Source: Patescibacteria group bacterium
GTDB lineage: Bacteria > Patescibacteriota > WWE3 > JAMCXX01
Assembly: GCA_023474425.1 (NCBI GenBank)
Contig: JAMCXX010000003.1
Location: 21,712 to 85,711, forward strand
Reading direction: 5' to 3'
DNA length: 64,000 nt
Part shown: positions 1 to 64,000 of the stretch, piece after piece
Layout: every line of letters starts with the position of its first letter
How positions within the stretch are numbered: the first letter of the stretch is position 1
Program-made: the position numbers and the translations under genes
The notes under the pieces: model-generated
What the model was told of the DNA's origin: nothing
Databases searched by the model: none
What the model saw: only the letters and a program-made list of their open reading frames with translations

Positions 1-10
1 TAATCCACGG

Positions 11-982
11 GTGTTCTTGGAGAAAACCTTGCCCAAAGAGGGCGAGATTCTGGTGAAGGTAGGCGACAGGGTAAAACCGTTTGATGTTTTGGGGTTTACC
101 TACGTTAGTCTTACCCGCCAAAGGCTTTCCGTGCCAAAAGACGGAAAGATTTTGGTGGCCGAGGGCGAGAAGGTAAGCTACAATCAACCACTCGTAAAAA
201 TTCGCCGTTTCTTAGGTTCACACGAGATTAAGTCACCGATACCGGGCACGGTTAACCTTTTGAGCAAAGCGGAGTTAGAGATTATCTCCGAGCCGGAAAA
301 ATATAATCTTATTTCCGGTATCGAAGCGGAAGCAGTTAAAATTGTGCCGCGGCTTTCCGTACTGCTTAAATCCGAGGCCACCGTGGTGCGCGGGGTGTGG
401 GCCTGCGGACAGGAAAAGGCGGGCGAGGTTAAGATTCTTAAGGCGACTAACGAAGAGCTGCGCACCTCCGATTTGAGTGCCGATGATTTTGGAAAGATTC
501 TTGTTTTCCCCGGGGCTTTAAGTGACGCCGTTTTGAAGAAAGCTAAGATGGTGGGAGTGGCTGGTATTGTCTGCGCTTCGGTGGAATCTGGCTCCAAATC
601 CTGCCAAACTAACTTGCTTTTGACCGAGGGTTTTGGAACGGCTTTCATGACCAAAGAACTTGCTGATTTTTTGGCAACAGTCGCCGTTCGCACGGCCGTT
701 ATTTCTCCCCAAAGACGCCAGCTTTTGGTGCCGGGGCTTGCTCTTGACCGCTCGGTTTTAGACGAGGAGTATCCGGCCCGAGCAGAAATTGTTAAGGGTA
801 GCCGTGTTCAGATTTTAAACTGGCCTTATTTTGGGCAAGTTGGGCGGGTGAGCGAAATCTTAGAAAGTTACAAATTTGAATCGGGCTTAATTGAGCCGGC
901 TTTATCTGTGACTCTGGAAAATAAAGAGGAAGTTTGGGTGCCGGCGGTCAACGTTTTAATTTTAAGCGGAAATTCAGTTTAG
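11..982 (+). CDS. hypothetical protein with repeated barrel-sandwich (lipoyl/HlyD-like) hairpin motifs; may continue upstream of the window
   Basis: 323-aa ORF. Repeated motifs KEGEILVKVGDRVKPFDVLG, DGKILVAEGEKVSYNQPLV and IKSPIPGTVNLL. No in-frame stop between the window edge and the GTG at 11. Confidence 0.5.
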   Translation: MFLEKTLPKEGEILVKVGDRVKPFDVLGFTYVSLTRQRLSVPKDGKILVAEGEKVSYNQPLVKIRRFLGSHEIKSPIPGTVNLLSKAELEIISEPEKYNLISGIEAEAVKIVPRLSVLLKSEATVVRGVWACGQEKAGEVKILKATNEELRTSDLSADDFGKILVFPGALSDAVLKKAKMVGVAGIVCASVESGSKSCQTNLLLTEGFGTAFMTKELADFLATVAVRTAVISPQRRQLLVPGLALDRSVLDEEYPARAEIVKGSRVQILNWPYFGQVGRVSEILESYKFESGLIEPALSVTLENKEEVWVPAVNVLILSGNSV

Positions 983-1002
983 TATCGTTGTATAATTTAT
1001 AA

Positions 1003-2250
1003 ATGAATCAGGCTCAATTGCGAAATTATTTATTGGGATTCCTGCTGCTCCTTGTAATTGCCTACGGCTCTTATTCTCTGGGGCGTCAGGGTTATAGCCT
1101 GGAAATCAAGAATAATTTGCCAAGGTTTTTGATTCTGAACCAAAAACCGGCGGACCAGACGGTTGATTTTTCCGAGTTTTGGAATGTTTACGCTCTTTTA
1201 AATCAGAAATATATTGACCGGCCGCTCGACGCCCAAAAACTTATGTACGGCGCTGCGCAGGGGCTTTACCAATCGGTTGGCGACCCGTACACGGTTTTTC
1301 TGCCCCCGCAGGAAAATAGCGAGGTAAATTCCAGCCTTAACGGCCAGTACCAGGGGATTGGCGCCGAACTGGGGATGAAGGATGGTCAGCTAACAGTAGT
1401 GGCGCCTCTGGACGATTCTCCGGCTAAAGCCGCCGGCATTTTGCCGGGTGACCTAATTCTTAAAATTGACGGCAAGGACACTCTGGGCATGACTCTTTCG
1501 GAAGCTGTTTCCAAAATCCGCGGCCCGGCCGGCTCTAGAGTGACGTTGACAATTAGGCACGCGGCATCTTCAACATCGGCTACGTCTTCGGCCGCTCCCA
1601 AGCAAAACGGGGTGGACATTACAATTGTGCGTGCGGAGCTTAAGGTACCAAGCCTTAAATGGGAAAACAAAGGCGGCGGCATTGCCTACATCCGTATTTC
1701 GAGTTTTGGCGACACTACCGATGCCGAATGGGACAAAGCCGTGGCCGAAATTAAATCGACCATACCAAATCTCAAAGGGGTAGTGCTCGATTTACGTTCC
1801 AACCCCGGCGGATATTTTCAGGCAGCCATTCACGTGGCCTCGGAATTCATTGCGTCGGGTACCGTTTCTTCTCAAGGATTTGCCAACGGGGTGAAGCAGG
1901 ATTACGCGGTGGACCACGTCGGTTTATTCCTCAACGTGCCGGGTGTTGTCCTGATTAACGGCGGTTCGGCTTCGGCTTCGGAAATTGTGACCGGAGCCCT
2001 TCGCGACCGTCGCGGTTTTAAGGTGGTAGGGGAGAAGTCGTTCGGTAAAGGCACGGTGCAGGACGCCGAGAATCTGCCCGACGGCAGCGGCGTTCACATT
2101 ACCATTGCCCGTTGGCTCACGCCTAACGGTTACAATATTAACGGTTCGGGCATAAAACCGGATTACGCGGTAGATTTGACCGCCGACGAAATTAACAAGA
2201 ATTTGGACCCGCAACTTGACAAGGCGCTTTTGGTGATTAAAAATTTGTAA
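1003..2250 (+). CDS. carboxyl-terminal processing protease (peptidase S41) with PDZ domain
   Basis: N-terminal TM segment. PDZ-like segment GIGAELGMKDGQLTVVAPLDDSPAKAAGILPGDLILKIDG. S41 motifs DLRSNPGGY and INGGSASASEI. Confidence 0.9.
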   Translation: MNQAQLRNYLLGFLLLLVIAYGSYSLGRQGYSLEIKNNLPRFLILNQKPADQTVDFSEFWNVYALLNQKYIDRPLDAQKLMYGAAQGLYQSVGDPYTVFLPPQENSEVNSSLNGQYQGIGAELGMKDGQLTVVAPLDDSPAKAAGILPGDLILKIDGKDTLGMTLSEAVSKIRGPAGSRVTLTIRHAASSTSATSSAAPKQNGVDITIVRAELKVPSLKWENKGGGIAYIRISSFGDTTDAEWDKAVAEIKSTIPNLKGVVLDLRSNPGGYFQAAIHVASEFIASGTVSSQGFANGVKQDYAVDHVGLFLNVPGVVLINGGSASASEIVTGALRDRRGFKVVGEKSFGKGTVQDAENLPDGSGVHITIARWLTPNGYNINGSGIKPDYAVDLTADEINKNLDPQLDKALLVIKNL

Positions 2251-2255
2251 ACTTT

Positions 2256-3449
2256 ATGAAAAAATTGACTTCCGTAATTTTACTTTTAGCTTTAATCGTT
2301 TTTGGTTTAGCCGCTTATTTTGGCCCCAACTTGGCTAACTTTGTGCCAGGTTTAAAATTCCTATCTTTGCAAAAGTCTTCGACTTCAAATTCCGCCGGTA
2401 ACAGTCAGTCCGGGGCAGTTAAAGTGGTGACAGAAGAGTCAGTGGTTATTGATGTGGTTAAAAAGGTGACGCCGTCGGTGGTGACAGTGAGTATTAAAAA
2501 AACGGTTTCCCCCTCGCCGCTTTCCGACCTGGGTCCTCTTTTTGATCCTTTTGGGTTTTTTAATAATTTTCAGACACCTCCGCAGTCATCGCCGCAGAAT
2601 GTTCAGGAGGACATTGGCTCCGGGTTCATTATTTCCGCCGACGGTCTGGTGGTTACCAGCAAACATGTGGTTTCCGATACCCAGGCCGGATACCAAATTA
2701 TTACCGCCGATAATAAAACCTACGACGTGCAGAAAATTTACAGGGATCCGGGCAACGATTTGGCCATCTTAAAAATTAGTCCTCCCGCGGGAGTTCAACT
2801 GCCGGCGGTGGAAATGGGAGACTCAAGCAAACTTCAGGTGGGACAGATGGCCATTGCCATTGGCACGGCCTTGGGGGAGTTTAGGAGCACGGTGACGACC
2901 GGAGTGGTTTCAGGACTCGGACGGGGCATTACCGCCGGCGACCCTCTGGCCGGTTCGGTGGAACAGCTGGACAACGTTATTCAAACGGATGCCGCCATTA
3001 ATCCGGGCAACTCCGGCGGTCCCCTGCTCAACTCCTCCGGTCAGGTTATTGGCATTAATACGGCCGTTTCCACTCAAGGTCAGAACATCGGCTTTGCCAT
3101 TCCCATTAATGTCGTTAAAAACGTCATTCAGAACTTTAACGAAACCGGACAGTTTAACCGCGCTTTCTTGGGAGTGGAGTACCGCCTGATTGACCAGAAG
3201 ACGGCTCTCTTAAACGGCGTACCGCAAGGAGCTTACATTATGAATGTTGTTCCAGGCTCCTCGGCCGATAAGGGCGGGCTTAAAGCAGACGATATTATTA
3301 CCAAGATTGACGGCCAGGCGATTAACAGTCAGAGCAGTTTGGCCAATATAATTGCCGGTCACAAGGTGGGCGATACCATTGCGGTGGAATATTACCGCGA
3401 CGGCTCAACCCACACGACTTCAGTGACCTTAACCGAATCCAAGCAGTGA
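2256..3449 (+). CDS. htrA: HtrA/DegP-family serine protease (S1C) with C-terminal PDZ
   Basis: Signal/TM N-terminus. Catalytic-serine motif TDAAINPGNSGGPLLN, His region VTSKHVV and Asp region GNDLAILK. PDZ-like tail PGSSADKGGLKADDIITKIDG. Confidence 0.9.
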   Translation: MKKLTSVILLLALIVFGLAAYFGPNLANFVPGLKFLSLQKSSTSNSAGNSQSGAVKVVTEESVVIDVVKKVTPSVVTVSIKKTVSPSPLSDLGPLFDPFGFFNNFQTPPQSSPQNVQEDIGSGFIISADGLVVTSKHVVSDTQAGYQIITADNKTYDVQKIYRDPGNDLAILKISPPAGVQLPAVEMGDSSKLQVGQMAIAIGTALGEFRSTVTTGVVSGLGRGITAGDPLAGSVEQLDNVIQTDAAINPGNSGGPLLNSSGQVIGINTAVSTQGQNIGFAIPINVVKNVIQNFNETGQFNRAFLGVEYRLIDQKTALLNGVPQGAYIMNVVPGSSADKGGLKADDIITKIDGQAINSQSSLANIIAGHKVGDTIAVEYYRDGSTHTTSVTLTESKQ

Positions 3450-3457
3450 TTCCTTAA

Positions 3458-4984
3458 TTATTTCCCCGTTTTTCTCTCCGAAAGGTTAAAGTTTAAGGTT
3501 TCAATCCGTCCGTTTTGACGGTCAAGCCGTTCAAAATGCAGTTCGAAACCGGGACTCTTGGGGTTATCCGCTTCCATTTCTATCCAAAAATTTTCCGGCG
3601 TTATCTGCTGCGTGAGCTTTCCGATTAGTCTTTGTTGAGTTTCGTAACCATCATCATTGGCCCCGCGGACAACAAGAAGCTGCCAACCCTCTTTTTCCGA
3701 GGGGCGGTAGTGAAAAAGAACCCGCCGCGGCGAAAGAGGAGAGATTCGCAATTCGTTTTCCTCAACCCCAATCTGCACCGCGGCGTCGGGGAGCCTGCCT
3801 TGAACCCGGTCGAAATTTAAATAAAGATTATTCTTGGCGTCGGCCAGTTCGGCTTCAAATTCAAAGTAGGTTGAATTTTCAACGTTTCCGCCAAGGGTGA
3901 TCCGGCGATTGCCTCGAGTAGAAACTTCGATGGGGTGATTAAGGTCAACGTCGTGAACTTCCTGGTCAACTTTTTCTGATATGGCTGGCTGGAGTTCGGG
4001 GGATTTAGATGCCAATTGATCTCGTCCGGATTGGAGCGGAGAAGAAGGTTCCAAATTCGCTGGATTCAAATCTTCTTCTAAAGTGTCGGCCGAAGAGCTG
4101 GCGAGAGCGTAGGTGAGTCCGGTTTTGGGGGATCGAATAAAGGTTTCCGCCGGCGAATTTTGCCCGGCCGGTTTTGGCGCGTTGTTGGCCGTGTCGGGAG
4201 TCATTTTAATTTCCCGCCAGGTCCAGCGCAACTCCTTAATATTTTTAGGCTGATCGGTCAAAAATTCTTTAAGATTTTGGCCGAGAACCACGTTAAATTC
4301 TCTTAACTCCACGCCGTTGCCGTTTTCATCCAGAATATAGAGGTGGGTTTGGCCCGGCAGGGCTTCGCGATTAAATTGATCAACCTGCTCTTTCGTTAAA
4401 TGTCCGCCGACTTCCTGTGGCAAGGAGAGATAGGTTAAACGCCCGTCCGATTTTTGCCGATAGAAAACGGTAACTTCTTTTTGGTCGGTTAAGGCCGTGA
4501 AGCTAAGTTTGCCGTCAGCGCCAAACTCGATTGAGGCAGCCTCCGCCGGTATATCTCCGGATAGCCCGCCGTGGTTTTGAGCCGAGCCCAAAGTTAGCGA
4601 AGCGCCCTTTTTTAGGTGTAAGAGGTGGTGGTTTTTTTCTTCTAGTTTTTCCACTCTCTCGTAAGCGTGGTAAAGATTCTCCTTGTAGGCCTCCTGGCGC
4701 ATTTTAAAAATGACTTCGCGAGCTTTTCCGCCGGGCTCGCCGATCTCACGGTAGTCAACCAGTTTTATAAGATTACCGCTTTCGCGGTCGTAGACGTCGC
4801 GGGCCCGGTCTTCCAGAGCCTCCAGAAGTTTGTAGGCGTCAAGGCCGCGGGGGTTAATCTGCTCGCGCAGGCCCACGCTTTCTTCCCGCCGGTCGATTTC
4901 TTTATCCTTGGCCCAGGCGGTGTCGGCTTTTAAGGCATCAGTTGCATCGTTGCTATTTTCAAAAGAGGACTCAAACTCGGCCAT
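3458..4984 (-). CDS. hypothetical acidic protein
   Basis: 508-aa uninterrupted ORF in an operon-like position downstream of prfA. No motif recognised. Confidence 0.6.
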   Translation of the reverse strand: MAEFESSFENSNDATDALKADTAWAKDKEIDRREESVGLREQINPRGLDAYKLLEALEDRARDVYDRESGNLIKLVDYREIGEPGGKAREVIFKMRQEAYKENLYHAYERVEKLEEKNHHLLHLKKGASLTLGSAQNHGGLSGDIPAEAASIEFGADGKLSFTALTDQKEVTVFYRQKSDGRLTYLSLPQEVGGHLTKEQVDQFNREALPGQTHLYILDENGNGVELREFNVVLGQNLKEFLTDQPKNIKELRWTWREIKMTPDTANNAPKPAGQNSPAETFIRSPKTGLTYALASSSADTLEEDLNPANLEPSSPLQSGRDQLASKSPELQPAISEKVDQEVHDVDLNHPIEVSTRGNRRITLGGNVENSTYFEFEAELADAKNNLYLNFDRVQGRLPDAAVQIGVEENELRISPLSPRRVLFHYRPSEKEGWQLLVVRGANDDGYETQQRLIGKLTQQITPENFWIEMEADNPKSPGFELHFERLDRQNGRIETLNFNLSERKTGK

Positions 4985-4998
4985 GTAATAAAAGGCTA

Positions 4999-5745
4999 TC
5001 AGAGGCCAAAAACTTTGTCCAAGTTTCCGTTAAGTATAGATTCTAAGTTGTGCCGGGTTTGGCCCGTGCGGTGGTCGGTAAGCCGGTCCTGTGGAAAATT
5101 GTAGGTTTTAATTTTATCGCTCCGCTCAACCGATCCAACCTGATCGCGTTTTAGACTATTAATGGAATCGGTCCTCTGTTCCTGCATCAACTGGTAGAGT
5201 TTACTTTGCAAAAGTTTCATGGCTCTCTCACGGTTTTGGTGCTGAAGCCGTTCTTCCTGGCAAGTCACCACAATGCCGGTAGGCAGGTGGGTAAGCCTTA
5301 CAGCCGTGGAAACTTTTTGCACATTCTGGCCGCCTTGGGACGAGGCGCGGTAGGCTTCAAATTTTATGTCGTCGGGGCGCAGGTTGATTTGGACCGGCGG
5401 CACGGAAGGTAAAACGACCACGCTTGCCGTCGAAGTGTGAATGCGCCCGGATTTCTCGGTTTTGGGGACTCTTTGCACACGGTGGACACCCGCTTCCTCA
5501 ACAAAAATCTCATAGAGATTTTTGAGGTGAGAGTTGATAGTTGATAGTTGATAGTTGGGCGCAGAGATTTCAAAAACGACTTCCTTGAGATTGCCTAAGC
5601 TGCCTTCGGAACGCGAAATTTCGGCCACCTTTAAACCGCGGCTTTGGGCAAACCTAGCGTACATTCGGTAAAGATCGGCGGCAAAAAGACCGGCTTCGTC
5701 ACCGCCCACGCCAGCTCTAATTTCAATTATGACGGAATTAACCAT
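4999..5745 (-). CDS. prfA: peptide chain release factor 1, short form lacking the N-terminal domain 1
   Basis: [12 protein letters not shown] start of domain 2. PxT-type tripeptide ([14 protein letters not shown]). GGQ motif ([23 protein letters not shown]). C-terminal [18 protein letters not shown]. In-frame TGA 33 nt upstream of the ATG. Confidence 0.85.
5526..5557. repeat. heptamer tandem array (GTTGATA x3 perfect plus flanking degenerate units) inside prfA
   Basis: Plus strand reads GGTGAGA GTTGATA GTTGATA GTTGATA GTTG. It is translated on the minus strand as [11 protein letters not shown]. Confidence 0.85.
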
Positions 5746-5746
5746 T

Positions 5747-5788
5747 CTTCTTGCTTCTTTCTTAATTCTTACTTCTCACTTCTTAATT
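5747..5788. repeat. six period-7 units (CTTCTTG CTTCTTT CTTAATT CTTACTT CTCACTT CTTAATT) filling the rpmE-prfA spacer
   Basis: Direct reading of the spacer between the rpmE stop (5789) and the prfA start (5745). Confidence 0.7.
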
Positions 5789-6115
5789 CTAGAGTGTGGG
5801 ATGCTTTTTTGCGTAAGCGAGCATTTCTTTGAGGCTTCTGGGCTGTTCCTCCCGTTCTTTTTGGACCTGTTTTTCGGTTTCTTTCTTAGTTTTACGATTC
5901 TCTTTAAGTTTGTTAGCCGTCGCTTGGCGTTTTTGGAACTTCTGTACCAGGCCTTCGGTGTCCACCAGTTTTTCCTGCCCGGTAAAAACAGGGTGGCAGG
6001 CGGCGCAAATGGCCACGCGGAGCTCCGGCTTGGTGGAGCCGGTGGTAAAGGTATTGCCGCAGCTGCAGGTAACTACGGCCTTTGGGTACCAGGTTGGGTG
6101 AATTCCTTGTTTCAT
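5789..6115 (-). CDS. rpmE: 50S ribosomal protein L31 with a ~40-aa Lys/Glu-rich C-terminal extension
   Basis: [11 protein letters not shown]...CSCGNTF...[11 protein letters not shown] (CxC...CxxC zinc ribbon). Followed by [30 protein letters not shown].... Confidence 0.9.
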
Positions 6116-6205
6116 ATAAAATGAGCGGGGTATAAGGTTATCTTAACGAATCCCGCCGATTAATTAAACCCGATTGACTGAATTTCGTCAACCCTGCCAC
6201 CCCGG

Positions 6206-7132
6206 CTATATTTTGAGGTCAATCACCAGATGGTCGTTGCGGTGGATGCGGATTTGAGCCAGATAGTGGTGAATCCGCTTTTCGGCAATATAAATGCCGG
6301 CAAAAATTAAGATTGTACCCAAAACATCGGCGCCGCTGATCTTTTCGTGTAAAAGAGGCACGGCAATGGCCGCTGCGGCAATGGGGTCGGCATAGAGAAA
6401 CATGCCCACGCGCGAAACGGTAAGCTTAGAAAGCCCCCAGGTCCAAAGAAAATAGGCCAAAAGGGAAGAGAAAAAAATGCCGAAGATAATCCCTGAAAGG
6501 CCGCGGACGTCCAGTTGAAGCAGGAATTCCGGGCGGCGGCTTAACTGCCAGTAGGCCGGGATAATAAAAGTGAGGGCGCCCGTGAGAAACATGCTGTAAG
6601 TCAAAAGGACCGGGTCGTATCTTTTTTGGACTTTTTTGACGATAATTTCGTAGCCGACCAGACTTAAAATGCTTAAAATGAGCAGGCTGTTGCCCAATAA
6701 GTCTTTGGAGAGACCGTAGCGCCAGACCGACTGCAGGGTGATTAAAAGAACTCCCAAAAGGCCGACGACCGAGCCTAAAAGCAGATTAAAGCTCTGTTTT
6801 TCGCGCAAAAATAGCCGGGCGCCAAGGATGGTAAAAACCGGCCCGGCACCGGCTATAATTCCGGCGTTAATAGCCGAGGTCAGGGAAATGCCCAGGAAGA
6901 AAAAAGCGACGTTGCCGGAAATACCCAAAAGCCCCAAAAGAATAATCCAGCCTACATCCCGCAGCTCAATTCTGGTTGATTTAAGAAACGGAATCAGGAA
7001 AATCGAAGCAATAAAAAACCGGACAAAAACCAGGGGGAAGATAGGGATGTTCTCAATGGACCACTTAAAAATAGGCGCGGCCGCGCCCCAAATAATCGAG
7101 GCAAAGATTAGGGCCAAAATGGGCAGGTTCAT
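6206..7132 (-). CDS. EamA/DMT-family permease
   Basis: 308 aa. About 10 hydrophobic helices arranged as two 5-TM halves, typical of EamA-repeat transporters. Confidence 0.75.
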   Translation of the reverse strand: MNLPILALIFASIIWGAAAPIFKWSIENIPIFPLVFVRFFIASIFLIPFLKSTRIELRDVGWIILLGLLGISGNVAFFFLGISLTSAINAGIIAGAGPVFTILGARLFLREKQSFNLLLGSVVGLLGVLLITLQSVWRYGLSKDLLGNSLLILSILSLVGYEIIVKKVQKRYDPVLLTYSMFLTGALTFIIPAYWQLSRRPEFLLQLDVRGLSGIIFGIFFSSLLAYFLWTWGLSKLTVSRVGMFLYADPIAAAAIAVPLLHEKISGADVLGTILIFAGIYIAEKRIHHYLAQIRIHRNDHLVIDLKI

Positions 7133-7188
7133 ATCAATATGACGCTGAGTTGATTTCTATCCTCGTTATTCTGGCAAGCGAAGGAGAG

Positions 7189-8496
7189 TCAGGCTTTCCA
7201 AAGCGTGTCCAGAATCTGATTCATCTCGGTCAAGCCACAAGCTGTTTGTTCTCCGGTGGCCATGTTTTTCACCATAACCTTGCCATCCTTGGCCTCTTTC
7301 TCGCCGATAATGAGAACAAACGGGATTTCCTTGCGATTGGCGTAGCCGATTTGTTTGTCGAGTCCGTCGCCGTCGTTCAAATAAAGCTCCGTCTTAATTC
7401 CCGATTTTCTTAAAGTTTCGGAAATGCTTACGGAATTTTGAGTAAAACCGGCCAAGACCGTGACCAGAGCGGCTGTTTCATTTTTGAATTGCGGCAAAAG
7501 CTGCCAACTCTCCAGGAAATTTATGAGGGTTAAATCACCCATGGCAAAACCGGTGGCGGGAAGCGGCTCGGCCCCGGCAAAAAGATCGGTCAAGCCGTCG
7601 TAGCGGCCGCCGCCGTACATGGAGCGGTTATTTTTGGGATTTTTGTCCCACTGTTCTATAACCAAGCCGGTGTAGTAGTCCAGGCCGCGCACAATTTGCG
7701 GGTCATAGACAAATATTTCAGCGTAGTCGCTCTTTTTTGCCAATTCAAAAAAATCGGTCAACTCCTTGGCGCCTCTATTTTCATCGGCTAATTTTCGAAC
7801 ATTATTCAGGTCGAATTTTAAAAGTTCGTTCAGTTTTTGTACCTGTGTTCCGGTTGCTTTTGCGCTGTCAACCAAAGCTTTTTCAAACTCTCCCGGCGCC
7901 ATTTTATTTTTTTTGTCTATAAGTCTCATGACAATCGATTTCCGGTCGGAAGAGAATCCGACGATTTTTTCTAGGGCAAAGTCCATAAAGAGGCGGTTGT
8001 TGACGCGGATTTCGTACATATTAGGTTTGGCTTTGAGGTGTTCCATAATCCGCGCGCCCAAGGTGAAGACTTCAAAGTCCGAAAGCACCGAATTTTCGCC
8101 AAAAATATCGGCGTTGAGCTGGAAAAATTCACGCCCTCGTCCCCTTTGCGGCTTTTCGTAGCGCCAAAAATCGGCAATGGAAAACCATTTAATGGGTTTA
8201 ATCATTGACTTGGATTTGGCGGCAATCATTCGGGCAACCGTCGGCGTCATTTCTGGACGTATCGCCAGCTTGCGCCCGCCGCGGTCTTCAAAACTGTAGA
8301 GCTGTTCTTTTACCAGCTCCTCGCCGGATTTGGCGGCGTAAAGATCAAACGGTTCCAAAAACGGGCCGTTGTATTCCTCGAAGCCGGATTCCAAGGCTGC
8401 CTCGCGCCAGATGTTAAATATATAGTTGAGGATTTTTTGATCCTTGGGGTAAAAATCCCGCGCCCCGCGGTAGGGAAGAGTCTCAAGTTTATTCAC
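7189..8496 (-). CDS. hisS: histidine--tRNA ligase
   Basis: Class II motifs: GARDFYP, RPEMTPTVARM, FWRYEKPQRGRGREFFQLNADIFG, GGGRYDGL. C-terminal anticodon-binding domain. Confidence 0.95.
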   Translation of the reverse strand: MNKLETLPYRGARDFYPKDQKILNYIFNIWREAALESGFEEYNGPFLEPFDLYAAKSGEELVKEQLYSFEDRGGRKLAIRPEMTPTVARMIAAKSKSMIKPIKWFSIADFWRYEKPQRGRGREFFQLNADIFGENSVLSDFEVFTLGARIMEHLKAKPNMYEIRVNNRLFMDFALEKIVGFSSDRKSIVMRLIDKKNKMAPGEFEKALVDSAKATGTQVQKLNELLKFDLNNVRKLADENRGAKELTDFFELAKKSDYAEIFVYDPQIVRGLDYYTGLVIEQWDKNPKNNRSMYGGGRYDGLTDLFAGAEPLPATGFAMGDLTLINFLESWQLLPQFKNETAALVTVLAGFTQNSVSISETLRKSGIKTELYLNDGDGLDKQIGYANRKEIPFVLIIGEKEAKDGKVMVKNMATGEQTACGLTEMNQILDTLWKA

Positions 8497-8533
8497 CTTT
8501 AAAGAATAACATAAGGCTTAAAACCAAACTACT

Positions 8534-8562
8534 TTGACGGACTTTAAGACGGTCGGTATAAT
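8534..8562 (+). promoter_or_regulatory. sigma70-like promoter (TTGACG-17 nt-TATAAT) for the 8590 gene
   Basis: TTGACG at 8534-8539 and TATAAT at 8557-8562. GGAGG Shine-Dalgarno a few nt before the ATG at 8590. Confidence 0.5.
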
Positions 8563-8589
8563 CTCTTTCAAATAAGAGAGGAGGCAAGG

Positions 8590-9054
8590 ATGTTACCCAA
8601 AGTCAATAGGCAAAAGCTGGTTTCGGTTTTGTGGGCGCTTTTGCTTTCGATTCCCGTGGCCGCCGTCTACGCTTGGATCTTCGGTTCGGCTACGGGCTGG
8701 CCCTGGCCGCTCGTTCTGGGTATCGTTTGGCTTTTGTATCTTTGGGTCGAGTTTTGGGTGAAGCCCTACAAATTTCCCGGCTACGCCGATTTTATTGGCC
8801 GGGCCGTTGACGCTGTAATAATCGCTGTTGCGCAATTCTTACTTGTCGTCGCTTCGGCAGTTTTGGGTCTTGTCGTTATGGTTCTCGGTCTAGCTATCAA
8901 CTACCTTAGCGCGCGGGAAATTGTTGCCTTTGGGCCGACGGTCTTTGTGATCTGGCTTGTTACGAGCGTCGTCTTTTGGTGGTGCGTTTGCGAGGAGGAA
9001 GAGCCAGAACCTACGCAGTTGCTTGTGCGGCCTGACGATTTGCCCGGTTTTTGA
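8590..9054 (+). CDS. hypothetical integral membrane protein
   Basis: 154 aa with 4 predicted TM helices. Strong SD (GAGAGGAGG). Acidic C-terminal tail. Confidence 0.6.
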   Translation: MLPKVNRQKLVSVLWALLLSIPVAAVYAWIFGSATGWPWPLVLGIVWLLYLWVEFWVKPYKFPGYADFIGRAVDAVIIAVAQFLLVVASAVLGLVVMVLGLAINYLSAREIVAFGPTVFVIWLVTSVVFWWCVCEEEEPEPTQLLVRPDDLPGF

Positions 9055-9098
9055 AAATCTATTCAACAGGCTTTAGTAAAAAATCTAAAGCCTGTTTT

Positions 9099-10181
9099 TT
9101 ATTTTCCGGCCGCGAGTACGAACCGTTTTAGCACCCGGTAAAATCTCTCTAAATCTTTAAGGTCGATCCACTCGTTCTCGCTGTGGTGTCCTCCGCCGGA
9201 CGGTCTTGTGGCAATAACCGGAATTTTTCTTTGAGCGAAGTATCTGGCGTCTGAGGAGCCGTGGGAGGTAATAAATACGGTCTTCTTTTTCGTTTCAGAT
9301 TCGGCAATTTTTGTGAATAGTTTTAAGTATGGATTGTCCAGATCGATTTTGAAGCTCTGCCCCGAAGCCAGGACCTCTGTTTTAATTTGTTTAAAGTTAT
9401 GGCTAATTTTCTTTATTTCCTTAGGAATTCTAATTTGGTCTTCAGGAATAAGCCGAATATCCACCAAAGCCTGCGCCCAATCGGGTATTTGGTTGACAGC
9501 TTTGCCGCCCTCAATCCGTCCGATATTTACAGTCGAGTGGAAGTGGTCTTTATCGCCGCAGGGTTCCTTGGGAAATAAATTCTTAATCTTGCCCAAAAAT
9601 TCCATAAGCTCGTCAATAGCGTTGACTCCCAACCACGGGCGGGAACCGTGGGCCGATTTTCCCCCCGCCCCAATTTTTAAATGCAAAACACCTTTAGCCG
9701 CTTTTTGTATTTCCCAGTTCTGGCCGCCGTCGGGAAGGAAGCAGACTTTGGAACGATAACCTTTGTTAAGCAGGTGTTTAACGCCGTTTTCTCCGCCAAT
9801 TTCTTCGTCGGTGGTAATCATTACGGCCAGGTTAAGATTTTTGAGTTCCATTTTTAGCTCCTTAAGTAGACGGAGGTAGCAGGCCAGGGAGAATTTCATA
9901 TCAAAAGATCCACGTCCATAGAGTATTCCGTTTTTTATTTTAGGCTTAAAAACTTCCGGGGACCCGGAAACAACGTCCATATGGCATTGGAGAATAAGGT
10001 GTGGAAATTTTGTGTCGCGGGATAGAATAACTAAGGAAGGATAGCCGTTTGATGAAAATTCCTTAATTACTAACGGCAGGCCGCGGAGCTGGCTTTTAAT
10101 CCATTTAAAGGCGCGTAAATTTTCCCGATGATTTTCGGACAAGGTTTTAAACGAAATAAGTTTTCGGAGTAGATTTTCCAT
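9099..10181 (-). CDS. M20-family metallopeptidase (ArgE/DapE-like deacylase)
   Basis: Metal-binding motifs LQCHMDVV and TTDEEIGG. C-terminal SENEWIDL region. Size 360 aa. Confidence 0.8.
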   Translation of the reverse strand: MENLLRKLISFKTLSENHRENLRAFKWIKSQLRGLPLVIKEFSSNGYPSLVILSRDTKFPHLILQCHMDVVSGSPEVFKPKIKNGILYGRGSFDMKFSLACYLRLLKELKMELKNLNLAVMITTDEEIGGENGVKHLLNKGYRSKVCFLPDGGQNWEIQKAAKGVLHLKIGAGGKSAHGSRPWLGVNAIDELMEFLGKIKNLFPKEPCGDKDHFHSTVNIGRIEGGKAVNQIPDWAQALVDIRLIPEDQIRIPKEIKKISHNFKQIKTEVLASGQSFKIDLDNPYLKLFTKIAESETKKKTVFITSHGSSDARYFAQRKIPVIATRPSGGGHHSENEWIDLKDLERFYRVLKRFVLAAGK

Positions 10182-10199
10182 AGACTAAATTATAACAGC

Positions 10200-10242
10200 A
10201 AAAAAACTTGGGCAGGACTAAACTTTGGTTTGAATCCTGCCC
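10200..10242 (-). terminator. intrinsic terminator downstream of the ATP-grasp-like gene
   Basis: Stem GGGCAGGA (10210-10217) / TCCTGCCC (10235-10242). Followed on the minus strand by a U-run (plus-strand A-run 10200-10206). Confidence 0.7.
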
Positions 10243-10259
10243 ATTCCTTTCTCGTAACT

Positions 10260-11168
10260 TCAAATTGTCACCGACCCGAAAAGGGAGTCGCTGGCACCGT
10301 GGATGCGAAGGTTTGGCCTTGCGTTCCACATGCCTCCCAGACATTTCCACTGTGTTCGCCGTAAGTCAAAGCCAAAAAAGACGCGGTAAATCATTTTCAT
10401 TTTACCGTCGCCGTTTAAATTCACGGGTTCCACAAACGGTTGGAGATACATCTGCCCACAACGGCTCAGAGTCTTACCGACGGCCGTGCGGGTGGACGAC
10501 CCTCTGGTTCCGTAGAGTGGGTGTCCTTTTGGAATCCAAAACTCAATATCGCGGCATTTGCTACCCTGAACCGGCTTGAGAACAAAGGCCTCGTCCCAGG
10601 GCAATTCATCTCCGGCGGCGACCAACTGCCAGAGTTTCATGTTGAGTCCGTAGCTCTTGTTGCCCTTCTCTTTTAAGGAGCTCACGGAGTACGACTCTAG
10701 ACCGTGGAACTCACTTTCGTCCGGCTCCGCCCTTATTAGAACCAGCTCGTCGCCGTGACGCCCGAGTTTAAGAACTCTGGTCCACAAGTGGTCATCAATA
10801 GAGTGTCTCTGCGGCGAAGCGATTACGCTGACCTTCGGCCACGATTTCCGGACTTCTTCCAGTAACCGCTTGAATTGTGGGTTGTGCCTGTACGAGATGC
10901 CAATACCCGCCGGACGCTCTTCGATTTCGTAAAGATTCAACCGGTGTCCGTTAGGAGCCATGTCCAGTCGGACGATGAGTGAAGGAATTCCCAGCTGGGT
11001 GCGGGCCCAAGTGGCCTCGTATGGAAATCTGTTCTGCCATCGTCGGATAACTCCTAACCCCTCTTCAATCGCCCAGTGCGGCAATTGGAAAGTTTTGGAG
11101 CTTATATTGACCTGCCAGGTACTGTTTTGCTTCCACCCAAGACATGAAAGCAAATTTGATACAAGCAT
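10260..11168 (-). CDS. ATP-grasp-like ligase (tentative; motif order looks permuted or divergent)
   Basis: Start reassigned to the ATG at 11168, which follows GGAGGG. Motifs: AFVLKPVQGSKCRDIEFW, MYLQPFVEP, MIYRVFFGFD, and upstream of these SLIVRLDMAPNGHRLNLYEIEERPAGIGI. Confidence 0.4.
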   Translation of the reverse strand: MLVSNLLSCLGWKQNSTWQVNISSKTFQLPHWAIEEGLGVIRRWQNRFPYEATWARTQLGIPSLIVRLDMAPNGHRLNLYEIEERPAGIGISYRHNPQFKRLLEEVRKSWPKVSVIASPQRHSIDDHLWTRVLKLGRHGDELVLIRAEPDESEFHGLESYSVSSLKEKGNKSYGLNMKLWQLVAAGDELPWDEAFVLKPVQGSKCRDIEFWIPKGHPLYGTRGSSTRTAVGKTLSRCGQMYLQPFVEPVNLNGDGKMKMIYRVFFGFDLRRTQWKCLGGMWNARPNLRIHGASDSLFGSVTI

Positions 11169-11196
11169 TTTTAACCCTCCTTCTTTAGGTGTTGCC

Positions 11197-11430
11197 TTAG
11201 GTCTGAATGCCGGTGCGGGTTGCCTCAAACCCCTGGGCGGTTTGGTGGATGAGTTCGGTGTCGTGTCCTAAACACTTGGAATCCGGGCAATTTCCGTTGC
11301 CTTTAATTTTTTGACAACGCCGCCCGCAGGGCATGGCGCCGCAGGTAGTAGCCCAGCGGGTGTTGCTGGTCGTCGTAGCAGTTCTGTGCGATCTAAGCAG
11401 ATAGATCGCCGCTTGCGAATGGCTCGACAC
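11197..11430 (-). CDS. small Cys-rich protein or precursor-like peptide (77 aa)
   Basis: GTG start preceded by AAGGAGGG. Sequence ...TATTTSNTRWATTCGAMPCGRRCQKIKGNGNCPDSKC.... Stop lies 26 nt before the next gene's start. Confidence 0.5.
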   Translation of the reverse strand: MSSHSQAAIYLLRSHRTATTTSNTRWATTCGAMPCGRRCQKIKGNGNCPDSKCLGHDTELIHQTAQGFEATRTGIQT

Positions 11431-11462
11431 GTACCCTCCTTTATGAGATTTGGATTTTTGTA

Positions 11463-11545
11463 AACGGTGGCAGGCAGCGGATCCGGAAAAATTGTTGTTG
11501 GTTCCGCCTCCTCCGGATCCGATTTCTGCCGCCGTTTTTTTTGTG
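11463..11545 (-). promoter_or_regulatory. long imperfect hairpin in the 5' leader of the small ORF
   Basis: Arms AAACGGTGGCAGGCAGCGGATCCGGA / TCCGGATCCGATTTCTGCCGCCGTTT around a 24-nt loop. T8 run on the plus side. Confidence 0.4.
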
Positions 11546-11681
11546 TGCTGTCTCTATCTTTCCTGCAAGTTTATCCGGGTCCACTTTTCAACAATGTAAC
11601 CCTTCCCTTAATCCGCCTTCGCTGAAGCTTCGGCGGGATTGATGGTTGCTAGATTCGGTCGAACGCTCATCAAGCAACCAT

Positions 11682-11706
11682 AAAAAAACCCCGCCTTTTG
11701 GCGGGG
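11682..11706 (-). terminator. intrinsic terminator for the 11873-12583 gene
   Basis: Stem CCCCGCC/GGCGGGG with a TTTT loop. Plus-strand A7 gives a U-run on the minus strand. Confidence 0.7.
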
Positions 11707-11872
11707 TTGAAAGCTGCGAAAAACGGTTAAAGATTCACCGCAACTTCCAACCCTCCTTAATAATAAGGACAAAAAGGCGGGCCTCAATCATTTGGGACCA
11801 ATAACAATTCATTTTTTTGTTGGCGGCCTTATTAACCATATCTTTAATTCTAAGCATAAATTAATTTCTCCG

Positions 11873-12583
11873 TCAAGGGGTTGGCTTAGCGGCAGGCGTA
11901 GCCTGGGGCGTAGCTGCCGTTTGTGGCATAATTGCCACCAGCCGTCCTGTTAAAACTCCGGTATCCTCTTTAATAGCCACGGCCGCGACGGTTGCCCCGC
12001 TTAAAAGCTGGGCGGAGGTTACTTTTCGGCCGTTTTGTTCGAAAGCCGTCTGGCTATTAAAGTTTATTTCATAGGTCTGGTTGTTCGAACTAATAGTAAA
12101 AGAAGTGGCAGAAATCTGGTTGACGACTCCCATTAGGGCTACTTTGTTAATGATCTTGAGGACTTTGGATTTGGCTACTACCTCACGGGCGAGGAAGGTG
12201 CCATCGGTGGCGGCGGCGCCGGCGATAGCTACGCGGTCACCAACGGTTAGTTGGGAGAGATAGGCCAAACGCCCGCCGCGATAAAATTTGGTGACTTCGG
12301 TAGCGGTAACGCTGACGGCCGCTCCGTCGTCGGTATTTACCACCAAAACCTTGCCGGAAATACTTTGCAAGTCGCCCAGAAGAACTTTGCCGGCAAAGAG
12401 GTTGACGGTTTTTTGCTCGGAAGTCGAGACCGGCGGCGTTGAGGTCACAGCGGGATTACCCGTATCGCTTTGAGCCGTTACACGAGCAGAAACGATAGTT
12501 ATGAGTACCGGTAAAACGGCCAACAACAGTAAATTTTTGCGGGTTTTTAAAAGCTTCATAATTGACTTAAGGCATGTAAACAA
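11873..12583 (-). CDS. hypothetical secreted/membrane-anchored beta-rich protein
   Basis: Signal-anchor N-terminus. Repeated G-x-V...VGDRV type beta modules. Pro/Thr/Ala tail. Confidence 0.6.
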   Translation of the reverse strand: MFTCLKSIMKLLKTRKNLLLLAVLPVLITIVSARVTAQSDTGNPAVTSTPPVSTSEQKTVNLFAGKVLLGDLQSISGKVLVVNTDDGAAVSVTATEVTKFYRGGRLAYLSQLTVGDRVAIAGAAATDGTFLAREVVAKSKVLKIINKVALMGVVNQISATSFTISSNNQTYEINFNSQTAFEQNGRKVTSAQLLSGATVAAVAIKEDTGVLTGRLVAIMPQTAATPQATPAAKPTP

Positions 12584-13043
12584 CGTTCAATACTTCCGAT
12601 TTTGATTGTCCCTTGGAATCAAAAGCGGTAACCGTAATCTGATTTTCTCCCATGTCCAGAGCCAGAGTTGCCGAAAAAGCGCCGGAGACGTCGGCGGTCG
12701 CAATCGTTTCATCGGAGGCGTCGGACAGAGCCACCGAGGCCTTTGGACCGGTTGTTCCTTCTATGGTTAGAGTCGGGGAAGCAACCACATCCTGCATCTG
12801 CGGCGTATTGATATTTAATACAACACCCGTTGATTCCGGTGTGCCGGCCGATGGAGTGGATTGCGATTGGCTTTGTTCATTTTGCGGCGGTGTTAGAATT
12901 CCCTGATTGGGCGGATTTTGGCTGCGGTTGGAAAGAGCGTTGTACCAAACGTAAATAATGGCGATTAAAAGTCCCAGGGAAATGAGGGACAAAATAATTA
13001 GAAGCGGTTTTTCCGATTTGTTCATCGCGTCGTTTTTAGCCAT
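12567..13043 (-). CDS. hypothetical membrane-anchored protein with Ig-like C-terminal domain
   Basis: 158 aa. One TM helix, a low-complexity Q/S/P linker and a beta-rich C-terminus. Confidence 0.55.
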   Translation of the reverse strand: MAKNDAMNKSEKPLLIILSLISLGLLIAIIYVWYNALSNRSQNPPNQGILTPPQNEQSQSQSTPSAGTPESTGVVLNINTPQMQDVVASPTLTIEGTTGPKASVALSDASDETIATADVSGAFSATLALDMGENQITVTAFDSKGQSKSEVLNVVYMP

Positions 13044-13112
13044 CGCCTCTACAGGTTAAAAGATTTGTTTCCTTCTTGTCAAGCCGGGATGTTTGGTGTT
13101 AAGTTTGTTGTG

Positions 13113-13781
13113 ATGGAAGTTACTTATTTAGGCCATTCCTGTTTTAAGGTTGATGAACGCCGCGGGCAAAACGGCTCGGTTTCTTTAATCGTTGACCCGT
13201 ACGATGCCGGCATGGTGGGTTTTGGCCTTAAAAAGGGCTTGACGGCCGACTTGGTTTTGGTAACACACAGCCACGGCGATCACAATTTTGTTTCGGCGGT
13301 TTCGGGCAGTCCCTTTGTTATTGCCGGCCCGGGGGAATACGAGGTGAAGGGGGTTAAGGTCACCGGCGTCAAAAGTTTTCACGATGAGCAGGAGGGCAAG
13401 CAGCGCGGTCTAAACACGATTTACAGTTGGCTTATGGGCGGGGTGAGTTTTTGCCATTTGGGTGATTTGGGCCAAGTGCTTTCCGACAACCAAATAAACG
13501 AAATCGGCAAAGTTGATGTGCTTTTTGTGCCGGTGGGCGGTTTTTACACCATTGACGCCAAGAAGGCCATTGAGGTGGTTAACCAATTGGAGCCCCTCGT
13601 GGTTGTGCCCATGCACTACAAAAGGACGGAGCTTTCGGCCAATCTTCAAAAGGTTTTGGCGCCGGTTTCCGATTTTACCAAGGAGTTTGGCCAGTCGGTC
13701 AAAAGCGAGACCGTCTTAAAAGTTGCCAAAGACAGCCTGCCTTTGGAGATGGAAGTGATTGTTCTTGAAAAATCCTCGTAG
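13113..13781 (+). CDS. metallo-beta-lactamase-fold hydrolase (UPF0173/UlaG-like)
   Basis: MEVTYLGHSCFKV start and the HxHxDH motif VTHSHGDHN. Start moved to the ATG at 13113. Confidence 0.8.
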   Translation: MEVTYLGHSCFKVDERRGQNGSVSLIVDPYDAGMVGFGLKKGLTADLVLVTHSHGDHNFVSAVSGSPFVIAGPGEYEVKGVKVTGVKSFHDEQEGKQRGLNTIYSWLMGGVSFCHLGDLGQVLSDNQINEIGKVDVLFVPVGGFYTIDAKKAIEVVNQLEPLVVVPMHYKRTELSANLQKVLAPVSDFTKEFGQSVKSETVLKVAKDSLPLEMEVIVLEKSS

Positions 13782-13851
13782 AAATTAATCTTGATTTCGT
13801 TGTCTTATCTGCCCCCACACTTAATGTTGTGGTTCTATTTTGCTTAGTGTT

Positions 13852-15162
13852 ATGGCTGAAAGGTTACCGCCCCAGAATACCGATGCCGAAGAGTCGGTTT
13901 TGGGGGCGCTTTTGATTGACAAAGATTCAATTATTAGGGTGGCGGCACTTTTGTCGCCGGCCCATTTTTATCGCGACGCCAACGGGGAAATTTATGCCGC
14001 CATTTTAAGTCTTTACGAGAGGCGTGAGCCGGCAGACCTTGTGACCGTGCCCAACGAGCTTAGCAAAAAAAAGAAGCTGGAGTCGGTGGGGGGCCTAACC
14101 TATCTTTCTTCGCTCGTGGCCAAGGTGCCCTCGAGCGCCAACGTGGAGTACTACGCCAACATTGTGCGCGACGCCTTCGTAAAACGCCAATTAATTGCCG
14201 CCAGCGCCAAGATTTCCGAATCGGCTTTTGACAGCAATACCCAAAGCCGCGACCTCTTGGACAAAGCCGAGCGCTCCCTTTTTTCCATTTCGCAGGAATA
14301 TTTGCATCAGTATTTTGTTTCGGTTAAAGAAGTTTTGGAAACCTCGTTTGACAGGCTCGAGGCTTTGCACAAAAGCGGATCCAGCATACGGGGAGTTCCC
14401 ACCGGTCTTAAAAGCTTAGACGAGAAACTTTCGGGTTTGCAGGAGAGTAATCTTATTATCCTTGCGGCGCGGCCATCGGTGGGAAAAACTTCGCTGGCCT
14501 TAAACATTGCCCAGCACGCGGCCGTGGAGAAAAAAATTCCCGTGGCCGTTTTTTCTTTGGAAACTTCGCGGGAACAGCTTGTGGACAGGCTTCTTTCGGC
14601 CCAGGCCGATGTGGACGGCTGGCGCATTACCACGGGGAGGCTTGAGGAGGAGGACTTCCGTAAAATCGGCGAGGCTATGGGCGAGCTTTCCGAGGCGCCT
14701 ATTTTTATTGACGACACGCCGGGCATAAACGTTTTGGAAATCCGCACCAAAGCGCGAAGGCTTCAAATGGAGCAGGGAATAAAGCTTGTGGTGGTGGATT
14801 ATTTGCAGTTGGCTCACGGGCAAAACACCGAAAACCGCGTGCAGGAAGTTTCCGAGGTGTCCCAATCACTCAAGAATTTAGCCCGGGAACTGCATGTGCC
14901 GGTTCTGGCCCTTTCCCAGCTTAACCGTTCCATTGAAAGCCGCGGGGAGAGGCGGCCTCAGCTTTCGGATTTGCGGGAGTCGGGGAGTCTTGAGCAGGAC
15001 GCCGATGTGGTGATTTTTCTTTATCGTGAGGACGACGAAAATCGTTCCGAGGTGCGTCTTTCCATTTCCAAGCACCGCAACGGGCCCACCGGAGAGATTG
15101 ATTTATACTTTAGGGGCGAGCGTACCAAATTCTTTGAAACGGAAAAATTGAAGGTGGAATAA
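13852..15162 (+). CDS. dnaB: replicative DNA helicase
   Basis: PPQNTDAEESVLGALL N-terminus. Walker A ARPSVGKTS, Walker B VVVDYLQL and SQLNRSIE motifs. Confidence 0.95.
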   Translation: MAERLPPQNTDAEESVLGALLIDKDSIIRVAALLSPAHFYRDANGEIYAAILSLYERREPADLVTVPNELSKKKKLESVGGLTYLSSLVAKVPSSANVEYYANIVRDAFVKRQLIAASAKISESAFDSNTQSRDLLDKAERSLFSISQEYLHQYFVSVKEVLETSFDRLEALHKSGSSIRGVPTGLKSLDEKLSGLQESNLIILAARPSVGKTSLALNIAQHAAVEKKIPVAVFSLETSREQLVDRLLSAQADVDGWRITTGRLEEEDFRKIGEAMGELSEAPIFIDDTPGINVLEIRTKARRLQMEQGIKLVVVDYLQLAHGQNTENRVQEVSEVSQSLKNLARELHVPVLALSQLNRSIESRGERRPQLSDLRESGSLEQDADVVIFLYREDDENRSEVRLSISKHRNGPTGEIDLYFRGERTKFFETEKLKVE

Positions 15163-15214
15163 AAAAGACCGCATCAGAATCGTTTTTCTTGACGCGGTCT
15201 GTGCGGTTTTCCGG

Positions 15215-15427
15215 TTAGCGTTGTCTAAGTTTATAAACATCTCTCCCTTCGATGATTTTACTGACAATCGGGCGATCGGTGTTGAACTGTTCGCCGCCGG
15301 TTATGGGTTCCAGAACCTGCCAAATAACCGGCCACTCCGCTTGAAGAAGCCGGGTAAAGTCGCCGCTTGTTAGTCCGCCGGGGTGGGATTTCAAAAGTTC
15401 CAAAATCTTTTGCTGCAGTCCGTCCAT
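15215..15427 (-). CDS. small hypothetical protein (possible winged-helix)
   Basis: 70 aa. SD AAGGAG upstream. KILELLKSHPGGLTSGDFTRLL resembles an HTH segment. Confidence 0.5.
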   Translation of the reverse strand: MDGLQQKILELLKSHPGGLTSGDFTRLLQAEWPVIWQVLEPITGGEQFNTDRPIVSKIIEGRDVYKLRQR

Positions 15428-15497
15428 GTCTTTTCTCCTTTTTTGGACCCGTTTAAGTTTTTTAGATTTTATCCGTTATAATAGAGGGTGTCAAACG

Positions 15498-15587
15498 GCC
15501 GATGTGGTGGAACTGGTAGACACGCACGACTCAAAATCGTGTGAGCCTTAAAAGCTCGTGTCGGTTCGACTCCGACCATCGGCACCA
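15498..15587 (+). tRNA. tRNA-Leu (anticodon CAA), class II, CCA encoded
   Basis: Folded by hand. Acceptor GCCGATG/CATCGGC, D stem GTG/CAC, anticodon stem CACGA/TCGTG with loop CTCAAAA. Long variable arm GAGC..GCTC. T arm GTCGG-TTCGACT-CCGAC. Ends ACCA. Confidence 0.9.
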
Positions 15588-15692
15588 CCGAGTCATCTAG
15601 TTAGACTCGATGGCGAGGTGAGCCAAGTCTGACTTGGCCAGGTTTTTATATAAGTAGATGAACGAAAAGTATAGAGAAACCATTTTCAGATC

Positions 15693-15762
15693 GGAATTCG
15701 TCATCCTGGCCGAGTCCAGGATCGATGCTGGAGCCGCCCAGCATGACGACCCCGGGAATTCC
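15693..15762. repeat. three-hairpin palindromic element (CGTCAT...ATGACG type)
   Basis: Outer stem TCGTCATCCTGG / CCAGCATGACGA. Inner hairpins CCTGG..CCAGG and GCTGG..CCAGC. Flanked by GGAATTC / GGGAATTCC. Confidence 0.65.
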
Positions 15763-15830
15763 AATCTGTGTGTGTTATGTGACACTACGTTTACATGTTG
15801 TTTAGTTAAGTGAGACACCTAGAAATCTTT

Positions 15831-15888
15831 GCACCCGTAGCTTAATTGGATAGATCCGGCTCAGCCGGATTCCGGAGTTGATCTTCTT
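15831..15888 (+). other. tRNA-like 5' fragment (acceptor strand plus D-loop) fused to a GC hairpin
   Basis: GCACCCG-TA-GCTT-AATTGGAT resembles tRNA positions 1-21. It is followed by the hairpin ATCCG-GCTCAGC-CGGAT. No canonical D stem, T arm or 3' acceptor strand follows. Confidence 0.3.
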
Positions 15889-15964
15889 GTGCCTGTAGCT
15901 CAGGGGATAGAGCGTGCGCCTCCGGAGCGCAAGGTCGGGAGTTCGAATCTCCCCAGGCATACCA
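15889..15964 (+). tRNA. tRNA-Arg (anticodon CCG), CCA encoded
   Basis: Acceptor GTGCCTG/CAGGCAT (G1-U72). D arm GCTC-AGGGGATA-GAGC. Anticodon stem TGCGC/GCGCA with loop CTCCGGA. T arm GGGAG-TTCGAAT-CTCCC. Ends ACCA. Confidence 0.9.
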
Positions 15965-16025
15965 TAGTCGGAGCGGTTGGGCGCCTGCCTGCCGCAGGCA
16001 GGTTCGAGTCGCCCTGGGCGCACCA
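15965..16025 (+). other. tRNA-like 3' fragment (T arm, acceptor strand, ACCA) with a 19-nt hairpin inside the T arm
   Basis: GGGCG [CCTGCCTGCCGCAGGCAGG] TTCGAGT CGCCC TGGGCGC ACCA. The acceptor strand pairs 6/7 with GCACCCG at 15831. Confidence 0.3.
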
Positions 16026-16350
16026 ATAAGCCCTATAGTTGACAAACTGTTTTTTCTTTTTCCAAAAAATTGTGAGAAGGCACCGTCTTTTGCAGAATAA
16101 GATCCTATTTGTTATGCACATTAAAATATACAACGCTACATAGCGTTATATAATTTGAACTTGGAAATGGCTTAGTTCCGGCATTTTGCATACCTATCCC
16201 GATAATATGACTATTCAAATAAAAGATTATAAATAAACTCCTATTTCTTGCCGGAAAACTTTTTTTACAAAACTTCCAAAAGTTTTTTGGACTATAATGT
16301 GTGCAGGGGGTTGAAATAATTTTAGTTTCCACAAAAGGAGGTGGTAGTTT

Positions 16351-16749
16351 ATGAACGGTTACATCGTAAACATAGAAAAATCTTCCCTGGAAAATAAGTT
16401 CTTCCGAAAGGTTCTTTATACTGCAAAGCACAGCCAACTGGTTTTAATGTCTCTTAAACCCAAAGAAGAAATCGGTGAGGAAATCCACCATCTTGACCAG
16501 TTCATCCGCATAGAGTTCGGAGAAGGTCTTGCAATTTTGGACGGAATAGAACACCAAATATCCGACGGTTCTGCTATTGTAATTCCTGCCGGAACCAGGC
16601 ACAACATTATTAATTCTTCGGTTCAAAAGGACATGAAACTTTATACCGTTTACAGCCCTGCGGAACACCGCGACGGGGTTATTCACAAAACCAGAGCCGA
16701 TGCCCTGGCAGATAAGGACGATGAATTTGACGGAAAAACCACGGAATGA
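16351..16749 (+). CDS. cupin-domain protein
   Basis: GEEIHHLDQFIRIEFGEG...IVIPAGTRHNIIN fits the two cupin motifs. SD AAAGGAGG upstream. Confidence 0.75.
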   Translation: MNGYIVNIEKSSLENKFFRKVLYTAKHSQLVLMSLKPKEEIGEEIHHLDQFIRIEFGEGLAILDGIEHQISDGSAIVIPAGTRHNIINSSVQKDMKLYTVYSPAEHRDGVIHKTRADALADKDDEFDGKTTE

Positions 16750-16770
16750 CATATTTATATTGTTTTAATT

Positions 16771-17334
16771 ATGTCCAACATTCCCGTTAACGATTTACGC
16801 AAAGGCGAAGTTTTTAAAGAAAACGGCCAGCCCTTTGTTGTTGTTAAATACAGCCACGTTAAAATGGGCCGCGGCAATGCCGTTATTAAAATTAAGGCCA
16901 AAAACCTAAAAACGGGTGCCGTTTTGGAAAAGTCATTTCTTTCCGGAAGTTCCGTGGAAGAGGCCGACGTGGAAAAAATCAAAGTGCAGTACCTTTACAA
17001 GAGTGGCGAAACCTACTCTTTTATGGACAGCCAGACCTTTGAAACCATTGAACTTTCGAGAAGCTTTATTGGCGACGATGTTAATTATCTTAAAGAAGGT
17101 GAGCCTTGCCAACTTTTAAAGTTTGAAGGCGGGCCGGTAAGTTTAGAGTTGCCGCTGAGCGTCGTTTTAAAAATTGCGGAAACGGGTTCGGGTTTTAAGG
17201 GAAACTCGGTAACCAATATGATGAAGCCGGCTAAACTGGAAACGGGGTTAGAGGTGCAGGTTCCCAACTTTATTAATGAAGGCGAATCGGTTAAAATAGA
17301 TACACGCACGGGCGAATATGTTGAGAGGGCCTAG
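16771..17334 (+). CDS. efp: elongation factor P
   Basis: LRKGEVFKENGQPFVVVKYSHVKMGRGNAVIKIKAKNLKTG plus OB domains. 187 aa. Confidence 0.95.
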   Translation: MSNIPVNDLRKGEVFKENGQPFVVVKYSHVKMGRGNAVIKIKAKNLKTGAVLEKSFLSGSSVEEADVEKIKVQYLYKSGETYSFMDSQTFETIELSRSFIGDDVNYLKEGEPCQLLKFEGGPVSLELPLSVVLKIAETGSGFKGNSVTNMMKPAKLETGLEVQVPNFINEGESVKIDTRTGEYVERA

Positions 17335-17354
17335 AGCCCCGCGCCCGCTAAACC

Positions 17355-17738
17355 ATGAATGTTGTCTTCGCAACGGCCTCAGCCACACCTTCAGGAATTG
17401 CCGTAGGAAGCATTGTTGCCGATTTTTTTGGCGGCTTGCCTTTTTACCTTTTTAATTTATTTTTCCTTTCCTATCTTGTTTTTTTGTGGGTTTTTCTGGT
17501 GCGCTGGGTGGGGCAAGATGCTTTGAGGCGTGGTATTGAGGGGTCGCGCCGTCAGGCATACATGATTCTTGTTCTCATTTTTAGTTTTCCCGGTCTTTTT
17601 CTCTATCTTCTTTTGCGGCCGCCTCTGACTTTGGATGAGCAAAAGCGGGCGGAAATGGAAGAGGAAGTGATTACTTTGGAATTGGAGAAACTCCGTAGAG
17701 AATCCACATCCCGGACGCCAAGTATAAATTCTAAATAA
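17355..17738 (+). CDS. hypothetical membrane protein
   Basis: 127 aa, 3 TM helices, charged coiled tail. Confidence 0.55.
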   Translation: MNVVFATASATPSGIAVGSIVADFFGGLPFYLFNLFFLSYLVFLWVFLVRWVGQDALRRGIEGSRRQAYMILVLIFSFPGLFLYLLLRPPLTLDEQKRAEMEEEVITLELEKLRRESTSRTPSINSK

Positions 17739-17756
17739 CTCCCTAACATAAGACGT

Positions 17757-17882
17757 AATTTGAAGTTTTAAATTTACAATTTGAATTGAATTTTCAATGA
17801 CTCAATTTAAAATGTTTGAAATATTGAATCATTTGATGTTAATTTCAAATTTAAAAGTTCAAATTGAAAATTAAGTTTGATG
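17757..17882. repeat. AT-rich intergenic block of degenerate TTGA/TCAA period-7 units in both orientations
   Basis: AATTTGA AGTTTTA AATTTAC AATTTGA ATTGAAT TTTCAAT GACTCAA ... AGTTCAA ATTGAAA. Confidence 0.6.
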
Positions 17883-17901
17883 TATCTGCTATCCTTATAA
17901 T

Positions 17902-19173
17902 ATGAAATATATTAGGCAAACTCTTGCCAACGGCGTGCGTTTAATATTTACCCCCATGCCCCAATCCCTCTCGGTGGGGGTTAACGTTTTTGTAGGCACC
18001 GGTTCGCGCAATGAAGCGGCGCAAATTAACGGCATTTCCCATTTTCTGGAGCACTTGGTTTTTAAGGGTACAAAAAAATATGAAAATTCCCGGATTATCT
18101 CGGAATCAATCGAGGGCCTGGGCGGCATGATTAACGCCTATACCAGCGACTCTCTTACCAATTTTCACGCAAGGGTGACACCGCCACATTTTGAGGAAGC
18201 GTTCAGAGTGGTAGCCTCGCTGGTTCTAGAACCTCTCTTAAGACCTAAAGACATTGATGCCGAAAAAGGGGTCATTATTGAAGAAATCAACCGCAAGGAG
18301 GACGACCCGCAGGACAAAGTTTTTGAACATATTGCCCGGCTCACTTTTCCCAATCATCCCTTGGGCCGGCCGACTTTGGGCAGTTCGGAAGTTATTAGGT
18401 CTCTAAGTCAGAAAGACTTTTTGGACTACCGGGCGGAAAACTATGTGAGCCAAAATACGGTGGTAAGCATTGCCGGTAATATTAGCGAGGACAGGGCGGT
18501 AACCATGTTTGAGAATAAATTCTCTTCCTTGACTAAGAATAGTTCTTCGCCGTTGAATAAATTTTTTGCAGTTCAGCTAGAGCCGCAGGTTTTTTTGGAG
18601 AAAAAAGAAACAGAGCAGGCCCATTTTTGCCTAAGCCTTCGGGGGTTAAGTCTTTTTGATGAGCGGCGCTATGCGCTGGCGGTCCTTAACAGCATCTTGG
18701 GCGCGGGCATGAGCAGCCGGCTTTTTTTGAATATCCGCGAAAAAGGTTTGGCCTACTCGGTGGGAAGCCTTCCGGATCTTCTAGTTGATACCGGTGCTCT
18801 CTACGTTTTTGCCGGCTTTAGTGTTAGCCGGATTAATGAGGCTTTGGCGGCGGTTATGGGAGAGCTTAAAAGGCTTAAGGAAGAGCAGGTTGGGGAAGAG
18901 GAGCTTAAAAAGGCTTTGGAAAAAATTAAAGGTCCTCTTTATTTTGAACTTGAGGACCCAGCGGCGGTGGGGGACTGGTATGGCAAACAGGAAGTAATGA
19001 AGGGAGAAATTGAAACCGAGGAAGAATATCTAAAATCGTTGACGGCCGTAACACCAAAGGACGTTCGCGGATTGGCCAATGATTTGCTTGATAAGCGGAA
19101 TCTTAACCTGGCCATTATTGGGCCTTATAAAGAGGAGAAAAAGGCGGAGCTTCTTAAACTGCTTAAATTCTGA
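17902..19173 (+). CDS. M16-family (insulinase/pitrilysin-like) zinc peptidase
   Basis: HxxEH motif GISHFLEHLVFKGT and downstream E in NAYTS region. 423 aa two-domain size. Confidence 0.9.
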   Translation: MKYIRQTLANGVRLIFTPMPQSLSVGVNVFVGTGSRNEAAQINGISHFLEHLVFKGTKKYENSRIISESIEGLGGMINAYTSDSLTNFHARVTPPHFEEAFRVVASLVLEPLLRPKDIDAEKGVIIEEINRKEDDPQDKVFEHIARLTFPNHPLGRPTLGSSEVIRSLSQKDFLDYRAENYVSQNTVVSIAGNISEDRAVTMFENKFSSLTKNSSSPLNKFFAVQLEPQVFLEKKETEQAHFCLSLRGLSLFDERRYALAVLNSILGAGMSSRLFLNIREKGLAYSVGSLPDLLVDTGALYVFAGFSVSRINEALAAVMGELKRLKEEQVGEEELKKALEKIKGPLYFELEDPAAVGDWYGKQEVMKGEIETEEEYLKSLTAVTPKDVRGLANDLLDKRNLNLAIIGPYKEEKKAELLKLLKF

Positions 19174-19260
19174 GTTTTTGAGCTGTCCCAAAACGTGCGC
19201 CGATCGGCTACTGTTTTGGGAACTCGATGATATTTAAGTGATATTTAAATCTAACCCAAA

Positions 19261-19352
19261 TTTCCAAATCTGCTTCCCGTCATCCTGAAGTGTCCGTCAT
19301 GAAGGATCTAGATCCTTCGCTTCGCTCAGGATGACGCGGTGATAATTGGAAA
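19261..19352. repeat. three-hairpin palindromic element (CGTCATCCTGA...TCAGGATGACG)
   Basis: Outer inverted repeat 19278-19288 / 19326-19336. Inner perfect palindrome GAAGGATCTAGATCCTTC. Flanks TTTCCAAAT / AATTGGAAA. Confidence 0.7.
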
Positions 19353-19360
19353 CTTAAGTT

Positions 19361-19400
19361 AAACACGAACCGTAACTTTTGCTGCGGTTCGTGTTTATTT
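19361..19400. terminator. bidirectional intrinsic terminator between convergent genes
   Basis: Stem AAACACGAACCG / CGGTTCGTGTTT. T-rich run downstream on plus, A-rich run upstream. Confidence 0.7.
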
Positions 19401-19401
19401 T

Positions 19402-19818
19402 CTAATTCCTCTGCCAGCCCTTGTGCCTCTTCCATTGGTCCGGCAGGATGACGTTCAATGTGCCGGACATGCTAATTTTCATGAACTGGGAGCTTGGCAG
19501 GTACCCGTCATTTTCTTTGTAGACTTGGACGAGGTACGTGCCGTACCAGAGCGGGCCGGTTTGGCAAGTGCCATGCTGGTCAGTTTGACACCTGATGCCA
19601 TTATGGACGGGCAAGTTATCTTCCCAATCAGTTTTCAACATGTCCACTTGGACATCACTGATCGGGAAACCGTACTGGTCCACGACAATGAACTTCATCT
19701 GCGGTCCGTCCGTTGGGGGTTGCACCACGCTTATTTGCCCTCCCGGTGCCGTTTCGAGGAGGACCAGAACGATGACGCATATCGCCAGGACCGCCAAAGG
19801 AATCTTAAGTCCTTTCAT
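19402..19818 (-). CDS. hypothetical secreted protein (Ig/CarboxypepD_reg-like beta domain)
   Basis: 138 aa with signal-anchor. Body KFIVVDQYGFPISDVQVDM...GTYLVQVYKENDGY. Confidence 0.55.
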   Translation of the reverse strand: MKGLKIPLAVLAICVIVLVLLETAPGGQISVVQPPTDGPQMKFIVVDQYGFPISDVQVDMLKTDWEDNLPVHNGIRCQTDQHGTCQTGPLWYGTYLVQVYKENDGYLPSSQFMKISMSGTLNVILPDQWKRHKGWQRN

Positions 19819-20155
19819 ACCGACCTCCGTGAACGACGGCTTTGACGAAACTGTCTATTGCGCGGTTAGCACAATAAGCCAATTCAATCAGGAAGCCCGC
19901 TGGTGCCAGAGGCGTGGGCAACGAGAAAAACAGCACCGTGTACAGGTACCATTTCCAGGTGCTGTACACGTCCGTTCTGGCGGCTCGCAAGACTGCCACA
20001 ATGAAGATAATCCAGCCGACGAGGCTATCCCAGAAATGTACGTCGACCGGGTTTGCACGCGAGAACGCGGTGATTGTTGCTATCCACGGAATGACAATGA
20101 TAAGAAACACCGCGATCTTGAATGGCAACGACCGCAACAACTGTTTGTAGTTCAC
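19805..20155 (-). CDS. hypothetical small membrane protein
   Basis: 116 aa, 3-4 TM helices. Overlaps the downstream gene's start by 14 nt. Confidence 0.5.
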   Translation of the reverse strand: MNYKQLLRSLPFKIAVFLIIVIPWIATITAFSRANPVDVHFWDSLVGWIIFIVAVLRAARTDVYSTWKWYLYTVLFFSLPTPLAPAGFLIELAYCANRAIDSFVKAVVHGGRYERT

Positions 20156-20380
20156 GATCTCTCCTTTCTTTGTCCCAAAATGTGAGCCGATCGGCCATCA
20201 TTTTGGGAACTTTGAATGGAATTTGGATAGACGATGAAAAGTGCTTTTGTTTTTTTTGTGATGCTTTGAGCACCACCTCCTTTATTATTTTAGTTTATCG
20301 ACTTCCCTTAAAGAAACTTTTTTAAATTTCCTTGAGGGAAGCACGAACCTTGAATTGTTCCAGAGTTCGTGCTTGGGTTC

Positions 20381-21127
20381 TTAGGGCATGACGGCGTCTG
20401 GCCAGTTGCCGGGCAGGGTGTAGTCGTAGAGGATGTATTGACCGGTCGGATTCACATAGGTGATATGAATCACCCGACCTTCAATCCATGCATCCTCAAA
20501 TGACGATACAAGCTCCACAACCCAGCGCTCGTCGAGTCCCATGACCGCGGTGCTGGAATGGTTCTCCAGCGCGATCACGTGTCCCCAATATTCAGCTTTG
20601 AGCGAATACGGGGTGCCCGGAATTCGGTACTCGATGATCGGCGGGGTCGCGTCCGTCACGTCCGGCGCCGGGGTTGTGTTGGTCACCGTGACCGGGACGG
20701 TGATTGAGATATTAGCCGTCGGGGTCATAACTTTCGTACCGGTGACTGTGACCTTGACGCCGTCGCAGGCGTGCTCGATTGCCGCTGTCATTTGTGTCGG
20801 ATCGGCTCGATTGGTGGCATCGGTGCCGTCGATCAACTCGAAGACGCAACCGTTGGACGCCTTCAAAACACGGCCGTCTTCCGTAGGCAGTTCTACGCTC
20901 TCACCGGCTCCGCCGCGAACGACCAGTTTTTCCGGCTGTGCGGCTGATTCATTGACCGCCGGAACGGTGACAATCAGCTGGCCGTTGGTGTCAACTTGAC
21001 CAACCGCCAGTTGCTTGCTGTTCGTGTCGACGATGGACGCCGCTTGACCGGGGGAGTTGAGCGCCATGAGGCCGACTACGACTGCGAGCAAAATTCTCGA
21101 CAAGTTTTGAAGTGCCGTTGGAATCAT
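20381..21127 (-). CDS. hypothetical secreted protein
   Basis: 248 aa with a signal peptide ending SPGQAAS. SD AAAGGAGGAAAAG upstream. No motif recognised. Confidence 0.6.
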   Translation of the reverse strand: MIPTALQNLSRILLAVVVGLMALNSPGQAASIVDTNSKQLAVGQVDTNGQLIVTVPAVNESAAQPEKLVVRGGAGESVELPTEDGRVLKASNGCVFELIDGTDATNRADPTQMTAAIEHACDGVKVTVTGTKVMTPTANISITVPVTVTNTTPAPDVTDATPPIIEYRIPGTPYSLKAEYWGHVIALENHSSTAVMGLDERWVVELVSSFEDAWIEGRVIHITYVNPTGQYILYDYTLPGNWPDAVMP

Positions 21128-21345
21128 TCTTTTCCTCCTTTTTGAAGATTCCGTGAAAAATTTTTTTACGTGCCCGTTTATCCCATAATTATACCATAAA
21201 GCCCATAGTTTGTCAATCTCCCGAAACCGTTGACCGAAAGGGAGGAAAATGGTAGATTTGTTGTAATATCAACAATAAATTGGTTACGACCGGCTCGTTA
21301 AGTTAAATTGGGTCCTCTTTGTGACGAACCGGGAATCCCATTTTT

Positions 21346-23001
21346 GTGGAAGGTATGGTTAAAGGGCTAAAAGAGTTTAAAAAATTTGCCCAAAAATATT
21401 ACGCTTATATCTACCGGATTTCACCGGTCACGGCCACTTACTTAGGCATTCATAAGTATGACCAACTTTTAGGCGATTATTCCGTTTCGGCCATCAGGAA
21501 CGAAGCTAAGAAATTTAGCCAATTTAAAAAGGAGTTGGGGCGGCTTAAGCCTTCAATTAAGAATTTTGAACTTAAAGACCAAACCGACTATCGGTTGGTG
21601 GCGGCGGACATCGAACTTAATTTAATCTCTTTAAATAAGGTTAAAGACTGGCAAAAGAATCCCAATCTTTACGTGGAAATGCCGCTTATGGGCGTCTTTT
21701 TAATTGTTTCCCACGACGGACTTAGACAGCAGGAAAAATTAAAGTCGGTTATTGCCCGTCTTTCGCAATACCCTAAGGTTCTAAAGCAGGGGCAAAATAA
21801 CCTTAAAAAGACGCCGCGGATTTTTGTGGAAATTGCTCTGGAAACCGTAATCGGCGCCAAGGCTTTTGTTAAAAATCTACCCGGGGAGCTTGACGCGCAA
21901 GAAAAACTTGAGGAAAACAAGAAAAAAATTCTCGCAAGTCAGGTTGAGCGCGTCATCGCTTCCTTAAACCGGTTTGAGGAGTTTCTGCGCCGTGATTTAC
22001 TTAAGCGTTCGACCCGCCAATTTGCCTTAGGCACCCGGCTCTTTGAAAAAAGGTTAAAAACGGAACACTTTTTGGACCTTTCGGCCCGGGAGCTTTACGA
22101 GTTTGGCAAGCAGGAGTTCGCCCGTATTCAAAAAGAGTTGACGCGGACGGCTAAAAGCTTGGATAAAAAGAAAAGCTGGCAGGAGTTGGTTGACGAGTAT
22201 AAAAACGAGGTGCCCGTGCCGGGTGAGCTTTTGAGTCTTTACCGGAAAGAGGTTTTGCGGCTGGTTGAATTTTTAAAAGATAAAGATTTAGTTTCCTTTC
22301 CCAAAGAGAAATGCCGGGTTTCCTTAACCCCGGATTTTGAAAGACCCACCGTGCCATACGCCGCCTACATGCCGCCCCCGCCTTTTGACAAAAATCAGAC
22401 CGGCAATTTTTGGGTGACGCCTATTGATACGAAATCGTCGGCCGAGGGCCAGCGCGAACAGCTGCGCGAACACTCTTTGTTGAGTTTTATGATTACCACT
22501 CTGCACGAGTCTTATCCCGGACATCACCTTCAATTTGCTCTATCCAACCGCAACCCGTCGTTTGTGCGCAAGCACGGGCAGTCGAGCCTTCTTTGCGAGG
22601 GCTGGGCTCTCTACTGCGAGCAAATGATGGGCGAGGTGGGGTACTATAAGGACCCGCGGTCAAAACTTTTTGCGCTTAAAGACGAGCTTTGGCGGGCGGC
22701 CCGGGTAATGATTGACGCCGGTCTCCACTGTTTTAATATGAGTGTTAATGAGGCGGTCAAAATGCTTGTGGACGAAGTAAAGCTGGCCCCTTCGCAAGCC
22801 GAAGCCGAAGTCAAACGTTACACCTTAAGCCCCACCCAGCCCATGAGTTATTTGGTGGGCAAGTTTTTAATTCTTAAGATGAGGAGGGAAGCCCAAAGGA
22901 AGTGGGGGCCAAAATTTAGCCTTAAGAAATTTCACGACTTGTTCTTGGCCGGTGGCACCATACCACAACCTTTAATTGAGAGGGAATTATTTCACGATTA
23001 G
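21346..23001 (+). CDS. DUF885-family protein (metallopeptidase-like)
   Basis: LHESYPGHHLQ motif, size 551 aa and helical N-terminal region typical of DUF885. Confidence 0.8.
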   Translation: MEGMVKGLKEFKKFAQKYYAYIYRISPVTATYLGIHKYDQLLGDYSVSAIRNEAKKFSQFKKELGRLKPSIKNFELKDQTDYRLVAADIELNLISLNKVKDWQKNPNLYVEMPLMGVFLIVSHDGLRQQEKLKSVIARLSQYPKVLKQGQNNLKKTPRIFVEIALETVIGAKAFVKNLPGELDAQEKLEENKKKILASQVERVIASLNRFEEFLRRDLLKRSTRQFALGTRLFEKRLKTEHFLDLSARELYEFGKQEFARIQKELTRTAKSLDKKKSWQELVDEYKNEVPVPGELLSLYRKEVLRLVEFLKDKDLVSFPKEKCRVSLTPDFERPTVPYAAYMPPPPFDKNQTGNFWVTPIDTKSSAEGQREQLREHSLLSFMITTLHESYPGHHLQFALSNRNPSFVRKHGQSSLLCEGWALYCEQMMGEVGYYKDPRSKLFALKDELWRAARVMIDAGLHCFNMSVNEAVKMLVDEVKLAPSQAEAEVKRYTLSPTQPMSYLVGKFLILKMRREAQRKWGPKFSLKKFHDLFLAGGTIPQPLIERELFHD

Positions 23002-23009
23002 TTTTCAAT

Positions 23010-23972
23010 ATGAATTTAGGGTTTATTATTTTGTTGATTCAGAAAGTACTACTAACACTCTCCTTTCTCCTGTATCTTTTTTGGACCTTCCGGCTTGGAG
23101 TTAAGCAGGGATTTAACCGCACCAAAATTTTGGATTTGGCTATTTTTGCCCCGGCCGCGGGGGTTTTAGCCTTCAAATTTGCTTCGTCAATCCGGCTTGA
23201 CTCGGAGAGTTTTTTCTTTTTGGGATTTCTGGCTTTTGTCTATTTTTGGGGACGCCGCGAAACCTGGTCGGCCCAGAGACTGGGTGATATTTTCTCGGAA
23301 AGCTTAACTTTGGCCGCCGTTTTCTTTCCTTATTTTCAAAGCCCTCTGTTTAACCTTTTTGCCTTGGTTATTTTTTATTTAATCCGCAAAGTTGGGCAGA
23401 TTAAAGTTAAGTCCAGTTTTATTTTTTTAAGCTTCCTGGTCTTATTCGGCCCATTTTTTGGTTTATTGACTTACGTTGAGCATCATCGCTGGCTGACGCC
23501 GAATTTAGTCTTGGCGGTTGTTTTGTTTTTGTGGGGTGTGTTAGGATTAAGAAATAAAGTTTACCGTGAGTCTATGGAACTGCTTAAATTTACCTTACCC
23601 AAAGAGTTGTTAAAGGGTCTCGAAGAAAAACTGCTTAAGAAACAGGCCGACCTGGAGGCGGAAGAACGAGCCCTCAAATTGGAGGGCAAGTCCTTGGACG
23701 CCGAAAAGACAGAAGATGTGGAAGAGGAGGACCGGGCTTTAGTGGCAGAGGAAGAGGACCGCACCGGTTCCATGCTGGAATTTATTCGCGCCCGCAAGAA
23801 TGAAGTAGTTTTGGCCCTGCGTAAAATTAAAGACGGCAACTACGGGCTTTGCGAAAGCTGCCGCAAACCCATTGACAAGGCCCGTCTCCTAGCCTATCCG
23901 GAAGCCAGATTTTGCTTGGAGCATGAGCCTAAAGAAGAGGAGAAAGAGAAACAAAAGGAAAACAGTGTCTAA
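23010..23972 (+). CDS. polytopic membrane protein fused to a coiled coil and a DksA/TraR-type C4 zinc finger
   Basis: About 6 TM helices (residues 1-185). E/K-rich coiled segment. C-terminal GNYGLCESCRKPIDKARLLAYPEARFCLEH. Confidence 0.65.
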   Translation: MNLGFIILLIQKVLLTLSFLLYLFWTFRLGVKQGFNRTKILDLAIFAPAAGVLAFKFASSIRLDSESFFFLGFLAFVYFWGRRETWSAQRLGDIFSESLTLAAVFFPYFQSPLFNLFALVIFYLIRKVGQIKVKSSFIFLSFLVLFGPFFGLLTYVEHHRWLTPNLVLAVVLFLWGVLGLRNKVYRESMELLKFTLPKELLKGLEEKLLKKQADLEAEERALKLEGKSLDAEKTEDVEEEDRALVAEEEDRTGSMLEFIRARKNEVVLALRKIKDGNYGLCESCRKPIDKARLLAYPEARFCLEHEPKEEEKEKQKENSV

Positions 23973-24483
23973 ATTTGTCCGTGCCTCTATACCCTTTTTA
24001 CTGTTATTATTGTCCGACCAGCTCATTAAATATTTTGTCATCTCGCAGGACTTAAATTACTACAAAAACTACGGTTTTCTTTTCGGGCTTGTAAATTTTA
24101 AAAGTCCCGTAATTTCTGTTTTGTTTATTAGCGCTATTTTAATTATTGTCATGCTGAACTTGTTTCAGCATCTAAACAAATGTCATTCCGACCCCAGAGC
24201 CGGAATCCGGAACCTCGACGAGCCTGAATGCCGGGTCTCGGCCCGGCATGACACTTTGCCCGTGGGGTTACATTTATTTTTGGCCGGATCCGTAAGTAAC
24301 TTTCTTGATCGCATGACGCGGGGCTACGTGGCTGACTATTTAGATTGGAAGACGGTTATGCCATTTTGGCCGGAAAACTTCGTGAGGTTTTTTAACTTGG
24401 CGGATGTGTTTATTATTTTGGGGTTTCTTTTTGCCGTTTTGAATCTCCGCCGAAGCGGCGGTCCCGTCCGGCGTAATCCTTAA
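23923..24483 (+). CDS. lspA: lipoprotein signal peptidase (signal peptidase II) carrying an in-frame repeat-derived insert
   Basis: Motifs NYGFLFG, AGSVSNFLDRMTRGYVADYL and FFNLADVFIILG. Exact start uncertain because it overlaps the previous gene. Confidence 0.8.
   Translation: MSLKKRRKRNKRKTVSKFVRASIPFLLLLLSDQLIKYFVISQDLNYYKNYGFLFGLVNFKSPVISVLFISAILIIVMLNLFQHLNKCHSDPRAGIRNLDEPECRVSARHDTLPVGLHLFLAGSVSNFLDRMTRGYVADYLDWKTVMPFWPENFVRFFNLADVFIILGFLFAVLNLRRSGGPVRRNP
24181..24253. repeat. three-hairpin palindromic element inside lspA
   Basis: Outer TGTCAT / ATGACA. Inner hairpins ATTCCG..CGGAAT and ATGCCGGG..CCCGGCAT. Translated as CHSDPRAGIRNLDEPECRVSARHD. Confidence 0.7.
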
Positions 24484-25159
24484 GTGCTTTTTTAAACTCT
24501 TTTGTTCCGAAGTCGGGAAAATACGTTTTGGTGAAGTAAAGTTCAGCGTAATTGAGCTGCCACAAAAGATAGCCGGAGGTACGCCGCTCGCCGCCGGTTC
24601 TAATCATTAAATCCACATCGGGCTGACCGGCTGTGTCCAGATAGCGGTTAATAAGGTCAACCGTGATCTGCGAAGCGTTGTAGCCTTTGGCCACAATTTT
24701 TTTAAAGGCGCGCAGAAGTTCGTCGCGGCCGCCGTAGTTTAGGGCAATGTTTACATCTATAATTTTATCTTTCGGTCCGGGCTCTCTAAGGTAGAAATTT
24801 ATTTTCTTAACAATGTCTTTGGGAAATTTGGAGATGTCGCCCAAAATGTGAACCTCGCCGCCGCTTTGAGTAAGTTCCTCGAAAAAGTCCTGCCGTTCGT
24901 TTAATACATGGCGAAATAGCCAAAGAATGTCTCTAAGAAAACTTTTGCTGCGGCTCCAGTTTTCGGTGGAGAAGGCCCAGAAAGTTACCGATTTAATGCC
25001 GGTTTTGGCGGCAAATTTTACCAGCTCTTTAATTCTTTCCACACCCCGTTTGTGGCCTTCGATTTCTTTAAGTCCCCGGGCTTTGGCCCAACGGCGGTTG
25101 CCGTCCATAATAATGGCTACATGGGCGGGAATTTTCTTGTCTGTCCTTTGAGTTGTCAT
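24413..25159 (-). CDS. uppS: undecaprenyl-diphosphate synthase (cis-prenyltransferase)
   Basis: HVAIIMDGNRRWA, FAFSTENW-like (FWAFSTENWSR) and RTGGERRTSGYLLWQ motifs. Confidence 0.95.
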   Translation of the reverse strand: MTTQRTDKKIPAHVAIIMDGNRRWAKARGLKEIEGHKRGVERIKELVKFAAKTGIKSVTFWAFSTENWSRSKSFLRDILWLFRHVLNERQDFFEELTQSGGEVHILGDISKFPKDIVKKINFYLREPGPKDKIIDVNIALNYGGRDELLRAFKKIVAKGYNASQITVDLINRYLDTAGQPDVDLMIRTGGERRTSGYLLWQLNYAELYFTKTYFPDFGTKEFKKALKDYAGRDRRFGGDSKRQKETPK

Positions 25160-25165
25160 AAGTAA

Positions 25166-26239
25166 TTAATGATTCCGTTCAATCACATAATCGGCGGCCA
25201 AGGACAAAAGTTCGCGATATTTCTTGTCGTCGGTAATGCGGTTAACAAACCGCTTGCCGCGATTAACCAATTTACGCGATAAATCTTGAGAATAACTTAG
25301 AGCGCCGCAGTCAACTATAATCCGGCGGACCTCCAGAACCTCGTCCGGTTTTATTTGGGGATTGCCGTGGGCGTGTTTTAGAAATTTTACCTCTTTGGGG
25401 GAGGCGTTTTCAAACGCCTTCTCAAAAAGGAGCGTGTTTTTGCCTTCTTTAAGGTCGGAGTCAACACTCTTTCCCAAAGTTTCTTCGTCGGCAAACATGC
25501 CCAGCTCGTCGTCGCGAAGCTGAAAAGCCAGGCCCACCGGCGTGCCGTAGCCTGTTAGCGCCTTAAAGCGGTTTGACTTTGGTGAAAGCCCGGCCAAAAC
25601 GGCGCCGTATTCAAGCGGTCCGGTAATGGTGTAGTTGGCCGTTTTGTATAAATGAACCTTGAGGATTTTTTTTAAGGATAGTTTGGGGTCGGACTCATAA
25701 AAAATATCCAGGGCCTGACCGTAGGCGGTTTTAATTATTGTTTGACTAAAAAGTTCTAAGAAATTTAATTTTATTCCCGGATTAAATTTGGTCCGCAGGA
25801 GAACCAGATTGGAAAAATACGGTCCCAGATCACCAATGTCCACGGCCAGGCTTTGGCCAAAATGAGCCGCATTTTTTCGGGAACGGGAGGATAAACGTTT
25901 GAATAAATCTTCATACTGTTTATGGACGGTGGGCGCGCCGCGCCGAAGCGCGTCTTCGTCCATAATATCGTCGTGCATTAAAAGGAAGGCGTGGGTGATT
26001 TGCACGAGGAGCGAAATTTGAAGAATGTCTTTTTCGTTCTTGCCGCCGAACATTTGGTAGCTGTAGTAGGTGAGAGCGCCGCGCAGGTTTTTGCCGCCCA
26101 TAAAGCGGGCGTAGGTTTGCACAAGTCCCTTGGCAATAGGCGAGACGGCCGCCGCCTTTTTAATTTCTTCACGAAAAAAGAGATTGAGGTAAGGCGCGGC
26201 TTTTTGGGAATAAATGTCGATATAGTCTTGCGCGTTCAT
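25166..26239 (-). CDS. trans-polyprenyl diphosphate synthase (IspA/IspB family)
   Basis: First DDxxD-type motif LLMHDDIMDED and second motif FQLRDDELG. Confidence 0.9.
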   Translation of the reverse strand: MNAQDYIDIYSQKAAPYLNLFFREEIKKAAAVSPIAKGLVQTYARFMGGKNLRGALTYYSYQMFGGKNEKDILQISLLVQITHAFLLMHDDIMDEDALRRGAPTVHKQYEDLFKRLSSRSRKNAAHFGQSLAVDIGDLGPYFSNLVLLRTKFNPGIKLNFLELFSQTIIKTAYGQALDIFYESDPKLSLKKILKVHLYKTANYTITGPLEYGAVLAGLSPKSNRFKALTGYGTPVGLAFQLRDDELGMFADEETLGKSVDSDLKEGKNTLLFEKAFENASPKEVKFLKHAHGNPQIKPDEVLEVRRIIVDCGALSYSQDLSRKLVNRGKRFVNRITDDKKYRELLSLAADYVIERNH

Positions 26240-26364
26240 AATCCTGAACCCCGATTATAGCAAACTTATAAGTTGTTGAATCCTAATCGTCGGAAAGGTA
26301 TTCTGTGTTTGATACTAATAAGAACTGACAAGTCTTCGTTTGCGGCTTTAGTAAAACTGCCTAT

Positions 26365-27438
26365 ATGTATAAGAGAAGAAAAAGTAAAAGACAGAGCCGA
26401 GCCCCAAAACACACTAAAAATTCTTCTCTTTTTAACTTCATTAGAAAAAGACTAAAGATTTTACTTATCTCAGTTGGACTGGCGGCGGCCGTGGTTATTG
26501 TATTGGTCTCCGTCTACACTTACCAGCTTTTACAGTCGGGGCTGGCCCGGGCCGGAGCGGGAGATTACCCGGTGAGTCAAAATCTTAACGTTTCTAAAAA
26601 TTTTAACCTTCTAGTTTTTAAAGTTTCTTCATTTAAGAATCCTACTGCGTCCGTTGATTTTGCCGCCGTCCTAAATTTTCAGGTTAAGGGCGGCGCTCTA
26701 AATATATTGATTTTGCCTGCTTCCCAATTTTCCGCTGAATACGGTCTTTCCAATTTAGCCGCGGGTATGGGCCGCGCGCCCACTCTGCGAGCCTCGTTTT
26801 CAAAAGCCCTGGGTATGCCGATTGACGGCGCTGTCTATACCGATGATGGGGGTTTTAAAGAGATTAGCCGCTGGCTAAACCTTAATCCCGATTCTTTAGG
26901 GCAGGGAAAAAATGTATTAACCAACGCGTCATTGCTGGCGCGGCTTCTGGCTTCATTAGGAACCGGAGTTCGGACCGACCTCAGTTTGCCTTCGATTTTA
27001 AGTTTGGCCAAATTCCTTGAATTTGATTTTCCCGCCGTCGTCAGTTCTTACCAGGTTAGTGATGTTTTGGGAGATCCGGGACGTCTCGACCTTTTGCTCA
27101 AAAGTAATTTCTCCGACCCGCAGGTTCAAGCCGAGGGTTTGAGTGTTATTGTCCTTAACGGTACTTCAAAGGCCGGGCTGGCCGGGGATTATGGTCGCTT
27201 GGTTTCTAACCTGGGCTTAAATCTTTTGTCGGCCGATAACGCTCCAGGCGGACGTTTATACCAAAGCAGTTTTATGATTGTTCAAAGCCAGAATTACTAC
27301 TCGGTCCGACGCTTGGCGGAAATTTTTGGCATCGAGGATTTGCGGCGCGCCGCAGATTTAGCCTCCGACCCCGATTTTGGGCGCCTTTTGCGGGCGGATA
27401 TCGTTCTCGTCCTCGGCGCCGACCAGCTGAATAGGTGA
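26365..27438 (+). CDS. membrane-anchored LCP-like protein with LytR_C-type C-terminal domain (tentative)
   Basis: Basic N-terminus plus TM helix. C-terminal VIVLNGTSKAGLAGDYGRLVSNLGLNLLSADNA resembles LytR C-terminal domains. Central region only weakly LCP-like. Confidence 0.45.
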   Translation: MYKRRKSKRQSRAPKHTKNSSLFNFIRKRLKILLISVGLAAAVVIVLVSVYTYQLLQSGLARAGAGDYPVSQNLNVSKNFNLLVFKVSSFKNPTASVDFAAVLNFQVKGGALNILILPASQFSAEYGLSNLAAGMGRAPTLRASFSKALGMPIDGAVYTDDGGFKEISRWLNLNPDSLGQGKNVLTNASLLARLLASLGTGVRTDLSLPSILSLAKFLEFDFPAVVSSYQVSDVLGDPGRLDLLLKSNFSDPQVQAEGLSVIVLNGTSKAGLAGDYGRLVSNLGLNLLSADNAPGGRLYQSSFMIVQSQNYYSVRRLAEIFGIEDLRRAADLASDPDFGRLLRADIVLVLGADQLNR

Positions 27439-27550
27439 TTGGTTTTCCTCACCGGATTTGACAGCAACATTGTCTTGTGGTATAAAGTACACAGTCTCTC
27501 TCCTTTCTTCGCCCCTCGGCCAAAATTAGCCGGGGGGTTTTTGGTTGCAG

Positions 27551-27559
27551 TGGTATAAT
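27551..27559 (+). promoter_or_regulatory. extended -10 element TGGTATAAT upstream of the ATPase gene
   Basis: TGnTATAAT 22 nt upstream of the ATG at 27581, with AGAGGGAGAG as the likely SD. Confidence 0.4.
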
Positions 27560-27580
27560 ACTAAGAGAGGGAGAGCTTTT

Positions 27581-30130
27581 ATGATAGTTGCCCTTATTTT
27601 AGTTGTTCTTGTTGTCTCCGTTTGGCTGGCCGTCCGCGGTTATAAAAAGCCGTCGGGTTTCGGCAGTTCTTTTGAAAACATCGTTCTGCGTATTCGGGTG
27701 CCTAAAGAAAATGAAAAAGACGCCCTGGCCGCCGAGCAGATGTTTTCTTCGTTGCACGGACTTTTGCGGCTCACGCCGGAGTTCCAGGAGCACATCGGTT
27801 TTGAAATTACGGCGAGCAGCGCCGGCATTAACTTTTTTGCCGTCTGTCCCAAAGGGTTAAAAGATTTTGTGGAGAGCCAGGTTTATGCCCAGTACCCGAA
27901 CGCCGAGCTTACCGAAGTGCCTGACTACACAGTGGCAGGCGAGGATGCCGAGGCCGGGGTTTTCGCCCACAGCCTTTTGGTCCTTTCCAAGCCGTCGTTC
28001 TTTCCCATACGCACCTTCAAGGAATTTGAGGTTGACCCGCTCTCGGGCATTACCGGCGCCATTTCTAAGCTCCACGAAAAAGAACAGGTTTGGCTTCAGC
28101 TTTTAATCCGTCCCGTACCAGATGTCTGGCAGCAGGAAGGGCACGATTATGTGAATTTAGTGCGCAGCGGCGCAAGGGCGGTTAACATTGGCTTAAGCGA
28201 TTTAGGCGGCACCGTTTCCAAAGAGATTAAATCTCTGCCTTACCATTTTTTTAAGGCTATTTTAAGTCCGGGCACGCCGCACCCTCTGCCAGACAAAGCC
28301 GCACCGGTTCGTACCTCCTCCGGTGATGAGCTAGCAATAAAATCAATTGATTTAAAACTTTCTAAGTTGGGATTTGAAACTAATTTGCGGGTTTTAGTTC
28401 GGGGGGAGAGCCGTGAGCAGGCCGAGAACCGCTTGCGCGGCGTTTTGGCATCATTCAAACAATTTTCCACGGCCAATCTTAACAGTTTTATGCCGCTAGC
28501 AGCTGGGGAGGGGCCCAATGTTTTATCCGACTATTCGCGCCGGCTCTTTGACAATGTTAATTCGTACGTTTTGACCACCGAAGAGCTGGCCTCGGTTTTT
28601 CACCTGCCGTCGGTTTCGGTGGAAACGCCGGCCATTGCCTGGACGCCGGCAAAAAGGGCCGAGCCGCCTTCAAATCTGCCCACTCAAAATTGTACTTATT
28701 TGGGCAAGACCACTTTTCGCGAATCAATGATTAAATTCGGAATTAAAAGGGAAGATCGCACGCGCCATTTTTACGTGGTAGGCAAAACCGGTTCGGGCAA
28801 GACCACCGTTTTTAAAAATATGATTATTCAGGATATGCGAAACGGGGAGGGCTTATGCGTTTTGGACCCGCATGGGGATTTGATTGAGGAAATGCTCAAC
28901 TTTGTGCCGGAGCAAAGGCTTTCCGACGTGGTCATTCTTGACCCTTCCGATGTGGACCACCCGACAAGCCTTAACATGTTGGAAATCTCCGAACCGATGC
29001 AAAAGAATCTTATGGCCTCGGGCCTGGTGGACGCCTTTAAAAAACACTTTATTGATTCCTGGGGGCCGCGTCTGGAATATATTTTAAATAACTCTATTTT
29101 GACTTTGCTTGAGGTTCCGCGGACCACCCTCTTGGGCATTACCCGCCTTTTAACCGACGATAATTACCAGAAATATATTGTTTATAAAGTTAAAGACCCG
29201 GTAATTAAGGCTTTTTGGGAGAAGGAATTCCGCGAAATGAAGGGCAATCAAAAACTGATTACCGAAGCCATTGCCCCCATTCAGAACAAGGTCGGCCGGT
29301 TTTTATCGTCCTCAACCATCCGCAACATTGTTGGGCAGGCTAAGTCGACCATTGATCTGGAGGAAATCATGAACAGCGGAAAAATTCTATTTGTGAATCT
29401 GGCCAAGGGCAGAATTGGCGAGGATAACAGCAATCTTTTGGGTTCTCTGATTATTTCCCGGCTTCAATTTACGGCCATGCAGAGGGTCAAAGTACCCGAA
29501 GAAAAGCGCCGCGATTTTTATGTCTATGCCGACGAGTTCCAAAATTTTGCCTCCGGTTCATTTGCCAGTATTCTTTCCGAGGCGCGTAAATACAAACTTT
29601 GTCTTAATTTAACCCACCAGTACACGGCCCAACTGCCCAAACCGATGCTCGAAGCAATTTTTGGCAACGTGGGGACCATGATGGCTTTCGCCCTGGGCGC
29701 GCCCGACGCCAAGGCTCTGGCCCTGGAATTTGCTCCGTTTACGGAAAACGATTTAATTTCCCTGGAACGCCACCACGTTTATGTCAAACTTATGATTGAC
29801 AGCATGACCAGCGCGCCGTTTTCGGCGGTGACTCTGCCCGTACCGTCGGAGCTTTCCACCGGCAACCGCGATAAGGTGGTTGAACTTTCCCGCTCAAAGT
29901 ACGGCGTTGACCGAATGGTTGTGGAAGGGAAAATTAATCAGTGGGTTGAGCGGCAGTTCACGCTAGGACTGGCCAAAGCCGAAGAGATGAGAGAGCCGGG
30001 GAGTCCTTCGGTAGAAATTCCGGAAGATCCCGCGGGTAGTCACTCCACGGACATACCGGAAGGAGGAAATTCGCAAAACAGTCAGAGTCGTCTGGAGAGC
30101 GAAGAAAAAGGAGGTGCTTCTTATGGATAA
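27581..30130 (+). CDS. membrane-anchored VirD4/TraD-like (type IV coupling protein family) P-loop ATPase
   Basis: N-terminal TM helix. Walker A VVGKTGSGKTT. DPHGDL. Walker B-like FYVYADEFQNF. RKYKLCLNLTHQYTAQL. Start moved to the ATG at 27581. Confidence 0.7.
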   Translation: MIVALILVVLVVSVWLAVRGYKKPSGFGSSFENIVLRIRVPKENEKDALAAEQMFSSLHGLLRLTPEFQEHIGFEITASSAGINFFAVCPKGLKDFVESQVYAQYPNAELTEVPDYTVAGEDAEAGVFAHSLLVLSKPSFFPIRTFKEFEVDPLSGITGAISKLHEKEQVWLQLLIRPVPDVWQQEGHDYVNLVRSGARAVNIGLSDLGGTVSKEIKSLPYHFFKAILSPGTPHPLPDKAAPVRTSSGDELAIKSIDLKLSKLGFETNLRVLVRGESREQAENRLRGVLASFKQFSTANLNSFMPLAAGEGPNVLSDYSRRLFDNVNSYVLTTEELASVFHLPSVSVETPAIAWTPAKRAEPPSNLPTQNCTYLGKTTFRESMIKFGIKREDRTRHFYVVGKTGSGKTTVFKNMIIQDMRNGEGLCVLDPHGDLIEEMLNFVPEQRLSDVVILDPSDVDHPTSLNMLEISEPMQKNLMASGLVDAFKKHFIDSWGPRLEYILNNSILTLLEVPRTTLLGITRLLTDDNYQKYIVYKVKDPVIKAFWEKEFREMKGNQKLITEAIAPIQNKVGRFLSSSTIRNIVGQAKSTIDLEEIMNSGKILFVNLAKGRIGEDNSNLLGSLIISRLQFTAMQRVKVPEEKRRDFYVYADEFQNFASGSFASILSEARKYKLCLNLTHQYTAQLPKPMLEAIFGNVGTMMAFALGAPDAKALALEFAPFTENDLISLERHHVYVKLMIDSMTSAPFSAVTLPVPSELSTGNRDKVVELSRSKYGVDRMVVEGKINQWVERQFTLGLAKAEEMREPGSPSVEIPEDPAGSHSTDIPEGGNSQNSQSRLESEEKGGASYG

Positions 30131-30908
30131 CGATTTAAAGCAAAAGATAAGGCTTATTACCCAATCTCTCGCGGCCGCCCAGGCAAGTTTAGAACTGGCC
30201 CGGGGTTTTCTTGCCGAAATTTCGGGTGAGCCGCTTCTGCCGCCGGCCAAGAAACAAACGGCCGTAAATAAGCCGGTTAATGCCGATTTGCCGGGTGTTA
30301 TAGGCACCTTTGATGGCGAGAATATGGTTGCCGCCGACGGGAAGAAATACGCCGTGCCGGTTAATTACGCCTCCAAAAGCGGTTTGGTTTTTGGCGATAA
30401 ACTCAAAATGACAGAGGCGGAGGGAGGTAAAATCTTTAAACAGATTGAACGAGTCAAACGCCAGCGGGTCTCGGGCATTTTAAGCCGTAAGACGGGTCAG
30501 TGGTTCTTGGCGACTTCCGACGGTTCCCACAAGGTTTTGGAAGTGGCCGTCAACTATTTTAAATACGGCGAGGGCCAGGAGGTTTTCGGGCTTTTGCCGC
30601 GTGAAAATCTTAAAGCGCCGTTTGCCGCTCTGGAACCGCCGTTGACTAAATTCGAAAGCGGGACGGTTAAAGGACAGGCGGCAACGGCGGATACGGTCGA
30701 AGTCAAGAAGGCCGCGGCCGCGGAACCAAAAGTCACAGAGAAAGTTAAGGCGAAAATAAAGCCGGTCCGCAGTGTCAAGACGGAATCGAAAGAGTTGAAG
30801 TCGATGAAAGTTGGGAAGGAACCCGATAACGATTTGGTTAAAACGAAGACGGAGAAAGAAGAGACAAAAACCTCAAGTCCGGCGATTGGTGATGAGGACT
30901 TAAGATAA
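30123..30908 (+). CDS. hypothetical protein, translationally coupled to the ATPase gene
   Basis: ATG at 30123 preceded by GGAGGT. Overlaps the ATPase stop by 8 nt. Lys/Glu-rich tail. No motif recognised. Confidence 0.55.
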   Translation: MDNDLKQKIRLITQSLAAAQASLELARGFLAEISGEPLLPPAKKQTAVNKPVNADLPGVIGTFDGENMVAADGKKYAVPVNYASKSGLVFGDKLKMTEAEGGKIFKQIERVKRQRVSGILSRKTGQWFLATSDGSHKVLEVAVNYFKYGEGQEVFGLLPRENLKAPFAALEPPLTKFESGTVKGQAATADTVEVKKAAAAEPKVTEKVKAKIKPVRSVKTESKELKSMKVGKEPDNDLVKTKTEKEETKTSSPAIGDEDLR

Positions 30909-31445
30909 TTCTTCTTCGCTATCTCCTTCCAGAACGCGCAGGCCAAAGAGGGGATTGGTTTCTTCTTCGGGGAGATTCTCTTCTTTATCACTTTCGGCAG
31001 CTTCGTCTCCGCCGTCTGCTGGTTGTTCGCCGTCTTCGGCGGAAAATTCGCTGCTGCGAAGAAACGGTTTAAGGTCAAGTCCCATTGGCTCATCGGCAAA
31101 GACGGGCAGCGAGGCTTTAAGCAGGAAAGCTGCCTGCCAGCCCATCTTGTCACGACCTCCTTGTTTGGCTTGTTTGGGGGCTTTAATTAGACTTACAAAA
31201 ATGGCCAAAACTTCGGCCTTTTGCGAAATAACGTATTTTATTTTTTGCGAAAGCCTGGCGTCTGCAACCTCTCCCACCAGAGCCTTACCGCTATATAAAC
31301 GAACCTTACCGTTCTCGGATTTTACCTGAAGCAGGTTGCCCCGCTTAAGGTTTTTGACTTCACGGCTTAAATTCTCGCCCAGAAGAATTAAATTTTTGGT
31401 GCGTCCGGGTTCCTTTATAAAAAGAGAGGTAGAAATATTGGGCAT
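30900..31445 (-). CDS. hypothetical protein
   Basis: ORF convergent with the previous gene (9-nt overlap). Start ambiguous (ATG 31445 or TTG 31481). Acidic C-terminus. Confidence 0.45.
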   Translation of the reverse strand: MPNISTSLFIKEPGRTKNLILLGENLSREVKNLKRGNLLQVKSENGKVRLYSGKALVGEVADARLSQKIKYVISQKAEVLAIFVSLIKAPKQAKQGGRDKMGWQAAFLLKASLPVFADEPMGLDLKPFLRSSEFSAEDGEQPADGGDEAAESDKEENLPEEETNPLFGLRVLEGDSEEELS

Positions 31446-31633
31446 AGGAAAAAGATTAAAATTCGTTACGCCCGCTGTCAAGAGGGATTAAGTCGGTTGT
31501 CAGAAAGCAGTCTTTAGATTTAAAATTAAGCGGGGATTTTTCTTCGTCGGGAGAGACCCGTTCCTTTTCGGGTCTTTCTATATGTGTTAATCTGTAAAGT
31601 AAATCTGCTTGCGCAGGCAGGTCTTATGGTTTT

Positions 31634-32206
31634 ATGAGCGGACATTCCAAATGGGCCAATATTAAAAGAACTAAAGGAGTTAACGACGTTAAACGAGCGC
31701 AGATTTTTACCAAGCTGGCTCGGGCTGTTACTATGGCTGCGCGCAAAGCCGGCGGCGACCCGAACTCCAATCCTTTTTTGCGTAAAGCCGTGGACGACGC
31801 CCGGGCCCAAAACATGCCCAAGGATAACATTGAGCGGGCTATCGCTAAGGGCACTGGTAGTGGAGAGGGAATGCTTTTAGAAGAGCTGACTTTGGAGGGT
31901 TACGGCCCATCCGGCGTGGCCTTTTTAATCGAAGCCGTAACCGATAATCGCAACCGAACCTTAAGTGAGGTGCGCGGCGTTTTTTCCCGCTCGGGCGGCA
32001 ACCTTGGTCAGCCCGGTAGCGCTGCCTACATTTTTGGCGCCGACCCGGCAAACCCTTCATTTACGGTTCCCTTGTCCGACGAAAACGAAGCCCGCAGAGT
32101 TTTAGCCATGTCCGAAGCCCTAGAAGATTTAGACGACGTGCATAAAGTCTTTGCCAATTTTGACATCGAAGAGTCGATTTTAAACAAACTGGCCGGTGAA
32201 AATTAA
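31634..32206 (+). CDS. yebC: YebC/PmpR-family protein, short form
   Basis: MSGHSKWANIKRTKG...KRAQIFTKLAR...DNRNRT motifs. 190 aa versus about 240 aa usual. Confidence 0.9.
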   Translation: MSGHSKWANIKRTKGVNDVKRAQIFTKLARAVTMAARKAGGDPNSNPFLRKAVDDARAQNMPKDNIERAIAKGTGSGEGMLLEELTLEGYGPSGVAFLIEAVTDNRNRTLSEVRGVFSRSGGNLGQPGSAAYIFGADPANPSFTVPLSDENEARRVLAMSEALEDLDDVHKVFANFDIEESILNKLAGEN

Positions 32207-32965
32207 ATGTCCAAGCGTAACCGTTTCCTTCTCTTTACCATTGTTCTCACTTTTCTTTTGACCTTGGTTCCGATAGCGCCAAAGGTTTGGCAGTTTCCGG
32301 CCGTCATAGCACTTGCCGTAACGGCTGTCTTATTTGCTCTTTTAAATCTATTCGAGTTTTTGGAGGGCATTGAGTTTTTCACGCTTTTAGCCATGGCCGG
32401 TCTTTTGACTCTGGGAATGGGTGCCACCTTACTCCATTTTCCCAACTTTAGTCTCGCATTTAGGATTGTTTTTTACGGTATTTTCTTTGTTCTCTATTAC
32501 ACAACCATTTTATCGATGAATATTTTTAATGTGGCCAACGAGCAGCCGATCCCGCTTTTGCGGGCGGCCTACACGGCGGCTTTTTTGGTCACGGTTTTTT
32601 GCACCCTGCCGCTTTTTACCGTTCTTTACAAATTTTATTGGGGTCTTCTCTGGGACAGTCTAGTAATCTTTGCCGTCGCTTTTATTTTAAGTTTTCAGTC
32701 TCTCTGGACGGTTTTTTTGCCGCGCGAGGAAAATCGGATGGTTTTTGTAAGCTCCCTGATTGTGGCTTTAATTCTTACCGAAACATCTATTGTTTTCTCC
32801 TTTTTTCCTCTGGAAACTTTTTTTCGTTCGCTTACCCTTTCGGCCTTTTTTTATATTTATTTGGGATTTGCCCACCAGCATCTTAAAAAAACTTTGACCC
32901 TACGCAATGTGGCGGAGTATTTTTTAGTGGGAATTCTCGTTGTACTGGGTGTTTTCCTCTACTAG
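32207..32965 (+). CDS. hypothetical polytopic membrane protein
   Basis: 252 aa, about 8 TM helices. Start abuts the yebC stop. Confidence 0.6.
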   Translation: MSKRNRFLLFTIVLTFLLTLVPIAPKVWQFPAVIALAVTAVLFALLNLFEFLEGIEFFTLLAMAGLLTLGMGATLLHFPNFSLAFRIVFYGIFFVLYYTTILSMNIFNVANEQPIPLLRAAYTAAFLVTVFCTLPLFTVLYKFYWGLLWDSLVIFAVAFILSFQSLWTVFLPREENRMVFVSSLIVALILTETSIVFSFFPLETFFRSLTLSAFFYIYLGFAHQHLKKTLTLRNVAEYFLVGILVVLGVFLY

Positions 32966-33088
32966 TTTTTTTCGTTTGAGCATTTTCGTAGTGCGGCCGT
33001 GGAGCATTTTTGTACACCATATTAGGCACTATAGTTTGATATCGGGACGGATTCCATTTATAGTCGTCGCGATACCAAATGTAAAACT

Positions 33089-33118
33089 CCGGAGTCGCAA
33101 GATTTCGGGGCTTTTTTT
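33089..33118 (+). terminator. intrinsic terminator
   Basis: Stem CCGGAGTC/GATTTCGG with GCAA tetraloop, then GGC and T7. Confidence 0.7.
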
Positions 33119-33177
33119 GTTTCCCAGATAATTTTAAGGTGTAACTTGCATTATTTTTACATTAAGATTTAAGAGTC

Positions 33178-34143
33178 ATGAACCATCGGCGCCGTAAGTC
33201 TTTTTCAAAAGCCTTTGTTATCTTTTTTATTTTATTGATTTCCTTTCTTATCGTTTGGTCGCGCCAAAAGAGGTTTAATGCAACGAATACTGTTGTGAAT
33301 TCGTCGCCAAAGAACGAATCAGTAGCGGTGCCGCAATCATTAATGTCCTTTCCTTCAAAACCACCTTCGTCCCCGCCGGAGGGCCAATCGTTAGACGAAG
33401 TTATGAATCAGGCTTTAGAGGGCGCCGACGGCACCTATGGTCTTGCTGTTGAAAACCTAAAAACCGGTGAGACTTTCTACCGCAACGAGCATACCGCCTT
33501 TGAGGTCGGTAGCTTGTACAAGCTTTGGGTTATGGCTGTGGTTTATCAAAAGATTGACTCAGGAATTTTAAGCGAAAGCCAGATTTTAAGCCAGGATATC
33601 GCCACTCTCAACCAGGAGTTTTGGATCGATCCCGGATTTGCCGAACAAACCGAGGGCAGTATTAGCGTTTCCGTTGATGATGCGCTAACTCAAATGATTA
33701 CCGTTTCCGCTAACTATCCGGCTTTGCTTTTGTCCGAAAAAATAGGCCTTTCTTCGGTGGCGCAATTTCTTAACGACTACGGCTTTAGGGAGTCGGCCGT
33801 GGGAATTACCGGAGGGCCGCCAACCACGACGGCCGCAGACATCGCCTTATTTTTTAAAAAGTTGTACCGAGGGGAGCTTTCGAGCGAAAGTTCTGGTAGC
33901 AAAATGATTGCCCTTCTTAAAAAAAAAGAACTCAACGACGGCCTGCCAAAGTATCTGCCGGATCCCTCTCAGGTTGCCAATAAAACCGGCGATATAGACC
34001 TATTTATGAATGACGGCGGTATTGTGTACGCGCCCAAGGGCGACTACATTATTGTTATTTTATCACAGACTGATTATCCGACATTGGCCGAAGAAAGAAT
34101 TGCCCAAATTTCCAAAAGTGTTTACGAATATTTTACCGATTAA
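33178..34143 (+). CDS. class A beta-lactamase-like serine hydrolase
   Basis: TM anchor. S-x-x-K (GSLYKLW). SAN in place of SDN. KTG (NKTGD). Confidence 0.7.
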   Translation: MNHRRRKSFSKAFVIFFILLISFLIVWSRQKRFNATNTVVNSSPKNESVAVPQSLMSFPSKPPSSPPEGQSLDEVMNQALEGADGTYGLAVENLKTGETFYRNEHTAFEVGSLYKLWVMAVVYQKIDSGILSESQILSQDIATLNQEFWIDPGFAEQTEGSISVSVDDALTQMITVSANYPALLLSEKIGLSSVAQFLNDYGFRESAVGITGGPPTTTAADIALFFKKLYRGELSSESSGSKMIALLKKKELNDGLPKYLPDPSQVANKTGDIDLFMNDGGIVYAPKGDYIIVILSQTDYPTLAEERIAQISKSVYEYFTD

Positions 34144-34660
34144 TTTTTTGATGCTGGAACAGGGAAGAGGGGAGTATGATTAACAAAAAAAAGTTCGATA
34201 CCCCATAACTAATAATATCACCCTGTAGTATAAATTAGATAATTTATCATTTAAACTTTTTGATTGATAACACCGATGTCAAAACTATAAGATCTAATAT
34301 AATACAAAAAGTTAACTATTCATTGATATACCGGGTTTATTAATCTGATTGTGTTTTTGTGGATAACCTTCCAATTGGCGGGTTTTTGGCGTAACAGCGG
34401 CCTTTCCTCGTCTTAAAGATTTAGACCACAAAAAAGGGGCTTCCAGGATGCTTCAGAAATCGTTTTTATGGTTTGGGTGACCGTTTGCCCGTCTAGAGAT
34501 TTTACAATTAGGCCCGATTTATATTTTGGGCGGCGGGCGGGAAAGTTTTTTACTTAAGTGTATTAAAGCTTAACGTAAAGGGTTTTCTACCCGACTGAAG
34601 ATCCTTTTAAAAACTTGGATTTTCAAATAAAGGTCCGGAGTGGCTAAAATTCCCGCAGGC

Positions 34661-34690
34661 TTGACTTCCAGCTTAATAACTTCGTATAAT
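34661..34690 (+). promoter_or_regulatory. sigma70-like promoter TTGACT-18 nt-TATAAT upstream of the recombinase gene
   Basis: TTGACT 34661-34666 and TATAAT 34685-34690. The gene starts at 34739. Confidence 0.5.
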
Positions 34691-34709
34691 CTACATTGTG
34701 CGAAGTATG
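34676..34709. other. lox/dif-like candidate recombination site (13-8-13 layout)
   Basis: ATAACTTCGTATA-ATCTACAT-TGTGCGAAGTATG. Inverted core ACTTCG/CGAAGT. Lies 30 nt upstream of the tyrosine recombinase start. Confidence 0.35.
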
Positions 34710-34738
34710 GTAAAATGGGACTGTAACTACTCCCCGCT

Positions 34739-35656
34739 ATGTTTAAGGACTTAATTTTAAAATATTTGGAATATTTGGAATTGGAAAAAAACAAATCGGT
34801 TAAGACGATTGCTAACTACTCTTTTTACTTAAACCGTTTCTTAAATTTCGGACAATTCCAAAAAATTGAAGATGTGACTCCCCTTTCCATTCGCCGGTTT
34901 AAACTTTATTTAAACCGCTACCTAACTCGCGACAAACGCCCCCTAAAAAAGGTAACGATTAATTATCACCTAATTGCTATCCGCAACTTTCTTAAGTACT
35001 GCTTGAGAGTTGAGGACCTACCGGCAATGGCTTCGGATAAAGTGGAACTTTTGGACAAGGACGAGAGGGCAATAAGAACCCTTAACGAAGCCGATCTGGA
35101 ACGGCTTTTAGCTTCGCCGAGTCTTACGTCCAAATTTGGACGGCGGGACCGGGCTATTCTTGAACTTTTATTTTCTTCGGGTCTTAGGGTTTCGGAGTTA
35201 ACCAGCCTTAATCGTGACCAGATTAATCTTAAGACCAGGGAATTTTCAATCCGGGGTAAAGGGGGTTATATTCGCGTCGCTTTTATTTCGGAGAAAGCTG
35301 CCTGGGCCTTAAAGATGTATTTGGCCAAGCGCGACGACGCTTTTCGTCCCTTGTTTATTCGCTACGGCGGAAAAACGGCGGATCCGAGCAGTCTTGGCGA
35401 GGATCTACGCTTGAGTGATAGAAGCGTCGAAAATATAGTTAAAAAGTACTCTACAGTTGCCGGGATTATGAGCAACCCCACACCCCACACCCTCCGCCAT
35501 TCTTTCGCCACCGATTTACTTTCGGCGGGGGCTGATTTGCGTTCGGTACAGGAGCTTTTGGGGCATAAGAACGTGGCCACGACGCAAATTTATACCCATG
35601 TTACCAACCCCCAACTTAAAGCCGTTCACAAGAAGTTTCATCGGGGTAATCGTTAG
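34739..35656 (+). CDS. tyrosine recombinase, XerC/XerD family
   Basis: N-terminal SAM-like core-binding domain (YLEYLELEKNKSVKTIANY). Catalytic RxxxxxxG..LRVSEL, HTLRHSFAT and LLGHKNVATTQIYTHV. Confidence 0.9.
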   Translation: MFKDLILKYLEYLELEKNKSVKTIANYSFYLNRFLNFGQFQKIEDVTPLSIRRFKLYLNRYLTRDKRPLKKVTINYHLIAIRNFLKYCLRVEDLPAMASDKVELLDKDERAIRTLNEADLERLLASPSLTSKFGRRDRAILELLFSSGLRVSELTSLNRDQINLKTREFSIRGKGGYIRVAFISEKAAWALKMYLAKRDDAFRPLFIRYGGKTADPSSLGEDLRLSDRSVENIVKKYSTVAGIMSNPTPHTLRHSFATDLLSAGADLRSVQELLGHKNVATTQIYTHVTNPQLKAVHKKFHRGNR

Positions 35657-35666
35657 GGCTTGGTAT

Positions 35667-35930
35667 TTATTCAGGTTGGCCAAAAACAAAAATGGTTCGG
35701 CCGCGACGAGTTCTCTGATTTGTTTTGGGTATACTTCCGCCCGGTCTGCTGCTCTTGGCGGCTTTAAGTCTTTTGGAAACAAGCGAGATAGTTTGCAGAT
35801 GGGCTCCGGTTTTTTGACGAATTTCATTCCAGGTTTTTCCGCTTTTTAAGAATTCAGATACTCTTACCCGACGCTTGAAATCAAGCAACTCTTTTGGCGA
35901 AAAAATCTCCTGCGGAAATTTAATTAACAT
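35667..35930 (-). CDS. TrpR/YerC-YecD-like small HTH protein (tentative)
   Basis: 87 aa. RVRVSEFLKSGKTWNEIRQKTGAHLQTISLVSKRL resembles the YerC/TrpR HTH. Confidence 0.5.
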   Translation of the reverse strand: MLIKFPQEIFSPKELLDFKRRVRVSEFLKSGKTWNEIRQKTGAHLQTISLVSKRLKAAKSSRPGGSIPKTNQRTRRGRTIFVFGQPE

Positions 35931-36058
35931 ACATTTTTAATATCCTTATTAGAGGAATTATAATCTATTTTTCTAGAGGGTCAAGGTTGGTGGTGTTACA
36001 TCAAAATGGGCTGGTTTTGACCGACGGCAACGATATAATTAAATGAACCGGGAGGAGT

Positions 36059-38668
36059 TTACTTCTTCTTGCCATTGGTCTCTTTGGTCTCTTCGGTTGG
36101 TTCCTCCTCAATAATACTGGCCGCTGCCACGCCGTCGCCGTCCTCGAGTCTCATAACTCTAACGCCCTGGGTGGCCCGGCCAACCGAGGAAATATCGTTT
36201 ATTTTCATGCGGATTACCTGGCCTTGGATTGAGGTTAAAACCAGTTCCGCGAACCGGTCATCAATGATTTGCGCGCTCACAATGGGGCCGGTTTTTTTGG
36301 TTACTTTGGCCGTAATAATGCCCGAACCGCCCCGGTTTTGCAGGCGGTACTGGGAAATTTTGGTGCGCTTGCCGAAGCCGTTGCGGCAGACAACCAGAAG
36401 CTGCTCATTGTTTTTGGTTTTTTCTGCCAAAACATCCAGAGAAATAACGCGGTCTCCCCTACCCATCTTAATGCCGCGGACCCCGGCTGCGTTGCGTCCC
36501 ATTTCCCGGATTTGCGATTCTTTAAAGCGGATTGACTTGCCCGATTCGGTCACAAGCATAATTTGGTCGCGCCCGCCCGAGGGTTTAACCCAGGCCAGGC
36601 TGTCGTCCGCGTCCAGCTTAATAGCAATAATGCCCGTTTTGCGGATATTCTCGAACTGATCGAGGGCGGTTTTTTTGACCGTGCCGGCTCTTGTGGCCAT
36701 AAACAGGAATTTAATCCCACCATCGTTTTTGGTAAGTGGTACGAGAGCACTGACCGTTTCTTCGGGCATGAGGTCAATAACGTTAACCACCGCCGTGCCC
36801 TTGGCTTGGCGTCCGGCCTCGGGTATGTCCCAAACGCGCATTTTGTAAACCCTTCCTCTATTGGTAAAGAGAAGCAGTTCGTCGTGGGTAGAAACGGCGT
36901 GCATCTCGTGGATGGTGTCGCCTTCTTTAAGGCTGGCGCCAATCACGCCGCGCCCGCCTCGGCCCTGTGAGCGGTAGGTGTCCAAAGGCAGTCTTTTAAT
37001 GTAGCCCGAATCTGTGAGGGTTAGAAGGACCTCTTCTTCTTTGATCAGGTCTTCATCGGTCATCTCTCCGACCCCGCCCTTAAGCACCTTGGTTAATCTT
37101 TCGTCATGGTATTTCTCTTTGAGGTTTAAAAGTTCCTTCTGCACCTCGGCCAGGACCAGTTTCGGCTCGGCAAGGATAGCCTCAAGGCTTTTAATGGTTT
37201 TAATCGTTTCCCTAAGTTCGTCCTCCACCTTTTGTCGCTCTAGAGCGGCCAAGCGGCGCAGCTGCATGTCAAGTATTGCCTGGGCTTGGATTGGGGTCAG
37301 GTCAAACTTTTTAACCAGGTTTTCCTTGGCTTCGTCTCCGTCGCGGCTTTGGCGGATGGTCTTAATAATGGCATCCAAGTGGTCTAGGGCAATCTTTAAG
37401 CCCTCGAGTATGTGCTCACGTTCGCGGGATTTTTTGAGGAGGAATAAGGTGCGGCGGGTAACGATCTCAATTCTGAAGGAAACGAACTCCTCTAAAATAT
37501 TTTTGAGCGTTAGAAGCCGGGGCTCGCCGTTGATGAGAGCCACCATGTTGACATGGAAAACTTTTTGCATCTCCGTGTGTTTGTAGAGGTTGTTAAGGAT
37601 TTGCTGGGGCCGGGCGTCGCGTTTAAGCTCCACAACGACTCTTAAACCCTGCCGGTCGGACTCATCCCTTAAATCGGCAATGCCCTCAATCTTTTTATCC
37701 TTGGCCAGCTCGGCAATTTTGGCGACGAGCAGAGCTTTATTGACTTGGTAAGGCAATTCGGAAACGATGATGCTAAAGCGCTCTTGCTTGCCCCGCCCAG
37801 CGGGGTCTTCTTCAATCTTAGCCTTAGCCCGGGTAATAATACTGCCCCGGCCTGTGGCGTAGGCGTTTACAATTTCATTCCAGTCGTAAATAATGCCGCC
37901 GGTAGGAAAGTCCGGACCTTTAATGTATTGGGTAAGGTCTTCGATCGTTGCTTCGCTCTTAAAGTCTAGAGTGTGGTACTCCGGGCGCTTATAGCGGAAT
38001 GGGTAGTCCGGCGGCACCTCCAAAGTTTTTGTTTCCTTTATCTTGGTTTCGCTTTGCTTGATTAATTCGAGTGAGGCGTCAATTACCTCGCCCAAATTGT
38101 GCGTAGGAATATTGGTAGCCAGGCCCACGGCAATGCCCGAGGCGCCGTTTAAAAGAAGATTAGGCAAGGCGGAAGGCAGAATGGTCGGTTCCTTATCGGT
38201 ACCCGAATAGTTATCTACGAATTTGACCGTTTCTTTTTCAATGTCTTTGAGCAACTCGTCGGAGAGGCGCGATAGTCGGCATTCGGTGTACCTCATGGCG
38301 GCCGGCGAATCGCCATCAATGGAGCCGAAGTTCCCCTGCCCTTGAATGAGGGTGTAGCGCAGGGAAAACGTTTGGGCCATTCTCACTAGAGCTTCGTAAA
38401 GGGCGGCGTCGCCGTGGGGATGATATTTTTTTAGGACCTCGCCGACTACAGCGGCTGATTTTTGATAGCGGGAGTTGGCGTCAATTCCCTGCTCTTTCAT
38501 GGCGTAGATAATTCGGCGATGTACGGGCTTTAATCCGTCGCGTACATCGGGCAGGGCCCGGGCGACAATGACGCTCATGGCATAGTCCAAATACGCCTTT
38601 TCCATCTCGGAGGTTATGGGAGCCGGGACTATTCTTCCGCCTTTTTGTTGGTCAGATGTCTCGTTCAT
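36059..38668 (-). CDS. gyrA: DNA gyrase subunit A
   Basis: [19 protein letters not shown] (catalytic Tyr) and C-terminal beta-pinwheel repeats. 869 aa. Confidence 0.97.
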
Positions 38669-38763
38669 AGAAAAATTGTGAACAACAAGTCTCTAATGTT
38701 GTCGAATTATCAACCCGAATCGTATCTAGTCTTGCGATAACATTGGCTACCTATTAGTTTGTT

Positions 38764-40782
38764 CTAAATAATGAACCTAACAATCAGCAAGGCCACAATA
38801 TTGATAATTTTGATCATCGGATTAATGGCCGGTCCGGCCGTGTCTTTATACGGGTCCCCCACTGTGTCTCCGGTCACGGCAGCCTGGTGGGCTAGGCTCT
38901 TCTTGCCGCCAAAATTACCGTCCTCAATATATTTTTTGGCGTTGTCCCAAGCGGCTCCGCCGGTAGTCATGGAGATGGCCACAAAGACACCGGTAATAAT
39001 TGTGCCCAAAATCATGCCGCCGAGAGCTTGGGGGCCGAGTAAAAACCCCACCAGAATCGGGGAAATCACGGGAATGAGAGCAGGTATGACCATCTTTCTA
39101 AGCGCGGCTTGAGTTACAATGTCCACAGCCCGGCCGTATTGCGGTTTGGCCGTACCTTCCATAATACCGGTGATTTCATGAAACTGACGGCGAATTTCTG
39201 TGACAATGCTGGCCGCGGCCGCTCCCACCGCCTGCATGGTGATGGCGGAAAATAAGTAAGGCAGAGAGCCGCCGATGAACAATCCGACGAGAACCTTGGG
39301 GTTGGCCAGGTCAAAATTGACGGTCGCTCCTTTGGCCAAGAGTTCCTGCGTGAAGGCGGAAAAAATGACCAGGGCCGAAAGCACGGCTGAGCCAATAGCA
39401 TACCCCTTGGTCACGGCTTTGGTGGTGTTGCCTACGGCATCCAGGCTGTCAGTTACCCGGCGTACATCTTCTGACAGTCCGGCCATTTCGGCGATGCCCC
39501 CGGCATTATCGGTGATCGGACCAAAGGAATCTATGGCAATAATTATTCCCGTAAGTGAGAGCATACCGACGGCGGCAATGGCAACACCGTAGGTGCCAAA
39601 GAGACTGTAGCTTGCAAGCGCGGCAAGGGAAAGAACCATAACCGGCAAAAAGGTGGATTTCATAGAAACACTCAATCCGGCAATAATATTGGTGCCGTGG
39701 CCGGAAGTTGAGGCTTGGGCAATTTCTTTAACCGAACCATATTTTTTAGCCGTGTAGAAATCGGTAATAAAAACGAGGAGCATGGTGACCGCTAAGCCGA
39801 TGAGAGAACAAAGATAGATTTCATTGGTATTAGCCACGGCTACAAATTTGACCGTCGGATAAAAAAGAATGGCGGCAATCGCGACCGAGGCCAAAAGCCC
39901 TCGGTATAAAGCCTGCATAATGTCTTTGCGGCGGCCAAGCTTTACAAAAAAACTGCCCAATATTGAGGCCACAATGGCCGCCCCGCCCAGGGCTAGGGGC
40001 AGGGAAACGGCCGGCCAATGGTTGGGGAAAGTTAGCGAGCCCAAAATCATGGTGGAAACAAGAGTCACGGCGTAAGTTTCAAAGAGGTCGGCGGCCATGC
40101 CGGCGCAGTCACCCACATTGTCCCCTACATTATCGGCAATAACGCCAGGATTGCGCGGGTCATCTTCGGGGATGCCGGCCTCAATTTTGCCCACCATGTC
40201 CGTGCCCACATCGGCCGCTTTGGTGTAGATACCGCCGCCCAGCCGGGCAAAGACAGAAATCAGAGAACTACCAAAGGCTAAACCGGCCAGGGGCATAAGC
40301 CCGTATTTAGGACCAACGAAAAAGTAGAAAACGGAAACGGTCAGAAGGGCCAGCCCCACAACCAGAAATCCGGTTACCGAGCCGCCACGGAAGGCCAATT
40401 CCAGAGCCGGTCCAAGGCCTCTTTCGGAAATTTCTGCAACTCTGGCGTTGCTGCGTACGGAAACGTTCATACCCAAGAACCCGCAGACGGCTGAAGCCAG
40501 GCCTCCCAAAAGGAAGCCCAAACCGGTTGTTAGGCCCAAGAATTTGGTGAGGACCAGGAAAACAATTATTGCCGCCGCGGCTACCACGGTGTACTGGCGG
40601 CGCAAATAGGCGTCGGCGCCTTCTTTGATAGCGGTCTGAATTTCCTTAACCCTTTCGTTTAAGACGGGCGATCTTAAAACCCGGGAAATTTGCCAGAGGG
40701 CGTAAAGTATGGCCAAGAGCGCTAATACCATAGACGCCACAGTCAAACGCCGCTCGGAGAATAAAAAAAGACTCAGGTTCAT
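38764..40782 (-). CDS. hppA: membrane-bound proton/sodium-translocating pyrophosphatase
   Basis: [31 protein letters not shown] and [14 protein letters not shown] motifs. About 16 TM helices. Confidence 0.95.
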
Positions 40783-40799
40783 AAGTTTATATTATCTTT

Positions 40800-40827
40800 T
40801 TACACAATACTTATTACACAATACTTA
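40800..40827. repeat. perfect tandem duplication of a 14-mer (TTACACAATACTTA x2) upstream of hppA
   Basis: Direct reading. Lies 18 nt upstream of the hppA start codon (minus strand). Confidence 0.8.
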
Positions 40828-40834
40828 ATGTCAA

Positions 40835-42940
<2,106 letters not shown>

Positions 42941-42976
42941 TCAGGAAGTTACTTCCCTATTTTAGCGTCTGGGTTT

Positions 42977-43690
42977 TTATTTTTCAAGGATATTCTCGGG
43001 TACTCCCAGAAAAAAGATTTCTACAAGATTGCGGGGCGAGGCCGTAGTTTGGGCGCACGTACTTCGTACTTTTAAGAGTTTCCAGGCAGTCTCAAGTAGA
43101 TTTAAGTGCGACGATTCTTTAAGAAAAAAGTCTTTTGAGAAAAGTTTAAGCCAGGTGTCCAGTAAGACCAGCGCCGCTTCTCGGTCGCTAAACAGTTCTC
43201 TGTTTTCTTCGAGGTAGTCAAGGCGTTTGCGATACCCTTGGGAGAGAAGCTGACTCAAGTCATTGATAAGCTTTTTTTCTTGAGAAGTCAGCTCTTTGTA
43301 AAAACTTGACGCCAGACTGATTGGTGCGCACCGGGAGACAACTGTCGGCAATAGCAGGGATGGATCTTTGGCAGTAAGAATTATATAGGAGCGGCCGGGC
43401 GGTTCTTCCAGAGTTTTTAAGAGGGCGTTTTGGGCCTCGGGAGTCAGTCGTGAAGATTCAGGGATTAGAGCAACCTTCGCCTTGGAATTAAAGGGTTTCT
43501 GGTTAAGCTCTCTTTGAAGCTGCCGTATTTCTTCAATGCCGAAAGACGTCTTGTTTTCAATTTCAAGCTTGAAAAAATCCGGCTCCGACTCGATACTAGA
43601 ATTACGGTTTAAGATGTTCTGGGCAAGGTTTAAAGCCGCGTCGAGACGTGAATCTTGCGTGCCACCATATATAAGAAAACTGTGCATCAT
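42977..43690 (-). CDS. holB: DNA polymerase III delta-prime subunit-like clamp-loader protein
   Basis: HSFLIYGG..., KVALIPESSRLTPEAQNALLKTLEEPP and VVSRC motifs. 237 aa. Confidence 0.7.
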   Translation of the reverse strand: MMHSFLIYGGTQDSRLDAALNLAQNILNRNSSIESEPDFFKLEIENKTSFGIEEIRQLQRELNQKPFNSKAKVALIPESSRLTPEAQNALLKTLEEPPGRSYIILTAKDPSLLLPTVVSRCAPISLASSFYKELTSQEKKLINDLSQLLSQGYRKRLDYLEENRELFSDREAALVLLDTWLKLFSKDFFLKESSHLNLLETAWKLLKVRSTCAQTTASPRNLVEIFFLGVPENILEK

Positions 43691-43781
43691 TATTAATATT
43701 AGTTATTCGCATCCATTTTAATCAAGCTTGATTGATTGACAGTTTAGGTCCGGTTTGCGAAACTATCATTATAATCTGTCC

Positions 43782-45509
43782 ATGAAAACCGAGAATCGAA
43801 AGAATGTAGAAGATATTTTAGCGGAGAAAGGGCTTTTAACCCCAGAGCAGGTTTCCGCTGTTAAGTTTGAGCGGGTGAATACCGGCAAGACCGGGGAAGC
43901 CATAATTCAAGAACGGGGTTATGTGGGCCCCGACGAACTGGCCAAAGCCCGCGCCGAGATTTTAAACATTCCTTTTGTTGAAGTTGGTTCCCGTTCTATT
44001 CCTACCCAGATTTTAGATCTTGTTCCCCAACCGGTGGCTCAAAAATACCGGCTCATTCCTTTTGCCAAGGATGGCGGAAAGCTTCAGGTGGCTATGGTTG
44101 ACCCGCTGGATTTACAGGTGATTGAGTTTATTGAAAAGCGGGCCGGGACATCGGTTGAGCCATATCTGGCCGTGCCCGAAGATATCGATAAAGCTATCGG
44201 AGAACAGTATGCTAAAAGCCTGGGCACCGACGTAACCGCCGCTTTGGAAGAGGCCGGAGTCACCAAAACAAAAATCGATGAGCAGTTAAAAAATATTGAG
44301 ACGGCTAACGAAACCTTGAGAGACGCGCCGGTTTCGCGAATTGTTTCTACTCTTCTGGAGTATGCCGTTAAAGCCCGGGCTTCAGACATTCACATTGAAC
44401 CGATGGGTGACCGTACCCGGGTGCGTTACCGGATTGACGGCGTTCTTCAGGAGAGACTAAGTATTCCCACCAAAGTCCACAACAGCATTGTTTCACGGAT
44501 TAAAATTCTATCCGATTTGAAAATCGACGAGCATCGGTTGCCACAGGACGGCAGGTTTAAAATAATCTTGACGGACAACGAAGTAGATCTTAGGGTTTCT
44601 ACACTCCCCACCGTCTTCGGCGAGAAAGTGGTTATTCGTCTACTTAAGGAAAAGGGCCGGGTTATGACTCTCCAGCAGTTGGGTTTGACCGGAATTTCTT
44701 TTAAAAGAGTAGAAAATAATCTAAGCAAGCCTTACGGGGTGATGCTTGTTACCGGCCCAACCGGTTCAGGAAAAACGGTAACTCTGGCTTCCTGTTTAAC
44801 ACAAATTTCCACAAACAAGGTTAACATTATCACTCTCGAAGACCCTGTAGAAATCCAAATTCCCGGTACAAATCAGGTCCAGATTAATCCTCAAGCCGGT
44901 TTAACTTTTGCTTCCGGTCTTCGTTCTATTTTGCGTCAGGACCCCAACATTATTATGGTTGGAGAAATTAGGGACCGGGAAACGGCCGAGCTTTCCATTC
45001 AAGCGGCTTTAACCGGACATCTAGTTTTTTCTACTCTGCACACCAACAACGCCGCCTCCGCCCTGCCTCGGCTTTTGGATATGGAGGTTGAGGCTTATTT
45101 GCTTATTTCCACAATAAACGCTGTTATTGCGCAGAGACTGGTGAGACTTGTTTGCAAATCATGCAAGGTTTCGGTGGAAATGCCCAAAGAAGTAAGTGAG
45201 AAGATGAAGCAGGTTTTGGGTCCCCTCTACGACCAGAAGGTTAAGGCGCTCGGGGGAAAGTTGAGTCTAGCCAAAGGCAAAGGCTGTGAACAGTGTGAAC
45301 ACACCGGCTATTCCGGTCGAACGGGAATTTTTGAAGTTTTGGAAATGAGCGAGAAGCTTGGGCAGTTGACGCTTAACCACCGTCCCAGTTCCGAGTTAGA
45401 CGCGCAGGCAATTGAGGAAGGCATGGTTACCCTCCTCCAGGATGGATTTATGAAAGTTCTTGACGGTCAAACGACTCTCGAGGAGGTTTTGCGTGTGGCC
45501 GAGGAATAA
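43782..45509 (+). CDS. pilB: type IV pilus assembly ATPase PilB (GspE family)
   Basis: N-terminal MshEN-like domain. Walker A GPTGSGKT. Asp/His boxes. Tetracysteine CKSC...CEQCEHTGYSGR. Start taken at the ATG at 43782. Confidence 0.9.
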   Translation: MKTENRKNVEDILAEKGLLTPEQVSAVKFERVNTGKTGEAIIQERGYVGPDELAKARAEILNIPFVEVGSRSIPTQILDLVPQPVAQKYRLIPFAKDGGKLQVAMVDPLDLQVIEFIEKRAGTSVEPYLAVPEDIDKAIGEQYAKSLGTDVTAALEEAGVTKTKIDEQLKNIETANETLRDAPVSRIVSTLLEYAVKARASDIHIEPMGDRTRVRYRIDGVLQERLSIPTKVHNSIVSRIKILSDLKIDEHRLPQDGRFKIILTDNEVDLRVSTLPTVFGEKVVIRLLKEKGRVMTLQQLGLTGISFKRVENNLSKPYGVMLVTGPTGSGKTVTLASCLTQISTNKVNIITLEDPVEIQIPGTNQVQINPQAGLTFASGLRSILRQDPNIIMVGEIRDRETAELSIQAALTGHLVFSTLHTNNAASALPRLLDMEVEAYLLISTINAVIAQRLVRLVCKSCKVSVEMPKEVSEKMKQVLGPLYDQKVKALGGKLSLAKGKGCEQCEHTGYSGRTGIFEVLEMSEKLGQLTLNHRPSSELDAQAIEEGMVTLLQDGFMKVLDGQTTLEEVLRVAEE

Positions 45510-45512
45510 ACA

Positions 45513-46571
45513 ATGAAGGTTAACGAGCTTTTGCAAAAAGTAATCGATACCGGCGGTTCGGATTTGCATCTAACCGTGGGAGCGCCTCCGGCCATTCGGA
45601 TTGACGGTAAACTCTTTTTTCAAACCGATTTGGAACCTCTTAATTCAACCCACGTGGAAGATTTGGTGAAGGAGGTTCTTAACGACGAGCAGGTAGAGGC
45701 GCTTGAAAAAAACCGTGAGATTGACCTCTCCTTTGCTTTCTCCGACGAGGCTCGCTTTCGTACCAACGTCTTTCATCAGCGTGGTTACCTGGCCGCTGTT
45801 ATGAGGCTAATTCCTCTTTCCGTGCCAACGCTCGACGAACTTAACCTGCCCCGTTCCCTTTATTCATTTTGTTCTCTGCCGCAAGGGTTTGTACTGGTTA
45901 CCGGACCGGCCGGCCAGGGAAAGTCCACGACCATGGCCGCTCTTATTAATTATATTAACGAAACGCGTCAGGTTCATATTATTAGTATTGAAGACCCGAT
46001 TGAGTACGTTTTTCCCCATAAAAAGTCGATTGTTGATCAGCGGGAAATTAATTTGGATACCAAAAGTTGGGGGGTGGCCCTGCGCAGTGTTTTGCGGGAG
46101 GATCCCGATGTGGTCATGGTCGGAGAGATGCGGGACCCGGAAACGATGGCTGCGGCCGTAACCATTGCCGAAACAGGGCATTTGGTTTTTGCCTCCATTC
46201 ACACAAACAGCTCCTCGCAGTCGATTGATCGGATAATTGATGTTTTTCCCGAGTATCAGCAACAGCAGATTAGGGTCCAACTCGCCTCAATTCTCGAGGG
46301 TGTTATTTCTCAGAGGCTAATACCTGCCTTAAACGGCGGTCGGGTTCCGGCCGTGGAAATTATGTTGCCTACTCCGGCGGTGCGTTCGGTTATAAGAGAG
46401 GGAAAAACCCATCAACTCGATAATATTATTTCTACTTCCTTTGAAGTGGGTATGGTTTCTCTCGAACGTTCCTTGGCCGACTTAGTAAAGTCCGGCAAAG
46501 TAGAGGCGAACGTGGCCAAACAACACACGGTCCGCCCCGAAGATTTAATGAGGTATTTAAGAGGGATATGA
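45513..46571 (+). CDS. pilT: twitching-motility retraction ATPase PilT
   Basis: GSDLHL, Walker A GPAGQGKST, MVGEMRD and GHLVFASIHT. 352 aa. Confidence 0.9.
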   Translation: MKVNELLQKVIDTGGSDLHLTVGAPPAIRIDGKLFFQTDLEPLNSTHVEDLVKEVLNDEQVEALEKNREIDLSFAFSDEARFRTNVFHQRGYLAAVMRLIPLSVPTLDELNLPRSLYSFCSLPQGFVLVTGPAGQGKSTTMAALINYINETRQVHIISIEDPIEYVFPHKKSIVDQREINLDTKSWGVALRSVLREDPDVVMVGEMRDPETMAAAVTIAETGHLVFASIHTNSSSQSIDRIIDVFPEYQQQQIRVQLASILEGVISQRLIPALNGGRVPAVEIMLPTPAVRSVIREGKTHQLDNIISTSFEVGMVSLERSLADLVKSGKVEANVAKQHTVRPEDLMRYLRGI

Positions 46572-46574
46572 AAA

Positions 46575-46609
46575 AAATTCTAAATTCTCAACTCTCAATT
46601 TTTAATTGC
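46575..46609. repeat. heptamer array (AAATTCT AAATTCT CAACTCT CAATTTT TAATTGC) in the pilT-pilC spacer
   Basis: Direct reading of the 42-nt spacer. Confidence 0.75.
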
Positions 46610-46613
46610 GGTT

Positions 46614-47825
46614 ATGCCTACTTTTGATTACCGGGCGCGGGACAAAGAGGGTAAAGTAATTACCGGGACGGTTGAGGCCGGGAACGAAAACATTGCCGCC
46701 TCGGTTATTTCTCAGCGGGGCTGGATACCGACTTTAATTTTGCAGAAAGGCAGCCGGTCAGGATTTCTTGGACCGGTTAGATTATTTGGTAGCGGGATAT
46801 CAAGCACCAAGCGGACGGTTTTTACCCGTCAACTAGCAACAATGGTAAACGCGGGCTTACCTCTAACCCAGTCATTAGAGATTTTGTATAAACAATCAGC
46901 AGGAACGCGTTTGGGCGAGGTCGTGGAGCAGATTTTTCACGATGTGGAGGCCGGCAGCACCCTTAATCAGAGTATGGCCAAGTATCCGGAGGTTTTTAGC
47001 CGAGTTTACGTAAATTTAGTTAAAGCCGGCGAGGCTTCGGGAAGTTTAGATAAAGTTTTAAACCGGTTGGCGGAAAATGAAGAAAAGATGAACGAATTTA
47101 CCGGTAAAGTGAAAGGAGCCTTTGTTTATCCGGTAATTGTTCTTTTTGTAATGGCAGTAGTTTTTGTGGTGATGATGGTTTTTGTCGTCCCAAAGCTTGT
47201 GCTTATGTATCGTGATCTGGGTACCGCTTTGCCATTACCGACTAAAATCTTGATCTGGATTTCCGACCTCTTTACCAAACGATTTTATCTGCCGTTAGGT
47301 TTTGTTATTGCTGCGGTAATCGGTTATCGTTATTTCTCTCAGAGTGATTATGGCATTCGTGAAACTTCGAGACTCGCATTTAAGATCCCAATTTTTGGAA
47401 ATCTCAAAAAGCAGTCGGAACTCACCGAGTTCGCCAGAACGTTAAGTTTATTGGTTTCGGCCGGAATACCAATTCTAGATGCCTTGAGTATTGTTTCCGA
47501 AGCGATTAACGACCCTGTTTACCGTGAGGCTCTTAAGGAAGCGTCCGCGCAGGTTGAAAGGGGCGCCCCCCTTTCCAACTATCTTAAGGCTAACGATAAT
47601 TTTCCGCCGCTCCTTTCACAAATGATTGCCGTGGGCGAAGAAACCGGCAAGCTGGATGAGGTGCTTTTAAAAGTTTCATCTTTTTTTGAAAATGAAACGG
47701 AAAACGCACTTAAGGCGCTGACCGTTGCTCTGGAGCCAGCCATTATGATTGTTTTGGGAATTCTTGTGGCCCTCTTGGTTATATCAATTATTATGCCGAT
47801 CTATCAGTTAACTTCGGCTTTCTAG
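46614..47825 (+). CDS. pilC: type IV pilus platform protein PilC (GspF family)
   Basis: Two T2SSF repeats (FTRQLATMVNAGLPL... and FARTLSLLVSAGIPI...). 3 TM helices. 403 aa. Confidence 0.9.
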   Translation: MPTFDYRARDKEGKVITGTVEAGNENIAASVISQRGWIPTLILQKGSRSGFLGPVRLFGSGISSTKRTVFTRQLATMVNAGLPLTQSLEILYKQSAGTRLGEVVEQIFHDVEAGSTLNQSMAKYPEVFSRVYVNLVKAGEASGSLDKVLNRLAENEEKMNEFTGKVKGAFVYPVIVLFVMAVVFVVMMVFVVPKLVLMYRDLGTALPLPTKILIWISDLFTKRFYLPLGFVIAAVIGYRYFSQSDYGIRETSRLAFKIPIFGNLKKQSELTEFARTLSLLVSAGIPILDALSIVSEAINDPVYREALKEASAQVERGAPLSNYLKANDNFPPLLSQMIAVGEETGKLDEVLLKVSSFFENETENALKALTVALEPAIMIVLGILVALLVISIIMPIYQLTSAF

Positions 47826-47867
47826 CCAATTTAAAAGAATTTTAACTGTGAGAGGGGGTGAGGAGAA

Positions 47868-48332
47868 GTGAAAAAAGGTTTTACGCTAATCGAACTTCTA
47901 GTGGTGATTGCCGTTATCGGTATTTTGGCAGCTGTGGTGGTTGTGGCTATTGACCCAGCTAAAAAGCTTGGCCAGTCACGCGACGCTTCACGCAAAACCG
48001 GAATTGGCCAAATTGTAACGGCCCTAGTAAGTTATTATACCCAGAAAACGTCATATCCGGCGGCGCTGTCTGATCTTCAGTCACAGGGAGAGCTTAAAAC
48101 AATTCCGGTTGGACCAACCGGCGCCTCCTTCAACTACGCGGTGACTCCGGCCGGTTGTACCACTGCCGGTAAAGATTGTACAGCGGCGGTTATTTACGAT
48201 TCCTACGAATACCCCAACAATCCTTGTACCACCGGCAATGCGTTCTGGGGCTGGACTTCAGGTACCGGTCAGGTTGGCAAGATCTGTTCTTCCTCAACGC
48301 CAACCCCCGCCGATACCCCGGTTACGGATTAA
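47868..48332 (+). CDS. type IV (pseudo)pilin, probable major pilin
   Basis: Class III signal MKKG/FTLIELLVVIAVIGILAA with Glu+5. Strong SD. First pilin after pilC. Followed by a stable hairpin. Cys pairs in the C-terminal half. Confidence 0.85.
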   Translation: MKKGFTLIELLVVIAVIGILAAVVVVAIDPAKKLGQSRDASRKTGIGQIVTALVSYYTQKTSYPAALSDLQSQGELKTIPVGPTGASFNYAVTPAGCTTAGKDCTAAVIYDSYEYPNNPCTTGNAFWGWTSGTGQVGKICSSSTPTPADTPVTD

Positions 48333-48361
48333 CCTATATTGGTTAGGCGTTATTTTAAGAT

Positions 48362-48398
48362 GGGAAGGTCGGGTGGGCTTTGGCCCACCCGCCTTCCC
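48362..48398 (+). promoter_or_regulatory. GC-rich stem-loop after the major pilin gene (attenuator/processing candidate; no U-tract)
   Basis: GGGAAGGTCGGGTGGGC-TTT-GGCCCACCCGCCTTCCC, a ~16-bp stem with one bulge. Confidence 0.5.
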
Positions 48399-48420
48399 GG
48401 TGTCGGGTCACTACTAATTT

Positions 48421-48954
48421 ATGAGAATCGATATTCTTGGAAATCGCCGCTTTGGTGTGGCCGGCGTTACCTTAATTGAGCTGATGATAACTATCGCCGG
48501 CATTGCCGTTTTGGCCTCAATCCTGGTGACGGTAATTAATCCGGTTTCTTATCAGCAAAAGGCTAGGGATTCGGTGCGGCTTCGGGACCTAAATACCTTG
48601 AAATCGGTGATTATTTTAGCTTTGCAAAACGGAGGAACATTTACCGGAAGATGTACGGCCGCAAGCCCTTGCAACAGTCTTGCGGGCGGATTAAATGTAG
48701 ACGGTTCGGGTTATGTGGATTTGCCTCTGCCCGGATACCTAACCCAACTGCCCGCCGACCCTCTTTCCTCACACAACACTTTTGTTGATGGTACGGGAGC
48801 CACTGTACCTTCAGCCTATCTTTTCGCCGAGAGCGGCTCGGACTTCGAAATTAAAGCTCACTTTGAATCATCATCGAATACCGACCGTTATTCCAGCGAC
48901 GGCGGGACGGATAACACTTCTTATGAGGTTGGTACGAAGTTGAATATCTTTTGA
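48421..48954 (+). CDS. prepilin-like protein
   Basis: Leader MRIDILGNRRFGVAG / VTLIELMITIAGIAVLASI with Glu+5. Confidence 0.7.
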   Translation: MRIDILGNRRFGVAGVTLIELMITIAGIAVLASILVTVINPVSYQQKARDSVRLRDLNTLKSVIILALQNGGTFTGRCTAASPCNSLAGGLNVDGSGYVDLPLPGYLTQLPADPLSSHNTFVDGTGATVPSAYLFAESGSDFEIKAHFESSSNTDRYSSDGGTDNTSYEVGTKLNIF

Positions 48955-49011
48955 ACGGATTAAGGATTCAGTAGTAAAGAATTAAGTTATGTATTCTCTA
49001 TTTCAAATCCA

Positions 49012-49104
49012 GTCATTGCGAATATACGGCTGAAGCAATCTCCCGAGAATGCGGGGCTGACACGAGGTCAGAGATCGCCACGGGTCGTGACACCTCGCGA
49101 TGAC
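49012..49104. repeat. palindromic element (GTCATTGCG...CGCGATGAC) upstream of and overlapping the pilD start
   Basis: Outer inverted repeat 49012-49020 / 49096-49104. Inner hairpins ATTGC..GCAAT and CTGAC..GTCAG. Confidence 0.6.
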
Positions 49105-49930
49105 AAGACACATTAGTCATGTTTTTATGTACCACTTTTTTTCAAATTTCGAGCTTACAAGCTTATTAACTTATTGCTTAGTTCTTGCCTTCGGTGCCTG
49201 TGTCGGCTCTTTTTTAAACGTGGTGATTGACCGTTTTCCGGCTGGCCAATCAATTCTTGGACGCTCTCGGTCGGATTGTTGCGCGCGAACTTTGGGTGTT
49301 TGGGATTTAATTCCCATCTTAAGTTTTATGTTTTCGAGAGGAAGGTGCCGATATTGTAACCATCATCTTTCTTTTTATTATCCCTTAGTTGAGGCATCAG
49401 CGGCGATTTTGACTTTGATTTTCTATCTTATTTTTCCTCTCCCTCACTTTGTTTTTTATGCCGTAAACGGCTACTTTTTAATTATCTATTTTTTTATGGA
49501 CCTTAAGTACGGTTTGGTTTCTTCGGCGGTTTTCTCTTTAAATATTTTTTTTACCGTTTCTTGCCTACTTTACCTTTTATACCGTCGCGAGCTCAGCCTT
49601 GCCCAAATGGAGCTAACGGCGGTTTCCGGCTTTATTCTCGCCTTGTTTTTCTTATTCTTAATCTTAATGACGCGGGGTCGGGGCATGGGTTTGGGCGATA
49701 TTCTTTTGGTTTTGGCGCTTTCCCTTTTTCTGGGTTTTCCTCTTTCTCTGGTTATGATTTTCTTAAGTTTCTTTTTAGGTGGTCTAGCGTCAATCTTTTT
49801 ACTTCTACTTGGTAAAAAGAAAATTGGCCAGACGGTTCCCTTTGGTCCGTTTCTTACCCTCTCGTCTCTGCTTGCTTTGTTTTGGGGTAATGTTTTAATT
49901 AACTTTTATCTGCGTTATCTTTTAGGGTAG
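49100..49930 (+). CDS. pilD: prepilin peptidase (A24 family)
   Basis: GACVGSFLNVVIDRFP. Cys pairs DCC...CRYC. Catalytic Asp regions GRGMGLGD and PFGPFL. Start may be the ATG at 49127 instead of 49100. Confidence 0.85.
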   Translation: MTRHISHVFMYHFFSNFELTSLLTYCLVLAFGACVGSFLNVVIDRFPAGQSILGRSRSDCCARTLGVWDLIPILSFMFSRGRCRYCNHHLSFYYPLVEASAAILTLIFYLIFPLPHFVFYAVNGYFLIIYFFMDLKYGLVSSAVFSLNIFFTVSCLLYLLYRRELSLAQMELTAVSGFILALFFLFLILMTRGRGMGLGDILLVLALSLFLGFPLSLVMIFLSFFLGGLASIFLLLLGKKKIGQTVPFGPFLTLSSLLALFWGNVLINFYLRYLLG

Positions 49931-49951
49931 CGCATATAAGTACTATAGAAA

Positions 49952-50407
49952 ATGAAAGAAGGTTTTACTCTCATAGAGCTTATGGTGGTTATTGCCATCG
50001 TCGGAATTCTGGTGGTGGTGGTAATTATTACCCTAAACCCCGCCCAAAGGGTCGGAGATGCCCAAAAAGCAGCCATTTCCGCTCAGACTTCCGCTTTGGG
50101 TTCTATTTACGAACTCTGTTTAAATTATGTTGACACGCAGGCGGTGCCGGCGGTGCAAAACTCACCAGCTGATTGCGGTTTCACCGGTTCGCCGAACTCC
50201 ACGTTTATTAACAACTTAACCACGACCGCCCCGGGCGCCCCTTTTTTGAAATCTCCGCCCAGCACGGGTAACTTTATTTTGACAGGAGCCGGTGTGATTA
50301 ATGTTACCGGTTGTATTAACGGTATTAGCGGCAGTTATTACGCTCAATTTCAAAGTTACAACAATAAGGTTCTGGTGGGAAGCGGCGACCCGCCGAATTG
50401 TCCTTAA
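49952..50407 (+). CDS. type IV pilin-like protein
   Basis: MKEG/FTLIELMVVIAIVGIL. Confidence 0.85.
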   Translation: MKEGFTLIELMVVIAIVGILVVVVIITLNPAQRVGDAQKAAISAQTSALGSIYELCLNYVDTQAVPAVQNSPADCGFTGSPNSTFINNLTTTAPGAPFLKSPPSTGNFILTGAGVINVTGCINGISGSYYAQFQSYNNKVLVGSGDPPNCP

Positions 50408-50409
50408 AG

Positions 50410-50444
50410 CATTTGACATTTGACATTTTACATTTGACAATTAA
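50410..50444. repeat. heptamer array CATTTGA CATTTGA CATTTTA CATTTGA CAATTAA (TTGA sense)
   Basis: Direct reading. Starts 3 nt after the stop of the 49952 pilin gene. Confidence 0.85.
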
Positions 50445-50452
50445 TCAGAGCG

Positions 50453-50938
50453 ATGACGAAGTCTAACCTTCAACTTTCAACTTTCAACTTTCAACTTATT
50501 CGTGGTTTCACCCTTATAGAGATGCTCGTGACCATCGCCATTATTGTAATTGTGTCTGGGGCACTGATTGTAGGTATTAATCCCACTAAAAGACTTCAAG
50601 ACGCGCAGGACGCCCGGGCCAAGCAAGATGTGCGGGCCATTGCGTCGGCGGTGGAATCTTGTATGTCTTATGTAAACCCCGCGACCAATACGGCCAACTC
50701 TAATGACCCGAATACAAACTGCAGTCCCGGTTCTAAGCTGGCGCCGGGAAGCACCACCCCAGGGTCCCCCTTCACTAGGGCGGCGCCGCCGAGCAATATT
50801 ATTTTCTTAACCAGCATTAGTAATACCAATGTTTGTTTTTACGAGCAGGGTAGCACCAATCCGGCCAACTACTGGGTTTATCAGACTAATACTGGATTGG
50901 TTCAAAGCCAATCAACCGTTCCAAACTCCTGTCCCTAG
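50453..50938 (+). CDS. type IV pilin-like protein with a long repeat-encoded leader
   Basis: MTKSNLQLSTFNFQLIRG/FTLIEMLVTIAIIVIV. Confidence 0.8.
   Translation: MTKSNLQLSTFNFQLIRGFTLIEMLVTIAIIVIVSGALIVGINPTKRLQDAQDARAKQDVRAIASAVESCMSYVNPATNTANSNDPNTNCSPGSKLAPGSTTPGSPFTRAAPPSNIIFLTSISNTNVCFYEQGSTNPANYWVYQTNTGLVQSQSTVPNSCP
50467..50497. repeat. heptamer array CCTTCAA CTTTCAA CTTTCAA CTTTCAA CTT (TCAA sense) inside the pilin leader
   Basis: Three perfect plus one variant unit, translated as NLQLSTFNFQL. Confidence 0.9.
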
Positions 50939-50962
50939 TTCTTTTATTTCTGATCAATACTC

Positions 50963-51394
50963 ATGAACAAACTAGAGCAAAGAAAATTACTTGGTTTTAC
51001 TCTAATCGAGCTCGTTGTTGTTATTTCAATTATTACTATTTTGGTTGGTTCCCTTTTTGCGGTAATACGACCGCAGGATTTCTTAAGTCGTAGCCGAGAC
51101 TCACGTCGCCAATCCGACCTTAAACTCATTCAAACGGCTTTAGAGCAGTACTATGCCAATAACAACAGCTACCCGTCGGCGACTCCCTTAGCCGGCTCGA
51201 GCTGGACCTATAATGGAGTTACCTACCTAAGAAGCGTGCCCAAGGACCCCAATGGCAACACCAACTATTGTTACAACTATAATTCTCCCAATTATGAGCT
51301 CTGCTCAAAGTTCGAGGGTCCCGTCCCATCTGGCTTCAGCTCTCCCGTCGCCTGTGGCGCTAATTTTAACGGCTGTCTCACCAACCCCTTCTGA
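50963..51394 (+). CDS. type IV pilin-like protein (GspG-like)
   Basis: MNKLEQRKLLG/FTLIELVVVISIITIL and SRRQSDLKLIQTALEQYYANNNSYP. Confidence 0.85.
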   Translation: MNKLEQRKLLGFTLIELVVVISIITILVGSLFAVIRPQDFLSRSRDSRRQSDLKLIQTALEQYYANNNSYPSATPLAGSSWTYNGVTYLRSVPKDPNGNTNYCYNYNSPNYELCSKFEGPVPSGFSSPVACGANFNGCLTNPF

Positions 51395-51464
51395 AGTTGA
51401 AAGTTGAGAGTGGAAAGTGGATAGTTAAAGAGTGGGTAAAAAATTTTCAACTTTCAATTTTTCC
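51395..51464. repeat. paired heptamer arrays flanking the next pilin start
   Basis: TTGA-sense array 51395-51436: AGTTGAA AGTTGAG AGTGGAA AGTGGAT AGTTAAA GAGTGGG. TCAA-sense array 51444-51464: TTTTCAA CTTTCAA TTTTTCC. Confidence 0.85.
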
Positions 51465-51953
51465 GCCGCGTTCACCCTCATTGAACTTCTCGTTGTCATT
51501 GCCGTCATAGGCGTTCTTTACGCCATTTCCATTGGCGTTCTTCAGCCGGATGTTCAGAAAAAAAGAGTCCGGGACGCGCAGCGCCTTGCCGATTTGGGTC
51601 GCCTGCAGTCGGTTATTGAAGCTTATATCTCCGACCACGGGGTGCCGCCGGACGTGAGCGGTTTGGTGAGAGTCAGCAATGTGCCGGTTAGTTCCGGTTC
51701 CAACCCTTCCCGTTCCGACGGCAGCGGTTGGCTGGGCGTAGACCTCTCCAGCTGGTTGGATAAATTGCCGGTCGACCCTCTGAACGCCGGTTCTTACGTC
51801 TATCGTTACGAACGGGTCGGCGGAAACTACGAACTCGACGCAGGTCTGGAATACTACACCAATTTAATGTTAGACAGCGCCCCGGGCGGCGACGGCGGCA
51901 ACAGCGATAATAGATTGGAAAAAGGCACGGATTTAACTATTTTGGGGAACTAG
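51432..51953 (+). CDS. type IV pilin-like protein with a repeat-encoded leader
   Basis: GTG start. MGKKFSTFNFSAA/FTLIELLVVIAVIGVL, with Ala rather than Gly at -1. Confidence 0.7.
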   Translation: MGKKFSTFNFSAAFTLIELLVVIAVIGVLYAISIGVLQPDVQKKRVRDAQRLADLGRLQSVIEAYISDHGVPPDVSGLVRVSNVPVSSGSNPSRSDGSGWLGVDLSSWLDKLPVDPLNAGSYVYRYERVGGNYELDAGLEYYTNLMLDSAPGGDGGNSDNRLEKGTDLTILGN

Positions 51954-51987
51954 AATTGACAATGGACAATGCACAATTGACAATTAA
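51953..51987. repeat. heptamer array GAATTGA CAATGGA CAATGCA CAATTGA CAATTAA
   Basis: Direct reading. Fills the spacer before the 51991 ORF. Confidence 0.85.
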
Positions 51988-51990
51988 CTT

Positions 51991-52350
51991 GTGAGTGAAC
52001 GGGGTAAAGACATCCTCGAAAGGTCAAAGCGTTTTGCCATTAAGATAATTAAATTGTCGGGACACTTGCCAAGAACTCCCGCCGGGTTTGTGATTGCCGA
52101 ACAACTTATCGGATGTGGGACTTCAGTTGGTGCGAACACCGTTGAAGCACAAGATGCCTCATCGAGAAAAGACTTTATTAATAAGATGAGTATTGCCCTG
52201 AGAGAGTGCCGAGAGTCTAAGTATTGGTTGAGTATTATTCAGTAGTCAGGTTTATTGAGAGGAGACGAATTAATGTTATTGATTGAGGAAAGTAATCAAC
52301 TTTGCGCTATTTATTCTGCAATTGTAAAAAATGCGAGAAATCATCAATAG
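51991..52350 (+). pseudogene. four-helix-bundle protein (23S rRNA IVS protein / Avd-like family) interrupted by an in-frame TAG
   Basis: RSKRFAIKIIKL...GTSVGANTVEAQDASSRKDFINKMSIALRECRESKYWLSII-Q-TAG(52243-52245)-SGLLRGDELMLLIEESNQLCAIYSAIVKNA. Both parts are in the same frame. Confidence 0.6.
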
Positions 52351-52966
52351 CTCCCAACACACCTGCTTGTATCACAAAGGAACTGGTCGTTCGGATAATT
52401 TATCAATTCTCAATTCTCAATTCTCAATTTCCTCCGCCTTTACGCTAATTGAACTTTTGGTGGTTATTTCTATAATTGCCATCCTCACCGCCGGAGCTAT
52501 TCCCTCATTTAGCGGATTTACAAGGTCACAAGCCCTGATTCAAAGTTTTAAGAACTTAAAATCGGATTTAAGAGTGGCTCAAAGTCGTTCTCTTTCCGGT
52601 GCGGCTGTTGCCAAGGGCGGTGTGCCCACCGCCCAAGCCTGGGGCGTACACCTAACTCAAGGGAGTCTAACCTACAGTCTTTTTAGTTGTGACCCGGTGG
52701 CAACGGTTAGCCAATATTACCAATATAATTTTTTGGCCTGTACATCTGTTGGGGGGTATAACAAAACTGTCAATTTGGGTGCTAATGTAAAAATATTGAC
52801 GCTCTCCGCAAATCCCCTGGACGTAGTTTTTGATTCCCAGAACGGTGCCATTGTAGTAAACGGGGCTTCGATTTCTTCGAACGTTATTATTACACTGGAC
52901 TATTCCTCCGGAGGTAGTTCGCCCCAAACTATTACTATTACTCCTCAAGGCGGGATTTCCGATTGA
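52331..52966 (+). CDS. minor pilin-like protein (GspH/FimT-like); start uncertain
   Basis: ...LSILNSQFSISSA/FTLIELLVVISIIAILTAGAIPSF. The only ATG upstream is 52331, which overlaps the pseudogene tail. Confidence 0.65.
   Translation: MREIINSSQHTCLYHKGTGRSDNLSILNSQFSISSAFTLIELLVVISIIAILTAGAIPSFSGFTRSQALIQSFKNLKSDLRVAQSRSLSGAAVAKGGVPTAQAWGVHLTQGSLTYSLFSCDPVATVSQYYQYNFLACTSVGGYNKTVNLGANVKILTLSANPLDVVFDSQNGAIVVNGASISSNVIITLDYSSGGSSPQTITITPQGGISD
52400..52434. repeat. heptamer array TTATCAA TTCTCAA TTCTCAA TTCTCAA TTTCCTC inside the minor-pilin leader
   Basis: Direct reading. Translated as LSILNSQFSIS. Confidence 0.9.
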
Positions 52967-53577
52967 GGAAGTTGAAAATTGAAAATGTAAAGTGGAAAAT
53001 TAAAAGTATGAGGTTAAAAATTTCCGTCTGGGGCGGACAAGCCTTTGGCCGGGAAAAGGGAAAATGGAAAGTTAAGGTGACCGGAGGCCGACATTCAATT
53101 GTCAATTCTAAATTGTCAATTCTAAATTTTTCCGGTCAGACTCTTATTGAAACAGTTGTGGCCCTAGCTGTAGTTATTGTACTCGTTGCTTCCCTGCTCT
53201 CCGTTTCCATCGTCAGCGTGCGCAGTGCTACCCTTTCCCGTAATCAGGCCGTTGCTTCACAGCTGGCATATAAAGAGTTGGAAAACGTACGCAATGCCCG
53301 CGATTCAAGCCCAACCTGGTCCTCTTTTTATAATCAGTTCGTGAGTGGAATCTGCACCTCAACCTGCTACACCTCTTGTAACTCCGCCAGCTGCACCCTT
53401 TACTCTTCGGGGGTTAAAACCGTTACGGCCAACGATGTAGGCACAACTTTTACCGTTTCCATAAGCGGCTCCGCTATCTCGTCCGATACCATTCAAGCTA
53501 AATCAAGCGTCGGCTGGACCGATTCGTCTGGAACCCACACGCAAGTTTTGGTAACCAAATTCACCGCCTGGCAATAA
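52963..53577 (+). CDS. minor pilin-like protein (PilV-like); N-terminal ~55 aa are repeat-encoded and the true start is uncertain
   Basis: ...SIVNSKLSILNFSG/QTLIETVVALAVVIVLVASLL with Glu+5. Confidence 0.6.
   Translation: MRKLKIENVKWKIKSMRLKISVWGGQAFGREKGKWKVKVTGGRHSIVNSKLSILNFSGQTLIETVVALAVVIVLVASLLSVSIVSVRSATLSRNQAVASQLAYKELENVRNARDSSPTWSSFYNQFVSGICTSTCYTSCNSASCTLYSSGVKTVTANDVGTTFTVSISGSAISSDTIQAKSSVGWTDSSGTHTQVLVTKFTAWQ
52968..53133. repeat. composite element: TTGA-sense heptamers, GC-rich centre, TCAA-sense heptamers
   Basis: 52968-53009: AAGTTGA AAATTGA AAATGTA AAGTGGA AAATTAA AAGTATG. Centre: GTCTGGGGCGGACAAGCCTTTGGCCGGG. 53092-53133: CATTCAA TTGTCAA TTCTAAA TTGTCAA TTCTAAA TTTTTCC. 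Confidence 0.75.
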
Positions 53578-53580
53578 TTT

Positions 53581-54111
53581 ATGAAAGGGTTTACCTTAAT
53601 TGAGCTTCTTATCGCTATTTTTGTAACCGTGATTATTTTTGCCGTTGCCGGTGATGTTCTCGTTTCTGTTTTAAGATCTTCGAACAAATCCAACATATTA
53701 AACGAAATTAGCCAGAACGCGGATTTTGTCTTAAACAGTATTGAGTCTACCGCCCGTAATGGCAAATGCGCCTATATGAGCAGCGGCAATTTGGTGATTG
53801 TTGACCAATTTAATCAGGTAAATATCTTTAGCTTCGGCCCAAATCCCAACGGGTCTGGTTCCAGCGTTTTTAAGCAGGCTGGGGTCGGGACGCCGGCGGC
53901 TCTGACCAACACCGATTTGGTCGGCGGTGTAGATGTTGATAGAAGCGCGTCTTCCTTTAATGTACTTTCAGATAATCCCTTAAGCTGTACGGCCAAGAGG
54001 CCTTTAATCCAGGTAGTGCTACGCCTTCGCCAGGCACCCAACGCCTCGTCACGCATTGATTACCAGGCCGGCTCCACTTTCTACAAGAGTATTGAAGTTA
54101 GAAATTACTAG
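53581..54111 (+). CDS. minor pilin-like protein (PilW-like)
   Basis: MKG/FTLIELLIAIFVTVIIFAVAG. Confidence 0.7.
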   Translation: MKGFTLIELLIAIFVTVIIFAVAGDVLVSVLRSSNKSNILNEISQNADFVLNSIESTARNGKCAYMSSGNLVIVDQFNQVNIFSFGPNPNGSGSSVFKQAGVGTPAALTNTDLVGGVDVDRSASSFNVLSDNPLSCTAKRPLIQVVLRLRQAPNASSRIDYQAGSTFYKSIEVRNY

Positions 54112-54114
54112 AAA

Positions 54115-54163
54115 GCAAGTAAGTTATAAGTTGGTAAGAATTAAGTTTGGAAAATTAGTTCTT
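54115..54163. repeat. degenerate period-7 AAGT-type units
   Basis: GCAAGTA AGTTATA AGTTGGT AAGAATT AAGTTTG GAAAATT AGTTCTT. GCAAGT (54115) / ACTTGC (54169) form an inverted repeat. Confidence 0.5.
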
Positions 54164-54236
54164 TGCAAACTTGCTGCTTAATTCTGTGACTCGAGTTGAC
54201 TTGGTACTTTTTAATCATTAGGATTGTTTTAGAAAG

Positions 54237-55124
54237 ATGAAACTTGCCCAGCCTTTATACCGCGGACAGACATTGGTAATAATACTTTTAAGCACCTCTG
54301 TGGCTTTGACCGTGGCTCTGGCCGTTTCCATAAGAACAATCAGTTCCTTAAAGCAAACAACTACTTCGACGAGAGCGCAAGCTTCGTTAGCTGCGGCCGA
54401 AGCGGGAGCCGAAGTAGCTCTGGATAGATTGAAAAATAACACCTGCGGTTCGGGAGCCAACGCCGGCAATTGCACGAGTGCTGACGACCCTGGCAATGTG
54501 AACGGCTGGATTATCCTTACCGATTCTTCCACCCAATATAAATATGCGGTTAGCTCTGTGGGCGGTTCCAATAGCGACCCCTATCTCATGGATCTGGCCA
54601 AAGACCAAACCCAGGAGGTGAAGCTTAATAACACTTTCAATAATCAACCGGTCCGGGTTTGTTGGTGGAATTCTTCGGCGGACGGCAGCGAAACGACGAA
54701 CGCTCTGGAGATAATTTATGCCGATGACGCCGGCCATATGGCCAAGTACGCATACAACGGTACGGCCCCTTCTTCGCCGGATGGTTTTGCCGTTGCTGGC
54801 GGCGGGGCAACTGTTAATTTTCCCTCTAGTGGTGCCAGTGTGAGCTTTAGCCATTGTGTAACTTTTACAGCGACCACTTCTGGCGGCAGCAATGCCAAAT
54901 TATTCCGACTTAAGGCGTTTTTCAGTAACTTTACCGCCGTCGCTGATAATTCCGTTTCCGGCAAGAGTTTTCCCGCCGAGGCTTATCAGATTTTATCCAC
55001 CGGACAGACAAGCGACGGCTCCGTTGTTAAAAAGGTTCGCGTAACCAAGTCGTTGCCGGCTCTGCCCGGCATGTTTGATTACGGGCTTTTTAGCGGCAGC
55101 GCTACCCAGCCTATTTCGAGGTAG
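54237..55124 (+). CDS. PilX-like pilus-associated protein
   Basis: N-terminus YRGQTLVIILLSTSVALTVALAV resembles the PilX_N signal-anchor. Follows the minor pilins. Confidence 0.55.
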   Translation: MKLAQPLYRGQTLVIILLSTSVALTVALAVSIRTISSLKQTTTSTRAQASLAAAEAGAEVALDRLKNNTCGSGANAGNCTSADDPGNVNGWIILTDSSTQYKYAVSSVGGSNSDPYLMDLAKDQTQEVKLNNTFNNQPVRVCWWNSSADGSETTNALEIIYADDAGHMAKYAYNGTAPSSPDGFAVAGGGATVNFPSSGASVSFSHCVTFTATTSGGSNAKLFRLKAFFSNFTAVADNSVSGKSFPAEAYQILSTGQTSDGSVVKKVRVTKSLPALPGMFDYGLFSGSATQPISR

Positions 55125-55129
55125 TCCAA

Positions 55130-55867
55130 ATGACGAAATTTTTGACTCCCCTATCCATTATTATTGCCGGGTTGATTATTGCCACTGCCATTATTTTTAC
55201 CAGCGATAAAGTAATCCTTCCGGATTTTTTACTTTTTAAAAACACCGCTAACCGTCAAGCGGCAACGGGGCCGGTAAGCCAAACGCCTAAGTTTGACCAG
55301 TGTATGGCGCAAAAGAAATATGTCCCGCAGCTTCAAAGTGAATCAAGCGCCGCTGCAGCCTTAGGGGTGAATGCTACACCCACAATTTTTGTTGACGGTA
55401 TTGTTTTTTCCAACTGGTATGATTACGCGTCCCTCAAGTCGTTTATTGAATTAGAGCTCAAGAAGGCAAACGGAGAGAAAGTTACCTTGCCCAAGGACTT
55501 GGCGGTCGTGCCCGTCAAAAAAGTTGATTTAGGTGGAAACCTGCCCTTAGGCAATCCTTCGGCTTCTGTTAAAGTGGTGGAATTCGGCGATTACCAGTGT
55601 CCCTACTGCGAACAGTTTTACAGTTCTGTTTTCCCCCAGCTTAAAAAGGACTTTATTGACACCGGAAAGGTGGAATTTGCCTTTCGCGATCTGGCCTTTT
55701 TGGGGCTGGAGTCAACCAACGCGGCTCTGGCGGCCAGTTGTGCTAATGAGCAGGGAAAATTCTGGGAGTACCACGACAAGCTTTACGGAAATCAAAAGGG
55801 CGAGAATCAGGGAGCCTTTAGCCTGGAAAATTTGAAGCGCTTTGCAGCTGAGTTGAGTTTGAAATAG
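55130..55867 (+). CDS. membrane-anchored DsbA/BdbD-like thiol:disulfide oxidoreductase with apparently permuted segment order
   Basis: TM anchor. CxxC active site VVEFGDYQCPYCEQF. CANEQGKFWEYHDKLY. The family's usual C-terminal segment (LGVNATPTIFVDG) lies N-terminal of the CxxC. Confidence 0.8.
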   Translation: MTKFLTPLSIIIAGLIIATAIIFTSDKVILPDFLLFKNTANRQAATGPVSQTPKFDQCMAQKKYVPQLQSESSAAAALGVNATPTIFVDGIVFSNWYDYASLKSFIELELKKANGEKVTLPKDLAVVPVKKVDLGGNLPLGNPSASVKVVEFGDYQCPYCEQFYSSVFPQLKKDFIDTGKVEFAFRDLAFLGLESTNAALAASCANEQGKFWEYHDKLYGNQKGENQGAFSLENLKRFAAELSLK

Positions 55868-55935
55868 CTGTCCGTATTTATCGCTCCCATACACTGTAGT
55901 ATGGGAGTGGTGGAGAAAAAAACAACAAAATAAAA

Positions 55936-55974
55936 AACCGGTCGCTTGGGTCAAGCGCCGGTTCTGTTTTTTTT
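55936..55974. terminator. bidirectional intrinsic terminator
   Basis: Stem AACCGGTCGCTTG / CAAGCGCCGGTT. T8 downstream and A6 upstream. Sits between convergent genes. Confidence 0.75.
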
Positions 55975-55988
55975 GCAGGTAGGCTTCC

Positions 55989-56717
55989 CTACTGGAATTT
56001 GACGAAAATGATTTGAACATTCCAGCAGGCGTTCGGATTTTCATCCCCCTGTTGGTTGTTGAAAGCCGCCTTGCCAGAGTTTGGATCCGAAAGCGGTTTT
56101 CCAGTGTTGTCAACTACCCAAACATATCTTACTTGGCCAGCGGCTGACCCGAAGGCGTTGACGATGAACGAGAAATAACCCGAATAGGTTCCGTCAAACC
56201 GCGCATCTTTAAGGTAGTGATCCTGCGTTTCGTAATCCGGCCCGGCGGGCGCGCCATTGGGGTCGGCGGACATTCTGACCTTCAGTCCGTCAATCCCACC
56301 GTGAGGGTCGGAATTTTCCAATACGAGCCCTTCCACGAAGGACAGCCCTGAATGGTAGCAGCGAACGCTATCTACCCGGAACGAATACGGAGATGCGGTT
56401 GGCACCGCTACTACAGCTGTGGGTTGAACCGGTACTGGTGTTCGTGTTTTTGTCGCTGCCGGTTTCCTGGTGGGTGCTTTCGTCGGTGTGGCAGTATTTG
56501 TTGGAGCAGGAGTTGGCGTCAAAGTACTTGTGGGCAGAGGTGTAAAGGTCGGTGCGGCAGTTCGGGTTGGCGGTTGCGTTGGCGTAGCTCTAAAATAAGC
56601 AACGGTGTTGACCGTGCGGCAAGACAGCGCCAAAGCCGCAAGAATCAGAAGAATGGCGAACTTAAGGTGCTTTTGATTTTTCACTTCTCTTGTCTCCTTT
56701 GGTTTATACTTCACCAC
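55989..56717 (-). CDS. hypothetical secreted protein with Thr/Pro-rich linker
   Basis: Signal-anchor, TPTxAPT repeats and a beta-rich C-terminal domain. Confidence 0.6.
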   Translation of the reverse strand: MVKYKPKETREVKNQKHLKFAILLILAALALSCRTVNTVAYFRATPTQPPTRTAAPTFTPLPTSTLTPTPAPTNTATPTKAPTRKPAATKTRTPVPVQPTAVVAVPTASPYSFRVDSVRCYHSGLSFVEGLVLENSDPHGGIDGLKVRMSADPNGAPAGPDYETQDHYLKDARFDGTYSGYFSFIVNAFGSAAGQVRYVWVVDNTGKPLSDPNSGKAAFNNQQGDENPNACWNVQIIFVKFQ

Positions 56718-56776
56718 AATGTAGTGGTGAAGTCGACGATTTAAGTTGAAGCCACCAAGGTTGATTTTGGTGGCTT

Positions 56777-57253
56777 CTAAAACCCCAGGGTGATTCTCAT
56801 GGCGTCGCGGATCTGCGGTAAAATTATTATATGTTCGACGCCAACATAGAGAACGAACATGAGCCAGGCCGGACGAAAGACCAAACCGCGGGCAAGCTCA
56901 ATGACGTCGTTCTCGTCTCGAGGCAGTATCAACCCTGTCACCCGCGAGAGCCACATAGTCGATGTTTCGACTACGAGAAAGAAAGCGACGGAGCCAAGAA
57001 ACCAAACCAGGATTCCGTTCGCTTGTCCGAAGAGATTAATCGCCAGGCCCGGTATGGCGCTTACTTCCCCGTAGTTGGGTTGGGCCAGGACGATTCGGGT
57101 CGAAACGGCGTCAATGATTGTAACGGCAATGAGCGCCGCCGTGGCCATAACTGTTACGCCATCAAGCCATGTTAGATACACCGTCCAGAGTTTTTTCAAC
57201 CAGTCCCAAGATTGGGAGTGGCTCTGTGGGACGGCAATATGATAAAGTGCCAT
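56777..57253 (-). CDS. hypothetical membrane protein (DUF5658-like by eye)
   Basis: 158 aa, 4 TM helices. IIDAVSTRIVLAQPNYGEVSAIPG segment. SD AAGGAGGG upstream. Confidence 0.5.
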   Translation of the reverse strand: MALYHIAVPQSHSQSWDWLKKLWTVYLTWLDGVTVMATAALIAVTIIDAVSTRIVLAQPNYGEVSAIPGLAINLFGQANGILVWFLGSVAFFLVVETSTMWLSRVTGLILPRDENDVIELARGLVFRPAWLMFVLYVGVEHIIILPQIRDAMRITLGF

Positions 57254-57361
57254 TTTGCCCTCCTTAGATCTTTTTTTGTTAGAGTTAGTTAAGCACGAAA
57301 ATTCCCCGGAGTCAAATTGCTATGAGATGTGCATCTGTGATGTATCGGAAGTTTGGAAAGT

Positions 57362-57396
57362 AAAAACCGAGAGTCTTTGAGGACGCTCGGTTTTTT
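57362..57396. terminator. intrinsic terminator downstream of the 57402 gene
   Basis: Stem CCGAGAG/CGCTCGG (one mismatch) flanked by A5 and T6 runs. Confidence 0.65.
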
Positions 57397-57401
57397 GATA
57401 T

Positions 57402-58355
57402 TCAGCTAGCTTTGCTGCAAATGCCCCACTCGGTCAGGCCGAACCAGGATGTCAGGTCCGGCGTCGATCGGTACATTCTGGTGGCGTAGCAAACAGGCAG
57501 GCCAATGATTCTTGCCGGATTCCAGAAGTCGTACTTGCTGTAGTACTCCCCGGGAAGCGAAGGATTCAATTCTGCCATTCGAAAGATCCCGGCACGAAAA
57601 TTGTAAATATTTCCATATCCGTCGTTCCAGCTCCAAACTTTTGTGTCCCAGACGGAAGTCGTAATCCCGTTGGATGCCGTCTGCGACGAGCTTCTGGTTA
57701 GAAAGACGTCCGCAACCTTTAATGTTGCCGAAGTCGGCGGCTTTGCGGTCGTATTCGGCAATGTTCGGTCTGTGTACTGGACTCCGGCCGGAACCAATTC
57801 CCCTACCGCAACCTGGTAAGTTCGGGTGCAGGTTTGGTCAGATCTCTGGTAAATCCACACCAAGGCGCGCACGACACGATTATCAACGATATTGAAAATA
57901 TGGACGCCCTGCGTCTGCAGTTTTTGGTCAAACGCTTGGCTTGCCCGCCAGGTTTCTGGGCTGTTGACGAAGTCCGGCGGTTCCGGCGGCGTATCGGTTT
58001 GGACAGTCCAGGTTTGCAAATCTTGCGGTATGCCTAAACCGTCCCAGTTCCAACCGGAAATTTGATTCCCTTCAACCAGCGCGCCGAAGGGAAAGACATT
58101 AACTTTCCCGTTTGAGTTCCAGCAGCTCTCTTTTTCGGGGTAAGCCCATCCCCAGGCGTTGACCACCTGCCGCGGCTGTCCCGGGATGTCAAAGGTCAGA
58201 GTGGGCGTCAAATCCGTTTCCACGGTTAGAATTTTGACCATTGAGGGGTCAATAATTCTCACGGTTACGCCCGATTGCTTTGTGGCGGCTTGGGTCGCCT
58301 CGGTCGCCGCTATTAACACAAACAATATGAGCGCCAAAACTTTGAGTGCTTTCAT
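57402..58355 (-). CDS. hypothetical secreted protein
   Basis: Start moved to the ATG at 58355 behind AAAGGAGGAAAG. Signal peptide MKALKVLALILFVLIAATEATQA. Trp-rich body. Confidence 0.65.
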   Translation of the reverse strand: MKALKVLALILFVLIAATEATQAATKQSGVTVRIIDPSMVKILTVETDLTPTLTFDIPGQPRQVVNAWGWAYPEKESCWNSNGKVNVFPFGALVEGNQISGWNWDGLGIPQDLQTWTVQTDTPPEPPDFVNSPETWRASQAFDQKLQTQGVHIFNIVDNRVVRALVWIYQRSDQTCTRTYQVAVGELVPAGVQYTDRTLPNTTAKPPTSATLKVADVFLTRSSSQTASNGITTSVWDTKVWSWNDGYGNIYNFRAGIFRMAELNPSLPGEYYSKYDFWNPARIIGLPVCYATRMYRSTPDLTSWFGLTEWGICSKAS

Positions 58356-58523
58356 CTTTCCTCCTTTTATTAGACGAACTCTTTCTTCTTGATAAGAGCT
58401 AACCACAAAACGTTGTGAACCGCAAGTCGCTATAAGATACATATTAGAAACATATTGTTTGTTTCGTCCTTCTTTCTAAGTCGAATGGAGTTGACGGTAA
58501 CAATTAGGTTTGCTAGCCTTTAG

Positions 58524-59027
58524 GTGTTAGTAAGTTTTATGACTGCCTATTTTCAGCCTAATATACCCGTACGTCCCAATTTAACTTTCCTAAAGGATCT
58601 CCTGTTAACTTTGCTTTTAATAGTTTCCGCCTTTGTTTTGGGTTTCGCCGTTGACTACAAATATACATTGGTTACCAAGGGGCTTGGTTCGGCCGGAAAT
58701 TTGGTTGGTGGCCCTGTTGTTTCCATCAGCAAAATGGTAGTCGGCAAGGCTATAAAAGTGGAGGGAAAATCCATGACGGTAGAAGCCGGCGGGCAAAAAA
58801 TTAATGTTCAAATGGCTTTAGAAGTTAACATTACGGCCCAGACGTTGCCATCCTCAACGCCCGGTTCCGAAGGAACGCCCAGCGCAGCCGTTGCGCCCAA
58901 GACTTTCCGCGACTTTGGCATTATTCCAGTAGGTAATCAAGTTACCGTTTTTATGGAGATGCAGCCCAACGGGGATTTTGTAGCCAAGTCCGTTTTCCTA
59001 ATACTTCCTAGTGCCAAAGCAAAATAG
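58524..59027 (+). CDS. hypothetical membrane-anchored beta-rich protein
   Basis: 167 aa with a TM anchor. G-K-x-I-K-V-E-G type beta module similar in style to the 11873 and 59041 ORFs. Confidence 0.5.
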   Translation: MLVSFMTAYFQPNIPVRPNLTFLKDLLLTLLLIVSAFVLGFAVDYKYTLVTKGLGSAGNLVGGPVVSISKMVVGKAIKVEGKSMTVEAGGQKINVQMALEVNITAQTLPSSTPGSEGTPSAAVAPKTFRDFGIIPVGNQVTVFMEMQPNGDFVAKSVFLILPSAKAK

Positions 59028-59040
59028 CTTGGGACAGAGT

Positions 59041-59730
59041 ATGAGAGTTTTTAAGTTAATAATTTCGCTCGCCTTTATCTTTTTGGCGCTCAGTTTAGTT
59101 GGTATTCTTAGTTTTAAATTTCCAGCGACGTTTAACAAGACCGCGGTTAAGAGTTCCGGTGTACAGAACTTTTCCGGACGGGTTTTAAGAATTTCGCCGA
59201 GCGAAGAAAATTATATTCTGGATCTTATGGATTTGGAGGCTACATCGGCGGCCAGCAGAATTACCAAGTCTTTTAGCGTCAAAAAGGAAAGTTCCGGTAC
59301 CGCAGTATCGCAGGCGACCGACTCCGCCTCAAAAGATAGTTTTACAACTTCGTTTGGGAATGTCCGTATTGGAGATATACTCAAAGTCACTTATTCCGGC
59401 GAGGCCTCCCCTTATAAAATTTTATCCCTAGAAAATACATCGGCAAAAGAAGATATTCCGCCGCAGCCGGCTTTCTTGCACGGTATTGTGAGTTCTATTT
59501 CCGGAACCACCATGACTATGTACTCTACCGAAAGTGGGACTTACACTTTAAGGGTTGACGGCACTGTTTTAATGGGGCCAATGTACGAAAAAGTAGGAGG
59601 GGTTGAACGGCCCGGCAAACTTAAACCGGTTAAGGATTTTTCCAGTCTTAAAGTTTGGCAGGAGATTTCGGTTTTTTACAGCCGGAATGACGGGGAGGTC
59701 ATAATTCCGGACAGCGTTCTGACTTTCTAA
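59041..59730 (+). CDS. hypothetical membrane-anchored beta-rich protein
   Basis: ATG at 59041 after the previous stop. TM anchor. Repeated GxV..IS / IGDILKV modules. Confidence 0.5.
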   Translation: MRVFKLIISLAFIFLALSLVGILSFKFPATFNKTAVKSSGVQNFSGRVLRISPSEENYILDLMDLEATSAASRITKSFSVKKESSGTAVSQATDSASKDSFTTSFGNVRIGDILKVTYSGEASPYKILSLENTSAKEDIPPQPAFLHGIVSSISGTTMTMYSTESGTYTLRVDGTVLMGPMYEKVGGVERPGKLKPVKDFSSLKVWQEISVFYSRNDGEVIIPDSVLTF

Positions 59731-59737
59731 TGAATCT

Positions 59738-62700
59738 ATGATGATTTATAAAAGGTTCCTAACTAAAATATTTTTAAGGGTGGGTTTGGTTGTTCTGTTT
59801 TTATTATTGGTTAGATCATCCGGCGGTTCTGAAACTCCGGTCTTTGCCGCTTCTGCCGGGGGTATCACTAATCTTCAAAGTGCTTGGGGCTTATGTGACG
59901 GTGGTGGGGCTTACAGTCTTGGTCGCTGTAAGCAAGGCAGCATTAATTACACTATGTATGCTTATGCCTGTGGGGCGGACAACGGAAACGACCCCACCCA
60001 TTGTAATGACAACTGGCAGTTTAATGGCACCCCGACCTGGAACGCCATGCTAAGCAACGGTTACTATGAAATCGGCAAGTATGTCTGGCCGCTGCAGACT
60101 TCCGGAGTTACCCAGAATGATTGGGTTTGTAAAGTTCAGATTGATGTTTTTAATGGTGGTCAGCTGCTTGATTATGTAACTTGGCGGGACCCAGAAAGGT
60201 GTGGTTCTCCCCCGCCGCCCCAAGCCCCCTTTTATACCGCGGTATCCCCGGTTGGCTACGCTTCAGTGTCAAGCTTGTACCCAACATTTACTTGGCAAAC
60301 AAATGCGGACACCTCGGGTATTTCCTACAACAACATCTGTCTTTATGACTACGGTACTTATTCAAGCGGTCCCTGTGTCTTTGGCCCGTCAACTTCGGCC
60401 CGGTCGTTTACCTCTACCGTCGCTATGCCTGCCAGCAATACCATGGCGTGGTTAATTTATGGATGTAAGCCGGGTTGTGCCGGTGGTGGTTACGGTACTG
60501 GTTGGAATTGGTTTGTAACTCCGGCTGTTCCTGGCACCCTCTCTATTTCCACCACTCCTGTTTCCGGAGGAATCTATGTTGACGGGTCGTATGTAGCCAG
60601 CGGCAGTTGGAGCGGCAGCTACTATACCAGCAGTCACACGGTGAGCTTCGGGGCGGTGGGGGGCTACAACACCCCCGGAGCACAGTCGGTCACTGTTAAC
60701 AACGGCCAGACAACTTCCGTTACCGGAACTTACACCGTCCAAAATGGAACTTTAACCATTAATACCACTCCTGTTTCCGGGGCCATATATGTCAACGGCG
60801 GTTACTGGGGTACCGGCTCGGCCAGCAGCACTCTGTCTCCAGGAACTTACACGGTAAGCTTCGGGGCGGTAACGAACTACAATACTCCCGCCAACCAAAG
60901 TGCCACCGTCTATGCAAACCAGACAACTTCCGTTACCGGAACTTACACCGCCTCCAGTTATACCGTCAGCACCTCGGCCGGTTCCGGGGGATCAATTAGC
61001 CCCACTTCGAGCACAGTCAGTTCCGGCGCCACAGCAAGTTTTACGGTAACACCCAACACCGGTTATCATATTGTTTCTGTCACGGGTTGCAGCGGCTCTC
61101 TTTCCGGCAATACCTACACCACCGCAGCCATCTACTCTAACTGTACGGTAGCGGCCACCTTCGCCATTAACACCTATACCATTACCGCCTCGTCCGGCTC
61201 CGGAGGAACAATCAGTCCTTCCGGAACGGTTAGTGTTAATTATGGCGGCAGTCGAACCTTTACCATTACACCCAGCTCAGGATATCACATTAGCAATGTG
61301 GTAGTTGATGGGTCTTCCGCAGGCGCTGTGGGCAGTTATACTTTCTCCAGTGTCACCGCCAGCCACACCATTAGCGCCGCCTTCTTTCTCTATGTGGGCA
61401 CCCTCAACGGTTCGGTTTTTAACGATACCAACGGCAACGGAATCCAGGACGGAGGGGAGTCGGGACTGGCCGGAGTTCCGGTTTACGCTACGGCTAACGG
61501 ATCCAGCTATATTGGCCCGCAAAATACAAATGCCGGCGGCAACGTTAGTTTTAGTAATCTTGACCCGGGGAACTACCGGCTTGAGATAGACCTCTCCTCT
61601 TTCGTTCTTAAGGTTGGCAGTCAGTGGAGCTTGAATAGTTCCGCCTACGGTTATGTTTTAAGCAACGGTCGATATACAACCCAGCAAGGGGCCAACCAGT
61701 TTCCCGTTAACGTAGCTTCGGGCAGTACGATTAATGTTCAACTTGGGACTAAAAACCTGCCCACCAACAGCGTGACGGTTAATATTTACTATGACGCCAA
61801 CGGAGACAGCCAATTGAATAACGGTGAAGGTTTACTTAACGCCTCGGTCAAGCTTACCTGCAGTCCCTCCGGAGTCAACTGCCCCGTCTCCACAACCGTA
61901 TCAAACGGCACAACATCCTACACTCTGCCCCAGGGCACCAACTACACCATTGGTTACGATACCGGCGGCAGCGCTCCCTACAGCACGGTTAACCGGGCAG
62001 ATGTGCGTCCGGCTAGTAATCCCAACCCATTCACCGGCACCGCCTGCGCTGGCCCTTCTTGCTCCGTTAATCTTTCGGGAACGGACATGATTATTGACTT
62101 TCTGGTTACCAACAACTCCGCTCCCTGGATTCAATCTCAAGGCGGCGATGTTTACAGCAACTGTGACACCTCTCACTGCTCGGCCACCAATCCCGGTATT
62201 CTTATTCACGTTAACTCTAATGCCTCTAGCCCCTATTTTATTGCCGGAGGGGGAAATCAAGGCGGCATTGCCCAGGCTTTAACTCCGATTGCCTGTCCCA
62301 CGGGTATGGGAGCCTGTTCCCAAGCCGGTTACCTTTTGCCAAACTATGCCTCGGCTGTTCCCTGGCCGGCCGTAGTTGATAACCTCGCCTCGGGCGGCTG
62401 CAACGCCAACGATTCCGTCTGTTACTTAAGTGGTAGTCTGACCGTTAATAATTCTAACAAGCAGGATTTTCGCAATGGAGTTGGACACCAGTACTTTCAG
62501 AAGGTGGTGGTTGTTAACGGCGATATTACTATTGATGCTTCCCAGGTAGCCAATAACAACAATCCCAACAATCCGGATATTAATGCTTTCTTGGTGGCCC
62601 GCGGTACTTTGACGGTTGGCGGTGCGGCCGGAACCAATGCTCTTTATGTCTCGGGCGGGTTATATGCAAAGAACGGTTTGAGCTTCAACTACTCTCTGAC

Positions 62701-62806
62701 GAATAACCTTCAACCGGCGGTTATTGTGAGCTACAATCCGTATATTCTCACTCAACTCACCTCCGCCTCACAGGCAACCTATACCTGGAGGGAAGTTAGC
62801 CAGTGA
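59738..62806 (+). CDS. large secreted surface protein with tandem PEGA-like, InlB B-repeat-like and SdrD/Cna-B-like domains
   Basis: Signal peptide. Two PEGA-like units (TTPVSGGIYVDG.., TTPVSGAIYVNG..). Two units of form YT(V/I)..SSGSGG(S/T)ISP...GYHI. GSVFNDTNGNGIQDGGESGLAGVPVY. Confidence 0.75.
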   Translation: MMIYKRFLTKIFLRVGLVVLFLLLVRSSGGSETPVFAASAGGITNLQSAWGLCDGGGAYSLGRCKQGSINYTMYAYACGADNGNDPTHCNDNWQFNGTPTWNAMLSNGYYEIGKYVWPLQTSGVTQNDWVCKVQIDVFNGGQLLDYVTWRDPERCGSPPPPQAPFYTAVSPVGYASVSSLYPTFTWQTNADTSGISYNNICLYDYGTYSSGPCVFGPSTSARSFTSTVAMPASNTMAWLIYGCKPGCAGGGYGTGWNWFVTPAVPGTLSISTTPVSGGIYVDGSYVASGSWSGSYYTSSHTVSFGAVGGYNTPGAQSVTVNNGQTTSVTGTYTVQNGTLTINTTPVSGAIYVNGGYWGTGSASSTLSPGTYTVSFGAVTNYNTPANQSATVYANQTTSVTGTYTASSYTVSTSAGSGGSISPTSSTVSSGATASFTVTPNTGYHIVSVTGCSGSLSGNTYTTAAIYSNCTVAATFAINTYTITASSGSGGTISPSGTVSVNYGGSRTFTITPSSGYHISNVVVDGSSAGAVGSYTFSSVTASHTISAAFFLYVGTLNGSVFNDTNGNGIQDGGESGLAGVPVYATANGSSYIGPQNTNAGGNVSFSNLDPGNYRLEIDLSSFVLKVGSQWSLNSSAYGYVLSNGRYTTQQGANQFPVNVASGSTINVQLGTKNLPTNSVTVNIYYDANGDSQLNNGEGLLNASVKLTCSPSGVNCPVSTTVSNGTTSYTLPQGTNYTIGYDTGGSAPYSTVNRADVRPASNPNPFTGTACAGPSCSVNLSGTDMIIDFLVTNNSAPWIQSQGGDVYSNCDTSHCSATNPGILIHVNSNASSPYFIAGGGNQGGIAQALTPIACPTGMGACSQAGYLLPNYASAVPWPAVVDNLASGGCNANDSVCYLSGSLTVNNSNKQDFRNGVGHQYFQKVVVVNGDITIDASQVANNNNPNNPDINAFLVARGTLTVGGAAGTNALYVSGGLYAKNGLSFNYSLTNNLQPAVIVSYNPYILTQLTSASQATYTWREVSQ

Positions 62807-62822
62807 TTGTTGGAAGTAATAT

Positions 62823-63197
62823 TTATTTTTGTTTGGGTAGATATTTCTTAACTTCGTCACCAATAGTTTCCGGAGTTACGCGTGATTTAATAACATAACC
62901 CACCGCTCCCAAAGAGGTTGCTTCTTCGATTATTTTTTCATCTCTCATATTTGAGAGGACAACTATCGGGTTCTTAAACTTTCCACCCTTGATTTTCAAT
63001 TGCTTGAGAACTTCAATACCGGAGTATTCGGGAATTACAAGGTCAAGAATCATTAGATCGGGATTTTCGGAAGATATTTTGCTCAACGCCTCAAGGCCGT
63101 CATAGGCCTGAACGACTTCGTAGCCTAACTTCTCCAGTTCCGATTTGTAAAGGTCGCAGAGAAACTGATCGTCTTCAACGACTAGAATTTTTTCCAC
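62823..63197 (-). CDS. stand-alone response-regulator receiver protein (CheY/PilH-like)
   Basis: ILVVEDD, phospho-acceptor context DLMILDLVIP, and conserved T/K region VLSN...KS. Confidence 0.85.
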   Translation of the reverse strand: MEKILVVEDDQFLCDLYKSELEKLGYEVVQAYDGLEALSKISSENPDLMILDLVIPEYSGIEVLKQLKIKGGKFKNPIVVLSNMRDEKIIEEATSLGAVGYVIKSRVTPETIGDEVKKYLPKQK

Positions 63198-63318
63198 CTA
63201 TTTATTTTGGTATCTTTACGGTTCGTTGTCAATAAAGTCAATATAAGTTAGCAGGACATTGACAGTTCCTATGGCTTTTGACAAACTAATAATACATTGG
63301 CGATTTAGTTTTCTGTCC

Positions 63319-64000
63319 ATGAATTTTTTTGGTTTGGATATAGGCAATTCCTCGCTGAAATTGGTCGAAGTAAAGATAGACCGTTCTAAGGGCAAGGTTT
63401 TAAGTCTTTACGGGAGCAGTTCTCTTTCGCATCCGGTAAATTTAGCCGTCGACGGCCCAGAAGACTTAAAGGAGCTTTCCTCGGTTATCCGTGAGTTTGT
63501 AGACTCTTACTCTCTTTCTTCTAATAAAGTGGTGGTCGCCTTGCCGGAATCGCAAATTTTTACCCGCGTTGTTTCTTTGCCGAAAATGCCGGAAAAGGAA
63601 CTCGCCAAAGCCATGCAATACGAAGCCCAACAATATATTCCCGTTTCCCTTTCCGAAGTTTCACTTGATTATCAAATGATTAGCGACTCGCCGACCTCCG
63701 CTGAACAGATGGAGATTTTAGTTATTGCCGCGCCTAAGACGCTTGTTTCCAAATATCTTAAGGTCTTAAAAGACTCCTCTTTAGAGGTGGCAGCTCTAGA
63801 AACAGAGACTATGGCTGTGGCCCGTTCTCTTATTGCCGACGCCAAAACTCCCTGTTCGCTTGTGGTTAACATCGGTGCCCTGACCACGGACCTCTCGGTT
63901 GTTTCTGGAGCCACCATTCGTTTTACCCGCAGTATTTCCACCGGCGGCACTTCCCTGGCCCGGGCTATTTCCCAGTCTCTCGGTTTTGACCTTAACCAGG
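63319..64000 (+). CDS. pilM: type IV pilus assembly protein PilM (actin-like ATPase), 3' end beyond the window
   Basis: ORF open to the window edge and therefore absent from the ORF track. FFGLDIGNSSLKLVEV, PKMPEKELAKAMQYEAQQYIP, LEVAALETETMAVARS, TDLSVV. Confidence 0.85.
   Translation, partial: MNFFGLDIGNSSLKLVEVKIDRSKGKVLSLYGSSSLSHPVNLAVDGPEDLKELSSVIREFVDSYSLSSNKVVVALPESQIFTRVVSLPKMPEKELAKAMQYEAQQYIPVSLSEVSLDYQMISDSPTSAEQMEILVIAAPKTLVSKYLKVLKDSSLEVAALETETMAVARSLIADAKTPCSLVVNIGALTTDLSVVSGATIRFTRSISTGGTSLARAISQSLGFDLNQ

Follow-up and report, generated by a model that had tools for sequence, protein, structure and literature searches.

Tandem heptanucleotide arrays in a Patescibacteria genome as candidate arms of composite hairpin elements

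Period-7 arrays in the window

Short arrays of tandem heptanucleotides lie in and around the genes for RF1, GyrB and a series of pilins in the window, by which we mean the whole 64-kb stretch analysed here. The original prediction that they form a dispersed period-7 family is borne out, since they are well over shuffled expectation. The proposed tandem-repeat check returned 15 of 44 TRF rows with period 7, and a match-run scan (score ≥14, periods 4-15) gave five arrays at period 7, four at period 14 and none at any other period, against 0 arrays at each period in 20 dinucleotide shuffles. Taking as a phased-core locus TTGA or TCAA at a fixed phase over 3 units with at most 1 mismatch, the window holds 10 loci at period 7, compared to a mean of 0.41 (sd 0.63, maximum 3) in 200 dinucleotide shuffles, and merely 0-1 loci each at periods 5, 6, 8, 9 and 10.

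About 11 of the 14 arrays listed originally are solid (5526-5557, 5759-5790, 41050-41120, 46575-46600, 50410-50439, 50465-50497, 51394-51435, 51954-51985, 52403-52429, 52972-53007 and 53095-53128), while the others are weak or were mis-described. The stretch at 17746-17883, assigned to neither strand, was rejected as a clean period-7 array; it is an imperfect inverted repeat of 61 nt, AT-rich, 72% complementary and made up of TTGAA/TTCAA words, and its membership of the family is doubtful. The array at 51444-51464 has two units only, and that at 54115-54163 (plus strand), which follows the last pilin gene and is purine-rich, degenerate and of period 7 with no TRF call, is also a doubtful member. 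These three weak arrays (17757-17882, 51444-51464 and 54115-54163) alone would fit an artefact of assembly or low-complexity sequence that arose by chance. As a general account such an origin is extremely improbable, considering the 10 phased loci against 0.4 expected at period 7 alone, the ORFs that cross the arrays and remain open, the orthologous array that the independent assemblies L209 and L212 have at matching RF1 codons, and the NCBI-deposited GyrB and RF1 proteins, which are unchanged.

Arrays in and around the RF1, GyrB and pilin genes

The gene for RF1 (4999-5745), naturally without domain 1, carries an in-frame array at 5526-5557 (minus strand; in gene sense CAACTAT three times, then CAACTCT). 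Six units stand in register here, where short-loop relatives such as L212 (TCTCAAA TCTCAAG TCTCAAA) have three; the six-unit state is represented by the window, whose units include TATCAAC x3, and by L209 (TCTCAAT TGTCAAT TGTCAAT TCTCAAT). The step between species is exactly 3 units (21 nt), and the units are homogenised inside each species, a pattern suggestive of replication slippage by 7-nt steps, of which just the 21-nt steps would be tolerated within genes. The neighbouring array at 5747-5788 (minus strand), GAATTAA GAAGTGA GAAGTAA GAATTAA GAAAGAA, had been placed inside prfA. This placement we reject: the array is intergenic, between the stop codon of rpmE (L31; 5789-6115) and the RF1 start codon. 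It is purine-rich with period 7, follows a GAAnTnA pattern with no TTGA core, and has AAGAATT-type counterparts in the relatives L213 and L209.

In gyrB, a composite element (41046-41172, minus strand) is inserted in frame in the hypervariable linker, whose length in relatives is anywhere between 0 and about 70 aa. In gene sense, GAAAGTG units come first and a GC palindrome (41123-41145) second, ahead of a TTGA/TGGA arm that is degenerate and a CAACTCT/CAACTTT arm; the element aligns arm-loop-arm with three elements at pilin junctions, including their TGGA and TTAA units.

The pilin operon holds the remaining features, all on the plus strand. From the pilT stop to the pilC start runs a TCAA-sense array (46575-46609; AAATTCT AAATTCT CAACTCT CAATTTT). 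A TTGA-sense arm (50410-50444; TTGACAT x4) lies 3' of a pilin stop codon, and a TCAA-sense arm (50465-50497; CTTTCAA x4) is translated as the leader of pilin 50453-50938, which reads MTKSNLQLSTFNFQLIRG up to FTLIEM; the short leader of the L201 ortholog ends in IMKRG before the same FTLIEM. A complete hairpin element (51394-51464) between two pilin genes begins with TTGA/TGGA arm 51394-51436, followed by a short loop that contains the GTG start of a pilin at 51432 and by a TCAA arm (51444-51464), with a 19-bp stem of -21.5 kcal/mol. Finally, a composite element (52968-53133) at the 5' end of the pseudopilin gene 52963-53577 opens with a TTGAAAA/TGGAAAA arm, continues as a GC-rich insert containing GGAAAAT units (53026-53090) and closes with a TCAATTG/TCAATTC arm (53092-53133), which is translated as a sequence ending in SIVNSKLSILNFSG ahead of QTLIE. 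The stop-free TCAA arm is now read as a long leader peptide in four pilin 5' ends; the orthologous pilins of syntenic relatives have MKKG/MKRG leaders and GGAGG Shine-Dalgarno sites.

Period-7 arrays number 0 in the syntenic loci of L201-L205 (gyrA-PPase-gyrB-holB-pilBTC-pilins; GyrB 75-77% identical in alignment), and the window arrays are therefore lineage-specific insertions, acquired after the lineage had diverged from the closest relatives sampled. They persist solely at tolerant sites, namely operon spacers, the four pilin 5' ends, the GyrB linker and the RF1 surface loop.

One could consider the four pilin arrays as contingency loci, in which slipped-strand gain or loss of a 7-nt unit shifts the frame and so switches individual minor pilins on and off. 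The unit does not amount to a whole number of codons, in four surface-protein genes the arrays separate the sole usable start codon from the mature pilin sequence, with all four now in frame, and the CTCTT repeats in Neisseria opa leaders are a known phase-variation parallel. Phase variation through heptanucleotide repeats has been recorded for neuO and HMW1A (PMC13001214, PMC8262952), and the repeat number in the Coxiella IVS is strain-variable (PMC4990558). However, these tracts, of 2-4.5 imperfect units, are short, members of the family also occupy the essential gyrB and RF1 genes and spacers, and the RF1 array has shifted solely by frame-preserving 3-unit steps over species-level divergence. 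The nearest GyrB is 75% identical. We consider such switching quite improbable.

Array orientation and the link to IVP genes

As originally noted, the arrays embedded in coding sequence are in the TCAA sense in every case. The pattern is real but plain arithmetic: a TGA at 7-nt period enters all 3 frames within 21 nt, so that an intact TTGA-sense array is barred from ORFs, and among 135 arrays of other genomes those within ORFs were 37 in the sense and 0 in the antisense direction. This stop-codon logic was published earlier for TAACTGA repeats (MacGregor 2015, PMC4679880). Degeneration of TTGA to TGGA, read before as stop avoidance, cannot have that as its sole cause, as TGGA also appears in non-coding copies (51411-51424 and 52993). 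On either strand the TTGA arm comes first and the TCAA arm second because the arrays are convergent hairpin arms; of the inverted partners, 30 lay upstream and 4 downstream (convergent G-first pairing, 30 vs 4). The orientation rule is, then, a by-product of selection clearing TGA-bearing arms from ORFs combined with convergent hairpin geometry. The same peptide motif does recur in the unrelated GyrB, RF1 and prepilin, the prepilin version being SNLQLSTFNFQLIRG.

The element at 51953-52434 (plus strand) has the architecture of an rRNA IVS, yet it is placed in the pilin operon. Its left arm (51953-51987; TTGACAA TGGACAA TGCACAA TTGACAA TTAAC) is followed by a four-helix-bundle gene of the PF05635/TIGR02436 "23S rRNA IVS protein" family (51991-52350), here called an IVP gene and interrupted by an in-frame TAG (52243-52245), and then by an inverted arm (52400-52431; TCAATTC x4) that also serves pilin ORF 52331-52966 as its leader region. 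At 120 genome loci selected for arrays, each of the 4 IVP genes present was bracketed by arms as in the window. In a survey of 80 metagenomic IVP loci picked regardless of repeats, with 200-nt flanks, arrays were present upstream of 34/76 IVP genes, downstream of 38/74 and on both sides of 24/70 (the genes whose two flanks could be read), against 9/108, 5/108 and 3/108 control ORFs of the same loci; array density was 2.3/kb around IVP genes compared to 0.36/kb in other intergenic DNA. The arms were mutually reverse-complementary in 24 of 27 array-flanked loci, with a heptamer that varies by locus and a median gap of 12-15 nt between arm and IVP ORF. Plasmid IVP genes from five phyla were array-flanked in 10 of 12 cases, including those of Treponema, Bernardetia, Nostoc, Planktothrix, Gloeocapsa and Chlorohelix. 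About half of the surveyed IVP genes have no array, and no IVP gene lies near 116/120 array loci of other genomes or near most window arrays. Mismatches between IVP arms had no sense-RNA G-U bias (33 vs 36), and therefore RNA-level selection for arm complementarity is not demonstrable. A general link of IVP genes with heptamer arrays appears to be unreported.

We think it probable, on balance, that small composite repeat elements, built of tandem heptanucleotides, have the arrays as their arms. The unit would be TTGAnAn (nTnTCAA on the other strand), and a complete element, on either strand, might read 5'-(TTGAnAn) about four times, a TTAA-type unit, a short A-rich loop, and (nTnTCAA) two to four times-3', the two convergent arrays forming an imperfect hairpin. 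Arm duplexes of three of the five window pairs reach -21.5, -21.3 and -11.7 kcal/mol; the other two hardly pair (50410/50467, -5.4 kcal/mol; 52968/53095, z = -0.5), and folds of whole regions were no better than those of shuffles. Better-paired copies in transcripts could present stems for RNase III to cut, as in the Coxiella IVS; copies without an IVP gene may be non-autonomous derivatives, and the elements are perhaps chiefly selfish or neutral. Against this reading, units within one genome vary by locus, unlike fresh mobile-element copies. The 64-kb window has no transposase or reverse transcriptase, a conserved XerC/D-like gene being its sole recombinase, and neither an empty/filled site pair nor a target-site duplication was seen.

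Local microsatellite genesis, in which the replication machinery favours 7-nt slippage and each site acquires its array independently from chance proto-repeats, with no element, mobility or real IVP tie, would account for the different units at window loci and for the RF1 array that expands or contracts in place by 3 units and is homogenised within itself. Heptamer SSRs are moreover over-represented in many bacteria, with polymerase slippage proposed as the cause (Rehm 2015, PMC4692102, citing Mrazek 2007). It is nevertheless an unlikely explanation, leaving the shared TTGAnA core of the genome, the 30:4 convergent-pair bias, the common arm-loop-arm layout with TGGA and TTAA units, and the bracketing of IVP genes by reverse-complementary arms (24/70 vs 3/108) unaccounted for.

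Alternatively, the arrays might be cis-regulatory, the TTGA sense supplying self-phased sigma-70 promoters and the TCAA sense G-free leaders or protein-binding sites that tune translation. TTGAnAn gives a -35 TTGAnA and, three units on, a -10 GAnAnT, with five units (35 nt) from -35 to +1; no promoter-like match in 46.4-54.4 kb is better than those of two arrays (TTGACA-17-GACAAT at 50413 and 51956), with the arm 50410-50444 ranking first, further array matches occur at 51397 and 52972, and the starts GTG 51432, GTG 51991 and ATG 53008 sit 7-8 nt past a -10-like hexamer with no Shine-Dalgarno, while TCAA-sense RNA folds at 0 kcal/mol. Proposals or data on a role in translation or transcription have been published for heptamers of Beggiatoaceae (PMC4679880), the Nostoc (TTTTGAA)3 (10.1101/2022.06.06.494920) and the TTTTGAT heptads in V. 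cholerae PctxAB. The consensus matches are, however, built into the unit and do not show that it is used; the heptamers flanking IVP genes elsewhere (AATTCGG, GTGTAAA, AAGTCGG, ATTTTAG) are not promoter-like, and many of those genes have a Shine-Dalgarno spacer from arm to ATG. A promoter or leader would also be without a role inside gyrB and RF1, and the same operon in syntenic relatives does without arrays. A regulatory function as the main explanation therefore strikes us as rather doubtful.

Comparison with known heptanucleotide repeats and IVS elements

The window arrays are a candidate-phylum member of a known bacterial heptanucleotide-repeat class. To say that no such family was described was too strong, as STRR, TAACTGA, GGGAATC and Nostoc (TTTTGAA)3 repeats were already published, and the suggested analogy to cyanobacterial STRR is apt. 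An exact-pattern scan with TCAAYTN x3.5 gave at least 120 matches, those listed including Microcoleus, Rivularia, Calothrix, Richelia, many Bacteroidota, Acidobacteriota and six CPR MAGs. The STRR heptanucleotide repeats of Calothrix and Nostoc, reportedly described by Mazel and colleagues in 1990, share with the window arrays short head-to-tail 7-nt units at many dispersed, mostly intergenic loci, with some genes tolerating them, and STRR-type arrays flank IVP genes in cyanobacteria (e.g. Euhalothece CTGGTCA x13). They differ in unit (CCCCAGT/TTGGTCA/CAACAGT against TTGAnAn), and the window host is a Patescibacteria/Microgenomates MAG with short arrays (2-6 units), mostly in convergent pairs. 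STRR repeats are mentioned in PMC4692102.

The TAACTGA repeats of Beggiatoaceae, Cyanobacteria and Bacteroidetes (MacGregor 2015, PMC4679880) resemble the window arrays in coming as sets of 2-6 copies, in a TGA sense that stops all 3 frames and ends ORFs, in entering ORFs only in the reverse sense, as a 7-aa periodic peptide at protein peripheries, and in adjoining start codons and changing by 7-nt-step indels between related strains. Their unit is different, the sets of BOGUAY (Orange Guaymas "Maribeggiatoa") are almost all solitary and direct, with one indirect, whereas those of the window are mostly convergent, and that study draws no link to IVP genes. The GGGAATC/GGGGAYT heptamers of Xanthomonas and Nostoc (Rehm et al. 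2015, PMC4692102) also form intergenic arrays, 70-75 Xanthomonas cases being two convergent arrays on opposite strands, with array length varying among related strains and the single or paired type kept; in contrast to the window units they are G-rich, quadruplex-forming and devoid of a TGA core, and neither coding insertions nor an enclosed gene are mentioned for them.

In 23S rRNA IVS with an S23p/IVP ORF (Coxiella, Leptospira; PMC4990558), terminal inverted repeats enclose a PF05635 ORF in the layout of 51953-52434; in Coxiella, GACAGAT x3-4 adjoins the S23p start codon with a strain-dependent copy number, and RNase III cleaves the 28-bp stem at its first repeat. The window element instead lies between pilin cistrons, outside any rRNA gene, with an interrupted ORF and imperfectly pairing arms, and most window copies have no ORF at all, some being translated within host proteins.

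Rickettsia palindromic elements (RPE; 100-150 nt, of unique sequence) and REP/MITE-like repeats are small, dispersed and hairpin-capable, and some such palindromic repeats are inserted in frame at surface-exposed sites of conserved proteins without destroying the genes. The window elements likewise are hairpin-capable repeats dispersed in a reduced genome and inserted in frame, here in GyrB and RF1; unlike RPEs they are arrays of a 7-nt unit, with no transposition footprint seen. Lastly, the phase-variable tracts of neuO (E. coli K1) and HMW1A (H. influenzae), described in PMC13001214 and PMC8262952, likewise place 7-nt units in the promoter or at the 5' end of surface-related genes, and unit number sets the frame. 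Those tracts are long, perfect (about 9-40 units) and demonstrably heterogeneous, whereas those of the window comprise 2-4.5 imperfect units and include essential genes.

Heptanucleotide arrays and their reading-frame constraint

Head-to-tail heptanucleotide arrays are significantly over-represented in the window, which holds ~11 of them in its 64 kb, the majority intergenic or at gene 5' ends, with TTGATAG, TTGAAAG, TTGACAT and TTGACAA as units. Period 7 accounts for 15 of the 44 rows of TRF output, and a match-run scan at score ≥14 found five arrays at period 7 and four at its multiple 14, with none at any other period from 4 to 15 and none at any period in 20 dinucleotide shuffles. When TTGA or TCAA cores were sought at 7-nt spacing over three units with at most one mismatch, 10 loci were found in the window versus a mean of 0.41 ± 0.63 (maximum 3) in 200 shuffles, while periods 5, 6, 8, 9 and 10 gave 0–1 loci. 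This comparison with same-composition sequence, made on the window, bears out the excess that the original prediction supposed. About 11 of the 14 arrays it had listed are solid and three are weak: 17757-17882 is actually an AT-rich imperfect inverted repeat, and 51444-51464 and 54115-54163 are too degenerate or too short to be taken as arrays. The phased TTGA/TCAA cores are real, with TTGAnA(n) as the better description, and the array at 5747-5788 is purine-rich and has no TTGA core. The arrays are a real, well-supported repeat family of an already known class, not a new kind of system.

Because TGA recurring at period 7 reaches all three frames within 21 nt, an intact TTGA-sense array is impossible within an ORF, a stop-in-all-frames argument already made for the TAACTGA repeats (MacGregor, 2015, PMC4679880). 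The expectation that coding-embedded arrays occur only in the TCAA sense holds in the window, where the TGA-bearing sense is excluded from ORFs and the reverse sense is found at protein peripheries or loops; of 135 TCAA arrays in further genomes, ORFs contain 37 in sense and none in antisense. Stop avoidance had also been held to explain the change of TTGA to TGGA, but it is not the sole reason, since non-coding copies contain TGGA units as well. Recoding of UGA is unlikely, as the standard-code ORFs, TGA-ending ones including pilT among them, are of normal length. For the arrays from other genomes, the inverted partner of a TCAA array preceded it in 30 cases and followed it in 4; because the two arrays pair convergently as arms, the TTGA arm comes first on either strand.

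Pilin leaders and protein loops built from repeats

The arm-loop-arm order is best followed in the type IV pilus operon (43755-54111, + strand), which encodes PilB, PilT, PilC, the major pilin, PilD and seven further (pseudo)pilins. At the pilin junctions a stop codon is followed by a TTGA arm (~4 units) with a TTAA-type unit after it, then by a short loop carrying the only usable start codon, a TCAA arm and the mature pilin N-terminus (G/A|FTLIE). Four prepilins have repeat-encoded leaders of 14–30 residues. The insert in gyrB has the same order in the gene sense, together with a GC palindrome, and aligns with three of the pilin-junction elements; set against MITE/REP/RPE-like dispersed palindromic elements, this makes four copies with one arm-loop-arm layout, in low-complexity sequence where homology is inseparable from convergence. 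Three of five arm-pair duplexes beat their shuffled controls (−21.5, −21.3 and −11.7 kcal/mol) and two do not. Generic structured RNA at the arrays was considered and set aside, regional RNA folds giving no z-score below −1.8; at gathering thresholds the only Rfam hits in the window were two tRNAs, the arrays matching no known family and rRNA being absent. On the 3' side of the major pilin gene (47868-48332), at 48340-48400, lies a perfect hairpin rich in GC (GGGAAGGTCGGGTGGGC...GCCCACCCGCCTTCCC); it is probably a terminator or attenuator within the operon that sets the ratio of major to minor pilins.

Could the arrays serve as promoters or leaders? TTGA arms end 7–17 nt ahead of the start codon in four cases, a small sample that relies on predicted start codons. 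A TTGAnAn array by itself generates sigma-70 geometry, with TTGAnA as −35 and GAnAnT three units on as −10, and sigma-70-like matches lie at 50413-50441, 51397-51425, 51956-51984 and 52972-53000. Five units add up to 35 nt, enough to reach from −35 to +1, and the start codons at 51432, 51991 and 53008, none with a Shine-Dalgarno site, stand 7–8 nt past the −10-like hexamer; the match TTGACA-17-GACAAT is, at the same time, a product of the unit itself. Phase variation of the pilins is another reading, and here the four pilin 5' regions do carry a repeat unit not divisible by 3, as in surface-gene SSR loci, but the tracts of the window run to 2–4.5 units each at 74–100% match (TRF) and are not the long uninterrupted tracts of phase-variable loci. 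Both readings are compatible with our main explanation, in which the arrays are arms of composite repeat elements. We also considered whether the pilin leaders are simply a protein motif conserved among paralogs and rejected it: the period is 7 nt and not 3, the unit varies among the paralogs, and orthologs in relatives carry short canonical leaders.

The host is a member of Patescibacteria/Microgenomates, and the gene content of the window is ordinary CPR housekeeping. GyrB (40835-42910, − strand) matches an NCBI protein of a 'Patescibacteria group bacterium' MAG at 100% identity; the next relatives are 73–75% identical, and Levybacteria and other Microgenomates ~60%. Three relatives sharing the order gyrA-PPase-gyrB-holB-pilBTC-pilins (loci L201-L205, 73 kb) have zero period-7 arrays, and their pilin orthologs begin with MKKG/MKRG leaders behind GGAGG sites; because the syntenic relatives are free of arrays and the orthologous pilins have short leaders, we take the arrays as lineage-specific additions. 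Where short leaders and Shine-Dalgarno sites once stood, they put leaders encoded by repeats, the longest of ~30 residues. As to the neighbouring genes, gyrB and gyrA are separated by a membrane H+-pyrophosphatase in L201/L202 as in the window (38764-40782), and L203 has a soluble inorganic pyrophosphatase (12054-12590) in its place.

The linker of GyrB that hosts the insert ranges from 0 to ~70 residues across relatives. The palindrome within it (CCTGCCTTGCCGGCAGGCAGG, 41123-41145) encodes LPAGKAG, and LPAGRAG/MPAGEG-like peptides occupy the same linker position in two GyrB proteins (P0007 and P0086) of more distant Microgenomates, which suggests that a second small palindromic repeat may recur at this linker. 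The array in RF1 (5526-5557), the product of prfA, likewise sits in one loop, and relatives split into forms of ~3 units (TCTCAAA TCTCAAG TCTCAAA in L212; decayed in L210 and L213) and ~6 units (three TATCAAC and TCTCACC in the window; TCTCAAT TGTCAAT TGTCAAT TCTCAAT in L209; decayed in L206). These forms differ by exactly 21 nt, or 7 aa, and units are homogenised inside each species, the pattern that slippage or unequal exchange leaves when only frame-preserving steps survive. A purely local microsatellite genesis, each array growing in place, is a rival reading. We read the arrays as insertions; they evolve in 7-nt units and are filtered by reading frame.

The array at 5747-5788 had been placed inside prfA and lies instead in the spacer that separates rpmE from an RF1 gene that is short by nature; a prfA split by this array was rejected, since the upstream ORF is L31 and the clade typically has a short RF1. 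RF1 (4999-5745, − strand, 248 aa) has the whole of N-terminal domain 1 absent, with PCRF profile positions 100–194 only, as in all close relatives (239–259 aa). L31 (5789-6115, − strand, 108 aa) has a lysine/glutamate-rich C-terminal extension of ~40 aa that relatives keep (107–108 aa). The purine-rich heptamer type AAGAATT/AAGAAGT of this array, which in the window is upstream of prfA, is found also in two relatives' loci, L213 (7264-7296, in a spacer that follows rpsR) and L209 (7548-7564, extending to the contig end), in both lying 5' of an orthologous 356–357-aa gene; some arrays are therefore common to several species of the clade. An unrelated heptamer, ACCCCAC × 2.6, occurs at 35475-35492 near the 3' end of a XerC/D-like recombinase gene (34739-35656).

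Convergent arms around IVP genes

One of the ~6 elements in the window bears a gene (51991-52350, + strand) of the '23S rRNA IVS protein' family, hereafter IVP (Pfam PF05635, E = 6.8e-17; TIGR02436, E = 4.8e-21; PDB 2rld, E = 1.6e-17), where IVS denotes the 23S rRNA intervening sequence. The arm by its start codon has tandem heptamers, as in Coxiella, whose 23S IVS carries three to four copies of GACAGAT by the S23p start, in strain-dependent number, and forms a 28-bp stem cut by RNase III at the first repeat (PMC4990558). An in-frame TAG (52243-52245) breaks the window gene, and because a family-like C-terminal helix continues 34 codons past it, the reading frame points to a pseudogene or sequencing error. 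The pilin ORF that comes next is annotated from ATG 52331, which falls within the 3' end of the IVP gene.

Across the 120 array-selected loci listed, all four IVP genes are bracketed by a TTGA-sense and a TCAA-sense arm (hosts: Bacteroidaceae, Flavihumibacter, Oscillospiraceae and Chromatiales). An unbiased set was provided by 80 metagenomic IVP loci picked by protein similarity alone. Within 200 nt of the IVP gene, period-7 arrays stood on the upstream side in 34/76, on the downstream side in 38/74 and at both flanks in 24/70, versus 9/108, 5/108 and 3/108 for control ORFs of the same loci, and array density was 2.3 per kb adjoining IVP genes versus 0.36 per kb in the rest of the intergenic DNA. 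The two arms of doubly flanked genes were mutually reverse-complementary in 24 of 27 (0–1 mismatch per consensus unit), with the G-rich arm first in 16 and the C-rich arm first in 1, at a median of 12–15 nt from the ORF, some touching the ATG and the stop codon. The arrays appear to be convergent hairpin arms with the architecture of IVS elements. The heptamer itself varies among loci (AATTCGG, GTGTAAA, AAATGCA, AGGTTTG and others).

In an independent set with named hosts, 10 of 12 plasmid 'four helix bundle protein' genes have flanking arrays, the hosts including Treponema, Bernardetia, Euhalothece, three Nostoc, Planktothrix, Gloeocapsa, Chlorohelix and Dolichospermum. Eight of the 12 plasmid IVP genes (L214-L225) lie between two co-directional genes; such neighbourhoods, in these loci and in L010 and L007, include hsdS-IVP-hsdR, helicase-IVP-DNA methylase, DUF1156-IVP-HEPN and RND adaptor-IVP-permease. 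On two Nostoc plasmids the IVP gene adjoins xisH/xisI, and a common phylogenetic distribution of TAACTGA repeats and XisH/XisI has been noted (MacGregor, 2015, PMC4679880); co-occurrence with XisH was rejected as a general feature, XisH being confined to cyanobacterial loci and absent from the window. In the literature searched, Coxiella was the sole published hint of a heptamer-array/IVP link, and no generalisation beyond it was found.

A possible IVS-like class and known heptanucleotide repeats

Let us consider how such elements might behave. The better stems would be processed by RNase III, by analogy with the rRNA IVS, the elements would be selfish or neutral, and the IVP-less copies might be non-autonomous derivatives. 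Two simpler models fit less well. If only the RNA stem mattered, selection on the sense transcript should leave a G-U wobble asymmetry in the arms of IVP loci, but their mismatches show no G-U bias (33 vs 36). A simple transposon is at odds with units that vary from locus to locus; neither a mobilising enzyme nor a target duplication was seen, Pfam on ~50 ORFs of the window giving nothing beyond ordinary CPR housekeeping genes except the XerC/D-like recombinase, which is conserved, and the relatives' intergenic DNA being too diverged to align.

When 185,579 species genomes were searched for exact instances of the pattern TCAAYTNTCAAYTNTCAAYTNTCAA, at least 120 matches came up, against an estimated ~0.5 by chance at uniform composition; among the matches listed, by hand count, about half are Bacteroidota and about a fifth filamentous cyanobacteria, the remainder including Acidobacteriota, Ignavibacteria, Oscillospiraceae/Tissierellia and six CPR MAGs. 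We raise, as a long shot with perhaps some promise, the idea that bacterial heptanucleotide arrays (STRR, TAACTGA-type, GGGAATC-type and the window family) are largely arms or orphaned arms of one widespread IVS-like selfish class, whose autonomous form encodes a PF05635 Avd-like four-helix-bundle protein. The PF05635 protein might bind to the repeats, or it might work together with a reverse transcriptase in the way Avd does. If this idea were true, the element would not be rRNA-specific; it would invade operon spacers (pilin, restriction-modification, efflux, defence), gene 5' ends and permissive loops of essential proteins, and its succession of stop-rich arm, loop start codon and stop-free arm would allow tolerance or co-option as a new N-terminal leader.

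Irrespective of this idea, the window carries a known but unexplained repeat class into the Candidate Phyla Radiation and shows repeats rewriting proteins, in prepilin leaders and in repeat-encoded loops of GyrB and RF1 with length shifts in 21-nt steps. For annotation of repeat-rich MAGs it is a warning: a start codon, a leader peptide or an 'insertion' within a conserved gene may be repeat-derived. What deserves follow-up is the wider finding that convergent heptamer arrays bracket PF05635 genes: it makes a testable link between two old puzzles, the excess of 7-nt repeats in bacteria and the role of the '23S rRNA IVS protein' family, and if it holds genome-wide both become approachable through repeat binding, RNase III processing and mobility.

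Among known systems, the STRR repeats published in cyanobacteria resemble the window arrays in their over-represented head-to-tail 7-nt units at many dispersed, mainly non-coding loci; the window unit, however, is TTGAnAn and not a canonical STRR1-3, and its host is not a heterocystous cyanobacterium. TTTTGAT heptads are found in the cholera toxin promoter. Convergent GGGAATC pairs are described in Xanthomonas (PMC4692102) and (TTTTGAA)3 in Nostoc (10.1101/2022.06.06.494920). The TAACTGA repeats (MacGregor, 2015) share with the window the exclusion of the TGA-bearing sense from ORFs but not the unit. The 23S rRNA IVS sits in helix 25 or 45 of 23S rRNA, whereas the window element lies between pilin genes; the two have in common a PF05635/S23p four-helix-bundle gene in the loop and heptamers by the ORF start.

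Follow-up and report, generated by a model that had tools for sequence, protein, structure and literature searches.

The lspA gene for signal peptidase II in the 64-kb stretch of DNA analysed here (the whole of which we call the window) carries a block of palindromic repeat units that leaves its reading frame intact. The element is most likely a tolerated passenger in lspA and not a functional part of the enzyme. We think it probable that the units are selfish repeats acting at the level of DNA, members of a family similar to the Neisseria Transformation Sequence (NTS) and the Ssn-related motifs (SRM), and that they are kept through a partner recognising their hairpins together with recombination. 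This is not a new kind of system. What is worth recording is that the units at one site have turned over among the orthologues, and that one conserved stretch of DNA is read in two frames.

The signal peptidase II gene and its product

The lspA gene lies at 23965..24483 on the plus strand, as assigned from the ORF list, Pfam (Peptidase_A8, PF01252, E = 3e-17) and structure matches. Its likely start is a GTG at 23965, which overlaps the stop of the upstream gene for a dksA-type zinc-finger membrane protein; an in-frame ATG is also found at 23923. On the other side uppS converges on lspA, and the two genes overlap by 71 nt.

Is the product a regular member of its family? In LspA four helices cross the membrane, the catalytic dyad points toward the outer surface and the chain ends in the cytoplasm (PMC6952399). 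The gene is dispensable in monoderm bacteria (PMC6952399), so that the enzyme, which the original prediction called essential, need not be so here. The window protein has the Peptidase_A8 profile, the four-helix fold and the Asp dyad, which maps to D124 and D147, and all 14 residues listed as conserved (PMC6952399) have a matching residue at the mapped position. In an alignment of 29 LspA sequences D18, K22, N35, G108, N112, D124, N144 and D147 are invariant. Sequence comparison with PDB finds the LspA structures 9emz, 5dir and 6ryo, the aligned part beginning directly past the insert. The AlphaFold model of the window protein (pLDDT 86, pTM 0.78) retrieves 6ryp, 6ryo and 5dir in Foldseek, with E values from 8e-6 to 5e-4.

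Three palindromic units in one block

The stretch at 24181-24253 reads TGTCATTCCGACCCCAGAGCCGGAATCCGGAACCTCGACGAGCCTGAATGCCGGGTCTCGGCCCGGCATGACA. It has TGTCAT...ATGACA at its ends and two inner hairpins, ATTCCG/CGGAAT and ATGCCGGG/CCCGGCAT, and it encodes the peptide CHSDPRAGIRNLDEPECRVSARHD in frame within an intact lspA. Sequence, hairpins and in-frame peptide are all as the original prediction had them. The two arms around its centre, 24178-24206 and 24228-24256, are 29 nt each and 76% complementary. The stretch had been described as one 73-nt element of three hairpins. The palindrome and the hairpins stand, but the single element does not: there are really three units of about 30 nt, A and B in direct and C in inverted orientation, and they start at 24147.

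The units were delimited with a scan for GTC followed by a perfect palindrome starting with AT, with a stem of at least 5 bp and a loop of 3-20 nt. Unit A, TGTC ATGCTGAA cttgt TTCAGCAT CTAAAC, is on the plus strand at 24147-24177 (core 24148-24171). Unit B, TGTC ATTCCG accccagagc CGGAAT CCGGAA, follows on the same strand at 24181..24212, and unit C, TGTC ATGCCGGG ccgaga CCCGGCAT TCAGGC, is read on the minus strand at 24222..24253. The central spacer CCGGAACCTCGACGAGCCTGA (24207..24227, no strand) is made of both unit tails. The whole block, A, B and C together, spans 24147..24253 and is bounded by an outermost inverted repeat shared between units A and C, TGTCATGC (24147-24154) and GCATGACA (24246-24253). 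Given the third unit and this outermost repeat at 24147, the inserted block is probably about 105 nt (35 codons) long and not 73 nt. From GTCAT to ATGAC (24148-24252) the block measures exactly 105 nt; its 35 codons contain no stop, and this continuity of the reading frame suggests that the segment is translated.

The insert differs from its surroundings in composition, with 56-66% GC compared with 27-33% in lspA immediately upstream. The fold energy of 24148-24252 is -36.1 kcal/mol. As DNA, 24145-24256 folds with z = -3.27, and 0 of 200 shuffles were as stable; as RNA, 24175-24260 gives z = -2.45 on the plus and -2.8 on the minus strand. A GC-corrected sliding-window fold scan has no peak at z < -3 at the lspA insert, so the stability of the insert alone is unremarkable. 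An intrinsic terminator or promoter role for the hairpins was also considered, and the signals were at chance level. In Rfam there is no family for the element, the best match being miRNA-like noise (E about 0.5).

A probable loop on the cytoplasmic face

Where does the insert sit in the protein? An exhaustive profile search yielded 107 LspA homologues. Of these, 79 have 32-53 residues between N-G-F-G and N-x-x-D-R and 28 have 58-82; the window protein has 66. The nearest homologues outside the clade (P0008, P0009, P0004 and P0006) have the short form without the segment. An alignment with orthologues had been proposed as a check on the insertion, and it bears the insertion out in that distant LspA homologues lack the segment.

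In the AlphaFold model helix 2 comprises residues 48-73, including those of unit A, whose peptide VMLNLFQHLNK is modelled as the cytoplasmic end of this transmembrane helix. Residues 74-97, encoded by units B and C, are coil with a pLDDT of about 60, and helix 3 comprises residues 98-119. With the dyad facing outward and the C terminus inside the cell, the helix 2-3 turn should be cytoplasmic; the published topology and the model together suggest a place on the cytoplasmic face, far from the active site. How much of the block is an addition? After removal of all 35 codons helix 2 would keep about 14 residues, which is too short, so unit A either took the place of ancestral coding sequence or now contributes to the helix. 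On the strength of the model, it may overlie ancestral coding sequence or have replaced it.

A dispersed repeat family in the window

The expectation for the unit scan came from 200 first-order Markov simulated sequences with the dinucleotide transition frequencies of the window. GTC followed by an AT-palindrome occurs ten times in the 64 kb against 1.25 expected. Units that also have the C past the palindrome number eight against 0.25 expected, and the maximum in any simulation was two. A relaxed unit scan of the window gave 6 against 0.24 expected, and the string GTCATYCYG is present 8 times against 1.2 expected. The claim of a repeat family was therefore well founded, as the enrichment of eight units over 0.25 expected supports it. 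The general layout of a unit is YGTC, a palindrome beginning and ending with AT, and then C. Stems are perfect and 5-8 bp long, loops in the unit scan are 4-18 nt, and individual units fold with -3 to -18 kcal/mol.

Nine of the ten units are gathered at four sites, two each at 15700-15747, 19279-19335 and 49012-49104 and three in lspA. The three intergenic elements are tail-to-tail dimers, with one unit per strand and the tails meeting in the middle of the element, an arrangement that gives each element its GTCAT...ATGAC ends. The first (15699..15748) is located between two tRNA genes and pairs CGTC ATCCTGG ccgagt CCAGGAT C with CGTC ATGCTGG gcggct CCAGCAT C. The second, intergenic at 19278..19336, has CGTC ATCCT ... 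AGGAT CTAG on both strands around a shared centre, GATCTAGATC. The third (49011..49105) lies directly upstream of a prepilin peptidase gene, and its minus-strand unit contains GTCATCGCGAGGTGTCACGACCCGTGGCGATCT. The intergenic copies at 15693-15762, 19261-19352 and 49012-49104 had been said to share the architecture of the lspA element, and the unit scan agrees: all are dimers of the same build. In lspA the order is A(+), B(+), C(-), and B and C form such a tail-to-tail dimer. Direct duplications were looked for, and no target-site duplication flanks any of the four window elements. Exact copies of hairpin C, or copies with 3 mismatches, are not found elsewhere in the window; simple sequence searches of this kind fail because the subfamilies differ too much.

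A further possible unit on the minus strand at 59665..59691, CGTC ATTCCGG ctgtaaaaaa CCGAAAT C, has one stem mismatch. It is located at the 3' end of the ORF 59011-59730 and faces another GTCAT, at 59699, head to head. Do the stems covary? Four homologous units of the 15700 subfamily have CG, GC and UA pairs at one stem position, although 41 of 500 shuffles were as good and the units had been pre-selected for perfect stems; with four sequences the covariation is suggestive only. ORFs cover 92% of these dense genomes.

Orthologues and turnover at the lspA site

Two close LspA relatives, with 57% and 48% identity, came from a large protein collection, and a third with 46% identity from a JGI metagenome contig that is syntenic with the window. 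Two Logan contigs (samples SRR10267473 and SRR10252151) are 100% identical to the window. Scanning the GTDB species representatives with a profile of the LspA alignment returned distant LspAs only, the lineage having no representative there. Gene content and the nature of the homologues suggest a small-genome, Patescibacteria-like bacterium.

GTCAT units are found at the same place of lspA in all three orthologues (L001, L002 and L009), and a truly empty site is absent among these close relatives. The units themselves vary. L001 has the same A, B and C as the window. Its unit A is decayed, having kept the core hairpin and the CTAAAC tail and lost GTCAT. The tail of its unit C is the canonical CCAGAC, and its central tails, CCAGA...TCTGG, pair with each other. 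L002 has other subfamilies, ATTCT...AGAAT and ATCCT-TCCGGC...GCCGGA-AGGAT, the latter with GTC mutated to GCC. L009 has a shorter dimer of 63 nt whose first codons, ATT GTC ATx, begin at the same codon as unit A of the window. The original prediction would have fallen if orthologues had a loop of the same length encoded by non-palindromic DNA; the orthologue loops of the same length consist of palindromic DNA of the same family.

Do units recur between genomes? The left unit of the L009 lspA dimer is identical over 33 nt to a minus-strand intergenic unit of the window, 49074-49104, and the lspA unit of L009 and the 49 kb element of the window, at non-orthologous positions, are 95% identical over 41 nt. 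Orthologous genes of L009 and the window are about 70-73% identical. Another L009 dimer, at 164-235 upstream of a DUF885 gene, belongs to the 15700 subfamily; the window has none there. The 32-nt unit common to the window and L009 has no match in a collection of viral contigs. Judged from these comparisons, the insertion in lspA is old, being common to orthologues at 46-57% protein identity, with turnover of its units since. The units form a dispersed family whose sequence is kept far tighter than the genome background, and while the clade diverged those at the lspA site were exchanged or inserted anew.

The DNA is kept and the peptide is not

In a comparison of the window with L001, the flanks of the insert in lspA have 53% identity as protein, 60% as DNA and 44% when third codon positions are taken by themselves. 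The DNA of the insert is 77% identical (87/113 columns), and hairpin C plus GAC agrees in 24 of 25 nt. The common stretch CCGGAATCCRGAAC nevertheless encodes AGIRN in the window but PESRT in L001, since the unit B loops differ in length; the two reading frames rejoin before unit C. Reading in two frames argues against selection on the loop peptide and, as far as these alignments go, speaks for a constraint at the nucleic-acid level or for copies that homogenise one another. It is a natural example of conservation at the level of DNA overriding the peptide, with the same nucleotides in two frames in two species. The suggestion that the family exploits its residence in the enzyme finds no support here, as the peptide is not conserved and the same DNA stands in different frames in the window and L001.

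Other palindromes in the loop and in other genes

The same loop is occupied in more distant homologues too. L011 and L012 have dimers of the GTCAT type there, in the codon phase TGT CAT ... AAT GAC, and the sequences of their units are unrelated to those of the window. The loop of L017 holds an AT-rich palindrome of 150 nt with a CCTGCC...GGCAGG core, and that of L018 another type of repeat. Among the more distant LspAs, then, the loop is absent, filled with GTCAT-type dimers or filled with unrelated palindromes. Palindromes in frame are not confined to lspA. The DUF885 gene of L009 contains an in-frame palindromic segment of 162 nt (-64 kcal/mol), which its orthologue in the window lacks, and the window ORF 40835-42910 has an in-frame copy of the L017-type palindrome family. 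In the simplest reading palindromic repeats are scattered all over these dense genomes, and insertions persist only where a loop is permissive. One loop of LspA would be a repeated sink for palindromic DNA, a point to consider in annotating the genes of small-genome bacteria, in aligning them and modelling their protein families, and in the choice of permissive insertion sites in LspA.

Relation to known repeat systems

Which known repeats do the units resemble? A text search with GTCATTCC led to the description of NTS (PMC11893778). The NTS consensus is CGTCATTCCCGCGMAVGCGGGAATCYRG, also given as CGTCATTCC...GGAATCYRG, and extends the dRS3 repeat (PMC11893778). SRMs flank and are cut by Ssn, small GIY-YIG single-strand DNA nucleases; the C past the palindrome is reported to be the most important base for SsnA binding (PMC11893778). 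In N. meningitidis only 2% of NTS lie within genes, and the published SRM pattern is HGTCWYN(0-2)YYVSBRHN(0-5)WNVSBRGN(0-2)RNCYNB (PMC11893778).

The window units have much in common with these repeats: (C/T)GTCAT at the foot of a palindrome of 5-8 bp that starts with AT, a C right past the palindrome followed by an ATCYRG tail (GGAATCCGG in unit B, ATCCAG in B and C of L001), and oriented, multi-copy units with several sequence variants in one genome. In unit B both the 5' GTCAT and the GGAATCCGG tail fit the NTS consensus. The HGTCWY motif is found next to the palindrome, with TGTCAT starting units A, B and C and C/T/AGTCAT the intergenic units. The window units are hairpin-forming inverted repeats within the 20-50 nt of SRMs, and their copy number within the 64-kb window is above chance (8 against 0.25). 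The C and RNCYNB tail is present as ATC TAA in unit A and ATC CGG in unit B; unit C of the window has ATT CAG, a single change. What sets the lspA copy apart is that it is intragenic and in frame, and the window units are mostly tail-to-tail dimers.

The published SRM pattern has no match in the window or in L001-L012, because the loops of the units are longer and their stems different. It does match on viral contigs (L013-L016), which were fetched with a pattern built from unit B; the strict SRMs on them, for example TGTCATTCCGGCGAAAGCCGGAATCCAG, differ from unit B of L001 in the inner stem and loop only. A motif regex and tblastn with individual query sequences found no GIY-YIG gene (cd10448 ssn) in the 64-kb window or related loci, and such tblastn searches found no IS200-type/Y1 transposase (RAYT) there either. 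Pfam scans of 33 window ORFs likewise gave no GIY-YIG or IS200-type partner gene. With the SRM pattern failing and no partner gene in the window, the element is not to be filed as a confirmed SRM. The assignment, made by analogy, is of the kind 'works like and looks like' and not a proven membership. If it is right, hairpin repeats of the NTS/SRM type occur in a poorly sampled lineage too, and repeats described as almost entirely intergenic can sit in frame in a conserved membrane enzyme.

Residence in coding sequence has its own precedent. Rickettsia palindromic elements (RPE) are palindromic repeats of about 100 nt that lie in frame in protein genes, with a tolerated peptide and a constraint that seems to be at the level of DNA. 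In-frame residence in an intact ORF holds in the window, L001, L002, L009, L011 and L012 as well. The likeness is one of description only, and the differences are the host lineage, the modular build of the window element from 30-nt units and the refilling of the same site in relatives. REPs are extragenic by definition and typically have GTAG/GTGG as their 5' signature, and REPINs are REP doublets mobilised by RAYT transposases. The window elements resemble REPINs and BIMEs in their inverted pairs of short imperfect palindromes, able to form two local hairpins or one long one, and in their mosaic clusters; inverted doublets are present at 15699-15748, 19278-19336 and 49011-49105 and as B/C in lspA. 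They differ from REPs in having 5' GTCA(T) and not GTAG/GTGG, and in that no RAYT gene is found within the window. With bacterial MITEs, such as the Correia elements of Neisseria, they share small size without autonomy, terminal inverted repeats (TGTCATGC/GCATGACA) and several copies; unlike MITEs they lack a target-site duplication and a parent insertion sequence whose ends match theirs, and their subfamilies differ completely inside. By analogy, then, the element is closest to NTS/SRM in the anatomy of its units, to REPINs in their arrangement and to RPE in its coding residence. The literature on the Candidate Phyla Radiation was searched for palindromic repeats that reside in frame, and nothing specific came up.

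A proposed origin and the alternatives

How would the units have entered lspA and stayed there? In the reading we prefer, that of tolerated DNA-level repeats, an ancestor of this small clade acquired units in the part of lspA coding for the helix 2-3 turn, and the reading frame remained open; this much the comparisons show. The extra 24-35 residues would form a disordered cytoplasmic loop opposite the active site, and in such a position the enzyme would tolerate them; the intact catalytic and conserved residues and the identical sequence in two samples speak for such tolerance. The hairpin stems, the GTCAT ends and the tails are maintained as DNA and the peptide is not. It seems reasonable to assume that this conservation reflects a trans-acting protein recognising single-stranded hairpins. 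By analogy with known systems, the gene for this partner would lie elsewhere in the genome, and its product would most likely be a GIY-YIG nuclease of the Ssn type or a transposase of the REP type. The copies may also recombine or convert one another, which would add to the conservation and explain why relatives have differing units at the same site. Coding residence is atypical of NTS-type repeats, with 2% of NTS in genes, and this counts against the reading. So do the failure of the units to match the SRM pattern, the negative searches for partner genes in the window and related loci, the missing target-site duplication and empty site, and the short helix 2 that removal of all 35 codons would leave.

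Could the hairpins be of use to the cell instead? The mRNA structure or the loop might serve in the biogenesis or regulation of LspA, for example through a translation pause while helix 2 inserts, or the units might act as Ssn-type marks limiting replacement by transformation. We hold this to be improbable. It would fit with a loop filled by GTCAT-type dimers in the window clade, L009, L011 and L012 and by unrelated palindromes in L017 and L018, with insert DNA that is better kept than the synonymous sites of the flanks, and with the type IV pilus cluster of the window, whose minor pilin has a weak ComP-like match and which suits a competence lifestyle. However, many relatives are without any insert, the occupants of the loop have no relation to one another in sequence, in length (21-35 codons and more) or in GC, the frame of the peptide varies and the fold z-scores are no more than moderate. 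In-frame palindromes in the DUF885 gene of L009 and in the window ORF 40835-42910 also argue for a general filter of tolerance and not for a role specific to LspA. We give slightly less credence still to the idea that the helix 2-3 turn is a landing pad, where units are inserted and swapped by a site- or structure-directed process, new ones joining those already present as in BIME/NIME mosaics, and where the hairpin-specific single-strand DNA nuclease of a competent ultra-small bacterium controls recombination; if true, these would be the first Ssn-type repeats working within coding sequence.

The remaining alternatives concern the origin of the units and the strand on which they act. Mobilisation of REP-like units as REPINs by a RAYT/IS200-type Y1 transposase, with a merely convergent resemblance to NTS, would account for short palindromes in inverted pairs, each pair also able to form a single long hairpin, and for several subfamilies in one genome. 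It is an unlikely reading nonetheless: the 5' motif is GTCAT and not the GTAG/GTGG typical of REPs, no Y1 transposase gene was detected in the window or the related loci, and the ATCYRG tail with the C past the palindrome matches NTS specifically. Might the loop be ancestral and lineage-specific, its palindromy incidental and without any repeat origin? The three closest orthologues share a motif-to-motif length of 68-69 residues, and no close relative offers an empty site. This is hardly credible against units enriched about 30-fold over chance, one of them recurring with 33 identical nt at non-orthologous positions of two genomes, a jump in GC at the insert and a different, shorter element at the same codon in L009. 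It is also very unlikely that the minus-strand hairpins stop transcription of the convergent uppS/polyprenyl synthase operon. The 71-nt overlap of uppS with lspA would suit such a role, and there is one terminator-like site on the minus strand, at 24206-24185 and followed by GACATTTGTT. Yet the L009 element is without a terminator-like feature, the T-run of the window site is poor, 1 such site was counted against 1.1 expected from shuffles, and the site lies about 200 nt past the uppS stop.

Palindromic elements within other coding sequences

lspA is not the only gene with a palindromic segment in its reading frame. ORF 40835-42910, on the minus strand, carries an in-frame element at 41040-41150 that belongs to a family different from that of the lspA units: it is built from the arms AGTTGAAAGTTGAGAG and a hairpin, CCTGCCTTGCCGGCAGGCAGG (-38.6 kcal/mol), and is read as a 31-residue stretch. 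It is this same family that fills the LspA loop, the turn between transmembrane helices 2 and 3, of the distant homologue encoded on L017. On the related metagenome contig L009, the DUF885 gene contains an in-frame, GC-rich segment of 162 nt (572-733) with a strong predicted fold (-63.9 kcal/mol), which is missing from its orthologue in the window (21346-23001). This segment includes a minus-strand GTCAT-type unit ending in GGAATCCAGA, and its part coding for 'GGVEKF' is also present in the LspA loops of the homologues P0007 and P0012. At the 3' end of ORF 59011-59730 lies a head-to-head pair of GTCAT motifs (59665-59710; CCGGAATGAC GGGGAG GTCATAATTCCGG), one of them forming a unit whose stem has one mismatch, and the pair may represent a further copy in a coding region. 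The 3' end of lspA itself overlaps that of the convergent uppS by 71 nt (24413-24483).

Surroundings of the intergenic elements

The dimer at 15700 is flanked by tRNA genes (15498-15584 and 15889-15961), and the ORF called across it (15597-15818) is probably spurious. The dimer at 19279 lies, together with ORFs without Pfam matches, in a region of 19.2-20.2 kb that is bracketed, at 19186-19221 and 20173-20208, by a further palindromic motif present once on each side (TCCCAAAAYGTG.GCCGATCGG...). Where does the gene following the third dimer (49012-49104) begin? The first ATG of this PilD-like prepilin peptidase ORF (49100-49930) is part of the terminal ATGAC of the dimer (49100-49104), but its true start is uncertain because a second in-frame ATG occurs nine codons downstream.

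A large intergenic palindrome at 11451-11550 (AAACGGTGGCAGGCAGCGGATCCGGA ... TCCGGATCCGATTTCTGCCGCCGTTT, -47.9 kcal/mol) precedes a T-run and is of a different repeat or terminator class. Upstream of a DUF87/TrwB-type ATPase gene, a 50-nt intergenic stretch (27492-27541) that includes a GC-rich hairpin and then a U-run is 96% identical to L009 8604-8653, whereas the neighbouring genes are about 72% identical.

Pilin gene cluster

Inside the pilin gene cluster, and distant from any rRNA, lies a gene whose product is a '23S rRNA intervening sequence protein' (51991-52242; PF05635, 7e-17). Another gene there, pilin-like (50453-50938), has four tandem copies of the heptamer CAACTTT within its 5' end (50469-50498), giving rise to an unusually long leader, MTKSNLQLSTFNFQLIRG, ahead of the G↓FTLIE processing site. 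Relatives of this heptamer repeat, the AGTTGAAAGTTGA repeats, occur at 41063 and 51394.

Follow-up and report, generated by a model that had tools for sequence, protein, structure and literature searches.

We propose that the 28-bp element at positions 34679 to 34706 (plus strand) of the window, as we call the whole 64-kb stretch of DNA analyzed here, is very likely the dif site on the chromosome of an uncultivated Patescibacteria (CPR) bacterium, serving as the target of the adjacent Xer-type recombinase. The original prediction had placed a dif/lox-class site beside its cognate Xer gene, as a linked module resembling XerS/difSL, and this assignment is borne out by the conservation of the element, by a search that used the site alone, and by GC-skew reversals at members of the same site family. 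Delimited as a conserved block by weight matrix and arm symmetry, the core has an 11-6-11 layout and consists of a left arm, ACTTCGTATAA (34679 to 34689), a central region, TCTACA (34690 to 34695), and a right arm, TTGTGCGAAGT (34696 to 34706), all on the plus strand. The canonical orientation of the family is found on the minus strand, where the core reads ACTTCGCACAA-TGTAGA-TTATACGAAGT. The two 11-nt arms agree with each other at 9 of 11 positions and differ at the other 2. This build is the one shared by Xer/dif sites in general, which span about 28 bp and comprise two 11-bp imperfect inverted arms around a center of 6 to 8 bp, and the core matches the dif sites of Escherichia coli and Bacillus subtilis at 19 to 20 of 28 positions (reference sequences from PMC3025954). 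The core is present in a single copy within the 64-kb window, scoring 39.5 bits against the weight matrix compared to 6.7 bits for the next-best position.

The element had been flagged as a 34-mer, ATAACTTCGTATA-ATCTACAT-TGTGCGAAGTATG, at 34676 to 34709 (plus strand), with the ATG of the recombinase gene at 34739, 30 nt past its last base; position, sequence, and distance all agree with what we read from the letters of the window. Its proposed 13-8-13 architecture has to be replaced, because both the alignment of relatives and the information content identify a 28-bp, 11-6-11 unit as what is conserved, with the outer three bases on each side of the 34-mer lying outside of it. We aligned the upstream regions of five loci whose recombinases are 74 to 78% identical, with the comparison loci taken from independent ENA, JGI, and Logan assemblies. 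Across all five, the 28-bp block hardly varies, ACTTCG(T/C)(A/T)TAA-TCTACA-TTGT(G/A)CGAAGT, and nearly nothing else upstream of the gene is conserved. The flanks of the core, including the outer ATA of the presumed "loxP arm," diverge completely among the relatives, and a blastn search with the intergenic DNA upstream of the site found no similarity in them. Position 34686 is an A in the window and a T in all of the aligned relatives. Base frequencies calculated from 15 sites found by recombinase and 110 found by site among the matches listed likewise restrict the information content to the 28 core positions, leaving almost none in the outer three bases on either side. Conservation of the 34-mer beside the recombinase, which had been put forward as a check, thus holds for its 28-bp core and fails for these outer bases.

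The gene order of the close relatives is yebC, DUF5656, a gap, xer, trpR-like, gyrA, and gyrB, and the site lies within the gap. A beta-lactamase-like gene at 33178 to 34143 occurs only in this genome and is missing from the relatives, and the flanks of the site are variable. The locus is also somewhat AT-rich.

The protein encoded next to the site supports its assignment to the Xer class. The gene, at 34739 to 35656 on the plus strand, starts 32 nt downstream of the core, reads away from it, and encodes 305 amino acids with a Pfam Phage_integrase domain and an N-terminal SAM-like domain. The catalytic RKHRHY residues are intact (R150, K174, H250, R253, H276, and Y285) and invariant across 35 homologs, so the protein has the R-K-H-R-H/W-Y signature of an Xer-subfamily tyrosine recombinase. 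NCBIfam models for XerC, XerD, and XerA match with E-values of 7.7e-67, 1.5e-66, and 7.9e-62, respectively, with every score below the curated cutoff. XerC reaches 225.7 bits (cutoff, 335.15), XerD reaches 224.7 bits (cutoff, 329.6), and the archaeal XerA model NF040815 (recomb_XerA_Arch) comes nearest to passing with 209.2 bits (cutoff, 220). The XerS model (112 bits; cutoff, 267) aligns with the C-terminal half only, and the integron-integrase models TIGR02249 (114.2 bits; cutoff, 265) and NF011946 (67.6 bits; cutoff, 435) align with C-terminal segments only; none of these passes. Among solved structures, the closest relatives are Pyrococcus abyssi XerA (4a8e; 2.9e-34) and E. coli XerD (1a0p; 1.2e-33), XerH (5jjv) is a distant match limited to the C-terminal domain (2.9e-9), and no match to Cre appears at an E-value of 0.001 or less. 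An NCBI protein from a metagenome-assembled genome designated "Patescibacteria group bacterium" is 100% identical to the recombinase of the window. Some relatives of 55% identity carry the NCBI name "site-specific tyrosine recombinase/integron integrase," which is the product name of the NCBIfam XerA model.

To assess how generally gene and site are linked, we approached the pair from both sides. In the recombinase-first survey, a profile of the recombinase was compared with one genome per species, yielding 80 loci, mostly from Patescibacteria, in which sites were called with an iterated weight matrix. A consensus-free search for 11-6-11 palindromes upstream of the 80 Xer loci was too noisy and was superseded by this matrix. 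The resulting site scores are bimodal: 16 loci, the window and its close relatives among them, reach 25 bits or more, and none of the rest exceeds 15 bits. The site of the positive loci lies mostly 60 to 150 nt upstream of the gene, but it is about 1 kb upstream of xer in L023, L046, and L007, 2.3 kb downstream of the gene start in L021, and 9.7 kb away in L061. About 65 of the 80 related Xer loci have no recognizable site within 10 kb, indicating that gene-site linkage is common yet not universal.

The site-first scan ignored the protein altogether and used the pattern ACTTCGCAYAANNNNNNTTWWNCGAAGT, which has 18 fixed and 3 two-fold positions and a chance of occurrence of about 2e-12 per position per strand at equal base frequencies. 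It matched at least 120 metagenome contigs as well as 12 contigs labeled as viral. Linkage was counted at 42 distinct metagenome sites among the matches listed, each with at least 1.3 kb on both sides. An xer gene that reads away from the site starts within 700 nt at 32 of these 42 sites, with a median spacer of 64 nt; of the others, 1 has an Xer homolog elsewhere in the locus and 9 have none. Site orientation with respect to the gene is clade specific and flips between clades. The arrangement in the window, with the GCAyAA arm beside the gene, is common to L200, whose recombinase is 77% identical, and to a clade at 44 to 47% identity, while most other lineages have the opposite orientation. 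We also considered the HerA/TrwB-type ATPase encoded at 27545 to 30130 as a translocase partner and rejected it, since its linkage is restricted to the clade of the window; it is found at none of the 9 distant site loci and at 1 of the 32 loci from the pattern scan among the matches listed.

Several features suggest that a single recombinase acts on the site. The outer arm positions co-vary between lineages, as in AGTTCG...CGAACT of L064 and ATGTCG...CGACAT of L046, and in 4 of 5 cases a G at arm position 3 is shared by the two arms (Fisher P = 0.023). A tblastn search found no second Xer-like gene within the 64-kb window, and the window lacks the two model-passing paralogs and distinct arms that would define an XerC/XerD heterotetramer. 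Arm symmetry, co-variation, and the lone Xer gene in 64 kb together favor a homomeric system, in which the same protein species probably occupies both arms. By analogy with the mechanisms of Xer, XerA, and Cre, one recombinase monomer would bind each 11-bp arm, and the two occupied sites of a chromosome dimer would synapse. The catalytic tyrosines would then cut at both edges of the 6-bp central region, after which strands would be exchanged in two successive pairs by way of a Holliday junction, resolving the dimer to monomers before division. We infer the binding, cleavage positions, dimer resolution, homomeric action, and coupling to cell division of the putative dif/Xer pair from these characterized systems.

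A dif site is expected at the replication terminus, and the original prediction had proposed the position of the cumulative GC-skew maximum as a check. This expectation agrees with the members of the site family, which lie at terminus-type reversals, and agrees less well with the window itself, whose cumulative peak is at 60.2 kb with the site at 34.7 kb. Skew was evaluated at 16 site-selected loci among the matches listed, each with at least 3 kb on either side. Terminus polarity, with positive skew to the left and negative skew to the right, is present in 13 of these 16 loci, and the reverse polarity is present in none. At 10 of these 16 loci among the matches listed, the cumulative-skew peak is no more than 600 nt away from the site, compared to about 12% expected for uniform placement. 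The peak also falls within about 500 nt of the site in the recombinase-first loci L064, L058, L066, and L041. In contrast, Xer loci without the site have the same skew sign on both sides in 22 of 29 cases, and their mean left-right skew difference is 0.006 versus 0.084 for site loci. The site is found at a skew reversal without an adjacent xer gene in L094 and L204, indicating that it is the site, and not the gene, that follows the terminus, and that the gene is found there only when linked to the site. Such tracking of the terminus is the behavior expected of dif and not of a mere operator.

The skew of the window is less sharply defined. An independent assembly, identical to the right end of the window over a 3,080-nt overlap, allowed us to lengthen the sequence to 72,084 nt, and the cumulative G-C maximum of this extended sequence lies at 60,204. 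The skew is +0.052 from 1 to 34.7 kb, +0.023 from 34.7 to 60.2 kb, and -0.046 beyond. Treating the effects of gene strand and replication separately in a regression produced two nearly equal fits, namely, a step at 31 to 32 kb, from +0.063 to about 0, or a change of sign at about 48 kb. The window thus has a terminus-type turnover 13 to 25 kb to the right of the site, and the skew does not reverse at the site itself. Gene orientation in the window is mixed, and a switch of gene strand at the site was therefore dropped as a terminus marker. Among the close relatives, L219 alone shows a reversal close to the site, from +0.035 to -0.051, and the skew of L220 and L221 is ambiguous. Genomes of about 1 Mb are typical of Patescibacteria. 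Kono et al. located dif within 1.4% of the genome length (1 sigma), and up to 3%, of the skew shift point (PMC3025954). The offset of 13 to 25 kb is compatible with a dif, though not exact, only if the genome is about 1 Mb in size, in which case a spread of 14 to 30 kb is expected.

The proximity of the site to the start of xer raises the alternative that the element is merely an operator or promoter, used by the recombinase or a different regulator to control the transcription of xer, and not a substrate of recombination. The site overlaps a promoter-like match, TTGACT-18-TATAAT (34661 to 34690, plus strand), whose -10 hexamer lies inside the left arm and central region. This match had been described as near-consensus and is real, agreeing with the sigma-70 consensus at 11 of 12 positions, but it is specific to this genome and not conserved: the relatives have an unrelated -35 region and TTTAAT as their -10 hexamer. 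On the gene side, the site abuts a conserved extended -10-like element, TGGTAAAAT (34708 to 34716, plus strand), which begins 2 nt after the site by our count. The closest relatives (L004/L200, L005, and L006) have TGGTAAAAT or TGGTAGAAT at the same place, and the upstream alignment shows no element of this type in L001. Judged by this conservation, TGGTAAAAT is a better promoter candidate than TTGACT-18-TATAAT, and RNA polymerase bound at this putative promoter would cover the dif-type site. Regulation through the site has also been proposed, as speculation, for difSL and xerS (PMC1914069), and autoregulation of xer through site occupancy is plausible here.

In many distant loci, a TAnnnT hexamer likewise adjoins the site on its gene side. 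A perfect TATAAT at the site edge is confined to the gene side (8 versus 0 of 48), as an operator would suggest. The broader TAnnnT flank, in contrast, is just as common at the gene-distal edge (36 versus 37 of 48), so that A/T-rich flanks appear to be largely a symmetric property of the site, and we discarded the abutting -10-like hexamer as a sign of promoter overlap. An exclusively regulatory element is also difficult to reconcile with family sites that lie 1 to 10 kb from xer (L023, L046, L007, L021, and L061), with those at skew reversals that have no xer nearby (L094 and L204), and with an orientation relative to the gene that flips between clades. Moreover, an 11-6-11 layout with dif-like inner arms is what characterizes a crossover site. 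We therefore consider a purely regulatory element very unlikely, and regulation may be an added role of the site rather than its sole role.

A gene placed beside its site is also the usual layout of an integration module (PMC1914069), which suggests a second alternative in which the recombinase and the site are the integrase and attachment site of a mobile element or of an integron-like platform. The variable flanks, the beta-lactamase-like gene specific to this genome, and the AT-richness of the locus would fit such an origin, as would the viral-labeled contigs that carry the same site, among them L212 with a site array. Opposing this reading, the housekeeping synteny yebC-DUF5656-site-xer-trpR-like-gyrA-gyrB is conserved across relatives, and the 64-kb window contains no second site that could represent the other end of an element. 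The protein scores 114 bits against an integron-integrase model with a 265-bit cutoff, and members of the site family are found at skew reversals. Taken together, we regard an integrase and its attachment site as a highly improbable explanation.

Still less probable is that the site forms one end of an invertible or excisable switch driven by the adjacent recombinase, as in phase variation. An inverted copy of the left arm at 33392 to 33404 matches 12 of 13 positions, and L132, L185, and L161 each have two inverted sites about 230 nt apart. The copy at 33392 lies inside a coding region, lacks the center and the right arm, and does not score as a site, and the close relatives that lack the gene in question still keep the site at 34679 to 34706. 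We thus rejected this arm copy as a second site and take it as a chance match.

The resemblance to loxP that had first drawn attention to this locus is best explained as resemblance between two dif-class sites. Checking the loxP reference against published text and recomputing the identities, we obtained the same values as had been claimed, 26 of 34 overall, with 13 of 13 in the left arm, 5 of 8 in the spacer, and 8 of 13 in the right arm, and the 13-nt arms match each other at 8 of 13 positions as an imperfect inverted repeat. Both the exact 13-mer and the 34-mer are unique within the 64-kb window, and 100 shuffles of the window contained no match to the 34-mer. The single occurrence agrees with the claim that an exact 13-mer is not expected by chance, while allowing up to 3 mismatches gives no excess in the window (12 found and 13.9 expected). 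Less can be made of the exact identity than had been supposed, since three of its bases, ATA, belong to the flank that is not conserved, and relatives have a T in place of the inner A at 34686. The 28-bp core of loxP, ACTTCGTATAG-CATACA-TTATACGAAGT, agrees with the core of the window at 23 of 28 positions, which exceeds the agreement of either with E. coli dif. But loxP is itself 19/28 identical to B. subtilis dif, so that, judged on these comparisons, the likeness is that of one dif-class site to another, sharpened by a few coincident bases.

That a loxP cloning vector or phage P1 contaminated the assembly, or that the match is fortuitous, has next to no probability: apart from the identical 13-mer, the identity to loxP is only 26 of 34, no Cre-like protein is present, the site lies in native DNA syntenic with related metagenome-assembled genomes (MAGs) from independent samples and recurs, with substitutions particular to each lineage, in independent ENA, JGI, and Logan assemblies, and an independent assembly is identical over 3,080 nt at the right end of the window, about 26 kb from the site. 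We consider vector contamination excluded by these sequence comparisons.

We compared the putative dif/Xer pair with the characterized systems of this class. The closest parallel for the protein is XerA/dif of Archaea (P. abyssi, Thermoplasma, and Sulfolobus), in which a lone Xer-type recombinase is likewise paired with a 28-bp site, built of two 11-bp arms around a center of 6 bp, and whose XerA (4a8e) is the best match among solved structures. Gene-site linkage is variable in our data, as it is for archaeal XerA, where the two form a module in some lineages and are separate in others (reviewed in PMC5357621). Unlike XerA, the present protein belongs to a bacterial (Patescibacteria) lineage and falls just under the XerA cutoff. 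The site of the window is also nearer to bacterial dif (19 to 20 of 28) than are the Pyrococcus sites, which match the bacterial dif consensus at 14 of 28 positions (PMC2958812).

The XerC/XerD-dif system of most bacteria is similar in the length and layout of the site, in its inner-arm and center motifs (CAyAA-TGTAnA-TTAT...), in the fold family of the protein, and in the placement of family sites at the GC-skew shift point (compare PMC3025954). It differs in that the window has no pair of paralogs in 64 kb, the arms are nearly symmetric and co-vary, and gene and site are linked. Like the pair in the window, XerS/difSL of Streptococci and Lactococci consists of a lone recombinase with its site immediately upstream; the two form one module at the terminus, as they probably do here. 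However, difSL is 31 bp long with an 11-bp center and unequal arms, unlike the 28-bp 11-6-11 site of the window, and the protein of the window is about 50 residues shorter and fails the XerS model, so that only the layout of a linked module is common to both.

XerH/difH of Helicobacter and Campylobacter also pairs a single recombinase with a site near its gene (PMC5357621), but XerH is a distant match and the arms of difH, AGTTATGAAAA and AAAAGTTTGA, are unrelated in sequence. Cre/loxP of phage P1 resembles the pair in having one recombinase with two near-symmetric arms and in the identical left 13-mer. In contrast to the perfect 13-bp arms and 8-bp spacer of loxP, 11 bp per arm are conserved here, the outer 3 bp of the arms are not, the protein is not Cre-like, and the identity remains at 26 of 34. 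By these similarities, the protein is nearest to XerA, the site is nearest to canonical bacterial dif, and the layout is nearest to XerS/difSL. Formally, the pair falls outside the XerC, XerD, XerS, IntI, and Cre classes and, narrowly, outside the XerA class. A single-recombinase Xer/dif system is a known kind of system, and our literature search found no description of Xer/dif in CPR, Patescibacteria, or Saccharibacteria, so that for this bacterial group it appears undescribed.

None of these findings overturns the current understanding of Xer recombination. They extend the linked single-recombinase module, documented in Streptococcaceae, epsilonproteobacteria, some archaea, and Legionellales, to Patescibacteria, where it also appears to be widespread. 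They also provide a candidate 28-bp dif consensus, AnnTCGyAyAA-N6-TTwnnmGAnnT, most commonly in the form ACTTCGCAyAA-N6-TTwwnCGAAGT, for a very large and mostly uncultivated bacterial group. Such a consensus could serve as a terminus marker in MAGs, with uses in checking closure and misassembly, orienting replichores, and anchoring estimates of replication rate. Being compact and having a loxP-like target of 28 bp, the recombinase could also seed an orthogonal recombination tool.

A wider reading, which we offer as speculative and rather unlikely, is that the dif core and the xer promoter form one self-regulating unit and that the site family is also used by mobile DNA. If so, the transcription of xer would be set by whether the recombinase occupies dif, and an element inserting at dif would sever xer from its promoter. 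Because the orientation of the site is clade specific, the whole unit could also move or flip together from one lineage to another. Cross-reactivity with Cre is likewise conceivable, given the 23/28 identity of the core to loxP. As for mobile DNA, no xer gene is present in any of seven viral-labeled contigs with the site, and the viral-labeled L212 has a tRNA-linked array of three to four direct sites with small gene cassettes between them. Such an array would suggest that CPR bacteria or their phages capture cassettes by means of Xer, and these contigs flag candidate Xer-exploiting mobile elements in Patescibacteria.

The leader of xer contains a further motif, the C-rich CTACTCCCC at 34727 to 34735 (plus strand), 4 nt before the ATG. 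We considered a KOPS-like reading of its G-rich complement and dropped it, since the left-hand GGAGTGG at 34637 to 34643 is not conserved in relatives. The motif is found in 4 of 53 genes of the window and is thus no general gene feature. The related motifs CCACTCCCC and CCACTTCTCC occupy the same leader position in many distant loci.

The sequence was lengthened to 72,084 nt with L222, an independent assembly that overlaps the right end of the window, and its GC skew reveals a terminus-type turnover at approximately 48000-60204. Cumulative G-C reaches its maximum at 60,204 and then declines until about 68 kb. The turnover does not coincide with the window dif site (34679-34706) but is displaced from it by 13-25 kb to the right. 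We also examined L069, a Doudnabacteria contig of 699,532 bp (CAWINB010000001.1), in which xer is positioned 50.3% of the way along and the skew reverses across the gene from +0.062 to -0.061. A dif matrix scan found no site above 7.2 bits there, and the dif of the L069 lineage has probably diverged too far for the matrix to recognise it.

Close relatives differ from one another in the regions flanking xer/dif on both sides. To the left of the site, a beta-lactamase-family gene (33178-34143; Pfam Beta-lactamase2, 1.1e-38) is located between the DUF5656 gene and dif in this genome only, among the relatives compared; the relatives carry 590-720 nt without a called gene at the same place, and tblastn found no trace of a beta-lactamase-like gene in them. 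Further left, an ATPase of 861 amino acids with HerA (DUF87) and TrwB/VirD4 coupling-protein domains (27545-30130) is encoded 4.5 kb upstream of the site. Its synteny is kept in close relatives, and its linkage to the site is not maintained in distant site-bearing loci. We considered a second copy of one arm at 33392-33404 on the minus strand, where ATAACTTCGTCTA matches the loxP-like left arm at 12 of 13 positions, inverted relative to dif and 1.26 kb away from it. This copy is probably due to chance, as it is part of the beta-lactamase-like ORF and is accompanied by neither a matching centre nor a matching right arm.

A C-rich motif (CTACTCCCC, CCACTCCCC or CCACTTCTCC) precedes xer at 34727-34735 and, across loci, lies 4-15 nt upstream of the start codon. 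Many other loci (e.g., L092, L110, L122, L162, L168, L180, and L190) have it at the corresponding place, and it occurs in both orientation classes, with dif facing either way relative to xer. The motif occupies the expected Shine-Dalgarno (SD) position and resembles an anti-SD rather than an SD sequence. At the same position among the window genes, 4 of 53 have a C-rich stretch and 9 of 53 an SD-like one.

Three other loci contain pairs of dif-like sites in inverted orientation: L132 (3670-3925), L185 (1920-2183), and L161 (1532-1771). Each pair is spaced by approximately 210-240 nt and combines one strong site (about 32 bits) with one weaker site (about 23 bits); such pairs could be small invertible segments or insertion remnants.

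None of the seven sites on viral-labelled contigs (the L207-L218 set, with at least 1.3 kb on each side) adjoins a Xer gene, compared with 32 of the 42 on metagenome contigs. One possibility is that these xer-less sites serve as attachment sites for elements relying on the Xer of the host; another is that the contigs are host fragments wrongly labelled as viral. One of them, L212 (IMGVR_UViG_3300033388_001990), has a region of interest at 1779-2830. Here, a tRNA-Gln (1779-1850) is followed 16 nt after its end by a dif-like site (1867) and then by two or three more (a degenerate copy at about 2040, 2558, and 2799), most in direct orientation and with small ORFs between them. An HNH endonuclease gene lies a short way downstream, and the array resembles a dif-like site at which insertions or cassettes have accumulated in tandem.

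Five MAGs (L007, L021, L036, L046, and L049) are titled Gammaproteobacteria or Pseudomonadales, yet encode a Patescibacteria-like Xer (46-54% identity). The site is present in three of the five, L007, L021, and L046. The record taxonomy of these MAGs looks wrong. Within the window, a second low-GC patch (0.41) at 16000-18000 adjoins tRNA-Leu and tRNA-Arg (15498-15964), and its gene content is ordinary housekeeping (a cupin protein, EF-P, and an M16 peptidase).
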